From Selaginella moellendorffii (lineage: Eukaryota; Plantae; Lycopodiophyta), in contig NW_003314275.1 in NCBI RefSeq assembly GCF_000143415.4, forward strand, positions 2,674,173 to 2,738,172: a stretch of 64,000 nt of DNA, in the 5' to 3' direction. This document shows positions 1 through 64,000 of the stretch, piece by piece. Both the position numbers and the translations under genes were made by a program. Positions within the stretch are counted from its first letter, which is position 1. Each line of letters begins with the position of its first letter. Under the pieces are notes generated by a model. The model did not search any database, was not told where the DNA came from, and saw only the letters and a list, made by a program, of their open reading frames with translations.

Positions 1-306
1 GATAGGGTGAACCGTGAGACAAAGTGTTGGACAAGATTTTATCGAAATGTTTTTCAGACAAGATTAATCTTTGTTTTTTGACTTTGTCAACTTTAATCAC
101 GGTGCTTTCCTTTACTCTAGGATGGATTTTAACCGTGGGAGTAGCTTCTTTAGCCCCACAGATCAATACCACATGATTGCATCAGCGATTTCGTCCTCCA
201 TGTCACCTTTAAGTTCGCCCTTCCGCTTATATAGTCAGCCTTCTCTTTTGGCGAGGAATAGGGTTTATAAAGGACTCTAGGGTCTATAAAGCCGGGCAAA
301 TCTCGT

Positions 307-1334
307 ATGGCGTTTGTGTTCTTTGTGATCTTGCTCTTATGCTCTATGTTCCAACTGGGAATCCCGACTTTGGTACATCTTTCCATTGTTCTGTGTTTCT
401 TTGATCTGACTCAAATTTGCAGGGAGGGGGCCCGGTGCCAAAATTCCAAGTTACTAGCCTTGCCGAGTATAAGCGCATGGTGAACTTGAATGAATATGAG
501 GGTCCATTTGTCCGGCTCGAAGAATACAACTATGCTGCGGCTGCCAACGGTGCTAGAGTCGTGAGCTTCAACAAGGAGGCCCAGGGTGGTGGCAACATTC
601 TCAACAGGATCAAGGACCAGCACTATAGCAGCCCATGCAGTGCCGAAGACAAGTTCGTGGTTGTGGAGCTCTCGAAGGAGATTTATGTGGGCGCAATCAT
701 CATCGTGAACTTCGATGAGGATTCATCCTATCCAAGAGATCTGGAGCTTCTAGGAAGTCTGGAGTATCCGACTGAGGAGTGGAAGCTCTTGGGGAGGTTT
801 GAGGCGAAGGATGATATCAGGTCTTTCCAGGCGTTCATACTCCCTAGGACAGATCACTCGGTAAGGTATCTCAAGCTCAGGATACTGTCACACCACCGGG
901 AGGAGTCCATCTGCACGCTTAGCACCATGATGGTGTATGAGCCCTTGATCAAGCGCACCCGTCCCCAGGTCTTTGATGCTCCATTCAAGCCAGAGCCGCC
1001 ACCATCACCTGAAGGACACATATCTTGTACGTGTCTTGGTGAAGAGATTGAGAAGGTAATTGGCCATCCTCAAGTTTAGATTGGCTAGATTTTGTCATTT
1101 GAGTTCTCTTTATTTTTCTCATGTTTGCTCTTGTCTTTGTGCAAGATGTTGGCCAAGGCGGGAAGTTGTAATGATCGGTGTTTTGATCCTTTTGTTGCTT
1201 TGATGGCACTTCCTCTTTTTCTTTACCTTTGCTCATTAGCTAAGAAATGTGGCCTAGTTGATGAAAGATTCGTTGCAGGGATCATACTCTCCTCAGGAAT
1301 GTTTTGTCTAATATTGGTGGTGTCTAAGATTTAA
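307..1334 (+). CDS. Mid-SUN (Sad1/UNC-like, SLP1/SUN3-5 type) membrane protein, copy 1, divergent
   Basis: Three in-phase exons: 307-372 (signal peptide MAFVFFVILLL...), 423-1055 (SUN motifs YNYAAAANGARV, SPCSAEDKFVVVELS, LLGSLEYPTEEW, RYLKLRILSH) and 1146-1334 (two hydrophobic segments). TATA-like ctataaa near 284. Confidence 0.85.
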
Positions 1335-4300
1335 TGCTGTGTTTTATCTATTTTGTTAATAAATGAAATTAATTATATATAAACATTCTCTTAAAAAAAT
1401 ATCAACCTATGAGGTCCAAGTGTATGGCTATGATGCCGTATATTAATATTAGCATAGTGGGATTTTGGTAGCCGTCGGATTAATTTCAATCCGGACCACT
1501 TGCTCATATATATAATCTAAGGTTTTTGGGTTAATTGAAATGCACATTTTTTGTATTCCTTTTCCATATTCAATCTATTTACATTGTTGGAAATGAGGGG
1601 CACTTTTGATTGTCCCTAAGGAGTGCTTGGATTTTTTTCAGATTTTTGGTTTAAATCTAGCTTTTGCATTATCTAAATCTTCTTTTGCTTTTAGCTTTTT
1701 TTCATTGCTCTTTCCTTTTTATTCATCTTCATGGCAGAGTAGTAGTCTCCTTCTCCTTTGACTCTGACGTAGCAATTGGTGCAATTGCTTGATACTATGC
1801 GATTGCAATTGAATAACCAAACTTAGTTGATGGTAGCATTCACAACATATGATATAGTTCCTCCTACTCTTCGTGCCAATCCTCACATTTAGCTGGAATT
1901 CTTTCATGGGAATCCTAGGGATGATGTGTACCATTGTGATTGCCACATATCATTCTTGGGATGGTACTTAACATTTGCATGATTTCCCATTTATCTCCAA
2001 GGGACGGTGTTGTAGTGGTACAATGGTTTGAGTGCAGCCATTCGTGGGGATTAGAATGTTCTCTCAGTCATCTTTAAACGCACATTCGGATATGTTGATA
2101 ATTGTAATAATGCCTTCCAACAATTGTATCGTCTTCATCAAAGACCATTTGAGTCAATGATGTAATTTAATGTTCATTTTCAAAGCTTCTTACCTTGTGC
2201 GGAGCTAAATATGTTGGAGCAGATCAAGCTAGAAATGTGGCTAACACTTCATCAAGATCTTGTTAAATTTATGCATGCACTTGCTCCAGCCAACCTTGAC
2301 AATACTCTTTGCTTGGCATAACATTATGAAATATTGTCTTTTCCACTTCTCCTTGCATGTCCTTCAACTCCACTTCCTGTGGATGATGGTGCTATTCTAA
2401 TGGAGGTTGATAGTCTTATTCCAATGGAGGTTGATGTTGTTACTACTCGAGTTCAAAGACAAGGGTGAGGACGTGGTTATGGCCATAATGTTCGCTGTTA
2501 GGTGTGTGATAAAGTTGGTTATACTTATCGGCATTATCAGCATTTTCCAGATTTGCGACCTCCATTTCCTAGGTGGAAACCTTAGCGTCAACAACATCTT
2601 GTTGATGCTACTGCAATGGAAGGGCTAGACACCAAGATGCATCCGGAAAACGAGGAATTGCACAAGTAATAGAAAGACCTTGTGTGAATAAGTTAACGAC
2701 CTTTTTATATTTCTTTCAGGAGTATTATCAAGGGGTTCATTTGGCACTAATTCATTCAAGGTTTACTTTCCAAGCTTGTTTTTATAACAAAAGGTTTTCT
2801 ATTATTCTCTTCGTGTTGGTTAATACAGGTTTGAGTTTATCTTCTATTGCTCAACCTGTTACCACACATTGCCGTCTACACTTGTATTGTGTGGTGGAGC
2901 CAGTTTTCATTCTTTATGACAACGGTTGTACATATGCATGTGCACAGGATGAGGTGGACCTAGTTATGTGTGTGGGTGATCTCAAGCTTGGGTTGCAGTC
3001 ATTGCAAATAATGCCAAGTCAAACTTTTGACCTCATCTTTGATATAAATTGGTTGTAGTGCAATCATGCGAAGTGTAACTTTGAGGCTTTTCCCCTTTGT
3101 GTCATACTTATATTTCATCTATTCCTTTCACTTTTGTACTTCTTCATCCCTCTGTTTTTACTTTTGCTTAAATTACTTTTGTCTCCCCATTACTTCCTTC
3201 TATGTTTCTGTCTTATTCTAGTTTTCCCTTTTTGAATCCCTCCGATAGTCTTTATGTTGCAGCGGTTGACTGGCTTATGAAAGAGTATGCCGATCTCTTT
3301 GAATTTGACCTATCTTTTAGGGCCAAGATTGGCACATGTCATCCAATTCCAATAAGAGATGCTCATCCAATCAAAATTCTTGTTCACCGTTGGTCACTCA
3401 AAGAGATCAAAATATTACATGCAAACGTTAAGGAGATGTTAGAAAAGGGTGTTATTTAAAAGTTGTGGAGTTCTTAGGCATGTGAACCTCATTTTGTGAC
3501 GAAATCTGATGGGAGTATTCATTTTTACATCAGCTATTATCCGTTAAACAAAATGATGGTCCCAGATGTATACCCTCTTCCTCACATTTCTGATCTTTTG
3601 GATTGTTTAGGGAGAAGTTGTTGGTTCACCAAGATAGATCTTGCTTTTGGGTACTGGTAAGTATCAATAACCAAAGAAGATATTTCTAAGACTGTTTTTT
3701 GTACACTATTTAGTTTGTACAAGTTTTTGGTGATGCCATTTGGTTTGAACAATGTTTTAGCAACTTTCCAACGGATGATAGACGAGGTTCTTTGTGATAT
3801 ATCAGAGGTGACTATTGACTTCATTGATGATATCTTGATCTATTCAGAGGGGATATGGGAGGAACATATCTGTGATATTTGTAAAGTGTTGGATTGGCTA
3901 CAAGATGTTATTTTAAAGCTGAAGTAATCAAAGTGCGTGTTTGGGTTTAAGGACACAACTTATCTTAGGTACCATATTTCTCGTAAAGGTTTGCAAGTTG
4001 ATCCTGACAAACTTGTGGTTGTTCTAAAGTTCCCTATTTTAAAGTGTGTGAATGATGTGTAGCACTTCCTAGGCAAGGTGTAATATCTTGGTTGTTTTAT
4101 GGATCATCTTTCTGATCTCACTACACCGTTGCAAACGTTGCTGAAGTCATCAATGTCATTTTTTATTTAGTCTCTGGGTTATGAGCAGGTATTCATATAT
4201 CTCAAAGAGCTTTTGACGACTCCTCTAGTTTTGGCATATCTTAACTACACTCGACTTTTCATTTTGCGTGTGGATGTTTCTGATATTAGTTTTGGAGGTG

Positions 4301-7300
4301 TGTTGATGCAAGAAAGTTCGAGTGTGTCTAATCAGTGCCATCCTATTGCGTATATAAACCATACATTACAATTAGTAGAGGTGAACTACTCCACGATAGA
4401 AAAAGAATTTTTAGTAGCAGTCTGGGTTTCAAGAAACTTCATGCATATCTACATGGTTCTTAGACGTTACTAAAAGGTGATCATGTTGCCGTTACTTCAT
4501 TTTTAAAGTGGAAGAACCTAGTTGGTCATACTGCTCGGTGGGATTTGAAGCTTCAGATATATAATTTTGATGTTGTTTATCGCTTGGGGAGTTTTATAGC
4601 TGATGCTAATGCCCTTTCTCAAGTTTTTTTTTTTCTTCACTCTCTTATTATGTTTTTGGTGAGCCTATTGTTCCAGCATTTGTGGATTTTCTAGACGAGG
4701 ACTTTATGCCGTCAGTAGTTGCTATACTTGACATTCAATGTCCACAAGGTGCAGAGCAAGATCTACCTTTTCTTGATGAGATTCATAAAGCTCAAAAGAT
4801 TGAGCTATAAATTCAAAAGCTTCAAGATAGATTTGAGAATCTTGTATCACTTGCAAATGACTTGCAATTCTGGCATTTATATTCTCAATATCACTTTAAA
4901 GACAGCCTTCTTTATTTTGTGGGGATAGATCCTGATGATCATTTATGGCTGGTGGTGCCTTCCGTCTTTATTCCATAATTTCTTTATACCTACCATGATT
5001 CTTCTGTGCTAGGTGGGCATATGGGACATCGTCATATGACTAAAAAGCTGCACAAGTCTTTTTATTGGCTAGAGATATGATATGATGTTATTCGATATAT
5101 TTGGAGTTGTGTTTGGTGTTAAGCTTGTAATACTTCCCTTCGTGCCATAGAAGGACAGTTAGAGTCAATTGCAATTTCCTGTTTGTTTGAGTTAGTGGCA
5201 TTTTATCTTATGGGACCTTTTCCACAATCTACTGCTGGCAATGAATATGATATTATTGCTTTTGACTATTTGACTTGCTGAATGGAAGTTGAAGCTTTTG
5301 CTAGTTCCTTTATAACTATTGTTGAATACTTCCTCCTCAATCAAGTGGTATTTTAGCATTCTTATCTAGAGCAGATTCTTTCAGATAATGGTCCTATATT
5401 TAAGCCCAAGGCATTTCATGTTTTGATGTCTCAGTTGGGGATATGCCACACTTTCATGAGTGTTTATCATTTACAGTTAGATGATTTGGTGGAATGGCTC
5501 ATTCAAACATTCAAAGAAATGATCGCGAAGTACGTGAACTTTCAGCATTCGGATTAGGATGGTTATTTTCTGTCTCTTTTGTATGCATATATCACAGGGG
5601 TGTAGAGTTTTATTGATGCTTCACCATATAAACTTTTATATAGTCATGATCCAATATTACCAACAAAGCTGGGTTTACCTTTGCAATTGCCACAAACTGC
5701 CCATGCTAGGTTGTGGGATTAGTATTTGATAAGCATTCTTCCACTTGTCTGAACAAAGTTCACTAAACACGTAGACCACATATAAGTGAAACAACAACAA
5801 TACTAAATGTCGCGAATATGACTTCAGGTATCGAAAGTTACCTGTCGGCCAATCCTTACGGACACTCTTACCTTACTGCCACAATGGCAAGAGGTCGGTA
5901 TTGCTAGTTCCCTTTATTAACCCCTCTTATTCAAGTGTTAGTAAACTGGACTTTGCATCTGTATTTGGCCAGATGAGCATAAGGAAGGAATTCCTAAATG
6001 TCTATTTAACTGAGCATACTTGGCCTGGCTTGTTAGTTCTCTTTTGCTCTGTCTTGCACTGGCTTGGCAAAAACATGAGACTAGTCTCTCAATATCGCTA
6101 GATGATAGTTTACCATGTCTACCAAACACCCTCGCTATCACGCCCTTTGTGTTAGTCTCATTTCAGTCCCAAATGCTATTTATGGAAAGTGTCTAGATTT
6201 GCTCATTTGGCAAATCTACGGAATGTAGAGGTCAGTCTGAACACAATGGTGTTCGTCCCATGTCCAAATTCGCAATCTAGCGCAATTCCATATTTAGTAA
6301 GTTTCGAGCTTGTCCCAGAGACTAACTCTTGGTACTAAGGGAGGCTTGGGGTGAAAGCCCAAAACCTGTGTTCCTCAAGGGAGGGGGGGGGGCTGTGGGG
6401 GGTTCCAAATGTATAGTAGGGATACTGAGTAGGTTAGGCATAGTCAACTAACTTGAGGCATAATCTAGCTCCCGCTTGCATGCTTGTCCTTGTTCTGCAT
6501 CCGGCTTGGGTCTAAGCCCAAGTTCCATTCCATGCTAGCTGGTGGAGTACCTATGTCCTTGCGTTAGGCCACCGGTATGCCGAAATAGCGCTAGGCTCTG
6601 TTTGGCTTCGTTTTGCATGCTGGTCCTGACATTGGGATGTTGGTTGCTCTAGGACTATTCCAAGTCGCTCTGGCTCCTATCCTTTCATTCCTTGGGGTAT
6701 ATGCTCGGGAGTTGCTCCGTGGTCTGGTTTCGTCACTCCTTGGCTCCATGTATGGGAGTTTGGCACCATTCCTTTGTTTAGTGGCCCAAGGCCCTGAACC
6801 TTGGATTCCGCACTTGTGTCCTTTGGACATGTGGTATATGACACGTGGCATGTGTCACGTGGCATAAAGAGGGTTTAGGTTCCACTTTGTGGTGTTATCC
6901 TATGGTAAATCACCATAGGATAAAGGGTCAAAACCACGTGCGCTACATTTGGTATCAGAGGATATGTCTCAGCGAGTACTATACAATGAGATTGGGCAAC
7001 TAGTTTCATTGCATACACAGAGATGAAAATGATGATCCGAGTGGGTACATGTTTGGGTGCAAAGGCCTCGCAATCGTTCCTTGGGTATGGTTTTTGTTAC
7101 CTTTTTGTACCCTGATAATGTGAGCTTGCTCTTAAGATGGATTGAGGTGTTCTGTTTGCACGAGTTTTCACTTGGGCGAGTGAGTTAGGCACATTAGCAA
7201 CTCGAGGCTACACTTTGAGTTGGCAGGATTAATGTTAGCCTATCGGTGGTTCCATGAGTTGTTCCATGTACCATGAGTTAAAGCAAACCTTCCCTGGGTT

Positions 7301-7637
7301 TGCTATGAGTGGCAAATAGGCTGGTCCGTAGCTATTTAGCACAACACTAGTAGATCCTTCTTAGGCAAAACTATAAGTGGATCAATCAAGACTGTAGGGA
7401 TTAGTTTATTGATTCAAGTAGTTATTGCTGTGCTCTTTTATAAACTTTTCTTGGATTGGACTGAATGCAGTGCGAAAGAAAGCTTGAGGTGTAGTCAAAG
7501 ATGAGACCAAAAAGAGAGTCCACAGGGACGAAGGATTAAGCACGTAAATCATCTTCTCTCTTGGAAAGATGATTTGCAACGAGGTGTAACTCATTGCTCG
7601 TGTTCACAATATGCAATCAAGAGTCCCTACCTTGATG

Positions 7638-7832
7638 CATGTTGGAGATGATGGTCTTACAAATGGTGAGTTATGGGATGGATAGCAATGAAGCGCTAAA
7701 CCATGTTGGAGATGATGGTCTTACAAATAGTGAGTTATAGGATGGATAACGGTGAAGCGCTAAACCATGTTAGAGATGATGGTCTTACAAATGGTGAGTT
7801 ATGGGATGGATAGCGGTGAAGCGCTAAACCAT
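7638..7832. repeat. Tandem repeat, 3 x 64 bp
   Basis: Unit catgttggagatgatggtcttacaaatggtgagttatgggatggatagc...gaagcgctaaac starts at 7638, 7702 and 7766. Confidence 0.95.
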
Positions 7833-7846
7833 TCTGTCTAGGCTTA

Positions 7847-8433
7847 TGTAAGCTCCTGAGTTTGGACTTCCTGGGAGGTCACCCAACCTAGTACTATTCA
7901 CACCCAAGGACGTTTAACCCCAAATATCCCAAGACCCTTAACTGATTGGAAAAGAGGGTGCACTTTTGTTCATGGGCTCTTTCCCTCTATATTTAAACCC
8001 CTATGGATCGTCTTTCGAGTTGTTCCCTTTGGTTGCTTACAATCCACCACACTTCCTTGCAAGTTCACACCTTCGTGAACGGAAGCTAAGAGCCGCAGCT
8101 CTCCCGAGAGCCTCGCTCTCTTGACACCCTACCCCTCAGGTCGAGCCTAGCGGGAGCAAACTGGACCAGCTACATGTCAATCAACATATGGTGTGATTCC
8201 TTTAGCCAACCAACAAAGTCGGACCCGAGACCCCTTTGATACCAAATGTAAGCTCCTGAGTTTAGACTTCCCACCCAACCCAGTACTATTCACACCCAAG
8301 AACGCTTAACCCCAAATATCCCAAAACCCTTAACCGATTGAAAAAGGGGGTGCACTCTTGTTCATGGGCCCTTTCCCTCTATATTTGAACCCCTATGGAT
8401 TGTCTCTCGAGTTGTTCCCTTTGGTTGCTTACA
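7847..8433 (-). mobile_element. Cassandra-type TRIM with a 5S rRNA-derived segment in the LTRs
   Basis: LTRs 7847-8041 and 8247-8433 with a 205-bp interior. Minus-strand PBS tggtatcaaagg and PPT aaggaagtgtggtggat; TSD gctta/gcttg. Bases 7864-7918 match the 5S rRNA internal control region. Confidence 0.92.
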
Positions 8434-11400
8434 GCTTGCTATTAGAAGACTTAGGTTGCAATACTTAATTCTTTTCCAGAGAACCTTGCTATTACTCCTT
8501 GAGTAGCTTGGTGATGGATTAAGTTTTGAGTTTGGTCAAAGAGAGTGGCATGAGCTTATCCATGTTGTGAACAAAAGTTAGTGGTGTTGGGTGTTGTAAA
8601 TCTCTATCAGTGGAGTGTGGCATTTATATTGCATTTTGTCGAATTGAGTTGACACTTGATACTCACATAAACCTTTGTAGTAGTAACATGGGCATTGCTC
8701 ATAGTGTTACTTGATTAATGCTCAAGTCATTGTGATTTTTATATCATATCCATGTGATAATGAGTAATGTGTTTACGAAGTTGCTTGGTTAAACAATGAT
8801 CAACCCCAAAATGGTTGATAGTGAAGCTAGTTTACTTGCACGACGTAGCATTGTAGTAGCTTTGACTTGGTTCTCAATGGTGGTCCATTATGCTAAGCTT
8901 GAGTGGTACCTTGTTTCTTGAGAGTTTGCCTATTAGGTGTTGGAAAGGGTTGTAACATGCATTTGCTATAGCTTGTCGGTTGATTCGTTAACACTTAGAG
9001 TAAGTTCATTGGATGGAGAAATTGTGTAATTGAGGCATTGACATCGCTAACACTTGTGTTAGTGGAAGTGGTATTGTTATTTCAAGTGATGAGGAATTTT
9101 CCTTAGAACTTGATTTTATATGTCATTTTTCTTGTTAATGTTTTGGCTTCACATTGGATCTTGAAAGTGGTTGAAGAAGAGTGTTAGTGTAATGTGGATA
9201 TCTGAAGATATGGTTTTCGTGATCAAGCCTTGGATGTTCATTTGCATTTTGTGGATGTTGGTGTTAGATATCATAAGTATGGGCAAAAAGATGTTCGAAT
9301 CTTAAGCATACTATGGATCATAAAAATTGGTGTTGAGGTGAACCTATATGAAGTTGTCGATGGGAGGAAGTTGGTTGAGTCTTGAAAGTTTGTATTCCTA
9401 GACTGAGAGTCATTCTTTTTCTAGGATGGAAATTTTCCACAAATTTTCTTATGCTTTTCCAATGGTTAATCTGTTGATCACTTTGTCCAAAAACCATTCC
9501 GTTTTCGTAATCCAGTACAAATTAGTGAAGGGGTTGAAGTTAACTCTGGTTAGCTTAGACCTTAGTAAATAGTCTGTATGATGCAACCCGAAAGGGATGC
9601 TGACTTTTGGGGTTAAGGCAATTGAGTTGAATAGAGTTTGGAGTTGGTGTAGAAAAGTGGCTGTTGCGCTTTTTTAAAAAGGGTGACCCTTGTGCCTTTC
9701 TTTTATAGCATTGTGCTTACTCTATGAGAATAGTGAGCTTTTACTGATCTTGACTTAGTCTTGGCCTTGCACCTTGGCTGAGGATAGTGATGTCCAACTT
9801 AGTTGTTTGAGTTTGAGATGTTAGTACCCATACTATAGCTTTGTCTATGAGGAGGTTGTATACCAATATGAGTCCATCTCATAGTCTTCATTTTAGTTTC
9901 CACTAAGTGTTGATCATGTATAGCTAGCCTCTTCAAGGCATGCTCAGAGCTATTAACTAGATGTGTTGGTGAGTTTATCACAGTTGAGTTGGATTCGAGT
10001 GGTCATTTAGTTCGTGCTTGTCCATGAACCTTTATCTCAGACCTGGGGTATTACATTTATATTGGACAAGTGTATGACTCAATGGCACGAGTGTAGTGTT
10101 TGGTTCTTGTGAAGGCAAGTTGAAAAGTGATTATTGGTTGCTTTGCAATTAGTGATTACTAGTAGACTTTGTCGAAGACTTTTAACACTTGCTTCACTCA
10201 ATGAAGATTTAGCAGTGATGGGCTTGCTTTACCGGATGGTGTTGCAAAGGATCATGTTGTTAGACTTACATGGGTTTTCCATGTTGACATGTCGACTCTA
10301 CCTTTATCAATATCATTGGTTGCATTTAGTTCGTAGTGTTGGATTTTATTGAGTCTTGGATGTGGTGAATCACCCCTTGGTGATGTATTATCTGTACCTG
10401 CATAATGTTGAAGGATTGGTCTTGGATACCAAGTATAGTATCTTCGACTTTAGTTAGCTTGGTTGCTAGAGAGTTTTGAGTGGTGATTCACTCTTGCTTT
10501 CTTCTAGCTTTGTTATGGTGTTGATGGTATTGAAGTGATGCTCTATCGTTGACATTATTGATGTTGAGACTCGAGTGAAATGAGGTGTCTTTCTGTAGGA
10601 TTGATATTGAGTTTCATTAGTCGTGATAAAGATAGTGTTGATGATTTGGTTGTAACTTTATGTTGTTAGCATTCGTGCATTTGCTAGTTAGCAATTGTAT
10701 TCATGTTCAAATGAATTGAGTGGCAAGTTGAGTTAGTTGTGTTCCAGACCAGATTGCTTAGTCAAGGTTAAGATTTGAGCTTTTCCTTGAAAAGTGATTC
10801 ACTCATGAACTATGTTAGCTTTACGAGAGGAAAAATTAGTGATTGATATTAGAATGTTCAAATCCTTATTGGATTTGAGTTAGAATATATCGATCATAGA
10901 TGATTCTCTTGTGCTTATTATGAAATGAGTTACGTTTTGCTATAGATGGATTTATAGAAGATTGTTTAGTGATCACTTGTTGAGCATAGCTCCATTGTGC
11001 TTGGCTTTTGGATTGATGCAAATATTTTCTTCATTAGCTTTGCATTATGAAGTTTAGCTTATAAGTATGTTGAAAAGGATATTGTGGGTTATACTATGAT
11101 TTCTTCTTTAACATTGAAGTTAATTCATGCAAAAACTTGTGATTATTGTTAGACAAGGCTTGGCTATAAGCTTCTTCAAGCTTTTCGTTCTTTGAGTTTT
11201 CATGCTCATTGTTTCATTTGTTCAGAGTTGTTGGGGAAAGACATTTTTGGCTCTTTAGCTTTGATGTTGAAGTTAGTGTTTGCATTTGGCAATCATTGGT
11301 GATGATTGACTATTATTTTAGATAGTTGATTATCCTTGTCAAGAGTTTTGCTTGATTATTGTTGATATAGATTGAGTTGCTGTTCTTCGGGATGGTAGAT

Positions 11401-14400
11401 TCTTTCGTCAACAATGATTATGCATCTCTTTTTTGATGGGATGATTAGTGATCTTTCATGATAGTTAGTTGTTCTCTTTGATGGCTTATGGCTTTTTGCA
11501 ATACCACATGTTGTTTGTGGTTTGCTCTGGATTGGTCTCTTGGGTTTGAGACATCAGTAGGATGTTGCTGGCACTTGCTTAGACAAACTCTGGTTCCTTG
11601 ATATTATTGACCAGGATCTATTCAGATTGATTAGTGTGATGGTTAGCATGAACGAGTGTTTATTGGTTTTACTATATACATTTTGTTCTGTTGATCATTA
11701 CTTGAGTTAATTCTGATAGATTGGGATGTTATTACCTTCGAGTGATACATTCGCGAGCATCTTGCTTGCCAATCGATGATACTTTGTGTTCTTTGAATTA
11801 TCTTTTGTAAGTTGTTTGGCATTCTGTCGGCAATCTTTGATAGTTAAGTTTTATCATCAAGTTTTCTTAATGATAGTTTGGCTATTGAATTTTGTTAAAT
11901 GGTGAATCCTATGTTTCCAAAAACATGATGATCTTGGTGGTTCTTGTACTATACTACTAGTTTATCAGATGATAACTTACTTGGAATACTTTTGTGTTTT
12001 AATATAAGATTTAATCACTGATACTTATAACTCTAAGATATCATTGTCTATGACTTTGATATTATCCGATTATTGATCTTTGAGTTTGGGCAAGTATAGA
12101 CAGACTGACTTCGGCACTTCGTATACATGGTGAAATCTCTAGTCATAGGGTAACTACTGTTGACTAGTCACATAACCCGCCTCTCTGTCGATGTTCCTTA
12201 TTCCGTTAAAAGGGTGTGACCGTGTAAACAACTCTAACTGCCTGTTTATAGTAGTCTATCTAAACCTTACCGACGGGTTTGGTTTCTTTGCTCAGGAGGG
12301 TTGGGGCCTTTGGCTTCTCTCTCTATATCCCTGCGGGTAGGGGCATATCACACTTTTGTAAATTGGGTGACAACCAGAGCAGCAAGGGTGGCTGACTCCA
12401 TTAGTCATTTCCTTGTTGGCGATAGCCGAAAGGTGTCTGAGCTGGTAGCGCATCCGCGTTAGACAAAGAAGTTGCCTTCTAACTTATTTAAGTTGGTGCA
12501 TTTCTCACATAGTGTGAATACCGTAAACTTTTTATGGAGTTGTTTCCTTGGCAGTATTCTAGACTCGAGTATGCATCGACGAGGACGTCAATCTTCCCTT
12601 GAGGGGGAGAGTGTCACAAATGTGACTTTGGATATCGAAAGTTACCTGTCGGCTAGTCCTTACGGACACTCTTACCTTACTGCCACGATGGTAAGAGGTT
12701 GATATTGCTGATTCCCTTTATTAGCGCCTCTTGTTCAAGTGTTAGTAAACTAGACTTTGTATCTGTCCTTGGCCGGATGAGCATAAGAAAAGAATTCCTA
12801 AGTGTCTATTTAGCTAAGCATACTTGGCCTGGCTTGTTAGTTCTCTTTTGCTCTGTCTTGCACTGGCTTGGCAAAAACCCTCGCGTGTTGAGACTAGTCC
12901 CTCAATATTGCTAGATGATAGTTTACCGTGTCTACCAGACACCCTCGCTATCATGCCCTTTGTGTTAGTCTCATTTCGGTCTCAAATGCTACTTAAGCCA
13001 ACTGGAAAAGGGGCAATTGCTTAATGAGAGAGCCCTTAATGATGAGGGGAACTAGCACCTCTATTTCCATACTCAATATACCAATCCTTCCATTGTGTAG
13101 ATTAGCTAATCCATATGAGGCAACTAATTATCCACCCATACCGCAGTCCCACGGTGGATACCTTTGTCTGTGGATATTCCTCTTCTTTCGCTTATGGATA
13201 TTCCACCCATACCATAATCCCATGGTGGATACCTTCGTCTGTGGATATTCCTCTTATTTCGTCTGTGGATATTCCACACAAGAGGAAGGACGTATGCATG
13301 CATATGATTTCAAATTTAGGGGTAGGAATATACCTTTCTCAAAGGTATATTATATTTTTAAGTAGCCACTAATCAATGGGAATCGAACTCGTGCTATTTG
13401 TTTTAATACCACATGTAGCGCACCTTATCTCTCTCCCCTTAAGCCAACTGGAAAAGGGGCAATTGCTTGATGAAAGAGCCCTTAATAACGATTTTATCCC
13501 CATTTATCCCCCAAGGTTCCAAGGATCCACAGTGATAGTATATTCAAATCTCATCCTATGATCACATGCGCTACACTAAAACTCTTATCATTGTCCACCT
13601 GCAGAGTACAAAGTGGATGATTTGGTGTTAGTTTATTTTTCCCATTTTATGGTATGTGGTTTATCTAAGAGGCTCTTTATTCAGTGGAAAAGACTGTATC
13701 AGGTGTTGTGGCAAGTTGAACCACAAGTTCATGAAGTTCAACATGATATTCAATACGCCGATCCTCCAAAAATTGTGCACGTGCAGCAGTTGAAACGTGT
13801 CATACAAAGGGATCATGAACAACTAATACCACCTACAGATCCGTTAATGCCTCCAAATCCCGACCCATATACAAGAGAACCTTGATAATCTTCTATTATT
13901 CCAAGAGGAAGGGATGATGTGAGGTCTAAGTGTACAGCTAAGATGCTATATACTAATATTAGCGTAGTGAGATTTAGGTAGCCATAAAAATGGTTTTAAT
14001 TTAGACCACTCACTCTTGTATATAAGCTAGGGTTTATGGGTTAATTGGGATGCATATTTTCTGTATTCCCTTTTCATATTCCATGCACCCACAAACCTAT
14101 AAATCTATTCAAAATTTAAGAGTAGTTTTAAAAAAATATTTAAGTTTAAAGAAATAATATGTATAGCTATAAATAATTAAAAATATTAATATATATTAAA
14201 TCTTTTGTAAATTCTCAAACTTGGACCTTGAGTAGTTTAAGTTTATCAAACAATTGGATGTTTTATGGACTGAAAATAATTATTTTAAAAGTTCAATAAA
14301 TAATTTATTAAGTGATGCTAGCTAAGTCTGAAGCTCTAAACTTGTATTTCATATAAGCATTACCTTTAACCCACTACAAATGTATGAATTTATATTACTT

Positions 14401-14760
14401 GTTTCCATCTTCTAAAGTGCTCATACTTTTTAAACTCTAGTATAATTATTTGTATTTATCATGGTATTCAACTTGAATACATTTCTCTATGTCTTCATAT
14501 AAACTTTATTTCCAATGGAAAAGGCAACTCTTCTTTCAATTAATTAAAACTTTATCTATACACCAATATAGACATTTTCAATACCTCTTTAATTTATTTG
14601 TGTTTTATTACTCATAAAATCATAAAGCATTGATGGTGTTCAAGATTTTATTCCAACTTTGTATCTATTGTTTAGTAGTGTCCAAAAAAAATTTTAAAAT
14701 GGCATTTTTAAAAAATAATTATCATCATCAAAGATTATGATTTATATAACAGGATTTTTT

Positions 14761-17700
14761 AATAAAGAGAGCGAGTAAAATAAGGGAGTTGACAAGAATA
14801 TTCTGGTATACTAAAGAATATTATATTTAGATTATAGCTACATTAAACAACTATTTAAAAAAATTAGTAATTTAAATATCTAATCTTTCTGGCAATAGTT
14901 GCTATTTGATAGAGGTTTTGTGTTACCACCTAATTTAGGGAAGAAATTATTACAATAATATTAAATAATTAGTATTTATACTAATTTTTTAAGATATATA
15001 TTAATATTAAATTTTTTATTATTATTATAAAGTCCCTTTGAGTGTAATTATAAAAAATGCCCTATATTTTTTTTGTGTAATTTATAGGTAATCGTTTTTT
15101 TAATTTCAAATATAATACCAATATCTATTATTTCCACCTGTTCAGACATTATGATGAATCCAAAGTTTAACATTGGATCCATCCTATGCAAAATATGAAA
15201 AACTTTAAAATTTTAATGTTTAAAGAATTATATATAATTACAACTCAAAAATTGGCTAATTATGATGTTATAAGGCCTCCCATTTACAATATCACTTTCA
15301 TAACTGAAAATTATATGTTTGTGATGATGGTATTGCTGCTTGATGTTGATGTTTTACTTTTAACTATATTAATGCCTTTGAGTATATTGTCTTTGCTTCC
15401 TTTGACCAAGTATTTATAATTTTCATATATTTGTTATTTTTTGTCTACTAATATGAAATCATGAAAAATTTAAAGAACTTGAATTGTTGTATATTTGTAC
15501 AGGGCATGGTTGAAAGAAGAATATAACATCTAATCTACAACAAAATCTTGGAGAAACTAAATCCCAAGTTTTAATATGGGTTTAATCAAAGATGTTCTGG
15601 AAAAAAAGTTCTATATACTAATGTAAATAAGATTGTGAATAAGCTTGTATAGGTTTAAGTGACCAAACACTATAGATCTATAATTGGTTTGCTTAAGCAA
15701 ACCTGTAGCAGTATTGAATATACTTAAAATATGCTTGGAGATTTTAGAATGGTTTAACATCTAATAGTTGTTGTTAATTTACATTAAATTTTTCATTTAT
15801 AATTTATAAACTTTTCTAAACACTTTCTAGTATATTCTAATATTAATCTTGATTTATAAATTATAAATATGTTTATAACTATTGATTATTCAGTGAAAAT
15901 TAATTAAGAGATAAGTCCCTAGTACTTGTCTCCGTACGATCATCCACGTGTCACTCATCGAGGCGATCCCGTTTGGGTTGTGTATTGTCTCTCATATTTT
16001 TTATCTCTTCACCATGGTGTGCTGGCTAAGATCCTTTCGCTTCTTTTCAGGTACCATCTTTGTTTGGGTTTCATTGATGGCTCCATCAACCTTGCATCAC
16101 ACTCTTTCCTTGCAAAGTTTACCGACCTCCTGAGAAAAGCTTTTCTCTCATTGAGCCAGCACGCTGAGTAGTCTCTCCCAGATCTGTGAGTGGAGCCTCT
16201 TCTCTGCTAAGTCACCACATGCCTTGAGCGCCACCATGAAAGTCTGAGCGTTTGGCTGCCAGCTTGCTCGTAGCACTCAAGAGCAAAGGTTGTTCTCAGC
16301 ATATCCTAGGAAACAATGTTTTGCTGCTCCATGCAAAGTCTCAGCGTTTGGAGGCAGGCCAGCTTTTCGTTGCATCTGATAAAAGACATGCATGTCCCAT
16401 GATGATTGTGTTCCAGGCAACCAACGTCGTGTTTCTTTGTCCTCCTGAACACTTCTGATGCTTGCAACGAATGCATTAGCTTCGTATTCACAATTTGCGA
16501 GGTAGACCAACCTATCCTGTTCTTTGTCCCATCCTCGAACAACCTGTGTTGCAAGCTGTAGTGTAGACTTCGACCATACTTTCATGATTCCCGGCTTATG
16601 ATGCTCTTGACTCTGGAGAAGCTTATCTGGCTGCTATGCCCTGCACTGCTTCTTCCCATCGAAGTTGAGATTTGAGCGCCTGCAAGAACAGACAAAAGTA
16701 GTACGTTACCTTTTCTCAAACCTTTCGTCTCAAGCAACTTCTCTGGCCTTTGGAGGTGCATTAACGTCCGCTCCCCCGTCACCTATAGAGGATAGCTCAG
16801 TCAAATCGAAACTTGGTAGGTTCTTGCTCTTTTTTCCAGTCCATGTCCCGAGCTAGCTGTGCAATAACTTCCAAGTCTGGTGACTTCCACTAGTCGAACC
16901 TTGTATATGATCTCTAGGTGGGATCACCGTCCGTGAGCAAGAGCCTGCTGTCTTCTTGCTCTGCAACTTCATCTCCTTGAAGATTGTTTGTACACAATCT
17001 TCCATGACAACGCCTGCACTGTGCTGACTTACGCATCAGTGTTGGGGGCACTTTGAGGAGAATCCCAGAGTGCCATTGCTGTGCGTCTTCTCTGGGTTTT
17101 GGTTGCGATCTTGGTGCTGCTCGCGTGCTTTTTGCTCATGCGATGGATGTTATCTCGAAGGAAACAGCGCAGTAATGCGATCTTTCAGGATCCCGGGTGG
17201 ATCGAAGTGTGGTGGACGATTCTCCGACTGAGAAGAAACAGCTGGAAGCTCACACTCGTGGTTAGCTGGAGCAGCGACCACAGCGTCCTCCGAACCACTA
17301 TAACTACTGTGCGGCCACTGCTGCATCGTGACCATTGCGACGATGGTGGTTGTGGCGTCCTCCATGGTGGTGACCATGGTGATGGTGGTGAACAACCTGC
17401 TGCTGCTGGAGCTGGATCGTGGTGGCGAGCATGATCAAGGATAGAAAGCGCTGGAGCTAGATGAGCAGGGTGGCCACGAGCAGGGTGAACGAAAGCAGCT
17501 GGCGCTGGGGCTTAAACTAGAGCGTCACCTTGAAGAACTGGAGCTAAAGCTGGTGCTGGCTCGTGGCCTCCTCGAGGATGGTGTCCATAGTGGTGTGTTT
17601 GATGGGCTGGAGCTAGAGCAGCTTGCGGGTGTGAAGCTTGGTGATGGCAGCCATGCTAGGGCGCTGGAGCTCGGCGGGCAAGCGTTGGGGCGGGGTGAGT

Positions 17701-20700
17701 CCGAGAGACTATAGCTTACCTCCTTTTTGTTCTTTATACTCCCACACTGTTCTTGCCGAGGAAAATCCTACTTTTAGCTTTGTGAAAAGAACACGAATAG
17801 ACTCGAGAGTTCTGGATTGTTGGACTTACAGTGCCATTGGGCCAAAGAGCCCAAACCTAGATGTGAACAACAATTTAATCTCACAATCACGAAATGCTCT
17901 AGGTACGATAGATGAGAAAATATCTTTAATTTGATGGCAACTCCTTTCCAGGCTCAATCCTAATGTACTTGCAGCGACAGTACTTTGGATAACAAAACTT
18001 TATTTTCTCGTTTTTCAAACTTAAAAATTTAGCACTCATTGAATGGGAGTCATGAAGATACAAGCCATCAACGTGCACAAACTACTTCCTTTTGCAAAAG
18101 TGGGAAAAAGAAACACAAGATAAATATTGCTGCTTTGAGCAACATAGCTCCATATTTAGCTCCTCCAGAGGTCAACACCAGTAAATTCGGTCAAAACGCA
18201 TGGAATGATCCAACAATTAGACATATTTGGAGATGCCGGTAAAAAATGCAAAGCTTTTCTCTTCACCATTCTAGTACTCATCCTGGCATTTCAAGAGCTT
18301 TTTAAGAGATGAGGTTTGGAAAGACCAGCAAGCTTTTATAGCCAAGCAGCTGCATGGAAATGGTATGTACATACTCAAGGTCATGAAATTTCATTTTGGC
18401 ATCCTATGAAGTGCTTCAGGTTTAAGGCCAAGGGATTTGTGGAGCATACCCTCAAAAGAGATATGTGTGGAATCCACAGGATGGGCTGCTTGATGTGTAT
18501 GAGAGGGAGCTCCTTGCAAAGCTATTCCAGGAGGACTGAAGATCATACCAATTGATTTATATTGTGTTGGTTTTACCAATTGCTTTACTCATCCTCTTGA
18601 ATAACATTGCAAAGCAAAATACTTGTTCTGTGAATATTATTACTATATTATGTATTATTATTATAATTATTAGTAACACTAGTACTTGCCCAGAAGCTGC
18701 ATGGTTAGCAAGGGTAAATTTAATGCTAAAATTGATGCAATGCATCATACTAATCATTGTGCTATATGATATTTAATATGCATTTGTTCTTCTTTTCTTG
18801 CTGGATAACAAAGGAAAAACTCTTGGTGAGATTTTTTTTTCTTCCACAAAAAAGAAGCATGATATCTATTCCCAATTGGAGAAAATTATCTCAAGCACCC
18901 AAGCAATGCTATGTGATCAAGCACATGCATTCTTTATTGTAGTGTCTAATATTAATTCTGAATTAGAGTTTGTTTTGTTTGTAAAGCGTAACTGGAGTAT
19001 TTGGCAAAGGGTAATACGGGTAGCAATATCACTTGACCATGCTGACCACACATAGCAAAGCTCTCATTTTTAAAATGTGATGCATTAGAAAAAGATGATA
19101 AGAAAACAATTTCAAATTTTGAAATTTGTGAATCTTTGTACATAGTGTGATTTGCTAATGTGGTATGTAAAGGTGGAGATGGTGTAGTGGATATTGCTTG
19201 ATGTGTATATAATTCATTTTGATCTAAAGTAATTTGAAGTGGCTCAGGGTGTTTATCAGAATTATTAGTATTTAAATTCTTATCAAAATGATTGGTATTT
19301 CTTATAGCTCTAAGAAGATGATGAAAGCAAGACATAATTTGAAAATGTCGAGTACAAAGTTTAAACACTATAGCTTATACAAGTTCATGTTTGTAAAGAA
19401 ACTTGAATTTGTAAGAGAAATATAAAAGTTTAATATGTGATGGAGGCTAAGGATATAAACAAATACAAACCTACTGCACACTTGGTTTTATGTGCTCATT
19501 TAGGGTTTTTCAACTGCTTGTTAAAAAAGGGTGTGCCACAAACTAAGAAGAAAGATTAAGCTTGCTCACATTTGATGAAATCTAAGGGTTCAAACACTAT
19601 TCATGAATCAAAGCTCAAGGTATGTTGGGCTTTCTTCTTAAAATTTCTGGAACTTACAGATGATTGTCATGAATCCAAAGATGTTTTGGCATGGAAGTGT
19701 TATCTTAAATGTGGTTGATGCCATGACCATGACACCCAAGAAGGAGTTGACATATAGGAAGAAGAAGAGTTTTGGGGAGATTTAAACTTTACCTCCATTT
19801 CAAACTTTTTGTTGTCTGATTACATGATAAGTTATGGAGGATCCTGTGGAGATAACCAAGTGGAGCTGGACTCGCTAGAAGTGAAGCTAAAGTTTAGTGG
19901 AGAGTTCTATAAGAGACTTTGAGGTTACCAAGTGGATACAATGAATCTTAGATACAGCTATGCAGCAAGCTTATAGACAATATATTGTATAAACAAAAAA
20001 AAAACAATGTTGGGACCAACACTCACAACCTAGTTCACAGCTGTTGGCCCAACACCCTGTTTATTTGCCATATCATTTACATGCATTCTTTGTGGTGCCT
20101 TTTTCACTTAACAAATGACAAATGCAGTTTAGTCAACACTTTGATGTGATATATGTCATAACACCTTCTTTCACCCCAGGCAATTGGCCACATCCCATTG
20201 GTTAAGAGCAAACATTAGTGCAATTATTTATTAAGATGTGGTTAAAGAAATAACCCTTTTATAGTTACCCCCATCGGATGGCTACTATTGGCTGATCCAA
20301 CAGCCCAGAAAGTTTGGCAACTCCTTATTATTATAGATTCTTCATGGTTGACCAATTAAATTGTATAAACACTAATATTATTTGGTATTTTGGTTTGCTA
20401 GTAAACATATTTAACTACATAATTGTATAGCTAAAAGTATTTTAAAATGAGTAACTTTTTTTTCATATAAAATTTCAAAATTGGAAATGTCACCTTCACA
20501 TTCTTTCAAAGTTTAAGTGCCTCTTATAGTCCTTGAACAAACAAATAGAGATATTGGGCACATTTGATTAATTCAAAGAAACTAATCATTAAAAGTGTAC
20601 TAGGTGATTTACAAATTTGCCAATAGAGAGAGCCAAGTCAACAAAAGGAGTCATTAAGAATAAATTTTTATAATACTCTGGTACACTAAAGAATATTTTG

Positions 20701-21520
20701 TTAATGTTTTAGTGGCAATATTTTTATTAAAGAGGCATTTTAAACAAACTAGTAATTTAAATATTATTTAAATCTGAGTGGCAATATTTCCTAATTAATA
20801 GAGGTTTTGCCTTATCACCTAATTTACAGAAGAAATTATTATTTTGATATTTAATAATTAGTATTATTAAATGTTTAACTATTATTATAAGATCTGTTTG
20901 AGTGTAACTTTAAGAAATGCCCTTTGTTATTTTGTGTATAACTTATAAATAATAATTTATTAATAAATATATCAAATTTAGAAAGAATATCAATATCTAA
21001 TTCTTCCTCAATGTTATGAACCCCTTGTATTAAGATATTGTAGTGAATTCAAATTTTAACATTTAAATCCATCCCAAAAAGCATAAAATATATAAAATAC
21101 ATATGTTTGTAAGGGATTAAAGACTCACCAAAAATATAACATTGCAAAAAGTATACAGAAGTACAACTTGGGAATCAATTTGTTGTTGTGAGCACCAAGT
21201 GTATAGTTATGATGCCGTATATTAATATTAGCGTAATTAGATTTTGGTAACTGTTAGATTAGTTTCATCCAGACCATATATAAATTAGGGTTTTTGGACT
21301 AATTGATATGCACATTTTCTGTATTCCCTTTCTATATTCTATACACTCACATTGTGATATTATAAATATTTTTATTTACAGTATCAATTCCATAAATGAG
21401 AATTATATACTTGTAATGATGGTATTGCTGTTTGATGTTAAGACTTTTAACTTCCATCTTCATTTATAATACCTTTAAGTATGTTCTCTTTGCTTCCTTT
21501 CACTATGTATTTGTAATCCA
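14761..21520 (-). repeat. Two diverged direct copies of an AT-rich decayed sequence (about 14761-15420 and 20622-21520), probably DNA-transposon debris
   Basis: Collinear shared blocks (ctggtayactaaagaata; agaggttttg..tta.cacctaatttaa-like; gatggtattgctg.ttgatgtt). The second copy is split by the solo LTR at 21187. Confidence 0.6.
21187..21351 (+). mobile_element. Solo LTR of the element A family
   Basis: Aligns end to end with 1408-1583; TGT...ACA termini; 4-bp TSD TTGT. Confidence 0.92.
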
Positions 21521-22405
21521 TACATTCATTAATTCTTGTTTTTAAAACTTGAGAAAAGTGTGAAGGTTGAGATTGTGGTTGTAGCATATGTGGTTTTTAC
21601 CTTTTACCTTATGGTGGTTTATTATAGAATAATCATAGAGCAGAATATTAACCATTCACATGTTACATACCATATGTCTAAAGGTAGTGAAATGGAACTT
21701 GAGTTTTGGCACATTAGGCCACTGAACTAAAGGATAAAGCTAAACTCCCAAGCGTGTAATTAAGGAGCAAAAAAACTAAAGCACAGAGCAACTCTTGAAC
21801 ATTCAACTTAAAAAATAAAAAAGACATGAGCACAAAACGACATAAAAACAATGGAAGACAATGAAATTTCACTTGGAACTATGGAGGAAACTAACAAATA
21901 GAGAGTTTGAAATGGAAGACACCAAAGAGCTTGATAAAAACATAAGTGATATTTTGCAAGAGAAGCCAAAGACTAGTAACAAGATAATTATAAAAGTACT
22001 ATCAACATTTAATTGTAGTTTATAGTGGTGCTTGTCACTTGGTGTTCCTCTTTTTAAATGGTAACTCCACATTTTATTTCTATTGTAGTGTTTGATGCTC
22101 GGCATCAGAGATAAAGTTTGTGAGTGAATTCAAGGGTTTAGGTTTCTATTTAATTGGCTTTAGATTTTGCTCCCTTTCAATTGAGGAGTCTTTCCAAAAA
22201 CTGTCACATTGCTATAAGAACAATGATTGGTGTAGCAAGTACTTTGGAGTTCCTTCTCTTTTCTATCTGTAAACTTCTTTTTATTTGTTTCTATCAATAG
22301 ATGTTGCTCTTGGTGTCTTGTGTAAGTTATCAAGTAATGAATGCAGGTTAAAGTCTCTCAAAAGGCATAGAAAATTGTGCACAAGAACGAACACTTCTAC
22401 ACTGG

Positions 22406-24813
22406 TGTCGTGAATGTGACTTCGGGTATCGAAAGTTACCTGTCAACTAGTCCTTACGGACAATCTTACCTTACTACCACGATGGCAGGAGGTTGGCATT
22501 GCTGGACCCTTTATCAGCCCCTCTTGTTCAAGTGTTAGTAAACTAGACTTTGCATCTGTACTTGGCCGGATGAGCATAAGGACGGAATTCCTATGTGTCT
22601 ATTTAGCCAAGCATACTTGACCTGGCTTTTTAATTCTCTTTTGCTCTGTCTTGCACTGACTTGACAAGAACTCTTGCGTATTGAGATTGGTCCCTCAATA
22701 TCGCTACATGATAGCTTACTGTGTCTGCCAAACACCCTTGCTATTATGCTCTTTGTGTTAGTCTCATTTCGGTCCCAAATGCTATTTATGGAAAGTGTCC
22801 AAATTTGCTCATTTGGCATATCTATAGAATCTAGAGATCGGTCTGAACATAATGGTGTTCATTCCGTGTCCAAATTCGCAATCTAAGGACATTCCATATT
22901 TAGTAAGTTTCGAGCTTGTCCCAGAGACTAACTCCTGATACTAAGGGAGGCTTGGGGTGAAAGCCCAAAGCATGTGTTCCTCAAGAGGGGGGTTATGGGG
23001 GGTTCCAAATGTATAGTAGGGATAGTGGGTATGTCGGGCATGGCCGACCAACCTGAGGCATAGTCTAACTCCCGCTTGCATGCCTGTCCTTGTTTTGCGT
23101 CTGGCTTGGGTCTAAGCCCAAGTTTCATTCCATGCTAGCTGATGAAATACCCATATCCTTGCGTTAGGCCATCGGTATGCCAAAATAGCACTAGACTCTG
23201 TTTGGCTCTGTTTTGCATACTAGTCCTGGCATTGGGATGTTAGTTGCTCTAGGACTGTTCTAAGTCGCTCCAGGCTCCTATCCCTTCGCTCCTTGGGCTT
23301 GCCTGTCCTTGTTCTGCGTCTGGCTTGGGTCTAAGCCCAAGTTTCATTCCATGCTAGCTGGTGGAATACCCATATCCTTGCGTTAGGCCACCGGTATGCC
23401 AAAATAGCACTAGACTCTGTTTGGCTCTGTTTTGCATGCTAGTCCTGGCATTGGGATGCTGGTTGCTCTAGGACTGTTCTAAGTCGCTCCAGGCTCCTAT
23501 CCCTTCGTTCCTTAGGCTTTATACTCGGGAGTTGCTCCGTGGTTCGGTTCTATCACTCCTTGACTCCATGCTTGGGAGTTTGGCACCGTTCCTTCGTTCG
23601 GTGGCCCCAGGCCCTAAACCTCAGGTTCCTATGGACACATGGCATGGACACACGTGGCACAAAAAGGGTTTAGGTTCCGCTTCGTGGTGTTATCCTATAG
23701 TAAATCACCATAGGATAAAGGGTCAAACCACGTGCATGTAAGTTCCTAAATTTGGACTTCCAAGGACGCTTAACTTCAACTATCCCAAGACCCTTAACCG
23801 ATTGGAAAAGGGGATGCACTCTTGTTCATGGGCCCTTTCCCTCTATATTTGAACCCTAATAGATCGTCTTTCAAGTCGTTCCCTTTGGTTGCTTACAATC
23901 CACCACGCTTTCCTGCAAGTTCACGCCCTCATGAATGGAAGCTAAAAGCCGCAGCTCTCCCGAGAGCCCCGCTCTCTTGACACCCTACCCTTCGGGTGGT
24001 GTGATTCCCTTAGCCAACCAGTAGAGTTAGTCCCAAACCCAAGGATGCTTAACTTCAACTATACCAAGACCCTTAACCAATTGGAAAAGGGGATGCATTC
24101 TTGTTCATGGGCCCTTTCCTTCTATATTTGAACCCCAACAAATTGTCTTTCAAGTCGTTCCCTTTGGTTGCTTACAATCCACCACGCTTTCCTGCAAGTT
24201 CATGCCCTCATGAACAGAAGCTAAAAGCCGCAGCTCTCCCGAGAGCCCTGCTCTCTTGACACCCTACCCTTCGGGTGGTGTGATTCCCTTAGCCAACCAA
24301 CAGAGTTGGTCCCAAACCCAAGGACGCTTAACTTTAACTATCCCAAGACCCTTAACCGATTGGAAAAGGGGATGCACTCTTGTTCATGGGCCCTTTCCCT
24401 CTATATTTGAACCCCAACAGATCGTCTTTCAAGTCGTTCCCTTTGGTTGCTTACAATCCACCACGCTTTCCTGCAAGTTCACGCCCTCATGAACAGAAGC
24501 TAAAAGCCGCAGCTCTCCCGAGAGCCCCGCTCTCTTGACACCCTACCCTTCAGGTGGTGTGATTCCCTTAGCCAACCAACAGAGTTGGTCCCGAGACCCC
24601 TCTAATACCAAATGTAAGCTCCTGAATTTAGACTTCTCGGGAGGTCAGCCCAGTACTATTCAAACCCAAGGACGCTTAACTTCAACTATCCCAAGACCCT
24701 TAACCAATTGAAAAAGGGGGTGCACTTTTGTTCATGGGCCCTTTCCCTCTATATTTCAATCCCAACGGATCGTCTTTCGAGTCATTCCCTTTAGTTGCTT
24801 ACAGTATGCTACA
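22406..24813 (+). mobile_element. Solo LTR of the element B family, with an internal 219-bp tandem duplication and a Cassandra insertion
   Basis: Homologous to 5808-6947; ends ctaca at 24813; TSD actgg/actga; duplicated segment about 23082-23300 and 23301-23519. Confidence 0.9.
23737..24803 (-). mobile_element. Tandem-array Cassandra TRIM (four LTR segments, three internal domains)
   Basis: LTR ends at 23897, 24176, 24455 (279-bp period) and 24803. Single PBS (tggtattagag on minus) at about 24600-24610. 5S-like segment in LTR 24613-24803. Confidence 0.92.
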
Positions 24814-26164
24814 ACTGATTAAGTTTTTTTGGTTTGAAAGTGAGTTAATAAATGGTTCTATTTCTCTCACTTTTCTTCTTTTGTGGCCTTCTCTCCACCA
24901 TCGTGCATGACATTCCTTTTGTAGCCTTCTATATAGTTAACACTTTAACCTTCTCTTTGCTTTTGATGATTGTTCTTTCTTTTGTTTTTGTTCTGCTAAT
25001 ACTTCTTTGGCTCATCATTCTCTATGAAGCCTTCATGAAGATAGCCTTGAAAGTTGTCAATGGTGCTTATAGAACTTTTGTTCAATGGAGTGGCCAAAGG
25101 TGAGAGCTCCATGCAGAAAATTGCCTCTTTTACTCTTTCTTCTTGGCTGTGTTCCTGATGACCACTTTTGACATTGGAAAGGTATGCTACTGAACTTTAT
25201 TTACCAGATCTTTATTTTTCCAGTGATTGCTTATGCAATCTAAGGTACACTGACTGGCTTGATGCTATCAATAAGATAAAAGAAAGAAGGAATTGGGGGA
25301 CTTGTTGCTAACAGTAATTTCTAGATCAAGGCAGATCAGCAGATATCATTTTTCTATTCTTAGCTCAATTTTTTGCGACAGATATTTATGGAGATCAACT
25401 CAGAAATTATTATTATTAACAGGACTTTCGGCAAGAGGACTCGCAAGCAAGGACAGTGGTCCTATGCAACAGTTCCATCCAAGTATAGGTGTAGATGAGA
25501 TCTCCAGATTGTATTGTGATTCAAGCTCTTTGTCTTTTTTTTCTAGGAAAAGAGCTTGAAACAGAGTTGCATCCTAGTGAATCCTCTGGAAAATGGTATA
25601 AGTTACTCTGAAGACAGTGTTTTACATTTATGTAGCCTTTTCAACTGTCAGTTTTGATTTTGTTTCGGATGATGCAAACTTCAAGACGAAACACTGGTTT
25701 GTTGACTCACAATGTTCCATGTTGGGGATATGTGCTACATTCTCTAATGACACTCTTTTTGTCACCTTTTCGATATTAATCCTTGTAGGTTAATCTTTGT
25801 TTTGCATATAGTTTGTCAGATTTGCTATCTTTGCATGCAATTCTAGCCGTGGCCGTAACTTATGGATATGGTTGCTTCGGCTCTACCCTTCCTTGTGCCA
25901 AGTTATGGCGTGCCATTTTGGAGAAGTCATAAACTTTCCACAAAATTCCTTTGATAAGGGTTCTCTATTATATAGTACAACCTTTAGAATCCACTGTGAG
26001 AATATACGGGCAAATGGTAGGAACTTTACGCCGATCGCAGCTAGGCACGAATGCTCCGGAGGGACATAGCGAGCACCCTGAAACAAACCAATGAGAATCC
26101 TATTGTCCCCAACGCGAAAGCAAAGGGTAGAATACCTTCCTATTGTAGATCGCCAGAAGATTCT

Positions 26165-27559
26165 TTACACCAGAAGTAAGAGGATTACCAAAAAGCCTGT
26201 GAGCGCAAGGCGGACGAGGATTCGTATCTTAGCTACAACCACAAGCATTGCCACCAACGCCACCGTGAGAGAGTAAATCTGGCCCCTGTTTATGCGAGCC
26301 ACTTCCTTCCTACATAGTCTGCAAAAGGAAAGCAAGTAAAAAGGGCCATGAGAAAATGGCTTAGCTTGAGAGACCTCAGTTCCTTCATGGATTTAGAAAA
26401 CACGTCGTCCGCAAGACGATGCTGCAAAGAAAAACCAAATTAAGGAAAGGAAATCTAAGAAAAGGTCTGCTTACTTGCTTCTGCACAGTGTCGTTCAGAC
26501 TCTTAAGCTGCCTCATTATGTTTGTCAGCTCCTCTTGGTACTCATTGACAGCAGCAGTGTTCTGGGAGTTGGAAAACTCCACGTACTCCTCAAAAGTCTT
26601 CTGGTCACTTTCCAGTTGTAGTATCTGTTCGATGAGGAACTTGTTCACAGACGTAGTGGAACCACTAGTGGAATCCCCCGGGGAACTGCCAATCAAATCT
26701 TCAAGCATGCGCCCAAGCGCGACTCCAAAAACCTCGAAGGTGCTAAGCGTGCAGTAAAACTCCGTCCCATAGTGTGAGAGGATCCTCAGCTGGAGATATC
26801 TCGCCCACTCTGGCTTCGACAGAATAAACCTCTGAGGTTGCCCAACGTTCCTCGCCTCGAACTTTCCCAAGAGCCTCCATCCAGATGTAGGATAGCTCAG
26901 GCTTCCCAGCAGCTCCAGCTCCCTTGGATTGGACGAGTAGAGCTCGTAGTTGGCGATGACAAATGTTTCCACCAGAATTTCTTCAGCCAGCTCCACCATG
27001 ACGAACTTCTCCTTGGCGCTGCATGGGTTCCGAAAGTACTTATCGTTGCCCTTGACGAGAATGTTGCCAGCACCCTTGCCTTCCTTGTTTGCCCCTAAAA
27101 CTTTAGCACCGAGTGAGGCTGCGGCATAGTTGTGTTCGTTGCCCCCAACTTGGCGGTCGCGCTTGTGCCTGTTATCGTCGTCTTGATTCTCACTTGCTGA
27201 GACGAGGATATGCGAATGGAGAGGATTGAGTTCCGGACTAGCGAGAGGAACACTTCGTTCTTCCGCTAGCGCTGTGGCACGGTCGGGATCGAAGGGACTG
27301 ACTTCTTCACCGTTGCTAGAACTCTGGAAATTTTCGCTCAGAGAAACAAGATGGAAGAAAGAAAAGGTACCTCAGCAGTGCGATTGCACGAAATATCGAG
27401 GAACTGCTCTTCCAAATCGAGAATCTGGTGATGCGCCTCCAAAATCTCGGGGATTGGAGCTTCATCGACCTCCGGAAGCTCGGAATGGAGCTCCATCCCG
27501 ATCCCCAGTCCCGAGACGACCAAGAGAAGGAGCACCGCAAGACGTAGATTGCTCACCAT
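26165..27559 (-). CDS. Mid-SUN protein, copy 2 (signal/TM, SUN, coiled coil, two TM)
   Basis: Exons 27559-27371, 27323-26475, 26421-26375 and 26318-26165 join in frame with GT-AG introns. Motifs HNYAAASLGAKV, NYELYSSNPRE, SHYGTEFYCTLS. Confidence 0.9.
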
Positions 27560-27756
27560 GCCGGGTCAAGATGCGCTGATCGATCGACGGAAGAACCTGA
27601 TCGGCGTCTCTATAAACCCTAGCCCGCGCCAGAGGAAGAACACATCCCTGAAATACCTTAGAGGAGAGCATCGGTGCCTAGTCCATCGCCACCACACCGC
27701 TGGCAGGATTCGACCCTGGAAACCATTCCCCGCCAGATTTAAATTGCGAATATTCT

Positions 27757-28240
27757 TTAGCCGGTACTTTTCCCGTTCTGCGAGAGAATGGAGTGTGACG
27801 AGATTCCACTCCGGCATACCTCGTGCACTCCGTTCTGCGAGAAAGTCACCAGCTTTGCCGTGTAGGAGATGAGATCCCACCCAGGCATAGAACCGAAGAC
27901 GCCCTTTTCATCGTCAAAATGCCCCTTCTGGGCAAATGCCGTAAGAAGGACGTTCCAAGACACAGCATTTCTCTGCGGCATCAGATCAAAGAGGCCTTCG
28001 TGCCTTCGATGCTTCCATTCTATCAGATCAAGACCCGCAAGCCATCAAAGACCACTCTATGCTGCTGCATCGGACGGGTGGATCGCTCGCGCATCCTGCA
28101 GCTGGATCGCCCATAGCCAGGCCATCATAGATCAATAGAGGAGCGAGGGACCTCGGCTGGAAAACGCACCAGATGAATGACCAAGCCTGGCATCACGAGC
28201 TCCACATATCAGACCATTGCTAAGCAGCTCATCCAAAAGC
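27757..28240 (-). pseudogene. PPR (PLS-type) gene fragment
   Basis: MPQRNAVSWNVLLTAFAQKGH...FGSMPGWDLISY; frameshifted. Confidence 0.75.
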
Positions 28241-28244
28241 CCTA

Positions 28245-28267
28245 CTCTCTCTCTCTCTCTCTCTCTC
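28245..28267. repeat. (CT)n microsatellite
   Basis: Directly visible. Confidence 0.95.
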
Positions 28268-28284
28268 GTGCACTATCCGATACG

Positions 28285-28745
28285 GTGTTAGGGTTTTTAC
28301 TTTCATGATGCGGTGGTTCTGATCTTCGTAGTCTTGCTCTTCTGGTTCGTTTCAGCACAGGGGATGGGGATTGAGCTCCATTACGGGGATCCGGAGACCA
28401 ATCTAGCTGAAGCTCTCCGATGAGCTCCACGCTGGGGGATGAAATGCAGGTCGGAGATTTCCGCAGATGCAGAGCTGACTTTGCCGGATCTTGCGCCGAG
28501 GTAGGCTTCTATGCTCATGTTTTCTTGTTGTGTAGTCATTGAGCTACGGCCTGTGGATCTTGGCACAGCGGCGAGTGAAATCTCGCACAACGTCGTGGAG
28601 GACAAGTATGCCACAGCCTCGCTGGGCGCCAAAGTTATAGGAGCGAACAAGAAAGCCGAGGTGGTATCTACATTCTCGTCAAGGACAAGGATAAGCACTT
28701 CCGCAGCCGAAGACAAGTTGGTGGTTGTGGAGTGTTCTTTGGCTG
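28285..28745 (+). pseudogene. Truncated copy of the 5' part of mid-SUN copy 3
   Basis: Near-identical to 29660-30170 (IELHYGDPET, SCAE|gtaggc, YATASLGAKVIGANK) with deletions and frameshifts; runs into PPR sequence. Confidence 0.85.
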
Positions 28746-28779
28746 CTGCAATGCCATAGAGCTCTCCGAGGCCGCACAT

Positions 28780-29500
28780 AGCAAATCCACCATAGAGCAA
28801 TAGCTTCATGGTTTTGGAGAGATCAAGGGCGTCCATACCGTAGCCGGGCATCTGGGTGTACAGGGTGTTCCACGTGACGGGATCTGGAGCGTGCATTTCC
28901 CGGAAGGTGGACTCGGATGTGCCCGTTCTGGGCATATGCCTGGAGCCTGACGCACCACATCGCTCCTGTTTGAAGAGATTCTTGGCAAATGCCCCGACCA
29001 TGCAGCTCCATGCTAGGATGGTCTTCTCCGGCATTGAGTTAGAGATTCTTCAAGATGCCCTGATTGGGCATATTCTTGGAGCAGGAAAGACTACAATAGC
29101 GTCCCATGCGGGCATCTGATAAGTTTCCAGCGTTTATACAGGCCTCTATTAGTGTGGTTCACGACACTTTTTATGAAATACTAAACGAGCTTTATCAAGA
29201 ATGGGCATATGCTCTAATCAAAGCAGTCGCTCAAAATCTGGCATAGAATCAACTAAGCTGTTATCATTCGGTTTCTTCTCTGGGCTTCTTGGATATGCCC
29301 AGACTGGGAATATGCCTGGGTCAGAGAATTCGGCCACACCCGCTCTGGGCAATTGCTGTGAGAAGAACATTCCACGACACAACATTCCAGATCAAAGGGC
29401 CGCTTCGTGTCCTCGACATTCTGTATGGGCGATCCAGGCCAGCCTCCGATTTCTTGACTCGCTTCACGCAATTCTCGCAGGGGAACTGGAGCTTGAGATG
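28780..29500 (-). pseudogene. PPR gene fragments
   Basis: MPEKTILAWSCMVGAFAK, QAYAQNGHI, NVVSWNVLLTAIAQSG and QAYSQSGHIQEA occur in different frames. Confidence 0.75.
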
Positions 29501-29681
29501 CGCGGGACGATGTACAACGAGAAGAAAACAGAGAGCCAAGTTTGAATGCGTCGATTGCGACTAAGAAGAAATCGAGGCGTTTGATACTGGAATATTAGTG
29601 GTTTTTAAAATTTAGGGTTCGTGTCTTTTTCCCTCCATTTTGATGAAGCCCTAGCCCCGGCATTGTAGGGTTTCTTGTTCT

Positions 29682-31178
29682 ATGGCGGGCGATCGTCGTC
29701 TTCCGGTGGTTCTGATCTTCGAAATCTTGCTCTTCTGGTTCGTGTCGGGAGCCGGGATCGGGATTGAGCTCCATTACGGGGATCCGGAGACCCATGAAGC
29801 GCAGATTTTCGAAGCGCAGCTCTCCGATGAGCTCCAGGCTGGGGAGGAGCGCGATGAAATGCAGGTCGGAGATTTCCGCGGATTCAGAGCTGATTTTGCC
29901 GGATCTTGCGCCGAGGTAGGCTTCTGCGCTCATGTTTTCTTATTCTTAAGTCATTGAGTTGCGAAACTTTCCAGCCTGGGGATCTTGGCACAGCGGCGAG
30001 TGAAACCTCGGACATCCTCGTGGAGGAAAACTATGCCGCAGCCTCGCTGGGCGCCAAAGTCATAGGAGCGAACAAGGAAGCCGAGGGTGGTGGCTACGTT
30101 CTCAACAAGGACAAGGATAAGCACTTCCGCAGCCCATGCAGTGCCGAAGAAAAGTTCGTGGTTGTGGAGCTCTCCGAGGAGACTCTGGTGGTCACCATCG
30201 CCATCGCCAACTACGAGCTCCTCTCGTCCAATCCAAGGGAACTGGAGCTCCTGGGAAGTTTGGAGTACCCAACCGAGGAGTGGAAACTCTTGGGGAGGTT
30301 CGAGGCGAAGGATGTGAGGATCCCGCAGAGGTTTACGCTGTCAGTACCGGAGTGGGCGAGGTATCTCAAGCTGAGATACTTGTCACACTATGGGACGGAG
30401 TTTTACTGCACGCTTAGCACCTTCGAGGTGTTTGGAGATGGCGTTGAGCGCATGATCGAAGGCTGGATGGGCAAGAGACCCATTCTCAACATCAGCTCGT
30501 CCAGTGAAGAGAATCAGTCCCAGGCACCATTCCAGAAGGTCTTCCCCAGAGTCCCTCAAGGTGAGAAAGGATTCTCGCAGGTTGTTTTGGTTGGAAAGGT
30601 CAGAGAGCTGGCGATGAAGCGGAAGATACTGTTGGATTACATTGACTACGTGAGGATGGTGCTCTTAGAGAACTCTCATCGAGAGATGCCGAAAGTGGTC
30701 TCGCGACTCGAGAGTGTGAAGATCGAGGTAAAACTTTTTATTTCTCTTAGTCATTTGCTTCTTTTTCCGTCTTTCTAGGTTCAGGCTGCAAGAGTGTTAG
30801 TGGACAACATCACGGTGCTTCAATTTCCGATCAAGTACAGCCATTCATTTTCTTTTACTCTATTAAAAAAAAATTATTTGCAGGCGTTGCGTGAAACAAA
30901 TCAGAAACATTAGCGATCGGCGTTACTTTGTGGTCACCATGGCGTTCTTAGTAACAGTTTACCTCTTCCTCTCTAGCATGGCTATCCGTCAAGCAATAAA
31001 GCTCATGTAAGTATTGTCAAGCTTGGATACCCTGGACCTTTCTCTAACAGGATTCATTCCTGTTTAGGTGGCGGAGAATTTTCGGAAGCACTCGCTATGA
31101 ACACTTGCTACGGGTAAGTATGAGGCAGAAGAATCTTTACTGAGACAAACTTTTCTACTCGTTCTCCAGATCCCCTGA
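29682..31178 (+). CDS. Mid-SUN protein, copy 3
   Basis: Exons 29682-29915, 29975-30727, 30779-30834 and 30884-31007. Either stop at 31010 or continuation through 31068-31113 and 31170-31178, all in phase. Canonical SUN motifs, helical region and TM. Confidence 0.88.
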
Positions 31179-32240
31179 TTTTCTCTCCGGATTCCAACCC
31201 TCTTGAGCGCTTGCCCCGCGATCACTTGCGGGCATCTCCTTCATCTCGTCCACCACCTCCAATTCCAGAGGGCGGCGAGGACATCATATGCCTGCCGATA
31301 ATCCAAAACCATAAGACGCTCTGGAATTTGCTTGGACGCTTACCAAAAGAATCGCCTTTGGAAAGCTCTCTTTCTCGCTGGAAACTCTTGCCGAGTGTTA
31401 CATAATCTTTGGTGAGAAACAATCTCTTCAAAAAAATTCCCAAAAATTAATGCAAGTGTTAGATGAAAGTAGGCATCCTGAAAGTGACGGAAATCGAGTC
31501 TCCTTTACCCGGATCAGCTCCTGGTTACATATCCGCTTCTTCGGGACGATCATGGCTTCTTCCCGCAAGTGTGAGTGTAGAAGTGTCGCAGTAGCGATTC
31601 TTCCAGGCTCTCGTCTATAACAAGCAACACTGGAGGGGTGTCACTTTCGAGTCCGCCACTGGATCGTGATCATGAAGTCCTCGACGAGCTCACGAGCTCT
31701 GGCCAGTTATGCAAATCGTTGGTGTTGGCAGGGCCTGTCTTCTCCATTGCTGCTGTTGATCTTCTGGCAAAGCATGCATTGCGACTAGAGTCGGGTACTC
31801 TCTTCCTGGTGATAGCAGCGCTCCAAAAGCCAAGGTTGTTGCCTCAGGAGCTTCTTCTCGCTCAAGATAAACTTAAGAAGAGTAGAACAAACTTTACATA
31901 CCACTCGAGATGTAAACATGAGTCAGCTTCATGGAGCCTGCTCGATCCAATGGTGCTTCTCGCTAGCCGTAGGCTAGCGATCATGAAAACCCTATGTGCG
32001 ATCACTGGATTTGATGAAATGTGTATGTACTATTCCCCAATGCCCCTTAGGGGCTAAAACAACAGCAAGAGTGCATTCTCAGAGAGACTAACAAGACTAC
32101 GAGCATGGACGCCCGGCGTTGCCCGTGGGCCGTCCACCTCCCAGGTGACTCGATTCGAACCCAGAAGGTGTCCTAAGAGATTTTAGGGTTCTTCCTACTT
32201 CAAACATCCGGCGGGAAGACATCAGGCCGAGCTAGGGTTG

Positions 32241-33468
32241 ATGGCGCGCCTTCCGGCGCTGCCGCGCGTGCTCTTCATAATCTTGCTGCTGTCGGTCTGC
32301 GACCGGGCTCCATTCTTCGATCACGCAGATTTGCGATGGTAAGCGAGCTCGGCACGAGGAAAGCTCTCCGGACGTAGAGTACCAGATTCTCGAGTCCGAT
32401 GAGCTCTATTTCGGGGATCTGGAGCGCGATGAAGCCGAGATTTCGGTGGAATTGGATGGCGTCGAGATCTTATCGGCTCGAACCGCTCTATCCGCTGCCG
32501 AGGTAGGCTTTCCCATGGTATTTTTTTTCTTATGGTTTCATTTGAGCTGGTTTTGAACTTTCCAGAGCCATGAGGAGCCTATGGAGAATACTACTGCCTG
32601 CGAACGACTGAAAAAGGTGACAACTGTTAGCTTGAAGGATTACAAAAGAATGGTGTCGTGGGCAAGCGAAAGTGACAAGTGGAACACCACGATCAAGCAC
32701 AGGCTCGAGCCCGGGGGTGAGGAGTTCAACTTTGCCGCAGCCTCGCACGGTGCTCAAATAGTGACCTCAAGCAGCGATGGGGGTAATCTTCTCAAGGATA
32801 AGTACTTTCGCAGCCCATGCAAGGCCAAGGAGAAGTCTTTTGTCTTGCAGCTTGCAGAAGAAGTCTTGGTGGATACCGTCGTCATCGAAAATCACGAGCT
32901 CTACTCGTCCAATCCAAGGGAACTAGAGGTTCTGGGAACCCTCAGGTATCCTACAGAAAGCTGGAGGCTCTTGGGAAATGTCGAAGCACAGAATATTTGT
33001 CGACCTCAAAGGTTTGTGCTGCCGAAGCCGGAGTGGGCGAGGTATCTGAAGCTGAGGATACTGTCTCACTATGGGAACGAGTATTACTGCACGTTGAATC
33101 ATCTGCAAATTTTCGGTTCAGGCCTTGAAGGATTGATTGAAGAAGCTCAACCTTACTGTGAGCAGCAGCAGCAGGTAAGAACGTTTTCGTGTCGACTTTG
33201 TGGTTGCTCACAGTCTTTCCATTTCCAGGATGCCACACAAATCCACAAATTGCAGGAAGAGTTAAGGTTAGTCTGTTTTCCATAGCTCATCTATTTGTCT
33301 TTTTTGTCTTCTTAAATTCTTCCCTTTTCCAGGCTACTCAAGAGCCAGATGGCTGACGACGTGTTGTATGTTGCTATTGCTGTCCTGGTTGTAGTGTCTG
33401 CCGTTCTCGTGTATCCGTGGATGGGTACTATCGTATGTTTGGTGGTGATCCACATAGCTACCTCTTGA
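32241..33468 (+). CDS. Mid-SUN protein, copy 4 (5' end apparently frameshifted; possible pseudogene)
   Basis: SUN exon about 32565-33174 (FNFAAASHGAQI, NHELYSSNPRE, SHYGNEYYCTL), then exons about 33229-33266 and 33333-33468 with TM segments. The signal-peptide frame from 32241 hits TAA near 32340 while homology continues in another frame. Confidence 0.75.
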
Positions 33469-33529
33469 TTCAAGGCGATAATCCAAACGCTGGCGGTTTA
33501 TACTGGCTTTTCTCTTTGCCAGGTTTATA

Positions 33530-33656
33530 ATGGGAAAGCCTGGTCGAGCGGATAAGATCTCGACTCCATCCAACTCCGCGGAAATCTCGGCTTCATCGCG
33601 CTCCAGATCCCCGAAATAAAGCTCCTCGGACTCGAGAATCTGGTGCAGATTCTCGA
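33530..33656 (-). repeat. Inverted copy of the 5' region of SUN copy 4 (about 32380-32517)
   Basis: Reverse complement encodes QILESEELYFGDLERDEAEISAELDGVEILSAR. Confidence 0.9.
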
Positions 33657-33674
33657 GAGCTAAGAAAAAGAAAA

Positions 33675-34586
33675 CGCCCCTAGTACAAAGATCACCCGAC
33701 CGTGCAGGTCCAGTCTTTTCTGGCATAGAGTCGAAGATGCTTTTGGATTCTTCAAGATGACCGCATTGGGCATATGCTTGGAGGAGCAAAGACTGTACAA
33801 TAGCATCATACACGGGGATTTGGTCGTAAAGTATTAAGTTTTCAGGGTTTAAAAAGCTTCTATGACTGTAGTCCATGACACCATGTTCTTATAAGGCATT
33901 TCGTGAAATAGCAAACGAGCTTGTTCAAGGTACCCGCATTGGGCAAATGCTTCAACTAAAGCAACTACGTCAAACTCTGGCATAGAATTTTGCAAGCATC
34001 AATATTTCCAGTAGATGAATATACTTGAAGCATCGTGGTCCAAGAATCAGTCTGGCATCTCATAAAAAAATCGACAAGTCTGTGAGTAGGCTGCCAGCAT
34101 GGCATTCCACGTCATCGGCATCGACCAACTCAGCATGACGTATGCCCGCATATGGCCGTGAATCTCACGTGAACACACTCACCTCGGGCATCTTGCCGTG
34201 GCAGCACTGAGATTCCCAGAGTGGACGAACATTGCCAGGATCGCGTTACATGAAACCATGCAAGAGGACATGTCTTATTTGCTCGGATCTTGAGGACACA
34301 CACGATTGTGTTCTTCTTCTTGCGATCAAGCAGCATGAAAAGAACCAAAATAAGTATTTTCTTTGAGTGCTCAGGATTCTTTGCTTCTTTTCTTCTTTGT
34401 GTGATCGAGCAAGCTGCGCGAGATCATTCAATGACTGTAGCATTACGCTAGAGAATGATGCTACCACTACAAAGAGAATGGAATGCCCCTAGTACAAAGA
34501 TCCCTTGACCATGCAGGTCCAGTCTTTTCCAGCATAGAGTTGAAGATGCTTCTGGGTTCTTCAAGATGCCACCATTGGGCATATGT
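33675..34586 (-). pseudogene. PPR fragments, including a direct repeat of about 100 bp (33676-33777 and 34485-34585)
   Basis: LQAYAQCGHLEESKSIFDSMPEKT and a second near-copy. Confidence 0.7.
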
Positions 34587-34830
34587 CTGAATGAACGAGC
34601 CTGTGAGAGGAAGATTCAGACCAGTCTCTCCAATACGGACTCACCTAGAGTTTATCGGGATATCCTTTCAGAGGCGACGTCTGATGACATATCATGGTTG
34701 TTGCTTCACCTCAAGCGGCCTCTTGTCAACGGTGTGTGGATTTCGCATCCTTGAAGATAAAGCACCTCTTCAGGGAAACACTTGCCCGCTCAAAGCTGGA
34801 AGACTTGGTGATATTTCTACAGTCCACTGG
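34587..34830 (+). pseudogene. Inverted fragment of the Crinkler-like gene (copy of about 35645-35898)
   Basis: LNERACERKIQTSLSNTDSPRVYRDILSEATSDDISWLLLHLKRPLV is near-identical to the ORF 35581-36873 translation. Confidence 0.9.
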
Positions 34831-34840
34831 TGAGAATTTC

Positions 34841-35592
34841 GAACCACTTTGAGCTCATGGTAACTTCTGAGTTTAGAATTAGTCCTTAGGTTCTATAATA
34901 TATATACACACTCCAAAAGTTCACAGGACAGAATTTCTCCACTTGGATCATAAGAAAACATTTTTACCAATGCTTAAGTCTATACCAAAATATTATCCTC
35001 TTTCTTTATCACTCTTTGGACTATTAGCGCATAGTTATGGATTTGGTGCATATGGGCATTTTTTTCCACAATAGCTTGATGATCCAAACTTAACAATTGG
35101 TTCATTATCAAAAAATTTACTACATTTACAACAATTAAAGCATGGAGAAAAAGGAATAATTATAAAAGGGCAAAAGTTGCATAATGATTTATTAGTCATT
35201 AACTTCAAGACAAAATAGTCCAAATACTTTGAATTTAGCTTCAAATTTAAAAGTGCAAGCACTCTTTCACAAGTCACAACTATTAATGCACCAAATCCTT
35301 TATTACAACTTGATAATTGTAGATTGAAAAAAAAATCAATAGTTATTTACATATTTATCCCTACTTGTCTCATATTGTCAAGGAATTTTCAAAACAATAG
35401 CTGAACACATGGGTTATGGTTTATGGTTTAAACGTCAATGGTTTATGAGGGTTTATAAAACCTACTATACACCATTTTATATATGTACATAAGTTATTTC
35501 AAATAATATTTAAATATAAATAAGGAAACCAGATTATTTTAATTCTAAACTCGCAAGTTACCTGTTGTGAGCTCATGAGCTCAAAGTGGTTC
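34841..35592 (+). mobile_element. TIR-bounded AT-rich DNA transposon derivative with a decayed transposase (Sola-like, from recall)
   Basis: Inverted ends gaaccactttgagctcatg...gtaactt..gagtttagaatta at 34841-34881 and 35540-35592. Plus frame LLAHSYGFGAYGH...DPNLTIGSL...LLQLDNC with stops. No TSD seen. Confidence 0.5.
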
Positions 35593-36873
35593 AGGCTTCT
35601 GTCTGTGCTCAAAGATGTATTTCCGTAGAGCGCCCAACTCGGGATCAGTGGACCGTAGAAATATCACCATGTCTTCCAGCTTTGTGCGGGCAAGTGTTTC
35701 CGTGAAGAGGTGCTCTATCTTCAAGGATGCGAAATCCAGCAAATATCTGGCACCGTCGACAAGAGGCCGCTTGAAATGAAGCAACAACCATGATATGTCA
35801 TCAGACGTCGCCTCTGAAAGGATAGCCCGGTAAACTTTAGGTAAGTCCGTATTGGAGAGACTGGTCTGAATCTTCCTTTCACAGGCTCCGTCATTCAGAT
35901 CGCCAACCTCTGCGTCACGAAGTAGACGAGGAATCCCACCGTACCAGTCGTAGTACAAGTCAGCTGCTTTGATGCGTGCATCCAACCGATCTGCCTCATC
36001 CAGAAGAGCCACCCGTGGAGACGACTGTTTCGAATACATCTTCCACCGGCGCTCACTCGGCTCGCTCGTCTTCAGCAGTCTATCAGCTTCTTCCCGCATT
36101 TCCTTGCTCTCAAGCTTCCACAGGCCTAGCAACGCCTCAAACTCGTCCTTATCCCAAGGGTGGACGAAGAACTTGCTTTTGACCCCTATTGGCTTCGCGC
36201 TCTTGATGTTTCTACGACCCGGGGATGGCGCTACCAATATCCTTTTGCCCAGAGGATCTCCACTCTCAATTTTCTGGTCGATGAGGTGAACCACACATCG
36301 CTGCAATCGACTCAAGGGGTACTCCGTCTTCTCATGGATGGATACCTGGCCTTCGGACGTGAATTCCCAGATAAAGTCCGCGGACTGGTAGACGACGACG
36401 AAGCTGGTGTTCTCAATGGTCATCTCAATTCCGAACCGGATGAGGAAGTACCAGAGGAATGCCGACTTTCCAACGCCAGGATTCCCGTTGAGGCGTCCTA
36501 ACCAATCCATAGACACTGCAGCTTCTATGGCCGAGTAGAGATTATCGAAATCCTTGCGCACGTACAGCCTTGTAATGCCTCGAGGTCCTCTCAGGGTTCC
36601 ATATTCCGCAGGCACACTCAAATCTATGAACTTGCCAGCGGCGTATACTTCTGGCTGTTGGTTCAGCACCCCTCCCCACCACGCGCTAAGCGCCGCCCCG
36701 GTTTCGCTCCTAAACTTCCCATCAGTTCGCATACCCATTCGAGCCCTAATTGGATCTAGGTTAGATGTTCTCCTTTTATTTATACGTTTCGCCTTTTTAT
36801 GGTGTAAAATATTCTGACCTAGATCCATTGGTGGAAGATGCGTTTCCACGGCTGGCTCTTCTGTTGGATGCAC
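35581..36873 (-). CDS. Crinkler/RHS-type (CR) effector P-loop NTPase, truncated at both ends
   Basis: LYVRKDF...GNPGVGKSAFLWYFLIR (Walker A), VHLID, LVAPSP, PWDKDE, YGGIPR, FAS, G.LR.YIFE is the typical CR-NTPase motif order. The C-terminus is cut by the TIR element and the N-terminus derives from an inverted copy. Confidence 0.75.
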   Translation of the reverse strand: MHPTEEPAVETHLPPMDLGQNILHHKKAKRINKRRTSNLDPIRARMGMRTDGKFRSETGAALSAWWGGVLNQQPEVYAAGKFIDLSVPAEYGTLRGPRGITRLYVRKDFDNLYSAIEAAVSMDWLGRLNGNPGVGKSAFLWYFLIRFGIEMTIENTSFVVVYQSADFIWEFTSEGQVSIHEKTEYPLSRLQRCVVHLIDQKIESGDPLGKRILVAPSPGRRNIKSAKPIGVKSKFFVHPWDKDEFEALLGLWKLESKEMREEADRLLKTSEPSERRWKMYSKQSSPRVALLDEADRLDARIKAADLYYDWYGGIPRLLRDAEVGDLNDGACERKIQTSLSNTDLPKVYRAILSEATSDDISWLLLHFKRPLVDGARYLLDFASLKIEHLFTETLARTKLEDMVIFLRSTDPELGALRKYIFEHRQKPEPL

Positions 36874-37272
36874 GTATCAAAGCAGCTGGCTTGTACTGCG
36901 ACTGGTACGGTGGGATTCCTCGTCTACTTCGTGAAGCAGAGGTTGGCGATCTGAATGACCGAGCCTGTGAGAGGAATGTTCTGCAATACGGAAGTCTATC
37001 GGGCTATCCTTTCCGCGGCGACGTCTGACGACATATCGTGGTTGCTGCTTCACTTCAAGCGGCCTCTTGTCAAGGGTGCCAGATACTTGCTGGATTTTGC
37101 ATCCTCCAAGATTAAGTATCTCTTCACAGAAACGCTCGTCAGAACAAAACAGGAAGACTTGAGGACACTTGTACAGTCCACTGATCCCGAGCTTGGTGCT
37201 CTACGGGGATATGTCATTGAGCAGGAAGTTGTCCGGCTAGTGCTAGACAGCAATTTGGCTGCCGTCACCTTG
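36830..37272 (+). pseudogene. Second inverted, diverged fragment of the Crinkler-like gene
   Basis: DARIKAAGLYCDWYGGIPRLLR...DPELGALRGYVIEQEVVRLVL; reverse complement of about 35605-36048 with deletions. Confidence 0.88.
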
Positions 37273-37324
37273 GTGAGTGTACTGGTTTTATGTTTTCCTC
37301 CCTTTCATCACAAGTGTTTTGCAG

Positions 37325-38015
37325 ACTGATAACAAGCACTGTAGTCAGTGCCAAGCGCGCGTCATGGAAGAAGGAGCAAACCGTGGGTTGATTGTTTGTA
37401 GACAATGCCGAAAAATCAGGAGTGTGCTCGTTGTCCACTACCTGTTCCTTCCTTGTGGAACTTTGAATCTTTCGAAGGAGAGACAATCCATGAAGGCATA
37501 AGCACTGGCGGTCTTAGGCTAAGGTATTACAACGGTGATTTGAAAACTGCGCTCCCGGCTGCAGGTAAGGTGTGAGATTTTCTGCTTACAATATTCGCAT
37601 TCCTTCCCATTTGCTGCAGGTCGCAATGCTAAAGACTTTGTGTGGAGGCCAATAAATAAAAGCAACGCTGCTTTCGATTTTGCGATCCCCCCTCGAAGAG
37701 TTGCCTGTAGAAAACAATACGTACCGCTGCCGGGGATCCATGAGGTCCTTGTTGTACTCGTTGTTCCATGCGTCCAGAGCAGCAACACCTTCCTCCACGG
37801 CCTCCCGTGGCACCGGGTGCTCGCTGGCAACTGTGGCTTGGCCAAGAACCCTCAATCACTCATTGATTCATTTTAGGGAGTATATCTTGGCGTTCTACTT
37901 AGCTCGAGGCAACTTCGAATGTTTCGGGTACCAGAGCTACCGGGACAAGCATCGGCATGTTTGCAACAAAGCCGTGAAACGTTGCAAATTGCTCGTTTTA
38001 AACGTCACACTTACT
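37325..38015 (-). pseudogene. Decayed CR restriction-endonuclease-like (REase) domain
   Basis: Minus-strand LWYPKHSKLP...LGQATVASEHPV...RYVLF and a second IYWPP...FQITV resemble the CR-REase Y.P...QxTV..H motif; internal stops. Confidence 0.5.
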
Positions 38016-38031
38016 TTTGAGTGTGTTATAG

Positions 38032-38333
38032 GAATTATCCAAGTCAAGATTTTGATCGAAACCTACGAGTTGCTTCAGTTAGCACATCCAGTTGCGGGCT
38101 CCGTGGATAAATTGATCGACCTTGAGTACGACGAGCAGTATGACCTCCATAAAATGACGGTTCGGGAACTCAAGGATTTGGCGAAGTCTTGGGGTCTTAA
38201 AGGCTATTCCTCCCTCAAGAAGGATGCATTGGTCGAGGCATTAAATGCTTGGGAGGAGCCACAAGTGCTTGAAAGCCGAGAGTACGAGAGCAAGTCGTAC
38301 CAAGAAATGTATGGAGATAGAGTTGTCGTTTGA
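38032..38333 (+). CDS. Exon encoding a Rho_N/HeH-like nucleic-acid-binding module
   Basis: LHKMTVRELKDLAKSWGLKGYSSLKKDALVEAL; upstream exons unresolved. Confidence 0.65.
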
Positions 38334-38888
38334 TGAAACCTTATATTTTTCTTCATCTCTCTCTTTGATCATCTCTGCCGTGCACGATCCACCAAACTAT
38401 AGAAGGTTTAGAAAATGAATCTTAAGAATGTTTGGCTTATCCTTTCAGCCATTGTCTCTGCATTATGCCCAGACTGGGAATATGCCTGGATCACGTAATG
38501 CGATCCTGTTCGTCCACTCTGCTGCCGCCAAAGAGTTCTTCGATAAGATGCCCGAGGTGAGCATCTCGTCTTGGAATTCTGTCTGGACTTGGAACGCTGG
38601 AGAAATCTGAGCGCATCGTCGCTATGTTCGTTCTCGACGCAGGCACTGATCATGATGTTCCACGAGGTGTTAAAGACATCTACACGGCCACACTTCCCAT
38701 GCATTTGAACTTGGCATCGCGATCGCGGGTTCTAACGCCGCTGCTCTCTTTTCCTCTAACGAGATCTCTCGCGACACAGCACTCCCGCAGAGCTGGGAGT
38801 GGCGTTCCACGAAATCTTCCAGTGACGAACAAGCGATCAAGCGTTGGTTCATACACGATGGGATTTTTACAAAGGATTTTTCTCTCTT

Positions 38889-40535
38889 TCACTGCCAGCT
38901 CCTCGTCTTCGTTCTCGCGGCGACGATCCAACACAAGCAAGCTCCAATGGCGCTGGCGGCGCTGAGAGCCGCGAATCCTCCTCGAAAGCAATGACCCCCA
39001 TGGCACACCAATTCCCGGCCAGCCTCGCGATCATAGAAGTAGCCCACCACCCTGGACGAGAGAAGATAATGGCCGACTGGATTCCCCACGAAGAGAGCGT
39101 TGAACACCACGCCCAGCCTCCTCTCTCCAAACATCTCGCAGGCTATGGCGGCGGTGAGCCCCCAGTTCAGTCCATCGCTCGCCGCTCCCAGCACCGCCGC
39201 GAAGATCGTCGCTCCAGGGACCGGGACCGCCGCCAGCGCCGTGCCGATCGAGTTGGAGGCCATCCCCAGCGCCAGAAACGTGGATTTGGGGGTGCCAAAT
39301 CGCTCCAGGCAGTAGTCCGCGGCCAGGCCGGCGGCGATCCTCGCGAAGCAGCTACTCACGCAGAAGAGCGACACGAAAACGGGGCCTATCTTCTGCGAGT
39401 AGCCGAGCGAGATCGCGAGCTGGGTGAGATTGGTGGAGACTGCATTGGCGGCGCCGAATCCAAACACCAGCGCAACGAACAGTAGCCAGAAATCCACGCT
39501 GGTGGCGACCTGGGCAAGCGTGTGATCGTCGCCAAGTCTAGGTGGTGGTGATGTTCTTCCTGTCTCGTGATCTTTGGTCGCCCCTGTTTCTAGCAGAGCC
39601 TCTGTTCTTCCAGCTGGTTCCTTCTCGTCGTGATCTAGCAGGGCCTCCCTCGCAGATCCTGCTACCTTGCGATCTAGCACTCCCCTTCGCGATATCAGCT
39701 GTTCCTCACGATCCAGCAAAGTTGCATTCCAATCTTTGTCTTGGAATCCCGCCACCAACGCGATCACAGCCAGTAGCAGCAGCAAGAGCACGATGATCGA
39801 GCAGACAATCACCTGTGTACCACGAGTGAATCGCATGAACACCTCAAGAACACTCACGACCAGGAGCCACGCTGCTAGCGCCACCAGGCATCCAGACATG
39901 CCGTACATGACACCGTACGACGCTGGCGGAGACCCCGCCGTACGAGAGATGGGCCTTGCCGCGAGAGCCAATGGAAGCATGAGAGGGATCATCCACGAGA
40001 GCATCAACGGGAGCCCATCGCCGCTACCACCGCCGCCACCAATCGCGTAGAACGCCTGGAGGAAGATCGATCCGCCCAACACATGGTAGCCCTTGACCAA
40101 TCCCAGCACCGCGCCCGTGTCGCGGCCGAAATTCCTGGCGCTCGCCAGCACCACCGGCGTCTGGACCGACGCCTGGGAGATCCCGATCAGGAGCTCGTAG
40201 AGACAGAGCTGCCACACCGCGGCGCCATGGATCCGGTGCGTGATGGTGAGCCAGATCATGAGGAGCGCCAAGCTCTGGCCGGCAGCTCCGGCGGCGAGCA
40301 GCAGCCATGGCGGGACTAGGGCGTAGAGAAGTCCTGGGATGATCCCGAGCGCGCTGCCGACGCCCGAGAAGGTGACGATCGCCGTCAGGGTCTTTTGATC
40401 CAGCGCCATGGCGATCTTCATCGCCTGGGAGTAGCCGCTGAAAGTGTAGATCGAGGAATTCAACGCCATGATCCAGCAGCTGGCCGCCAGCGCGATCCAT
40501 CGGCTGTTCCTGAGATCCCGGAGCCCATATTCCAT
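38889..40535 (-). CDS. Nodulin-like / NFD4-like MFS transporter
   Basis: Intronless 548 aa; RWIALAASCWI, RNFGRDTGAVLGLVKGY, DFWLLF, CHGGHCFR. Confidence 0.93.
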   Translation of the reverse strand: MEYGLRDLRNSRWIALAASCWIMALNSSIYTFSGYSQAMKIAMALDQKTLTAIVTFSGVGSALGIIPGLLYALVPPWLLLAAGAAGQSLALLMIWLTITHRIHGAAVWQLCLYELLIGISQASVQTPVVLASARNFGRDTGAVLGLVKGYHVLGGSIFLQAFYAIGGGGGSGDGLPLMLSWMIPLMLPLALAARPISRTAGSPPASYGVMYGMSGCLVALAAWLLVVSVLEVFMRFTRGTQVIVCSIIVLLLLLLAVIALVAGFQDKDWNATLLDREEQLISRRGVLDRKVAGSAREALLDHDEKEPAGRTEALLETGATKDHETGRTSPPPRLGDDHTLAQVATSVDFWLLFVALVFGFGAANAVSTNLTQLAISLGYSQKIGPVFVSLFCVSSCFARIAAGLAADYCLERFGTPKSTFLALGMASNSIGTALAAVPVPGATIFAAVLGAASDGLNWGLTAAIACEMFGERRLGVVFNALFVGNPVGHYLLSSRVVGYFYDREAGRELVCHGGHCFRGGFAALSAASAIGACLCWIVAARTKTRSWQ

Positions 40536-40578
40536 CGCAAATAACTCCTATCGATCAACTCATCTGTCACGATCGCTG

Positions 40579-42129
40579 CTACAATGCTCGCGAGGAAGAA
40601 GACGAACAGGCGTGGATCCCGTGGTAGAATCCCTTGTTCCTCCTTGCGAGGGCCGCGAATCCCACACCAGCAATGGCGCAGCAAATCGCCACGGCCAGGA
40701 ACGATGATCCGAAGCACCGCGATCCCACGCACAGCAATCCCTGCTCGTTCTGGGCATCGTAGATCGATCCCACCAGCAGCACCGAGAGGAGGAGCGCGCC
40801 GATCGGGCACGCGAAGGTGATGATGTTGAGAATGGAGCTGAAGCTCGCGAGGCCGAAGAGATCCGAGGCGGTGGCGATGGCGAGGCACCAGAACGCGCCA
40901 TCCGCGATGCCCGAGAGGATCGCCACGAAGAAGAGAGCGCCGTGGACGGCAATGCTGCCCAGGAGCAAGCTTGCTACCTGGATCGCGGCTGTGAGGATCA
41001 AAAACACTGGCCTTGGTGTGCCATAAACCCTAAGAGCGTGCTCCGAGAGAATGCCCGAGCCGAGTCTTCCCACACAGCTGCCGATCGAGAAGAGGGAGAC
41101 GCAAATGGTGATCGTCCGCGAGGAGTAGCCGAGGGAGTGGCCGAATTGCGAGAGATTGCTGGTCACCACGCTCGTGGAGCCGGTGCCGAGAAGAACTCCG
41201 AGGAAGAGCAGCCAGAAATCCAGCGTTGCAATCGCCTCGAGCGTCGTGAATTCGCCCCCAATCTGCCCGTGGATCGCGAATCCTTGCTCTTGGATCACGG
41301 AGGATTCTTCGCTGGATTCTAGAATTCTTGGCAGCAAACCTTCGATTTTGGATTCGTGCTCCTCGTTCTTTCGATCGGGCTTGACTAGCACGTAGATCGG
41401 CGAGAGGAGTATGAGACACATTCCAAGATTGACGAGCACGATCTGGATCCGGTCGAGCGTGATGACACTCTCGACGATCACGGCCGCGAGCAAGAAGGCT
41501 GCGAGGAAGATCAAGCTCGCCGCGAGAAGCATCGACTTCCAAGAAATCGAGGATGGGGCCTGGAAAGGGGCAGGGATTTTGCGAGAGATGGCGAGGATTG
41601 GGAGCGCGGAGAGGAGTGGCAGCAGCCACGCGAGCATCAGAGGCATGCATTCTTCGCGGCCATGGCAGACGAGAAGGAAGAACTGGACCAAGATCGAGGC
41701 GCTCAATCCGACGAGGCCCTTGAGGTAGCCAAGAACGAACCCTCGCGCGCCGGGGAAGATCCTCACGCCGCTCACGAGCGCGGCCGTCTGGATGTACGTC
41801 TGTGCGAATCCGACGAGCAATTGGAAGAGGGAGAGGTGCCAGAGGGAGAAGAGGGAGGGATTCTTGATCGCGAGCCAGATGAGGAAGTAGCCGCAGCTGC
41901 TGTGAGCAATTCCCAGGCCGACGATCGCCGGCGGAGGAATGCGATCGTAGAGAAGCGCCGGGCCGATTCCACTGGAGCTTCCCAGGGTATTGAAGAATGC
42001 AAGCGTGTCGAGGCTCTTTTGATCGAGCGCGAGCGCGAGTTTGAGCGCCTGGGAGTAGGATCCGAAGAGATAGGAGGAGCCATTGAGAGATTGGAGCCAT
42101 CCAGTGGCAATGAGACCCAGCCACGCCAT
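40579..42129 (-). CDS. Nodulin-like / NFD4-like MFS transporter
   Basis: Intronless 516 aa; YLFGSYSQALK, RGFVLGYLKGLVGLS, LDFWLLF, CVGSRCF. Confidence 0.93.
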   Translation of the reverse strand: MAWLGLIATGWLQSLNGSSYLFGSYSQALKLALALDQKSLDTLAFFNTLGSSSGIGPALLYDRIPPPAIVGLGIAHSSCGYFLIWLAIKNPSLFSLWHLSLFQLLVGFAQTYIQTAALVSGVRIFPGARGFVLGYLKGLVGLSASILVQFFLLVCHGREECMPLMLAWLLPLLSALPILAISRKIPAPFQAPSSISWKSMLLAASLIFLAAFLLAAVIVESVITLDRIQIVLVNLGMCLILLSPIYVLVKPDRKNEEHESKIEGLLPRILESSEESSVIQEQGFAIHGQIGGEFTTLEAIATLDFWLLFLGVLLGTGSTSVVTSNLSQFGHSLGYSSRTITICVSLFSIGSCVGRLGSGILSEHALRVYGTPRPVFLILTAAIQVASLLLGSIAVHGALFFVAILSGIADGAFWCLAIATASDLFGLASFSSILNIITFACPIGALLLSVLLVGSIYDAQNEQGLLCVGSRCFGSSFLAVAICCAIAGVGFAALARRNKGFYHGIHACSSSSSRAL

Positions 42130-42188
42130 TTGGAGCCAAGAACCCTAGTTTTGAAGAACCCTAAAATAATCTCTCGCTCGCCATCGCC

Positions 42189-44505
42189 ATGGCGGCAGTG
42201 GAGGATCGTATCGAGGCGGAGATTGTCGCGGAGAATTCTGCGAATGGAGCTGAGGGATTGATTGCCAAGGGTGTGGCGCCTGTGCAGAAGGAATTTCTGG
42301 TCTCGGCACAGGTGCGTTCTACCATTTCGGACAAGGACGCCGCCAAGATTTCCAGCGAGAAGAAGTCCAAGCGGAAGATAAGAAAAGAGCGAAAGCAGGT
42401 GCGATGTCTTCGTGTTCCTCGTATCTCTGATCGCCATTGTGTTGTGTCTGTGCTCTATCCAGGCTAGAAAGCTCGAGGTGTGCAATGCCGTGGTTAGAGC
42501 TGGTGATCCAAATGCCTGTCCATTTGGGGAGAACTGTAGATTTAGCCACGACTTGGAAGGCTACTTGGCACAGGTACGTCAATTGTGATTCGTTTCTTTG
42601 TTTCTCATCTCTTTGATTTTTGTTAAGAAACCGGAAGATCTTCCTGGAGTTTGCCCGTCAGTGAGCTTGAATGTGCCTTGTCCTTATGGAGTAAGGTGTC
42701 GATTCTACGGAACTCACACAAAACAAGATCTGCCGAAGGAAAACCCCGAGGGTGCGATGGATGGAGACGAGGAAACATCGGGCGCTGGCGAGATCAATGT
42801 TCTCCGAAAGGATTTTCAGAAGTCACTCTGGAAGAAACTTGAGAGCTTTCCTAAAGCTGATAGCCAGCTACAAGCGATGGGTCTCAAAGTGAGTCTCTTC
42901 GTTTTCTATCTGCCGCGCTCAAAGCTTTTCTTCTTTCTGAACAGAACAAGGTTTATGGACCTAAGAAGGGTGCTACAACGGAAGGAGAAAATGGTGGAGC
43001 TGAAACGCATGACGAAAACAATGACGTATCGGATGACGCAGTTCCGCCTTTGAAGAAGCCAAAGCTTGTGGATCCTGTGGATGATGCTAAAGAACAAGGA
43101 GATGGCTGCAAGCTAAACAGCAGGGAGAAGAAGAAAATCGACTTGAAAGGCAAGCTTTATCTTGCCCCTCTGACGACAGTCGGGAATCTTCCGTTTCGGA
43201 GGCTGTGTAAGAAGCTCGGGGCCGACGTTACCTGTGGAGAGATGGCGATGTGTACAAACCTTCTTCAGGTAATTTTGATGTGTCTTGAACTTGCTAAAAC
43301 TAAGTTGTTCCAGGGCCACGCATCCGAGTGGGCTCTTTTGAGGCGCCACCCTGTTGAAGACTGTTTTGGCGTCCAGATTTGTGGCTCTTATGCTGATTCT
43401 CTGACGAAGACGGTCGAGCTGATCGAAAGAGAATGCACTGTTGACTTCATCGACATAAACCTTGGCTGTCCCATAGATATCGTCGTCAAGAAAGGAGCTG
43501 GGTCCTGCCTTCTCACAAAGCCGACCAGGCTGGAGCAGATCGTGAGAGCTACTGCGTCGATCATGGAAAAGCCTTTGACACTCAAGGTAATCTTTTTTCG
43601 GTTTGTCTTTCCGCCTTTGAGCGTTGATCGCTTTCCATTCTCGCAGATGCGTACAGGCTATTTCGAGGGAAAAAATTGTGCTCACTCGATGATCTCTGAG
43701 TTGAGCAACTGGGGAGTCTCGGCAGTCACGGTTCACGGGAGAACTCGACAGCAGCGTTACAGCAAGCTCGCGGACTGGGTGTATATCTACGACTGTGCAA
43801 AGCGTGCCCCTGATGACTTGCAAGTTCTCGGCAATGGCGACATTTTCTCGTATAGCGACTGGAACGAGCACATGTTACCCGACCTAAACCTCTCGTCGTG
43901 TATGCTTGCGAGAGGAGCGCTCATCAAGGTACGCAAACTGATCAAGTAAGCGTCTTCGAATTTCGAATTTTTTTTGCATTGCAGCCGTGGCTTTTGACGG
44001 AGATCAAGGAACAAAGGCACTGGGATATCAGTTCCAACGAAAGGCTCGATCTGTTGCGTGATTATACGCAATTTGGATTGGAACACTGGGGCTCTGACTC
44101 CAAAGGTATGTGTTCTTGGTTTCATTAGCTACAGCGAAGTTAAACGTGTTCTTCAGGCGTGGAAACGACTCGAAAGTTTCTTTTGGAGTGGCTGAGCTAC
44201 TTACACAGATACATACCGGTGGGACTCCTGGAAGTTATCCCACAAAGGCTAAACTGGCGACCTCCGCGCTACGTTGGTCGAAACGATCTCGAGACGCTCA
44301 TGGCATCGGACAGTGCTGCAGACTGGGTACGCAAAGCTCATACTTGATCTCTTTTCTTCGCAAAACTCATATTTGCTTTGACCGATCTCTTTTCTTTCTT
44401 TCGCAGGTCCGCATTAGCGAGATGCTCCTTGGTCCCGCTCCAGAGGGATTTGTCTTCACTCCCAAGCACAAGTCGAGTGCTTACGACAAGGCCGAGAATG
44501 GTTAA
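42189..44505 (+). CDS. DUS3: tRNA-dihydrouridine(47) synthase with CCCH zinc fingers
   Basis: Multi-exon; [67 protein letters not shown]. Confidence 0.95.
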
Positions 44506-44708
44506 GCCGATCTCGCTGAATTTTTTTTGACGGGACAAAAAGATACCTTTTTGTTCTTGCGAGCTAGGAGGAACTTCAAACTGCTAGGAAACTTTTTCGT
44601 TCTTTCTTGCGAAGAGCTAGGAGGAACTTAAGAGGTAACACTTCCGTTTAGAACGCTTGCAATACACAAAAACAAAAGGGGTGAATTCTCCTTCCTTGCA
44701 TCGATGAA

Positions 44709-45151
44709 TCAGTCCTCCTCGTCGGCCGCGTTCTCGGCGATGTTGAAGTATCGGAGCTCGTAGACGCTGCGGTCAGTGTTGGACGCGATCACTCGCAGCC
44801 AATCCCTCACGTTGTGCTTCTTGAGGTATTTCTTGGTCAAGTATTTCAAGTACCTGGCACAAAACCCATTGAGATCTTCGTAGCAGAGAAAAAGAGAGAA
44901 TTTGATCACCTCTTGGAGAATGCGTTCTCGGATGTGACGCTGATCTTGTTGCGCTCCCTGGTGATGGTCACAGTATCGCCCAGGACACCCGTTTTGCCCC
45001 CTACCTTGATCCGGTCCTGGAGGAACTTCTCGAAAGAGGCGATCTCCATGATCTTGTCCTCCACGGGCTTGCCGCAGTCGATCGTGAAGGTCGCCTTCTT
45101 CTTCCCCTTGGATGCCGCTCCCGCCGCGCCCTTCTTCGTCGCGGGCGCCAT
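44709..45151 (-). CDS. RPL22: 60S ribosomal protein L22e (eL22)
   Basis: Two exons; [29 protein letters not shown]...FSKR|[24 protein letters not shown]. Confidence 0.97.
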
Positions 45152-45319
45152 CGCTACACGCACAACCACAGCCGCCGTAAAGCCCTAGCCCTAAATCTCG
45201 GAAAACCTAAAGTGGTGCCCTAAAAGTCAAAGTAAAATGCGCGAAAAAGTAATAAGAGGATCTGACGTGTCTTCCCTCGCAAGCATTGAGAATTAGGGTT
45301 CTTGCGAGTGAGCTAGGCG

Positions 45320-46067
45320 ATGGATCTCGCGAAGACGAGAGGGCGGGTCGTGACGCTCATCACGGCCTTCATCGTTCTCACGTTCCTTGGTAATCCCCAT
45401 CTCACATTGCACGAATTTCTTAGGCGCGCGACTGATTGATCGCGTTTTTTCTTCTACAGCCGAGAAATCCCGGCAGATTGTCGGTGAGGAGCGATCGTCG
45501 CAATCCGGGAAGTTCTCCTGGATGGACTGCTTCGATCTAGGCAGCGGCACTCTGGCGTGCTCGATCAAGGAGGGCGTCAAGCTCTACACGTACAACATCC
45601 GCTCCGGGATCGTGGAGAAATCCCGGCACAAGGCCTACGAGATCGCGCTCGAGGACGCACTCCACGAGGGCCTGTCGATCCAGGAGGCGTCCAGGGCGGC
45701 GGCGGTGGCCGGGAAGAAGGCCGCGAAGATTTCCTCGCGCAAGGCGAGGAGGATCACGGGGCCGGTCATAGCGGCGGCGTGGGATTTCTTCGAGGCGATC
45801 TACTACGGCGGAGGGCCGATCGAGGCGACGATGCGCGGCGCTGGGACGATGTGTGGGGCGTGGATGGGAGGGATCGAGGGGGAAAGGAAGCTCGGGCGGA
45901 TCGGCTATCTCATTGGCAGCCATCTGGGGAATTGGATTGGCGGGAGAGTTGGATTGATGCTCTATGACATTGGCAACGCTGCGTGGTTTCTCAAGGAGCA
46001 AGCCACTGCGATGCTTGGTGGAGGGATCACGGTAGAGGAGGAGAGTGCCGTGGAAGTGGAGCTGTGA
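45320..46067 (+). CDS. Conserved plant hypothetical membrane protein
   Basis: Exon 45320-45389 (hydrophobic) and 45460-46067 (DCFDLGSGTLACSIKEGVKLY, glycine-rich C-terminal helices). Confidence 0.8.
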
Positions 46068-46202
46068 CGATGATCCACGAATCTAGGTAGAGTTTTCGCG
46101 TGATCGATCGGGAGTGCCACCGAGAAAGAGGAAAGAACGATTTGGATGATTGTTTATAAAGTGTTTTATAGTGGAGAGGTTGATTACCTACAGAACGATG
46201 CG

Positions 46203-47107
46203 ATGGGCTCTCTTCGGTCGTGCGCGCTCGCGGTGGTGGATGGAAGCCGGGATTTCAAGCATGGAGGAGCTAGCGCTGGCGGCGCCGCTGCGAGGCGAGT
46301 GATGATCGGCGGGATTGCGAGGAGGAATGGAGCTTCTTCTTCGTCGGCTAGGGTTGTGGCTATGGCGGGCGTGGTCGTGGCGGAGCCAGTGCTGTGCATT
46401 GGCAGAACGCTTGTCTTCTACGCGTTCTTGCAGCTCGGGCTTGCGGGACGGGCAGCCTCCGGTAAGATCAATGCGGCATTGCGGCAGTTCGATCGAGAAA
46501 TACCCTGATCGATTGATTGTCACAGACGAGGAGAATGGATGGGAAGCGTGGCTCCAGCGCGTTCTTTTTGGAACTTCAGGTATACATTTCTTTGATTTCC
46601 CTCTCTTGGGAGATTTTAGGGTTCTTCCTCCGGTGCCAGGGAAGCGGAAGAACGAGAGGAACGAACAAGTGAGATTCCGGACGAAGTGGCACGCCAGCAC
46701 CAAGGGCACGCTCGTCCGGCGCTACCGCGTCCCCACCGTCGCGCAGGGCCGGAAGCTCCTCACGGCCATCTCCTCCCTGCTCTCCAGCGACGATTCCTTC
46801 CGCGATGCGAGCTCCCACAAGGTACTGCCATCGTTCTTTCGATCTCCCGCTCGATATTTCGATCAATTCCGATCGAAATATCGCTGAATCGCGCTGTCTT
46901 CTTCGCTAGGGATGCCAGATCCGCCGGGAGAATGCGCACGCCGAGTCCGTGTGCTGCCACAATGTGAGGGCTCTCCTGGACCAGCTCCCGACGCCGCATC
47001 TGGTGGTGGAAATCACGGCATTCCCTCCGGCTCCAACGATCACCGAGATCCAGTACGCCAAGGCCGAGAAGATCGAGCAGGTTCTCAGGAAGGGCGTCTC
47101 GATCTGA
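46203..47107 (+). CDS. Conserved plant hypothetical protein, possibly plastid-targeted
   Basis: Exons 46203-46461, 46526-46821 and 46910-47107; WHASTKGTLVRRYRVP...SHKGCQIRRENAHAESVCCHNVRAL. Confidence 0.75.
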
Positions 47108-47727
47108 CGAACGAGGGAATGTAAAACTAGCGCACGGTATATTCGCGTGCTCGAGTGGCGGCATATTCGCGTGACCGCCGTACTCCACAATGTCAGTACT
47201 GTTCCTTTTACCTTTTTTTTTCTGCTCACTGTGTTGTATTAATGTGCAGACATTTTCTTTTGGCAACGCAGCAACAGTTTCGATCGATCGATGCGAGATT
47301 CGTCCTGCGGTAGAACCCCACGAGGATAAGAAGGAAGGACACTTTTTTCTCTTTAAAAGATCTTTTTTCTACTGAGGAACAGCTAGGCTCCTCAGGTAAT
47401 GGTTTTCATTTGTCTCGCGATTGGTGCGAAGGAATGTGATGTTGCTGTGTTGTAGGTGAGGGAAGTGAGCGAGAAATCGGGAGAGTGGGGCGGCTCATTT
47501 AATCCACTGGACCGTCCCTCTGACTTGGGTCTTTGCTGGATTTGCGACCCACGATGGATTTTTGGAGCTGTTGGATTTGAGCTGCTGCTCCTGTCTCGAT
47601 CCGTGGCTGGTAAGACTGAGGCTCAGATTTTTCTTTTCTGCTGGACGAACTTTGGAGCAACGTTGTTGTTGTTTTGCAGCCAGGCTAGAATCCGCCCCTC
47701 TTGGAGAAGCTGTTGTGTCTGGATGCG

Positions 47728-50022
47728 ATGGAGAGCGTCAAGGCTGGCGAGAGCTACGACTCCGACGAGTGGAGCAGCAGCCACGGGGAGGAGGAGGATC
47801 ACCAGTCTGTTGGAATCAAGTGCGACAATGGGTGGGACGAAGAAGAGGCTGAAAAATCAGAATGCACGTCCCAGTCTTCGTGGGACGAGGAAGAAGACGA
47901 GCAGGACGAGGTGCAGAGCTTCTTGGAAGAGACTCCAGAGTTCCGTGCTAAAGTTCAGTACCAAGTCAGGGTGGTGGCTCTTATCCCCGGATTCGAGAAC
48001 TCGGGTCGCAAGGTCTCTACGTTTCCACACTTTTACAAGCTTCGTTTTGGGAAGAGTTTACTGGAGAAGACTGGATTCAGCTCTGCTGATCTCCTGTGCA
48101 AGTCGATGCCGCACGTAATCCAGCGACAGGCTCTGGACGAGCACGGCCAAGTTCTGTTGGTGGAATCGCCCAAGAACACGAGGATTGTTGCTGGTATAAG
48201 GTCGGGGCTGAGGAGGATTGTGTTCCACGTACTGAGGCAGTATCCCAAAGGGGTGAGCGCTGGCATTCTCGACGAGGAATGCTCCAAGTTGCTGGCCCGG
48301 CCTCTTTCCGTTGTTCTGAGCGAGCTCACATATGACACTCCCAACGTAGAGTGCATGGTGCGAGACATGGCAGACATTGCCAGCTTCAGGCAGCTTTCTA
48401 CTCCAGGAGGATCAAGAGTCTTTCTGTCGAGCGAGGCTGAAGATCCCACGCTTACCGACGGGATTTTAGTCGGCGTTCCCCGGTTGCATCACTCGAGTAA
48501 GTTTCAGCTCTTTGTGTGTTCTGCCAACTTAACTTTGAAATGTTTAGGCAAGGAGAATGGCGATTCGCATGTCAATGAAGCTGTCGCTGAGATAAACGAC
48601 ATTTTGCAAGCGAGGTTCAAGATGATCGTTTTGCTGGCACTCCATAGTCGGGGCTTGGAGATAAACAGGTTGCAAAAGACGTTCGCAGAGCTGTACACAG
48701 AAAATCTCGACTGTAGAGTTCTGGGATTCAGCCACATCGAGGAGTTGCTTGGTGCTTGGACGGATATCGCGCTCGTGCAAGAAGAGACACGCAAGGTTTT
48801 TCTACGTCCGTCAGAGAAGAACAGCCGGCTGCTAAAGACTTTGAGCTCCGGGCTCCGTTTGGCCGTCTTCTCAACGTTGCTGAAATGCTATCCTGATGGT
48901 CTGGAGCCGGCACAGGTGGTAAGCCACCTCCAGCAGTCTCAGATTTTGGAAGCGTATGGAGAAGAGCTGGAGCTGCATCAGTTTTGTTTTGTGGTCGACG
49001 ACATGATGGACTTCATTAGATTTGGCTCTCAGGAGGACGGGACTCTCGTTCTCAAGCTCAGAGATTCCAGCTTCCCTGTGGTGGAACTTCCAGAGTGCAG
49101 CCAAGCCGATGACGACGAGATTGCAAAGCTTTGCTTGGAAGGAGAGGAGAGCGCCGCCAGTCCTAAGGTGGTGCAACTCGCGGCCTTGTACCCTCCAGTG
49201 GTGGAAGTGGAAAATGACGACGATAATGGTGACGGGGAAATGGAGACTAGCGGTGAAGCTCTGGAGCAGCAGCTTCGACTCATTCTCGGATCCCCAGCTC
49301 ACGCCGAAAGCGGTTTGCTGTTACCAGATCTCGTCTCAGTCTACAAGGAAAGAAGCGGACGATCTCTCAACGCAACTCAGGTGAAGAGCTTCGCCTCTAG
49401 AACGCCGGGCCTGCTGCGGATGAGCAACGATCGCGTGTGGCTCATCGACAGCCCGAGAAACTCGAGGATCGTGTGGGTGACAAGAGCAGGATTAAGGCAG
49501 GTTCTCTACTGGGCGCTGGTGAAGAATCCCGGTGGCGTTTGGAGCGAGCTGCTGGAAGGCTGGTTCACGGATTTCACAGGCTACAGTCTGGAAGCTATTC
49601 TTCGCAGGCACGGGTACCGAGCGTCCAGCAAAGAGCCACTTCTGCCGGTTTGCGAGTTCCTGCACGACATGGGCGATCTTTGCAAGGGCCACAGCAACAG
49701 GACGGTGGAGTTTTTCACCCTGGCTGGCGGACGTGTGGAGGATCCGGTGGAGGGCGATAGCAGGCTCTTGGGATTGAGCTCCGGAGAGATCGAGTACAAT
49801 CCAGTGAAGCTGTGCTTGGAGCTTGACAAGGCGGTGCGTGGCCGACTTGGTGCCGGAGAGAAAGAGGAAGACGGACAACACAGCGAGATTTCCATGGAGC
49901 AAGAGCCATTCCCGGAAGAAAGCGAAGAAGAAGAAGAGGAAGAAGAAGAAGAGGTGGAGGAGAAGAGTAATGGCTATGATCCTCCCAAGGCTTACGCAAC
50001 ACCTCTTGTTGTGCCATCGTAG
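47728..50022 (+). CDS. Multi-LOTUS (OST-HTH) domain protein
   Basis: About six repeats of the L...L....G+....+...Y....G..L....G+..+..++...D+ pattern (e.g. LLALHSRGLEINRLQKTFAELYTENLDCRVLGFSHIEELLGAWTDI). Acidic termini; probable in-frame intron at about 48497-48547. Confidence 0.75.
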   Translation: MESVKAGESYDSDEWSSSHGEEEDHQSVGIKCDNGWDEEEAEKSECTSQSSWDEEEDEQDEVQSFLEETPEFRAKVQYQVRVVALIPGFENSGRKVSTFPHFYKLRFGKSLLEKTGFSSADLLCKSMPHVIQRQALDEHGQVLLVESPKNTRIVAGIRSGLRRIVFHVLRQYPKGVSAGILDEECSKLLARPLSVVLSELTYDTPNVECMVRDMADIASFRQLSTPGGSRVFLSSEAEDPTLTDGILVGVPRLHHSSKFQLFVCSANLTLKCLGKENGDSHVNEAVAEINDILQARFKMIVLLALHSRGLEINRLQKTFAELYTENLDCRVLGFSHIEELLGAWTDIALVQEETRKVFLRPSEKNSRLLKTLSSGLRLAVFSTLLKCYPDGLEPAQVVSHLQQSQILEAYGEELELHQFCFVVDDMMDFIRFGSQEDGTLVLKLRDSSFPVVELPECSQADDDEIAKLCLEGEESAASPKVVQLAALYPPVVEVENDDDNGDGEMETSGEALEQQLRLILGSPAHAESGLLLPDLVSVYKERSGRSLNATQVKSFASRTPGLLRMSNDRVWLIDSPRNSRIVWVTRAGLRQVLYWALVKNPGGVWSELLEGWFTDFTGYSLEAILRRHGYRASSKEPLLPVCEFLHDMGDLCKGHSNRTVEFFTLAGGRVEDPVEGDSRLLGLSSGEIEYNPVKLCLELDKAVRGRLGAGEKEEDGQHSEISMEQEPFPEESEEEEEEEEEEVEEKSNGYDPPKAYATPLVVPS

Positions 50023-50329
50023 CAGCCACATTGGGAGTTTTCTCTTCTGGATATCTTCTGTCAAGCGATGGAAGATGTTCATCGCAAGCGTCTAAAAAAT
50101 AATCACTTACCAAGTGAAAGAACTCTAAATGCTGCAATGGCTACGATGCTTTCTATGGGCGCCAAGGCTCCACTTTCAAGTATTTTCTTATCGATGGAGT
50201 TCTACGATCTCTTTCAACTCTACACATGCGTTTATATAGAATACGAGAGAAGGAAATCCAAAGGATGAGGAAGCGCGTGGAGGAGGTGCAAATTGGTACG
50301 AGTATCACGTAATCATTAAAATATGTAAT

Positions 50330-50382
50330 TCTAGTGGTTATGACACTGAACTCTGAATCCGGTAACCCGAGTTTCGCCGAAA
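50330..50382 (+). pseudogene. Degenerate inverted copy of tRNA-Gln
   Basis: tctagtggttatgacactgaactctgaatccggtaacccgagtt lacks the 5' acceptor strand and part of the T-arm. Confidence 0.8.
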
Positions 50383-50498
50383 GTTTGTTTTGTATATTCT
50401 CAATGAAAAGGTTCTAAGGTATTGATAACAAAGTTGGCAAATATATTAGAATTATCCGGTATCATCACCAGAATTGTCCGTGCATACAATAAGTTAAG

Positions 50499-50570
50499 AG
50501 GTTTCGCCGAGATTTGAACTCGGGTTACTGGATTCAGAGTCCAGTGTCATCACCACTAGACCACGAAACC
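50499..50570 (-). tRNA. tRNA-Gln (CTG)
   Basis: GGTTTCGTGGTCTAGTGGTGATGACACTGGACTCTGAATCCAGTAACCCGAGTTCAAATCTCGGCGAAACCT forms a full cloverleaf. Confidence 0.96.
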
Positions 50571-50910
50571 ATTACGTATTTAAATCACCTCATTTGGTTA
50601 TTCTAATTCTCACGGAAAGTCCAAGTGAAAGCCAAGTCTTCGATGTCGGTTTCATCATCCCGGCTGCCCTTTGGAATTTATACTGAAGCAAAGCCGAGGT
50701 GGATTGGAACAACTACAGAAAGGGAAAACAAAGAAAAAAAATAACAAAAGAAGAATCACGAAAGTCATACAAAGAAGACGAGGAATGGCAGCGAACACAA
50801 CTTCTTTTCCTTCTTGACCGTCAGCGTCTTCCCTCCAGTGTCCCCGACTTATCCAGGCCAGATCTCTCGATCCACCGCGAGCCTCCAGGATCAAAGCGAA
50901 AGGGGAGAGA

Positions 50911-52770
50911 ATGGCGATGAGTAGCAGCACCAGCAGTACCAGGGGACGGCGGCGATGGTGGAAGCGCATCTTCTCCGACAAATGGTTCACGCTCGTCGCC
51001 TCCTTCTTCGTCATGTCGTGCGCCGGCGCGCTCTACAGCTTCGGGATCTACTCGCAGCGCCTCAAGACGGCCCTCAACTACGACCAGCAAACCGTGAGCA
51101 CCATCGGCTTCTTCAAGGACCTGGGCGCCAACATCGGCATCCTGGCCGGCATCCTCTACGACGTCTCGGGCTCCTGGCTCGTCCTCCTCCTCGCCGCCAT
51201 CTTCAACGTCTTCGGCTACATGATGGCCTGGGCCTCCATCACCTCCCACCTCCCTCACCCCCCTCGGGTGTGGCACCTCTGCCTCTATCTCTGGGTCGGG
51301 GCCAGCTCCGGGGCCTTTGCCAGCACCGCCGTCATCGTCAGCTGCGTCAAGAACTTCCCCCGGAGCCGCGGCATCGTCATCGGCCTGCTCAAAGGATTCG
51401 TCGGCCTCTCCGGCGCGATGCTCACGCAGATCTATCGGACCCTCTACAGTGGCAGCGACCCCGCCTCGTTCATGCTCGTCGTTGCCTGGTTCCCCACCTT
51501 CGTCTTCCTGCTCTTCATGTTTGTCATCCGGCCTCTTCCGCATTCCACTGCTCCCATTTCTTCCGGTGATGGTGATGCGGAGGAGAAGCGACTGGAGATG
51601 AGGAACTTCTACGTCTTCCTTGCAATGGCGATCCTGTTAGCGATCTTCCTCATGACCGTCATCGTTGTCCAGCATCTAGTGGACGTCTCCGCCAGCGCGA
51701 ACCAGGCGTTCATGGCAGTCATGATCCTCATTCTGGCGCTTCCGATCGTCGTTGCCGTGGAGTCCGTGAGGAAGAGTGGCCGCAACTCAAGTCCTGCCCC
51801 GGTTCCAGCTTCGGACGATCAACACCCGAGTGATCACGAGCAGCTCAACTCCTCTCCCAAGAGCAAGGTGGTGGAAGATCATACCGCCCCAATCCAAAAC
51901 CAGCAGCACCACGAAGCCGATGACGAAGAGTCCGCGCGGAGACAGGAGGCGATCGATCCTCCATCAGTAACAGGCACTCCCCGTCTTCGAGTAAGTTGCT
52001 CTTCCTCAGCCAAGCAGTGTCTTCGAAAGTTGGCGGACGAGATCAGGCAAATGCCGCCGAGGGGAGAGGACCACACCGTTCTGCAAGCGCTGGTGAGCTT
52101 AGATCTGTGGATCGTCTTCTTTGCCACCACCGCAGGCCTGGGATCCGGCCTCATGGTGGTCGACAACTTGGGCCAGATGGGATCCTCTCTCGGCTACTCG
52201 CAGAGTAACATCGCCACCTTTGTCTCGCTCGTCAGCATCTGGAACTTCTTTGGCAGAGTTGGCTTTGGATTTGTGTCAGAGATCTTCCTCCAGAAACACG
52301 GAGCTCCCAGGCCGGTCTTCCTGGCTCTCGTTCTGGGAATTCTCGCGGTCGGCCACCTCTACCTGGCCTTCGCCTGGCCTGGAGCTTTCTACATCGGCTC
52401 CATTCTCGTCGGGATGTGCTTTGGAGCTCAAATGCCCGTCATGTTCGCTATCATCTCCGAGATCTTTGGCCTCAAATACTTCGGAACTTTGTACAACGTC
52501 GGGATCCTGGCCAGTCCTCTGGGAACTTATCTCCTCTCCGTCAAGACTGCCGGCCACCTCTACGACGTCGAGGCCGCAAAACAGCCGCAAAACGGAACAT
52601 CCTCGTCGTCGTCGCATGATCTACTGTGCTATGGACCTCAGTGCTTCCGAAACAGTCTCCTCATCATGGCCGCCGTCTGCGTCTTCGGTTGCCTGATAAG
52701 TGTATTCCTAGCTTTCAGGACCAGGCATTACTATAGATCCATTCGTTCCGCGATGAAACAGAACCTGTAA
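50911..52770 (+). CDS. Nodulin-like / NFD4-like MFS transporter
   Basis: Intronless 619 aa; GFFKDLGANIGILAG, CVKNFPRSRGIVIGLLKGFVGLSGA, RGEDHTVLQAL, ISEIFGLKYFGTLYN. Confidence 0.95.
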   Translation: MAMSSSTSSTRGRRRWWKRIFSDKWFTLVASFFVMSCAGALYSFGIYSQRLKTALNYDQQTVSTIGFFKDLGANIGILAGILYDVSGSWLVLLLAAIFNVFGYMMAWASITSHLPHPPRVWHLCLYLWVGASSGAFASTAVIVSCVKNFPRSRGIVIGLLKGFVGLSGAMLTQIYRTLYSGSDPASFMLVVAWFPTFVFLLFMFVIRPLPHSTAPISSGDGDAEEKRLEMRNFYVFLAMAILLAIFLMTVIVVQHLVDVSASANQAFMAVMILILALPIVVAVESVRKSGRNSSPAPVPASDDQHPSDHEQLNSSPKSKVVEDHTAPIQNQQHHEADDEESARRQEAIDPPSVTGTPRLRVSCSSSAKQCLRKLADEIRQMPPRGEDHTVLQALVSLDLWIVFFATTAGLGSGLMVVDNLGQMGSSLGYSQSNIATFVSLVSIWNFFGRVGFGFVSEIFLQKHGAPRPVFLALVLGILAVGHLYLAFAWPGAFYIGSILVGMCFGAQMPVMFAIISEIFGLKYFGTLYNVGILASPLGTYLLSVKTAGHLYDVEAAKQPQNGTSSSSSHDLLCYGPQCFRNSLLIMAAVCVFGCLISVFLAFRTRHYYRSIRSAMKQNL

Positions 52771-52777
52771 GCCTCAA

Positions 52778-55431
52778 CTATGACCGTAGCGGATTTCGGC
52801 TCTGTCTTCGAATATGTGATTTCCAGGCTGCCTGAATCCGTCTAGCTGCGTTGCTTCTGAAGTAGTGGGACTCGCTTCTGCACAAGCAGCTATGTAAAAG
52901 GGAATGCTGCGTTAAGATACTTACTTGAGAGCACTCAGGACCCTGGGATTGCGGATATAGCTTATGTAGTTTGCTACAACATACCGCAAATCCTTCTCCT
53001 CTAGGCTGAATGCTTCCACGCTACTTGAGCAACGAACAGTCCTCGTAGAGAAAGCCAAACCCCTTGTTGGAGCTGAACTATCCCTTCTGCTGTGCTCGCT
53101 ATTTGATGTTTCTCCTGTAACAGACAAACATGAGTTCAAAAAGTCAATGACATTGTAAAATACTTACTGGTGTTTAACGCTTCGTTGAGGCACAGATGTA
53201 GTAGCTCCTCCCCACAAAAGTCGCCCGACACAAGCGTATGTGTATTACCATTCTTCCATACGCTGTCTAGAGTACCACGTACTACAAAGATCATGCGATG
53301 TATTGGAGCATCTGCTAAAAAAACTTCGCTGCCTTCAATGTACAACATCTCGTGAAGTCTTTGACAAATTGCATCGAGAACTTTGTCATCCATCACAGTA
53401 AACAGCCGAACCTGGTAAACATGAATTAATTCAGCAACAACACCAAAATGCTGAACACAAACCTTCGTCAAGAGCTCGAAGCACAAAAAGCGACGTATTT
53501 CTTTTTGCATATCTTCGGGCAAACGATCCAAGAGTTCCTCCTCATTCACACCTCTGGTCGATGCCCATTTCAATCTCACCGCCTGTCTCACGCGCCTGTG
53601 AGTACGCGTTAGGAAGGAAAAATAAGGACAGCAATACGACATACTTTCTTAAAACTACAGGTAATTCCCGTCGCCTCATCCATCTCTCAACATCATGTCG
53701 TCGTAGCTGCATCTCAAGGTGCCTGACAAAGATATCTGTTATGTAATTTTCGACAAAAACTGACATGCATACCTGCGTCCAAGGGACTGGAGAAAATTTT
53801 GCATGTTTCCAATAAGAAGTGCAAACAAAAGTAGTCCCAGACCAATAACACCGAAAGTAAAAAACACTTCACCAACAAAAAGGCTAGGCTGCAAGTTCCC
53901 ACCGAGCGTACTAATTTGCTAAAAGATACAATGTGAGGAAACAAGAAAAATAGCAGTCATTCTTACCAAGAATCCCCAAAATAGCGAGTATACGTATTTG
54001 TGAATTGCACTGTCGTCCATGGCGACAGGAACTGCGATCGAATAGATGCCATAAGCGAAAGATGCATTCACCAGACATTTACTCGATGCATTTGAGGAAT
54101 TAGTCCAGACCAGCCGGGCCCCTTGCTGCAGTGCCTGAATGTTGTGCCCATTTCCACAGTCAAGAAATTCTTTTCTGCAGACTGGCCTTTCAGCTCGACA
54201 AGTGTTTATCAGGCACTGATTTACACGCTGCAAATTATAGGCAACATCAGTACTATGAGACTATAACCCGTGTTTCTCAGTTACCTGTAGACCGAACAAG
54301 TACCAGCATGATCCCACCACATGACCCGCAAGCAGGTAGATGAACAGATTGATGGTGAAGTTGGCCCAAGCAGTTTCAAAGATGTAGCCGCCACTCTGAG
54401 AGCGACCAAACAGCAACGGCAAAAACCTGACCATCCTNNNNNNNNNNNNNNNNNNNNNNNNNNNNNNNNNNNNNNNNNNNNNNNNNNNNNNNNNNNNNNN
54501 NNNNNNNNNNNNNNNNNNNNNNNNNNNNNNNNNNNNNNNNNNNNNNNNNNNNNNNNNNNNNNNNNNNNNNNNNNNNNNNNNNNNNNNNNNNNNNNNNNNN
54601 NNNNNNNNNNNNNNNNNNNNNNNNTAAACCAACTTTGCAAATAATGCAAGGCAATAGTTTTGGGATCGTCAATCAAAACACCAGTTCCAGATGTTTGAGA
54701 AGCAAGCGCAAAGTACGCCAATCTGAACTGCCATCCATTAAACAGCGTGTTCTATCAATCGAGAAAATTAAAGGAAAAAAGCTAAGAACAAGATACCTGA
54801 AGAAGCATGTGTATAAAGTAAATTCCATCAAAAATGCTCCTCACAATAGTCACTCCAATGGCTAACTCCTGGTTGAAGACAATGCAAAAGTATCCCTAGA
54901 GAATGAACAAGATAAGCATGAGTATAAAGCTTTTGCTTCTTCGCATAGATATTACCTGCTTGGCGGAAAATATAAAGAAGAACAAAGGATCCACAAAGAC
55001 GGCGATGAGACAGCATACTCCAAACACTTGATTCCATCTCTGGATGACTTTGGTGTGGGGATTATAAATCGCTGGCCTCCACTTGACAATCCCGAGCGCT
55101 ACCGATTTAGCCTCGCTGAAAAGGTTGCGACTCTTTTTCATCTGGAATTCTTTCACAGCTAAGTCTCAATCAAATCAAGCCTAAAGAATTCTTCTTGCTC
55201 TACCTGGCTGCCGGCCGAATAATCGATATACGAAGGGCAGGTCGTGCAAAATGGATCATCGCAGCGCCCCAGCAATCCAGACTTGAGTAGATGCTCGTGC
55301 CTGCCGCCTGGAACGGCCAATTCCCTCCCGGCGAGCTCCTCCCCATCGTCCTCCACGTCGATTCCAAAATCCTGCGAGAAATGCAGCTCCATCGACGAGC
55401 CGCCAGCGCCATCGGCCCGGTTCCGAGGCAT
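52778..55431 (-). CDS. Cyclic nucleotide-gated ion channel (CNGC19/20-like group)
   Basis: Multi-exon across an N gap; SGLLGRCDDPFCTTCP, GYIFETAWANF, LAGHVVGSCWYLFGLQRVNQCL, GDFCGEELL, IQ motif AARRIQAAWK. Confidence 0.92.
54438..54624. other. Assembly gap (N run)
   Basis: Run of n characters. Confidence 1.
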
Positions 55432-55605
55432 GCCTGCGCGAAATGGCCGAGAAAAATCCCGCGCTCGAGTTGGAGATTTCGCCGCTCCCTCGCTCCCAAT
55501 CCGCGTTCCTGTTGCTGCCGTGGAGAAAAAATCATTTGCCCTACCCGCAGAAGAAGAAATTCACAAAAAGAAGTACAAGCCGCCTTGTCCTTCACTGGGC
55601 ATATT

Positions 55606-55614
55606 TATCAGAGA

Positions 55615-55661
<47 letters not shown>

Positions 55662-55677
55662 GCTGCGCCACTCTGAT
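55606..55677 (-). tRNA. Initiator tRNA-Met (CAT)
   Basis: ATCAGAGTGGCGCAGCGGAAGCGTGTTGGGCCCATAACCCAAAGGTCGGAGGATCGAAACCTCTCTCTGATA: A1:U72 pair, three G:C pairs in the anticodon stem, GATCGAAA T-loop. Confidence 0.96.
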
Positions 55678-56165
55678 ACTACACACTAATCACGCATCGC
55701 CTTAATCCATAACCCGGTCAAACGGTAATATTCTCGAGCATATTCTTGCCAACGCGCAAGAACCGCAACTCGATCATTTATTTCATCCCACCCACCCGAG
55801 GAGAAAAAAGAAATGATCTGGCGGTCCGCGAGTAGCACAAATCCGGCGCTGACGTGGCGCCCGGACGACAAATAGAGAAATGGGAAAGTGACACACACAC
55901 TCTCTCTCCTCCCTCCTCTGTACAACACAGAGAGTGTGTGAAGCCTCTGCCCAGCCGCTGGCTATGGCGTCTTTGCTGCCCGCTATAAAACTGCCACTGC
56001 TGCCTCCCTCTCGCCGGCCCAGGTAACACAAAAAGAGATTAACGCATTGCTCCTCTCCATCCATCGATCGATGCCCGTCCCTCGTATAGATAGACATTAG
56101 CTCGCGAGAAAATAGCAGGCGAAAAAGCAAGCGCGCATTCATCGATCGAGAGGATCCTAGGATCC

Positions 56166-56813
56166 ATGGCGACGAATGGGAATGGATTCGGCCCCCACTC
56201 CAAGCTCGACAGCAGCCCGCCCAGCGATGGCAGGAGCAAGCGCTACAGCCGGAGGAGGAAATGCCTGGTGTGCGGCGGGATCACTCTGGCGGTGCTGGTG
56301 GTGATTGGCATCCTCCTCCTCATCCTGGCGCTCACCGTCTTCAAGCCCAAGAGCCCCGTCATCTCGATCGACTCGGTCCAGCTCCAATCCTTCAACGTCT
56401 CGCTCAATCTCTTGTCCCCGCGGCTGGAGCTCGGCCTCACGATGTGGGTGTCGGTCTACAATCCAAACCGGGCGAGCTTCAAGTACACAAACTCCACCAG
56501 CGTGATCACGTACCACGGCGACGAGGTTGGCAACGCCAGGATCCCAGCAGGGGAGATTGGAGCGCGCGGCCGCGAGAAATTCCCCACCGATGTTAGCATC
56601 CAGGCGATGCAAATCGTTGGAAACTCCAATCTCTTGCCGGACGTGGCCTCGGGCTCCATCCCGATCTCCACCCGGACCGTCGTCTCGGGCCGGGTTAACG
56701 TTCTCAACGTTATCAAGCGCCATGCTACGTCCACCTCGGTTTGCAATGTGACCATCTCCGTGGCCAGCCGGAACGTCCAGGATTTCAAGTGCTCGCACAA
56801 GACCAAGCTTTAA
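56166..56813 (+). CDS. LEA_2 / NDR1-HIN1-like protein
   Basis: Single TM, then VFKPKSP, VSVYNPNRASFKY, and C-terminal CNVTI...C. Confidence 0.92.
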   Translation: MATNGNGFGPHSKLDSSPPSDGRSKRYSRRRKCLVCGGITLAVLVVIGILLLILALTVFKPKSPVISIDSVQLQSFNVSLNLLSPRLELGLTMWVSVYNPNRASFKYTNSTSVITYHGDEVGNARIPAGEIGARGREKFPTDVSIQAMQIVGNSNLLPDVASGSIPISTRTVVSGRVNVLNVIKRHATSTSVCNVTISVASRNVQDFKCSHKTKL

Positions 56814-57425
56814 CGAATTGGCAGATGGGAGGGATCGATCGAACGAGGAATCTTTAGAGTATCGTGGCAGGATCAATGGGCGCGTTAGTGGAAGCTTTAT
56901 GAGCGCTTTTCCTTGATGAGCAAGGCTGGTATACGTAGGTTTCACTCGCTCGCTATTCACACATCTTGTTTTTATTGTTTCAATTCTTGCAAGTAGTTGG
57001 AGGAAAGTGACTATAGGAGAAAGATTTGTACGATTAAGAGTTATAATCTCATGAGTTACGCTAGTAAGAAAAGGTGGTGAGAATTTTTGTTTGGTTCCTC
57101 TCAAGGAATCATAGAGGTCAATGCGGTTTGGTCGAGAGGTCAAGGCTTTAAATTCGGATCGAGAAGGATTCTTCCATACTTTTATTCGCTGGATGTTTCC
57201 ATGGTGCTTTAGGAATCTTTTCCTTTTCCTCTTGTCATGTTTCTAGCTCGGACATTCCGTGAAGAAGTTGCTGCTGAGAAGATCCAATTCTCGGCCACCC
57301 TCGAGCTCGAGCGCGCGATTAAAATGTAATGTAATCGGCGGCCAAATGCCAACAGAGGACAATCCAAAAGCTCGCGAGTTTAAAATGCGCGAGAATTCGA
57401 GCAGATTAACAATGCGTTTGAGGGA

Positions 57426-59150
57426 ATGTGGGAGTTTCTCCTCACGATCTTTGTGATCTTCCCGAGTCTCGATTCCGCTCGTACAAATATGATTTCTTCC
57501 GGAGAACCAAACGTATTCAATGTCAGGCAATTCAACGCCCGGGGAGATGGAATTCAAAACGATACTCAGGTGAGTCAAACCTCAGTCAGCACGAGATTAG
57601 TCACGAAAATTAGGAGGATTAAAGGCCTTCCTAGATGCTTGGGACGCTGCTTGCTTGGTGGAGGACTCCGTTTTTCTCATCCCACAGTCATTCACCTTCT
57701 TGATCTGGCCGGCATCTTTCAAAGGACCATGCAAATCCAACATGACAATGCAGGTGATTGCTCAAATCATCAAGCAGATTAACGGCTCTCCAAATTCTAA
57801 TTAACTTGGTTGTCAAGATCGATGGAACCATTGTAGCTCCCGGGAGCCCGGATCAATACGAGCCTGGGCAGAGGAACTCGTGGATCTCCATCGTCAAGCT
57901 CACGAGTTTTAGCATCACTGGAATCGGGACGATTGATGGGCGGGGTCAAACGTGGTGGAACATCTCTTGCAAACATAACCCTTCTCCTGTAAGTTTCTAG
58001 TCATACGAATTCAGATCCTTGATATACATATCTATCATATATTCACAGGGATGCAACGACGAAGATGCCCCAACAGTAAATCTCCTTTCTATGATCTCCC
58101 GAAGCTCTCGATCGAAACTTCAAGAGATTATCTTATATGTATCCTTGCGCAGGCATTGTGGGTGTTTGGATCGACGGGGCTAAACTTGAGCGGCATTCGC
58201 ATCCAAAACAGCCAGCAGATGAACGTCGCGTTCGTGTCATGCCACGACGTGATCGTCGCGAGAATAAGGATAGAGAATCCACAAAATAGTCCAAACACCG
58301 ACGGCATTCACATCGAATCGTCCATGAATGTGACAATAGAACACGCGGCCATTGGCACAGGTAGTACGGCAAAATGTCTTTTAGGGCTTCGTACGAATCA
58401 CACCTTTTTTCCCAGGCGATGATTGTGTGTCGATTGGATCGGGGTCGTCCAATGTCGTGATCAGGGATTGCGAGTGTGGCCCTGGCCATGGCATCAGGTT
58501 AGTGCTGATTAATCACGTATTGGTGACTGATAAGCGAGATTTATTAGCAGCATTGGGAGTCTTGGGAAGGGAGAAAGCGCAGCTTATGTTTCCAGCGTTC
58601 TTGTGCATCGCCTGCAAATAAATGGAACCATGAATGGGCTGAGGATCAAGACATGGCAGGTAAAATGTAGGGTTTGGGGATTTTGGCGTCTCCGATCCAT
58701 CGATCGATCGATCGATTGCATAGATCAGGGCTGAAATATCGATTTTGATCGCGGCAGGGAGGCCGCGGCAGCGCCAGCAACATCCGATTCGAGAATGTAT
58801 CGATGAGCGGCGTTGCGAATCCCATCATCATCGATCAGAATTACTGCGACGCGCTGCGCCCCTGCTCGCCACAGGTAGAGCTTTTTCTTCGCGATATTTC
58901 ATCGATCCTTGCAATTCTTTCGCAGGGATCGGCCGTCCAGGTGAAGAGCGTCGAGTATCTTCACATCCGGGGAACCTCCGCGACCGCCATCGCCACGATC
59001 TTCGATTGCAGTGCCTCGCTTCCCTGCCTTGATCTCCTCCTCCACGACATCAATCTCACGCAGAGCTCGGGAGCTCAAGCCTCGGCAAGCTGCTCCAATG
59101 CGTTCGGTGTTTCATCCGGCAGCGTCGTCCCAGCGAGCTGCCTCGTGTGA
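57426..59150 (+). CDS. Polygalacturonase (GH28)
   Basis: Multi-exon; [56 protein letters not shown]. Confidence 0.94.
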
Positions 59151-59270
59151 CCGGAATTTAGGTTATCTTCGTGCGGAGCCTGGAAGGAATATGCTTCTAG
59201 CGTCGCGATCCTTGGGGTAGGGCATATTCTGTCTGGCTGATCCCTGAAGAGGGGATCTCGGGAAGGCTCC

Positions 59271-59292
59271 GTCTCTCTCTCTCTCTCTCTCT
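59271..59292. repeat. (CT)n microsatellite upstream of MAEA
   Basis: Directly visible. Confidence 0.9.
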
Positions 59293-59408
59293 GCTTTGCT
59301 CATCTCTGGCGGCGCGTGGCGCTTCTCCATCGTCAGGGGGGTTCCAATTCTTCGAGACTAGGTTTGCGAATTCCATTTTCTTGCGAGCTGTGAGCAGGCA
59401 GGCAGGGA

Positions 59409-61067
59409 ATGCGCAGTGGTGGCTTGGTGTCGCGAATGGAGGGCGATAGGATTGTCGTCAACGGGTTCGCAGCCGGGGGGAATCCAGGGGTTTCGGCGGC
59501 GCGGGGCGCCAGCAACGATCGCAGCCTGGAATCTCTCAAGTTGGAGCACCAGCTCGTGAGAGTTCCCTACGAGCACCTCAAGAAATCGCTCCGGGCGAGT
59601 ACCAGGATGGTGGAGAAGGAGGTGAACGCCGTGGTCGCTGGGGTCGCCGTGGCTGTGGATAAGAATCTCTCCAAACAAGAGGCGGTGGAGCAGCTTACGT
59701 CGCTCGTCTCACGTCTCCAAGGCCTCAAACGCAAGGTTTGCTTTGGTTTCGTCTGGATGGATTGATCTGATCTTTCTTCGCAGCTGGATGAGAGCAACAA
59801 GCTCGAGCACGTCCAGGTCCAGAGATGCCGAGCGAGAATGGATCACTTAACGATGCTCCGCGACGGGGACAAAGATTGCCAGAAGAAATGGAATGAATTG
59901 CGGGTCGACAGGATCATTGTCGACTACTTACTTCGCAATTGCTACTATAGCACGGCCCAGTTGCTCACGGAATCTTCTAACATCCAGGTAAGAACCCTTC
60001 ACTCTCTCAGATCGCGACTGAGAAAATTAAGGAGTTGGCTATGGCTATACTGAAGCTACTCATCTTCAGGAACTTTGCGATGCCGATATTTTTGTAGATG
60101 CGCACCGAGTTATCGAATCACTCCGCAAAAAAGACTGTTCCGAGGCCTTGGCATGGTGCATCGAGAACAAGTCCAAACTAAAGAAGTATAAGGTATGCAA
60201 TTCTTGCTTCTTTGACCAACTTACCAGCGATTGCTTTACAGAGCAAGCTTGAGTTCAAACTGAGACTACAGGAATTCATTGAACTGGTTCGAAGCGAACG
60301 CATGATGGACGCAATTATCTACGCTCGCAAGTTCTTGTCTCCGTGGGGTAGCACTAATCTAAAGGAGCTTCAGCAGGCTATGGCAACGCTTGCTTTTAAG
60401 AGCAGTACCGATTGTGCGGGCTATAAGGTCTAGCGTGGTATTTTTCCTTCGTCTAGCGTATCCCGCTTCCTTGACCAACTTTCTCATCGTTTGTAATTTC
60501 AACTTGTGCAGGCTTTCTTCGAAGACAGTCAATGGGATAGCCTTGTCGAGCAATTCAAGCAAGAATTCTACAAGCTTTACGGAATGACCAACGAGCCGCT
60601 TCTACATTTACATATGCAGGCCGGTTTATCAGCGCTTAAGACGCCGTAAGTGATCTATATCTATCCGCTTTCTGCCTTTTCTCTAAAGATCTAATCTTTG
60701 TTCCTTCCAGATTTTGCTACGAAGAAAGCTGCACGAAGGAAGACCCTTTGTCACAGGAAAACATCCGCAAGCTCGCAGAGCCACTTCCATACGCAAAGCA
60801 CATTCACTCAAAGCTCGTGTGCTACATTACCAAGGAACTTATGGACGAAGACAATCCTCCACTTGTTCTACCAAATGGTTATGTCTACAGCAAAAAGGTT
60901 CGTTCATCACTTTCGTGTCATCGTCTTCCTTTTTCTACAAGTCAAAACTTTACTCCATGTCCACACAGGCCTTGGACGAAATGATCCGAGCCGAAGGGAA
61001 GATTACGTGCCCCAAGACTGGCTACGTTTGCAGCATGAGCGAAGTTCACAAGGCCTACATTTCGTAA
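59409..61067 (+). CDS. MAEA: CTLH/GID E3 ligase subunit MAEA (Gid9); start could be 59436
   Basis: LKLEHQLVRVPYE, LisH (RIIVDYLLR), CTLH/CRA (LEFKLRLQEFIELVR), degenerate RING (LPYAKHIHSKLVCYITKELMDEDNPPLVLPNG). Confidence 0.94.
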
Positions 61068-61178
61068 GAATCTCGCAAGAGTGTACTCTACTATAGGAAA
61101 ACACTGCTTGAAAACACAGGTAACTGTCACGATTGTAAAACGAATCTCGATTGACAGGAAAAGCAGCCAACATGACGA

Positions 61179-61960
61179 TCAAGTGAGCTCGCAATTGAGC
61201 CCCGGACCAGCTCCATTGAAAAACTGGCCAGTCCAAGTGTGGCCTTCGTTGTCAACGTAAGATCCGATCCCGTGCATCCGGTTTTCTCGCCATTCACCAG
61301 CGTAGGATCTTCCATCTGGCCACTTTGATCCAGTGCGAGTTCTCAGAGAAAAGAGAGAGTTTGTGGACGAAGAACTCTACCTTGAAAGTTCCATTGCCGT
61401 GATACTTGCCATTCTCCCAGGTCCCTTCGTACGAGGCACCGCTAGCATACTTGAATGATCCTGTTGGTCATCTACTTGTTAACTCTGATAAATTTTCTCG
61501 CCTCGTCTACCTGGGCCGTGCATCAAATCGTTCTTCCATTCTCCCTCGTAGGAGTAATTGCCATCGATGTAGTGGCCTTTCCCATCGCGAAGTCGCTTGG
61601 GTTTATCTACCTTGTAAGAAGAAACATCGAAGTTATAGAAAGCATCCAAAGTTCTTCCTTGTCGAGAATTGGGGGAATACCTGCGGCGGCTGGATCGGCC
61701 GGCGGCGGCGCGCCAGGCACTGGAGGCAGCGGCGGCTGCAAGATCCAATCTCCTTCTGCAAAGAAACAATCGATGATCGAATCAATCATCGCGGACTGCG
61801 AGAATTGAGCAAGAATTTACCATAAGTCCCGCCGCCAGGATAGTAGAACTTCCCAGTGCTCTTCACGGGCTCCACGGGCGCTGGAGCCATGGATTAGCAA
61901 AACGCGCGGATGGAGGGAAGATCGAAGCATTTTACCAGGAGCTGCTTTCTTGGGCGCCAT
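61179..61960 (-). CDS. MORN-repeat protein (MORN2-like)
   Basis: MAPKK start; repeats YEGEWKNDLMHG, YEGTWENGKYHGNG, YAGEWRENRMHGIG; ends WTGQFFNGAGPGL. Confidence 0.85.
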
Positions 61961-62511
61961 TTGTGAAACTGTCCCCTCTGCCCTAAAAATTCGAATAGAG
62001 TTAGGGCAAAGTGAGCGAGGGGGAAAAAGAGAATATTCTAAAAGAATGAGCTTAGCTTGGCGCCATGGTAAATATTTTTGAAAACGAAGATAACGAATTT
62101 AATGCGATCCGATGGCACGGATGTATTGTGACCATGGGCCCCAACGGCCGGGAGCGCGCCACGTCGCCGTCCGGTTAGGTCTCACTGCGGTTAAACTAGG
62201 AGGTGGGCGTGATGACGTGCACTGTTTCAACGGGCGGGGGCGGCGAGCCCCTGAGCGATTCTTTCGTCTCTGGGGATCAATGGCGCCATAGATCGATCAA
62301 GAGGAGGCGGCGGTAATCCCAGATCCCCAGCCGCGCCGCCGCGGAGGGATTGATTTCTCCTCTGCCGCACGGATTCCTCGCCGCGATCGGGCTCGCGCCG
62401 GCGCTGGGGCTTTTCTTGTTTTGGCCTCTCGGCGATTCATTGCGATTGCGTGCGTCGCCGGGGGGGGGGGGATTGATGGAAATCTTCGCTCAATGAGGCT
62501 TCTTGGCGGCA

Positions 62512-64000
62512 ATGATCAGTAGTTTGATGCGGCAGTTGGTCAGGCAGAGCCAGGAATCCGCGACTCCCAGCGGTGATCGGATCGATGCTCCTCCCAAAGG
62601 TCCGGATGATGAATCCCCGCCTCGAGCTTCGCCTCTGACTCCTCTCAAACTCAGGTCGGAGCAATCTCCACCTCCCGAGAATGAGAATATTTCGCCCTCT
62701 CCTCTGCCGCGGGCGATCGCATCACTGTCTCCAGGTATGGCGAAGTAAAGTATAATTCGGTATATCGAATTCTATTTTGTCCCTATAGGAGCATCGGCCG
62801 GAAAGAATGAGCAGTGTTCTTCCACAGGGTTTGAGGTACGGCTTACTTTCTTTTTTTTTTTTCTCAAGTTCCAAATTAGCTAAAATCTATGTTCCGGTTT
62901 TATAGAGTCCCCGCATCTCCGATTTTGGGAAGGATACTGATTCTCCAAGGTTTCAAGCGCTGCTACAGCTTACGAGCGGCTTAAAGAAGACCAAGCTACG
63001 AAGCCTCAACAAGAGCTTTGAGGTAGAGGCAAAAGATCTACACGCAAACATGTATTGGCGGCCTCACAGCTTTAACGACGTTGAGGTTGGTGTGCACTTT
63101 CTTTTTTTGTTCTTTTTGTTCTTCTTTATTACACCACCTTTTCAGGAAATCATCTCAGCTTTACGTGAAAAATTCAACTTGGCAAAGGAGGAAGTAAATG
63201 CAGAGCTTGCGGCGTTTGAGCTAGAGCTAAAGGAGATTCTGCGGACAGGAGACGTGCCTCCCGGGGAAGAGAAAAACTTCGAAGAGCTGCTGGCTGTGGC
63301 CCGGGCATGTCTTACGATGACGCCCTTCGACTTTCAGCAGCAGTGTGAGCGTGTGGTCCAGGCGCTCGATGAGAAGAGGCAAGAACAGTCAAATGGTCTG
63401 CTGAAGCAGCTTTTCACGCGCATTCTCTTCATCCTCACACGCTGTACTCGCTTGCTCCAGTTCCGGAACGAAAACGGTCTGAACAAGGATGGCTGCCTGA
63501 ACAGGTTTCCGAGACATCCAAAGTCCGACACCATCGCTGATGCAACGGATGGAAAGGATTCGCGGTCCTGTCCGGCAACACTGAAGTTGTTAAAGCTTGA
63601 AGACAGGGTCCTCAACAAAAACCAAGATGAAAACACAGCGAAAGATGGTTCTCGTCAACTCGAGCAGTCAAGCAACGGGCTTGTTTGCCGGATATGTGAA
63701 TTACGGGTTCCAGCGTTTTTCTTTGAAGGACATTCGCGTGTATGCGCGGCTGCTGATCGGTGCGATCATGACAAGCTGGGGTTCGATGACAGGTTAAACA
63801 GACTCGCTGAGACTTTGGAAAAAGTCGTAGAGACTTGCTCGCCGAAAAGCCAGGCAGAAGGTGACAGTTTGTCTCCTAAGCGAACGGACGATAACACTCC
63901 CCGGTCTCCGTTTTCCTCTGGTTCCATGGAGGAAGCCGATGATGTCTACGAGGTAACATTTATATTTTCTTTGCTCGTGATAAAAGTTTCTTCTCTACAC
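62512..64000 (+). CDS. IRE/IREH1-type AGC Ser/Thr kinase, N-terminal part (runs off the window)
   Basis: SPRFQALL, KFNLAKEEVNAELAAF, LKQLFTRILFILTRCTRLLQF, C2H2 finger VCRICE...HSRVC. Confidence 0.88.

Follow-up and report, generated by a model that had tools for sequence, protein, structure and literature searches.

A single tandem array of shortened mid-SUN genes in Selaginella moellendorffii

Every mid-SUN gene found for Selaginella moellendorffii is carried by one locus, most of which lies in a window of 64,000 nucleotides (scaffold GL377579.1:2,674,173-2,738,172; window positions 15883-37559 matched at 100%). We consider it quite likely that this single locus arose by tandem duplication after Selaginella split from the Lycopodiaceae and that it holds one ancestral-like gene, SUN3, together with four sub- or neofunctionalized copies, S1 to S4. 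Most eukaryotes have few copies of mid-SUN genes, and it is debated whether the proteins serve as guardians of folding and sorting in the endoplasmic reticulum (ER) or as nuclear-envelope linkers. The array is an ordinary lineage-specific tandem expansion of a known ER/nuclear-envelope family and not a new system. An earlier note on this DNA had suggested an undescribed system, but nine mid-SUN genes were already reported for S. moellendorffii by Yuan et al. (2021; PMC7982736), who gave the gene IDs and remarked on the high count.

A scan of the long open reading frames (ORFs) of the window for Sad1_UNC (PF07738) matched four of them, at 417-1076(+) (E = 7e-23), 26388-26999(-) (E = 1e-24), 29906-30775(+) (E = 6e-28), and 32581-33282(+) (E = 4e-28), and tblastn added a fifth, truncated SUN locus at 28514-28738(+). 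The earlier note's five Sad1/UNC (SUN) loci in both orientations are thus borne out: S1, S3, S4, and psiS3, a broken 5′ copy of S3, lie on the plus strand and S2 on the minus strand. Gene models were frame-checked, with GT-AG introns. S1 (307-372, 423-1055, and 1146-1334, plus strand) is intact, with three exons, GT-AG introns, and an open frame of 295 aa. Its signal/anchor exon is followed by a SUN domain that has diverged strongly, a linker rich in proline, and two C-terminal hydrophobic segments; it has neither a recognizable coiled coil nor the PM3-associated domain (PAD), a region of about 38 aa that Murphy et al. (2010) placed 80 to 90 aa beyond the SUN domain. The four exons of S2 (27559-27371, 27323-26475, 26421-26375, and 26318-26165, minus strand) are also intact, and their spliced product of 412 aa is identical to XP_024531221, “SUN domain-containing protein 4” (P0002), with a signal/anchor, an acidic disordered spacer, the SUN domain, the PAD, a long helix, and a C-terminal membrane region. 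S3 (29682-29915, 29975-30727, 30779-30834, and 30884-31010, plus strand) is intact as well, with four exons, GT-AG introns, and an open frame of 389 aa that equals residues 1 to 389 of the fused GenBank model SELMODRAFT_411386 (P0127); it weakly retains the PAD and helix and has a single C-terminal hydrophobic segment.

S4 (32241-33468, plus strand) has open exons 2 to 4 (32566-33174, 33229-33266, and 33333-33468) and a frameshifted exon 1. The frame opened by the start codon at 32241 ends at 32340; what follows of the homologous exon sequence (to 32502) lies in a different frame because 2 bp present in the intact allele of the other haplotype (hapB; GL377575.1) are deleted here. A splice rescue of the exon 1 frameshift was sought and none was convincing; the frameshift could be an assembly error. 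The intact hapB allele has a RefSeq model of 348 aa (P0186), to which exons 2 to 4 of the window S4 are identical at 246 of 260 residues. S4 is without a PAD and almost without a coiled coil. The partial copy psiS3 (28292-28756, plus strand) covers the first exon and intron and some 160 nt of exon 2, with 83% nucleotide identity to 29704-30134; it has frameshifts and no in-frame start codon, breaks off within the SUN domain, and is missing from the corresponding interval of the other haplotype. A count of four genes and one pseudogene therefore stands for the intact S1 to S3 and the broken psiS3 and fails, on this haplotype, for S4.

The array had been thought to start at position 307, but it extends beyond the left edge of the window, with psiSUN3, an S1 fragment (psiS1), and SUN3 no more than 13 kb upstream. 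The degenerate SUN3-like copy psiSUN3 (plus strand), located by tblastn and blastn of SUN3, occupies about 11230-12481 of the upstream sequence (L006), position 12479 of which is window position 1, and its last bases fall at about window positions 1 to 3. GenBank model 411383 (P0128) joins this pseudogene to S1, fusing it with S1 exon 2. The conserved SUN3 gene (492 aa), outside the window, lies 12.7 kb upstream. On this haplotype, the array spans about 48 kb, in the order SUN3, psiS1, psiSUN3, S1, 25 kb of repeats, S2 (on the opposite strand), psiS3, S3, and S4. The repeat-rich S1-S2 spacer (1335-26164) agrees with the description of the region as rich in transposable elements. It holds broken Ty3/gypsy pieces at 3661-3924 and 4171-4470 (Pfam RVT_1 and RT_RNaseH_2), dispersed repeats common to 5.9 to 8.4 kb and 22.5 to 24.9 kb, tandem arrays of 219 and 279 bp at 23081-24592, and AT-rich blocks (GC, 24 to 29%), and no ORF of at least 140 aa was found within it. 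A 430-aa ORF at 35584-36873(-) carries a Walker-A-like motif (GNPGVGKS), with no Pfam family at E values up to 5 and no PDB relative; the proposal that this neighbor is Crinkler-like (CRN) is not supported, as no CRN N- or C-terminal effector domain is recognizable in it.

The S. moellendorffii assembly contains two haplotypes (PMC3095285), and every one of the nine IDs listed by Yuan et al. falls on one of two scaffolds, GL377579.1 and GL377575.1, whose common flank is 97.3% identical. The published nine are one locus counted on two haplotypes, with some annotated models fused or missing. Each haplotype carries five or six mid-SUN genes, counted on hapB outside 50 kb of its sequence, and the haplotypes differ in the copy number and order of the array genes. 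SUN3, S3, and S4 share 96 to 98% nucleotide identity with their counterparts on the other haplotype (2 to 4% divergence), compared with 83 to 85% for S1 and S2 and their positional counterparts (15 to 17% divergence). This latter divergence could represent non-allelic copies, ancient alleles, or gene conversion; the excess is left unaccounted for by the tandem-duplication explanation.

The corrected count bears on the published suggestion that the extra mid-SUNs offset missing outer-membrane KASH partners in LINC bridges (Yuan et al. 2021; PMC7982736). The long luminal helix kept in S2 and S3 could pair with C-terminal SUN proteins, which would favor such compensation. However, the nine-gene count is inflated by the two haplotypes and by fused or missing models, S1 and S4 are without the coiled coil through which SUN proteins contact one another in Arabidopsis, and the mid-SUNs of Arabidopsis are mainly ER/outer-membrane chaperone components, all of which makes compensation for KASH partners improbable.

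Phylogenetic analysis points to a single, lineage-specific source for the tandem copies. All significant matches were plant/streptophyte mid-SUN proteins, and the Selaginella sequences formed a clade within trees that follow the species phylogeny. Eleven Selaginella copies grouped in one clade with 99/99 support (bryophyte root), and the clade also excluded Diphasiastrum, Marchantia, Chara, ferns, and seed plants, with an SH-aLRT value of 100. Profile searches gave 405 to 678 bits for Selaginella sequences versus 295 for the next match, with no cluster closer than seed plants; no Isoetes and no other Selaginella sequence was identified in the homologue searches. The copies thus arose by tandem duplication after Selaginella split from the Lycopodiaceae, a timing set among lycophytes by one outgroup species, Diphasiastrum, and the local lineage-specific expansion proposed in the earlier note is upheld. 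The RefSeq names “SUN domain-containing protein 3/4/5” might be taken to mean that each copy is the ortholog of a conserved mid-SUN subfamily of ancient origin, like the angiosperm SUN3 and SUN5 groups, but this is contradicted by a single Selaginella clade that excludes every other plant sequence sampled, and we give it almost no credence. The locus is still turning over, as the birth-and-death pattern described earlier implied: three copies are fragmentary or degenerate, one S4 allele is frameshifted, and order and content differ between haplotypes.

Divergence within the array is uneven. Branch lengths are about 0 for SUN3, 0.15 for S2, 0.18 for S3, 0.62 for S4, and 0.86 for S1, and at 66 positions conserved in land plants, SUN3 departs at 5 to 6, S2 at 6 to 8, S3 at 10 to 11, S4 at 22, and S1 at 26 to 31 (27 for the window S1). 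Selaginella mid-SUNs are also short, as had been noted, at 295 to 492 aa versus 550 to 1015 aa in other streptophytes. S1 to S4 all have the Sad1_UNC domain that is a feature of the mid-SUN class (Pfam), with SUN cores at residues 58 to 194 of 295 in S1 (exons summed), 128 to 263 of 412 in S2, 97 to 232 of 389 in S3, and 143 to 272 of 348 in the S4 allele P0186. Kyte-Doolittle scans found a hydrophobic N-terminal segment (signal peptide or anchor) in every copy, and the first exons are homologous (alignment A1), matching the related signal-peptide exons that had been reported. The predicted C-terminal transmembrane segments were likewise recovered as hydrophobic segments in every copy: two, or one long double, in S1, S2, and S4, and one in S3. 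The reported variation in coiled-coil length is reflected in the spacing between the SUN core and the first membrane segment on its C-terminal side, a spacing that shrinks from 148 aa in SUN3 through 111 to 129 aa in S2 and S3 to about 37 to 50 aa in S4 and S1 (about 37 aa in S4). In alignment A4, SUN3 and S2 have a recognizable PAD and S3 a weak one, and the S4 and S1 types have none. The intact genes are predicted to encode small membrane proteins with an N-terminal signal/anchor, then an acidic disordered spacer and the SUN beta-sandwich, and finally a membrane hairpin at the C terminus.

AlphaFold2 (AF2) models agree with this layout, placing the S2 SUN sandwich at residues 130 to 265 (pLDDT of >90), followed by a continuous helix at 286 to 411, and modeling S1 exon 2 (pLDDT of 83) as a beta-sandwich with no helix after the SUN domain. 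A sequence search against the PDB matched no SUN chain. Foldseek searches with S1 exon 2 placed SUN2/SUN1 structures at the top (4DXT, 5ED8, and 6WMG; E of about 3e-10; TM of about 0.6) and CBM32/discoidin domains next (E of 1e-7 to 1e-6), in line with the earlier remark that the SUN fold is lectin-like. The array proteins share a beta-sandwich superfold with CBM32 and F5/8 type C (discoidin) domains, at 10 to 17% identity and with no sugar-site evidence; the Pfam F5_F8_type_C match on S4 is weak and below the cutoff.

The closest described relatives are the PM3-type proteins, Arabidopsis SUN3/4/5 and maize ZmSUN3-5. The two groups are alike in a central Sad1_UNC domain, N-terminal hydrophobic and C-terminal membrane segments, an acidic luminal region, SUN-domain identity of 55 to 70%, and several paralogues per genome (one of them tissue specific in maize), and in SUN3 and S2, more weakly in S3, a PAD and a putative coiled coil likewise come behind the SUN domain. 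They differ in that the Selaginella copies have 295 to 492 aa rather than about 550 to 680 aa, hardly any cytosolic N-terminal tail, and a conserved “GVDA” motif after the SUN domain from which every copy is missing one residue; S1 and S4 are without the PAD and coiled coil, and S3 has one C-terminal hydrophobic segment. The Selaginella paralogues are also independent of the angiosperm SUN3/SUN5 split and lie in one tandem array. Also of the mid-SUN class, likened by description, are yeast Slp1 (with Emp65) and mammalian SUCO/Osteopotentia (with TAPT1), which are encoded by single-copy genes; both are proteins of the ER membrane whose luminal SUN domain guards folding clients (as cited in PMC9110389). 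The C-terminal SUNs of LINC complexes (human SUN1/SUN2 and Arabidopsis SUN1/2) share the fold at about 20% identity, but their SUN domain, which binds KASH peptides, is C-terminal after a trimerizing coiled coil, whereas in Selaginella it is central and the coiled coil follows. Membership in the LINC class was rejected: the domain is central, membrane segments follow it, and the similarity is one of fold only.

Pairwise dN/dS ratios in the SUN domain were 0.13 to 0.57, with all bootstrap confidence intervals below 1, and therefore indicate relaxed purifying selection. The SUN domains are not in neutral decay, and positive selection was not demonstrated; the “fast-evolving” family of the earlier note is not supported, as the ratio is below 1 everywhere. 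These ratios also weigh on the view that the array consists of decaying nonfunctional duplicates around one working gene, SUN3. Such decay might be read from the three fragments and the frameshifted S4 allele, from the loss of the PAD and coiled coil with many changes at conserved sites, and from transcript-level look-ups that yielded no transcript evidence for the copies. Yet omega lies significantly under 1 in all lineages and also within the S1 and S2 types, S1, S2, and S3 have complete ORFs and canonical splice sites, S4 is intact on the other haplotype, both conserved SUN-domain cysteines are retained in the array copies, and a good fold is predicted for S1 exon 2. We judge general decay to be very improbable.

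After the tandem duplication, SUN3 changed little from the ancestral sequence, drift was moderate in S2 and S3, and divergence was strong in S4 and S1, with loss of the PAD and apparently of the luminal coiled coil. The SUN domain may face the ER/nuclear-envelope lumen and bind folding clients or partners, as suggested by yeast Slp1-Emp65 and Arabidopsis POD1-SUN3/4/5-CRT3 (PMC9110389 and PMC10180911); the homologues from which function is transferred, from angiosperms and yeast, are about 40 to 65% identical in the SUN domain. By this analogy, SUN3 probably does the housekeeping job, and we infer that S1 to S4 are sub- or neofunctionalized helpers. In Arabidopsis, ER retention requires the coiled coil, and AtSUN3/4/5 proteins from which it has been deleted move to the Golgi (PMC9110389). 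S1 and S4, which have no such coil, are therefore predicted to differ in behavior and would either exit the ER or rely on a partner.

The derived copies, S1 and S4 above all, might instead be a fast-diversifying, lectin-like receptor or reproductive family acting beyond the ER, with haplotype hypervariability arising from diversifying or balancing selection. The proximity of the SUN fold to CBM32/discoidin lectin modules, the missing retention coil of S1 and S4, the low interhaplotype identity of S1 and S2 relative to their neighbors, the variable copy number and order of the array, and the pollen-preferred expression of ZmSUN5 (PMC3017857) would all fit. However, pairwise omega is below 1 in all comparisons, including the trio of S1-type copies (0.15 to 0.38), and SUN domains have no defined sugar-binding residues, and we regard such a family as rather unlikely. 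A more specific conjecture, to which we would give slightly less weight still, is that the S1 and S4 types are a new PAD-less, coil-less mid-SUN class, with the SUN beta-sandwich anchored by a membrane hairpin, that escaped ER retention to become post-ER or cell surface lectin-like receptors or client-specific guardians of lineage-specific secreted proteins, with the S1/S2 haplotype divergence marking long-lived selected alleles at a hypervariable locus.

For the mid-SUN family, tandem expansion at one locus corrects the published record for the one plant reported as a copy-number outlier. It also provides a natural deletion series, from SUN3 through S2 and S3 to S4 and S1, in which the PAD and, apparently, the coiled coil disappear step by step under continued selection on the SUN domain. 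Localization of this series would directly test the roles of the coiled coil and PAD in ER retention and in the binding of partners.

An open reading frame (ORF) scan with Pfam found a strong Sad1_UNC (SUN) domain in four long ORFs, at 417-1076 (+), 26388-26999 (-), 29906-30775 (+), and 32581-33282 (+) (E values of 7e-23 to 4e-28), and tblastn with these four as queries added a fifth, truncated SUN copy at 28514-28738 (+). When the third of these ORFs was used as a word-search query, Selaginella moellendorffii SUN proteins ranked at the top, followed by plant mid-SUN proteins ("slp1-like," SUN3/4/5). Gene models were built with homologous proteins as guides, demanding GT-AG introns and an open frame. 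Chained exons were used solely for counting frame, stops, and identities; searches were run with single exons or with full-length stand-ins, namely, P0002 for S2, residues 1 to 389 of P0127 for S3, P0186 (the allele on the second haplotype) for S4, and P0112 and P0125 for the S1 types. Through the GenBank model of S2, window positions 15883-37559 were matched at 100% identity by a stretch of scaffold GL377579.1 (L002), which puts the window at 2,674,173-2,738,172 of that scaffold (assembly GCA_000143415.2).

The resulting models comprise three intact genes, one frameshifted allele, and one fragment. S1 has three exons (307-372, 423-1055, and 1146-1334) and encodes 295 aa. S2, on the minus strand (27559-27371, 27323-26475, 26421-26375, and 26318-26165), encodes 412 aa, and its spliced product equals XP_024531221, "SUN domain-containing protein 4" (P0002), at every residue. 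S3 (29682-29915, 29975-30727, 30779-30834, and 30884-31010) encodes 389 aa identical to residues 1 to 389 of a fused GenBank model (P0127). The fragment, psiS3 (28292-28756, +), is a copy of the 5' end of S3 with 83% identity; it carries frameshifts, has no in-frame start, and terminates within the SUN domain. Antisense to it lies a 217-aa ORF (28381-29034, -), annotated as a 184-aa gene and without a family match, which is probably a spurious model.

In the fourth gene, S4, translation from the start codon at 32241 meets a stop at 32340 in the signal-peptide frame, while the rest of exon 1, recognizable by homology up to 32502, lies in a different frame. Rescue by splicing was considered and rejected, as the frame is kept just by weak non-consensus donors or by an implausible 25-nt intron. 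The S4 allele on a second scaffold, GL377575.1, has two additional bases at the frameshift point and reads through, and its RefSeq model is a 348-aa protein (P0186). Seen against this other haplotype, the frameshift is explained by a 2-bp deletion. Exons 2 to 4 of S4 in the window are open, with 246 of 260 residues identical to P0186.

The array continues upstream of the window. SUN3 (P0001, SELMODRAFT_441228; 492 aa), a conserved gene at 2,659,814-2,661,497 of the scaffold, lies 12.7 kb upstream, with an S1-like 5' fragment beside it (555-782 of L006, the GL377579.1 stretch whose position 12479 is window position 1). A degenerate SUN3-like copy (L006 about 11230-12481) abuts the window start, its last bases being the first few of the window. 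Measured from SUN3 through S4, the array covers about 48 kb of GL377579.1. Two GenBank models merge neighboring units: 411383 fuses the degenerate SUN3-like copy to S1 exon 2, and 411386 fuses S3 and S4 into 757 aa. The four SUN genes and one pseudogene that the earlier note had read from the sequence were therefore all recovered, but with a frameshifted S4, an upstream continuation, and public models that are fused or missing. Elsewhere in the assembly, a third, 523-kb scaffold holds a chimeric SUN3-like remnant (SELMODRAFT_429596, P0193).

The size of this family has been reported previously. Yuan et al. (2021, PMC7982736) found in S. moellendorffii the most SUN genes among the species sampled, 13 in total and nine of them mid-SUN (409313, 409314, 409316, 409317, 411383, 411384, 440338, 440339, and 441228), and suggested that the extra SUNs compensate for missing KASH proteins. 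All nine IDs map to this locus on GL377579.1 and GL377575.1, with 409314 and 409317 placed by gene order. Among the nine is one fused model; S1 lacks a separate model, and the S3-S4 fusion is not listed. That paper makes no mention of a tandem arrangement or of haplotypes. As a count, then, the expansion is already known, and the possibility raised earlier of an undescribed system is not supported by the available evidence; the structure of the locus had not been described.

The S. moellendorffii assembly holds both haplotypes (PMC3095285), and GL377575.1 corresponds to the second. Upstream of the array the two scaffolds are 97.3% identical over 9.6 kb, through an LRR receptor kinase gene, an LEA_2 gene, a 585-aa gene, and SUN3. 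The same gene order, this flank identity, and the published description of the assembly all speak against reading the scaffolds as old paralogous segments. GL377575.1 carries SUN3 with an adjoining S1-type gene (P0112) and, about 67 kb further, an inverted block with S3-, S2-, S1-, and S4-type genes and an S1-like fragment. Together with the flanking genes, SUN3, S3, and S4 are 96 to 98% identical between haplotypes (gene-wide, 98.4% for SUN3, 95.8% for S4, and, in its first 900 nt, about 97% for S3), whereas S1 and S2 are 83 to 85% identical to their positional counterparts on GL377575.1, with dS of 0.2 to 0.4 (83% for S2, and about 85% for S1 whichever S1-type gene it is compared with). Distances among the three S1-type genes are all about the same. 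The low S1 and S2 identity could mean that the copies are non-allelic, that the alleles are ancient, or that gene conversion has taken place, and for the distal S1-S2 block only, the scaffolds may be old paralogous segments instead of haplotypes.

Phylogenetic analysis placed all the copies together. In an initial tree built from 125 SUN-domain sequences, the ten Selaginella copies grouped with an SH-aLRT of 95. A refined, bryophyte-rooted tree (38 sequences, 148 columns) showed bryophytes, then a clade of all 11 Selaginella copies (ultrafast bootstrap, 99; SH-aLRT, 99), and then ferns and seed plants; the clade was retained, with an SH-aLRT of 100, after the addition of 63 further representatives. 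The lycophyte Diphasiastrum complanatum (942 aa), Marchantia, Riccia, Chara, Psilotum, and Ginkgo all fell outside the clade, which dates the duplications to after the split from Lycopodiaceae. By this placement the copies are not orthologous to the angiosperm SUN3 or SUN5 groups, and the earlier note's alternative, orthology of each copy to an ancient conserved mid-SUN clade, is contradicted. When 1.84 billion representatives were searched with a profile built from the Selaginella copies, the top five hits were all S. moellendorffii sequences (405 to 678 bits) and Taxus came next (295 bits), with no closer family outside Selaginella; since this search clusters at 50% identity, it could hide close relatives in other Selaginella species and does not date duplications within the genus. 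A word search with S1 exon 2 matched Selaginella proteins only.

Rates within the clade are uneven, with zero-length branches for SUN3 and stems of 0.15 for S2, 0.18 for S3, 0.62 for S4, and 0.86 for S1. Pairwise dN/dS in the SUN domain (130 to 138 codons) ranged from 0.13 to 0.57, and every bootstrap interval was below 1, for example, in comparisons with SUN3 (S1, 0.44 [0.28 to 0.74]; S4, 0.26 [0.16 to 0.42]) and with further S1- and S2-type copies (S1 versus S1a, 0.15 [0.07 to 0.29]; S2 versus S2_B, 0.16 [0.08 to 0.30]). These are not the neutral ratios of simple pseudogenes that had been named as the outcome counting against the array. Among 66 positions with at least 90% conservation across 27 other land-plant sequences, SUN3 departs at 5 to 6, S2 at 6 to 8, S3 at 10 to 11, S4 at 22, and the S1 types at 26 to 31, and both conserved cysteines are retained in all copies. 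The pattern is one of relaxed purifying selection and strong rate asymmetry among the copies, not of neutral decay. None of these pairwise estimates shows positive selection, although episodic selection could have acted along the long stem branches of S1 and S4. A search for transcript-level contigs of the array copies found none.

The copies have also been shortened, to 492, 412, 389, 348, and 295 aa, compared with 550 to 1,015 aa in other streptophytes. By hydropathy, all have a hydrophobic segment at about residues 1 to 25 and hydrophobic C-terminal segments. By alignment, the PM3-associated domain (PAD) defined by Murphy et al. (2010, PMC3017857) can be recognized in SUN3 and S2; S3 has a weak version of it, and S4 and the S1 types have none. 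An AlphaFold2 model of S2 (P0002, 55-sequence alignment) begins with a short helix at the N terminus, followed by an acidic stretch predicted as disordered (residues 18 to 122), a confident SUN sandwich (130 to 265), and a single long helix (286 to 411) that continues into the membrane region. For S1 exon 2, too, a sandwich was predicted with confidence (mean pLDDT, 83), and the proline-rich tail after it is disordered and has no helix. The closest solved structures to this exon in a fold search were human SUN2 and SUN1 (E value of about 3e-10), and next came CBM32/discoidin modules, which bears out at the fold level the earlier description of the SUN fold as lectin-like. A sequence search of the PDB with S3 exon 2 gave no match, and the SUN1/SUN2 link came from the fold search alone. 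A "GVDA" motif that directly follows the SUN domain and is conserved from mosses to angiosperms is one residue short in every Selaginella copy, including SUN3, and a cytosolic N-terminal tail ahead of the first hydrophobic segment is absent from all of them.

The 25-kb spacer between S1 and S2 contains tandem arrays and dispersed repeats along with broken pieces of Ty3/gypsy reverse transcriptase and RNase H. Tandem repeats of 219 bp and 279 bp, at 95% identity, occur at 23081-24592 and 7880-8433, and related copies lie at a distance of 16 kb. These may represent either pieces of a single large, degenerate element or two copies of one repeat on either side of the spacer's AT-rich core. A 430-aa ORF (35584-36873, -), annotated as a 385-aa hypothetical gene, is probably the locus earlier called Crinkler-like. 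That label is unconfirmed, as the ORF has a Walker-A-like motif (GNPGVGKS) only, with no Pfam match up to an E value of 5 and no PDB relative; partial repeats of it lie at 34586-34829 and 36860-37223 (82 to 90% identity). Ordinary plant genes lie downstream of S4, encoding a Rho_N/SAP-like protein, three Nodulin-like major-facilitator transporters, a dihydrouridine synthase, and a LOTUS-domain protein. The three transporter genes (Nodulin-like/NFD4_C; 38892-40535 [-], 40582-42129 [-], and 50911-52767 [+]) form a second local family cluster within 14 kb.

Beyond the gene structures, clade, constraint, and domain losses documented here, we infer function by homology with Arabidopsis SUN3/4/5, in which case the SUN domain and helix would face the lumen of the ER and nuclear envelope. 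The Arabidopsis proteins belong to the POD1-SUN-CRT3 complex, which guards LRR receptor kinase sorting (PMC10180911, PMC9110389), and the yeast Slp1-Emp65 complex, as cited in the same papers, serves as a second model. An LRR receptor kinase gene (L001 3283-6464) lies 3.5 kb upstream of SUN3 and is noted solely in view of this role. SUN3 is likely the housekeeping gene, and S2 and S3 would be moderately specialized copies. S1 and S4 retain a SUN domain under selection, tethered by a membrane hairpin, but lack the parts that serve oligomerization and, in the Arabidopsis proteins, retention in the ER. When its coiled coil is deleted, the Arabidopsis protein goes to the Golgi (PMC9110389), and S1 and S4 are predicted to exit the ER or to act solely via a partner. 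The available evidence does not support the receptor or reproductive function proposed earlier; it does support the accompanying reading, in which shortened mid-SUN paralogues form a lineage-specific birth-and-death array. The array is a new member set of a known family, including two truncated architectural variants.

Follow-up and report, generated by a model that had tools for sequence, protein, structure and literature searches.

A minus-strand NTPase-only gene between inverted copies of its own 3' region in Selaginella moellendorffii, probably left by rearrangement of an unstable gene cluster

In the lycophyte Selaginella moellendorffii, we analyzed a minus-strand P-loop NTPase gene flanked on both sides by inverted copies of its own 3' region. 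With a probability of about 0.7, we take the locus to be one copy of a structurally unstable gene cluster that was split by an inverted duplication and a deletion, with an NTPase-only gene kept. The feature lies at about 34586-37272 of a 64-kb stretch of scaffold GL377579.1 (hereafter the window). The ancestral gene would have encoded a protein of the Crinkler/RHS kind, composed of an NTPase, a PHD finger, a nuclease-like domain and a Rho_N/SAP region. Its NTPase half would have become the intact 385-codon gene on the minus strand (the B gene), and the rest a head-to-head pseudogene on the plus strand that opens with the NTPase's last third in a second copy (the right arm). An older fragment of the same codons would make up the left arm, and both arms would be decaying relics of rearrangement. 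Overall, the locus resembles the scar of rearrangements within an unstable cluster of genes, rather than a demonstrated silencing device. The features are listed in Table 1.

Table 1. Features of the locus, in window coordinates.
Feature	Position	Strand	Description
Left arm	34586-34829	+	Decayed inverted copy of NTPase CDS codons 280-365, old B-type lineage
AT-rich spacer of the left palindrome	34830-35604	.	The "TIR element" of the earlier note
B gene, 385-codon CDS and stop	35581-36738	-	From the ORF list; annotated as a 385-aa product
Walker A, GNPGVGKS	36463-36486	-	Residues 85-92 of the 385-aa protein, from translation
Retained 5' flank (~90 bp), up to the breakpoint	36739-36828	-	Aligns upstream of the start codon of the L003 intact gene
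Right arm	36829-37272	+	A-type copy of NTPase codons ~231-393; 5'-truncated start of the dead plus-strand gene
Split-gene remainder (A')	37273-38333	+	PHD-finger remnant, nuclease-like core, Rho_N/SAP-like tail; tblastn of the 693-aa paralog

An earlier note, made from the sequence alone, had described inverted copies of the gene's 3' region on both sides, with arms of about 250 and 400 bp. A repeat search in the window recovered them as four inverted pairs: 34586-34734 with 35751-35899 (149 nt, 93%), 34737-34829 with 35646-35738 (93 nt, 95%), 36860-36981 with 35868-35989 (122 nt, 93%), and 36992-37223 with 35606-35837 (232 nt, 82%). Pairwise alignment gave arm sizes close to those described, 244 and 394 nt. 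For the left arm, identity to the reverse complement of 35646-35899 was 93.9% over 244 nt, and a single deletion of 10 nt shifts the frame; an identity of 86.7% in the multiple alignment is a misalignment artefact, and the pairwise value is the one used here. The right arm (36829-37224) aligned with the reverse complement of the B gene 3' region over 394 nt at 86.8%, covering codons 231-378. The inverted similarity of both arms is far above chance expectation.

The note had also seen a frame of 430 codons staying open through the gene. Such a frame does run at 35581-36873(-), but it starts from a GTG, and its first 45 codons cover the 5' flank and enter the right arm. Orthology with the intact paralogs places the start codon at the ATG at 36738, which yields a CDS of 385 codons, equal to the annotated protein. 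This CDS encodes a stand-alone P-loop NTPase of CR type whose C-terminal region is helical; over their NTPase part, the 651/693-aa paralogs are 87-90% identical to it. The protein ends soon after a conserved LRGxxFE motif, with a 7-residue lineage-specific tail. Downstream of Walker A, in which G90 and K91 are nearly invariant across a family alignment of 29 sequences, a hydrophobic strand ending in D (HLID) forms Walker B, and with these two motifs the protein qualifies as a P-loop NTPase. An AF2 model built from the 29-sequence alignment (pLDDT 84) has an ASCE/AAA+-STAND-like core and fold, with AAA+/STAND-like matches. The description of the gene as a nuclease-less NTPase was accurate, the nuclease-like C-terminal module being carried by its full-length paralogs. 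The retained 5' flank, which separates the ATG from the right arm, holds a TATA-like box at 36777-36784(-); a promoter within these 90 bp would presumably drive the NTPase-only protein. At the junction there is a 13-nt inverted micro-duplicate (36750-36762 and 36818-36829).

The comparison loci were three tandem copies on scaffold GL377575.1 (L002, L003 and L004), the window being the fourth copy. Since the right flank of the window is 97.9% identical to L004 over 10 kb, and the same genes flank both ends, GL377575.1 is the other haplotype. The copy number by haplotype is therefore one (GL377579.1) versus three (GL377575.1). Two intact paralogs were counted, both on GL377575.1: L003 and L004 contain genes of 693 and 692 aa, respectively, with NTPase, PHD, nuclease-like and Rho_N/SAP regions, and each has an inverted partial NTPase copy upstream. 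The other haplotype corroborates the structure seen in the window, as L002 shares its split layout and, at 98% identity, its right-hand junction (90-97% in the rest of the copy). In L002 the minus-strand B copy is interrupted by one stop codon and by two frameshifts, which makes the truncated NTPase dispensable at least there; the B copy of L003 is heavily degraded. Along the NTPase, the proximal two thirds are 97-99% alike across all copies; the distal third, by trees and identities, separates into two old lineages, A-type and B-type, which are 85-88% identical to each other.

On the plus strand of the window, the right arm shares 95.9% identity with the intact genes over the same codons, and deletions of 13 and 11 nt shift its frame. 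The remainder A' is annotated within the 260-aa SELMODRAFT_411388, and its tail matches Rho_N (4e-8). Its PHD region is broken by a frameshift and by replacement of the cysteine ligands, and a 157-bp micro-inversion (37695-37851) runs through the nuclease-like core, its orientation being opposite to that in the other three copies (99% identity). With these lesions, the plus-strand half of the split gene is a multiply broken pseudogene.

The left arm is an older decayed gene fragment, palindromic with the 3' end of the gene across the AT-rich spacer. It has a counterpart in L003 (8541-8650); comparison with the loci on GL377575.1 yielded none in L002 or L004. The arm tree groups it with L003_B, a grouping to be read with caution because the underlying multiple alignment misaligned the left arm. 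The ends of the spacer (34841-34881 and 35540-35592) are inverted repeats that prolong the arms of the palindrome, with 19/19 and 20/22 bases matching and a 12-nt indel between. From 34944 rightwards the spacer is colinear with L002 and L004 (80-83%).

If this segment were a TIR transposon or MITE, aberrant transposition could have produced the inverted gene fragments that flank it. Its terminal inverted repeats of ~41-53 nt and its variable interior, which in L003 is an (AT)n microsatellite, would suit such an origin, as would the three tandem units of AT-rich segment plus gene fragment in L004. However, no direct repeat that could be a target-site duplication was found at either side of the spacer, because the flanks beyond the terminal repeats are themselves inverted: the inverted symmetry extends past the supposed element. 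No similarity to transposases was found. Nor did we find a copy of the spacer apart from the NTPase 3' fragment in the 64-kb window and ~100 kb of related loci (L002-L006), where every other copy adjoins such a fragment. A transposon-driven origin is thus quite improbable, and the "TIR element" is better described as part of the palindrome, to which its terminal repeats belong.

The order of events, reconstructed from comparison loci of which two in three are gapped beside or inside their palindromes, would begin with an old inverted fragment of ~300 bp, extended later and followed by the deletion that gave the split type. We rejected the idea that recombination between the arms simply flipped the intact layout: the plus-strand copy begins far into the gene, with the part in between lost, and at least one deletion is therefore also needed.

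Substitution patterns set the gene apart from its mirror-image fragments. Changes specific to the lineage of B copies number 23 synonymous to 16 nonsynonymous (p 1.5e-6). For the window B copy by itself they are 6 to 4 (p 0.013), from only 10 private substitutions. NG86 omega is 0.22-0.30 between B-type arms; comparison of the intact gene with the plus-strand arm copies of the two split loci, the window and L002, gives 1.4-2.3. The B-type and A-type distal thirds are separated by a dS of ~0.27-0.30, and their fixed differences are 15 synonymous and 15 nonsynonymous (p 0.002). All three B copies have the same stop codon and tail. In the arms, copy-specific changes of the right one are 0 synonymous and 5 nonsynonymous, and codon differences of the left one from the gene are 3 and 12. 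These counts show purifying selection on the NTPase-only lineage, whose open frame is probably not accidental; both arms decay neutrally, and there is no sign that their complementarity is maintained. The putative status of the B gene as a functional gene is drawn entirely from such substitutions, few in number for the window copy, and gene conversion from unsampled paralogs could have brought in variants that had already been selected.

The frame of 385 codons might instead be open merely because the split is recent, the whole locus being junk. The plainly dead plus-strand half, the state of the minus-strand equivalents in L002 and L003 and the few private substitutions of the window copy would all be compatible with a young pseudogene. 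The junction, however, is shared with L002, and the synonymous divergence between the window and L002 is ~0.12-0.13, over which omega has been 0.22-0.31. The distal third of B type is much older and still constrained, with its stop codon conserved, and neutral copies in the same loci have gained frameshifts over less divergence. We therefore regard this explanation as unlikely, although it deserves some weight. A second alternative is a hairpin-RNA locus, in which read-through over the 3' third of the gene and an arm would give dsRNA, and from it siRNAs silencing the intact paralogs of the cluster. If both were on one transcript, 235 of the 244 left-arm bases would pair with the 3' region of the gene in the minimum-free-energy fold of 34586-35899(-); the longest perfectly paired runs are 48 nt (left arm) and 36 nt (right arm), and small RNAs from the right arm would match the intact genes, given the identity reported above. 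Nevertheless, the two annotated genes are transcribed away from the junction in opposite directions, and each carries a same-sense copy of the arm; their normal mRNAs would lack complementarity, and folding back would be limited to read-through transcripts. The TATA-like box separates the ATG from the right arm, and ~750 nt of AT-rich sequence, likely a 3'-end region, separate the stop codon from the left arm, which argues that the main mRNA contains neither arm. The neutral decay of the arms and the lack of the left one in L002 and L004 also speak against the hairpin. Small RNAs from the arms could target only the near-identical paralogs of the cluster (87-96% identical); the wider family, with 38-43% protein identity, would be out of their reach. 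Such a silencing role seems rather improbable.

Palindromes are hard to assemble, and there is a 100-N gap at the centre of the palindrome in L004 (9881-9980) and a 2.7-kb gap beside that in L003 (5831-8540). An assembly artefact is nevertheless very improbable in the window. The sole run of Ns is at 54438-54624, which leaves the feature free of gaps for 17 kb around; L003 has the left palindrome as well; and the split layout with its right-hand junction recurs in L002, on a scaffold of the other haplotype, which makes misassembly unlikely. With differences of 6-13%, the arms cannot be reads of a single sequence that were collapsed in assembly.

Under the preferred reading of a split copy with its NTPase-only gene kept, the protein most likely works with, or modulates, the full-length NTPase-nuclease paralogs, since AAA+/STAND-like NTPases work as oligomers; an action via RNA would be less likely. 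A more specific proposal, which we consider a long shot, is that the gene was retained as a "restraint" partner, acting as a nuclease-less subunit that co-assembles with the full-length proteins and/or through arms that feed siRNAs against the full-length genes. In the intact loci, truncated NTPase copies sit head-to-head with full-length genes. If restraint were its role, the cluster would be a plant analogue of a toxin-antitoxin or sensor/helper NLR pair, a conflict module of Crinkler type. NTPase-nuclease modules of Crinkler/RHS type are known mainly from pathogens, as effectors, and a truncated protein that modulates its full-length neighbours would give a handle on the role of such modules in plants. 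The locus is a worked example of how a gene of this type evolves in a plant genome: a tandem cluster polymorphic between haplotypes (one versus three copies), full of palindromes and small inversions, in which a nuclease-less NTPase derivative has seemingly been selected while its mirror-image fragments decay. Its main value is as a record of a rearrangement scar, which corrects the readings as a "TIR element" and as a "silencing hairpin".

The Crinkler/RHS kinship of the B protein is probable, although curated thresholds are not reached. The assignment to the CR type in the earlier note holds in that the nearest look-alikes outside Selaginella are Crinkler/RHS-type proteins of oomycetes, fungi and trypanosomes, but not to the point of a curated match. 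The B protein had no Pfam match at E<=1, and Pfam and PDB sequence searches with the ORF and the arm ORFs gave none. Among the 29 relatives, 5 matched PF07999 (RHSP; best E 3.8e-5) and 10 matched nSTAND3; two individual PF07999 scores, of 13.7 and 19.3 bits, fall under its 25-bit cut-off. Atlas feature scores were 0.97-0.98 for oomycete, basidiomycete and RHS clusters, and RHS clusters as a set scored 0.91-0.97. In word-index searches with the ORF, the 651-aa paralog and the 29-sequence profile, all matches were Selaginella proteins or unnamed proteins of metagenomes or Logan, none being a named CRN or RHS protein; against PDB sequences, the profile gave only generic P-loop matches, such as KaiC and PSTK. 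Relatives were found in chytrids, Capsaspora, a hornwort transcriptome and microbial-eukaryote metagenomes. In the full-length paralogs, the nuclease-like block has a conserved D...QxT...H and lacks the canonical (D/E)xK, and the domain had no nuclease match in PDB or Pfam. In Atlas models, the C-terminal module of a full-length paralog resembled chytrid Crinkler-header proteins with TM 0.58-0.62, the range over chytrid Crinkler-header, euglenozoan and basidiomycete proteins being 0.53-0.62. The 693-aa paralogs had no match to PF20147 or PF20445 for a Crinkler Ubl-like or RHS_N header; N-terminal to the NTPase they have only ~45 low-complexity residues, without a signal peptide.

CR proteins are described as combinations of NTPase, HTH and REase modules (Zhang et al. 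2016, as relayed in PMC5289972 and PMC12957317), and these reviews report them from land plants. The full-length Selaginella paralogs resemble them in having a P-loop NTPase followed by a helical region and a nuclease-like domain. They differ in lacking a header or signal peptide, in the insertion of a PHD finger and in the addition of a Rho_N/SAP tail, and the window gene lacks any nuclease. With the trypanosome RHS proteins (PF07999), the family shares the apparent P-loop type and its nature as a multigene family with many broken copies; in contrast, it has no RHS_N domain, the host is a plant, and the window protein finds no match at E<=1. Hairpin or proto-miRNA loci in plants can arise by inverted duplication of a target gene. 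Adjoining inverted copies of part of a coding gene, with near-identical paralogs as potential targets, recall such loci, but the copies here lie in divergent genes or 750 nt past the stop codon, and decay neutrally. The head-to-head partial duplicates and the 13-nt inverted micro-duplicate at the junction are like the breakpoints of inversions and fold-backs, and the centre of the palindrome, AT-rich or an (AT)n microsatellite, is like that of AT-rich palindromes. The clean 157-bp micro-inversion nearby and the different copy numbers of the haplotypes likewise fit fold-back rearrangements, from which the locus departs in that one product, the truncated NTPase gene, has apparently been kept by selection.

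Both a repeat finder and pairwise alignment bore out the inverted layout that the earlier note had described around the minus-strand NTPase gene of the window (the B copy), in which a left and a right arm are inverted copies of the gene's 3' region. Pairwise alignment gave 93.9% identity over 244 nt with a single 10-nt deletion for the left arm, and 86.8% over 394 nt for the right arm, whose start was placed near 36829. The window corresponds to scaffold GL377579.1: the locus of the 260-aa SELMODRAFT_411388 matches positions 26955-48333 at 100%. The 430-codon frame attributed to the gene is indeed open, but its first 45 codons run across the gene's 5' flank and extend into the right arm, and the start shared by orthology with the intact paralogs is an ATG at 36738; the CDS is therefore 385 codons, in agreement with the annotation. 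The window copy also has an in-frame 16-codon deletion directly after this ATG.

Features of the NTPase locus and its surroundings (window positions)
Feature	Position	Strand	Description
Left arm	34586-34829		complement of 35646-35899; 149 nt at 93% and 93 nt at 95% (repeat finder)
Right arm	36860-37223		complement of 35606-35989; 122 nt at 93% and 232 nt at 82% (repeat finder)
ORF	35581-36873	-	430 codons open, from GTG
PPR-repeat pseudogene fragments	33334-33876; 38408-38704	-	either side of the CR (Crinkler/RHS-type) locus
Direct repeat of one PPR fragment	33673-33785 / 34482-34594		113 nt, 85%
Sad1/UNC genes	26687-30412		inverted duplications, segments 72-83% identical
Inverted pair in neighbouring Sad1/UNC genes	32381-32481 / 33544-33644		101 nt, 93%

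The AT-rich segment at 34830-35604 has inverted ends and had been called a "TIR element", a designation that found no support. The ends continue the palindrome and, since the flanks beyond them are likewise inverted, there is no target-site duplication; in the loci examined the segment never occurs separately from the NTPase 3' fragment, and no family was found for its single ORF. We read it as the spacer of the palindrome.

The ancestral architecture is seen in the full-length paralogs of 651/693 aa (SELMODRAFT_409319, LOC9650130 and LOC9650134): the NTPase, which runs to about residue 393, is followed by a PHD finger (Pfam match 3e-5), a conserved nuclease-like block with the motif D...QxT...H, and a Rho_N/SAP tail (match 2.6e-8). 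Three copies of the locus, spaced about 23 kb, were found on GL377575.1, each with a plus-strand gene (A) and an upstream inverted NTPase copy (B). In L003, A is intact (693 aa) and B is partial and degraded; in L004, A is intact (692 aa) and B is open up to an assembly gap; in L002, A is split as in the window and B has the same junction (98%). The window and this scaffold have the same flanking genes, Sad1/UNC to one side of the copies and Nodulin-like, Dus, L22e and OST-HTH to the other, and over 10 kb of the right flank they are 97.9% identical; GL377575.1 is therefore most simply explained as the other haplotype, whose three copies compare with the single one of the window. The S. moellendorffii assembly is reported to include both haplotypes. 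The split layout, which the earlier note had wished to see confirmed on the other haplotype, recurs there in L002; it is thus real, and misassembly is very unlikely as its source.

Over the distal third (about codon 290 onwards), the NTPase copies divide into two old lineages that are 85-88% identical to each other: A-type (intact genes and right arms of split copies; 95-100% alike) and B-type (3' ends of minus-strand copies; 93-95% alike). The proximal two thirds are 97-99% alike across all copies, on either strand. The left arm spans just the old B-type piece. Its counterpart in L003 forms a palindrome that is nearly perfect and centred on an (AT)n microsatellite, adjoined by a 2.7-kb assembly gap; it is missing from L002 and L004, and L004 has in its place tandem direct units of AT-rich segment and gene fragment. 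At the split junction some 90 bp of 5' flank have been kept, and a 13-nt inverted micro-duplicate there resembles the footprint of a template switch. As the simplest reading of the order of events, we infer that an old fragment, inverted and about 300 bp long, would have stood upstream of the gene, would later have been extended by copying from the gene into a head-to-head pair as in L003 and L004, and would then have undergone deletion or rearrangement, leaving a minus copy that keeps the N-terminus and a plus copy that begins inside the NTPase, as in the window and L002.

Other rearrangements were observed in the cluster and its surroundings. The L003 palindrome (8541-9015) surrounds an (AT)n / (ATAC)n microsatellite; with assembly gaps beside it (5831-8540) and at the centre of the L004 palindrome (9881-9980), the two centres are not settled in the public assembly. 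Each of the three tandem direct units in L004 (2466-5300) consists of an unknown segment, the AT-rich spacer and 120-160 nt from the 3' part of the NTPase; after them comes an insertion, ~3 kb in size, of a repeat also present at window 1410-5798 and 13576-14094. Copies of a putative Cassandra-type TRIM (87-91% identical) recur at several places in the window (including 7847-8433 and 23760-24803) and upstream of the L004 gene copy (L004 333-931). The A genes of L003 and L004 are identical over codons 252-393 and markedly different over the first ~55 codons, where that of L004 has 10 private nonsynonymous changes, a mosaic that suggests gene conversion among cluster members. On GL377567.1, a family fragment (L005 8753-9601; protein about 61% identical, DNA 76-85%) has codons 73-123 inverted and directly adjoining codons 126-369, which brings the independent small inversions of the NTPase gene family to a third case. 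The Sad1/UNC gene beside the window locus is inverted relative to its L003 counterpart (94.9%). Since PPR fragments on the same strand flank the CR unit, and the direct repeat of one of them stops exactly where the left arm starts, the unit may sit inside an old PPR gene.

The plus-strand half of the split gene is dead. Its 5' end is truncated, the right arm carries two deletions (13 and 11 nt), and the PHD finger has a frameshift and substituted cysteine ligands. A clean 157-bp inversion (37695-37851), found in the window only (the three other copies agree; 99% identical when flipped), runs through the conserved nuclease-like core, which here reads on the minus strand; inverted microhomology was not seen at its ends. 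The annotated 260-aa model splices around the plus-strand lesions. Besides its deletion, the left arm differs from the gene by 3 synonymous and 12 nonsynonymous changes.

The minus-strand NTPase gene of the window, by contrast, is free of stop codons and frameshifts, and NG86 omega was 0.22-0.42 in pairwise comparisons of B copies. Fixed B-versus-A differences in the arm were 15:15, with 76% expected to be nonsynonymous (p 0.002); lineage-specific changes of the B copies totalled 23 synonymous to 16 nonsynonymous (p 1.5e-6), and those of the window B copy alone 6 to 4 (p 0.013). Three B copies have the stop codon and a 7-residue tail in common. The open frame thus reflects constraint on a truncated, nuclease-less NTPase, although the sister B copy in L002 was recently broken.

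The earlier note had suggested that transcripts folding back through the arms could silence or restrain a toxic CR family. A single RNA with both members of a pair would form long dsRNA, the left pair giving 235 base pairs with perfect runs up to 48 nt; judged from the sequence, however, silencing of this kind is improbable. Because the two genes diverge in transcription and their arm copies have the same sense, the normal mRNAs lack complementarity to each other. Between the right arm and the ATG, 39 nt upstream of the latter, is a TATA-like box (36777-36784), and 750 nt of AT-rich sequence separate the B stop codon from the left arm. Both arms are decaying, the left one being missing from two of the four copies, and the targets open to small RNAs would be limited to the cluster paralogs, which are 87-96% identical, with the wider family out of range. 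The proposed mechanism is unsupported; the locus is most likely a rearrangement scar in a haplotype-polymorphic, palindrome-rich cluster, of which one by-product, the NTPase-only gene, has been retained. The encoded protein would most likely function as a stand-alone NTPase or as a partner subunit of the oligomeric NTPase-nuclease paralogs.

A Walker A motif (GNPGVGKS) and a Walker B strand are present in the 385-aa protein, which matched no Pfam family at E<=1 and no PDB sequence. An exhaustive HMMER search identified 35 relatives at E<=0.001; those named are mostly Selaginella gene models, many fragmentary, and outside Selaginella there were hornwort transcripts, the chytrid Rhizophlyctis, Capsaspora, and unnamed metagenome/Logan proteins. 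A confident AlphaFold model (pLDDT 84, from a 29-sequence alignment) had as Foldseek neighbours NLR, Apaf-1 and Avs STAND ATPases (E about 1e-4, low TM), and as VIA-align neighbours mS29/DAP3, Avs5, TnsC, Cdc6/Orc and IstB (Z 8-9.7). Together, these matches to the predicted structure point to a P-loop NTPase of AAA+/STAND-like type with a helical region after it. The assignment to the Crinkler/RHS-type NTPases in the earlier note is probably right, although no curated threshold is reached and the header domain is absent. Atlas feature scores were 0.97-0.98 against oomycete, basidiomycete and trypanosome RHS clusters; PF07999 was matched by 5 of the 29 relatives (best E 3.8e-5), with two individual scores, 13.7 and 19.3 bits, under the 25-bit cut-off; and in Atlas structure comparison the C-terminal module of the full-length paralog matched proteins of euglenozoan, chytrid Crinkler-header and basidiomycete type (TM 0.53-0.62). 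According to reviews, land plants have CR proteins with NTPase, HTH and REase (PMC5289972; PMC12957317).
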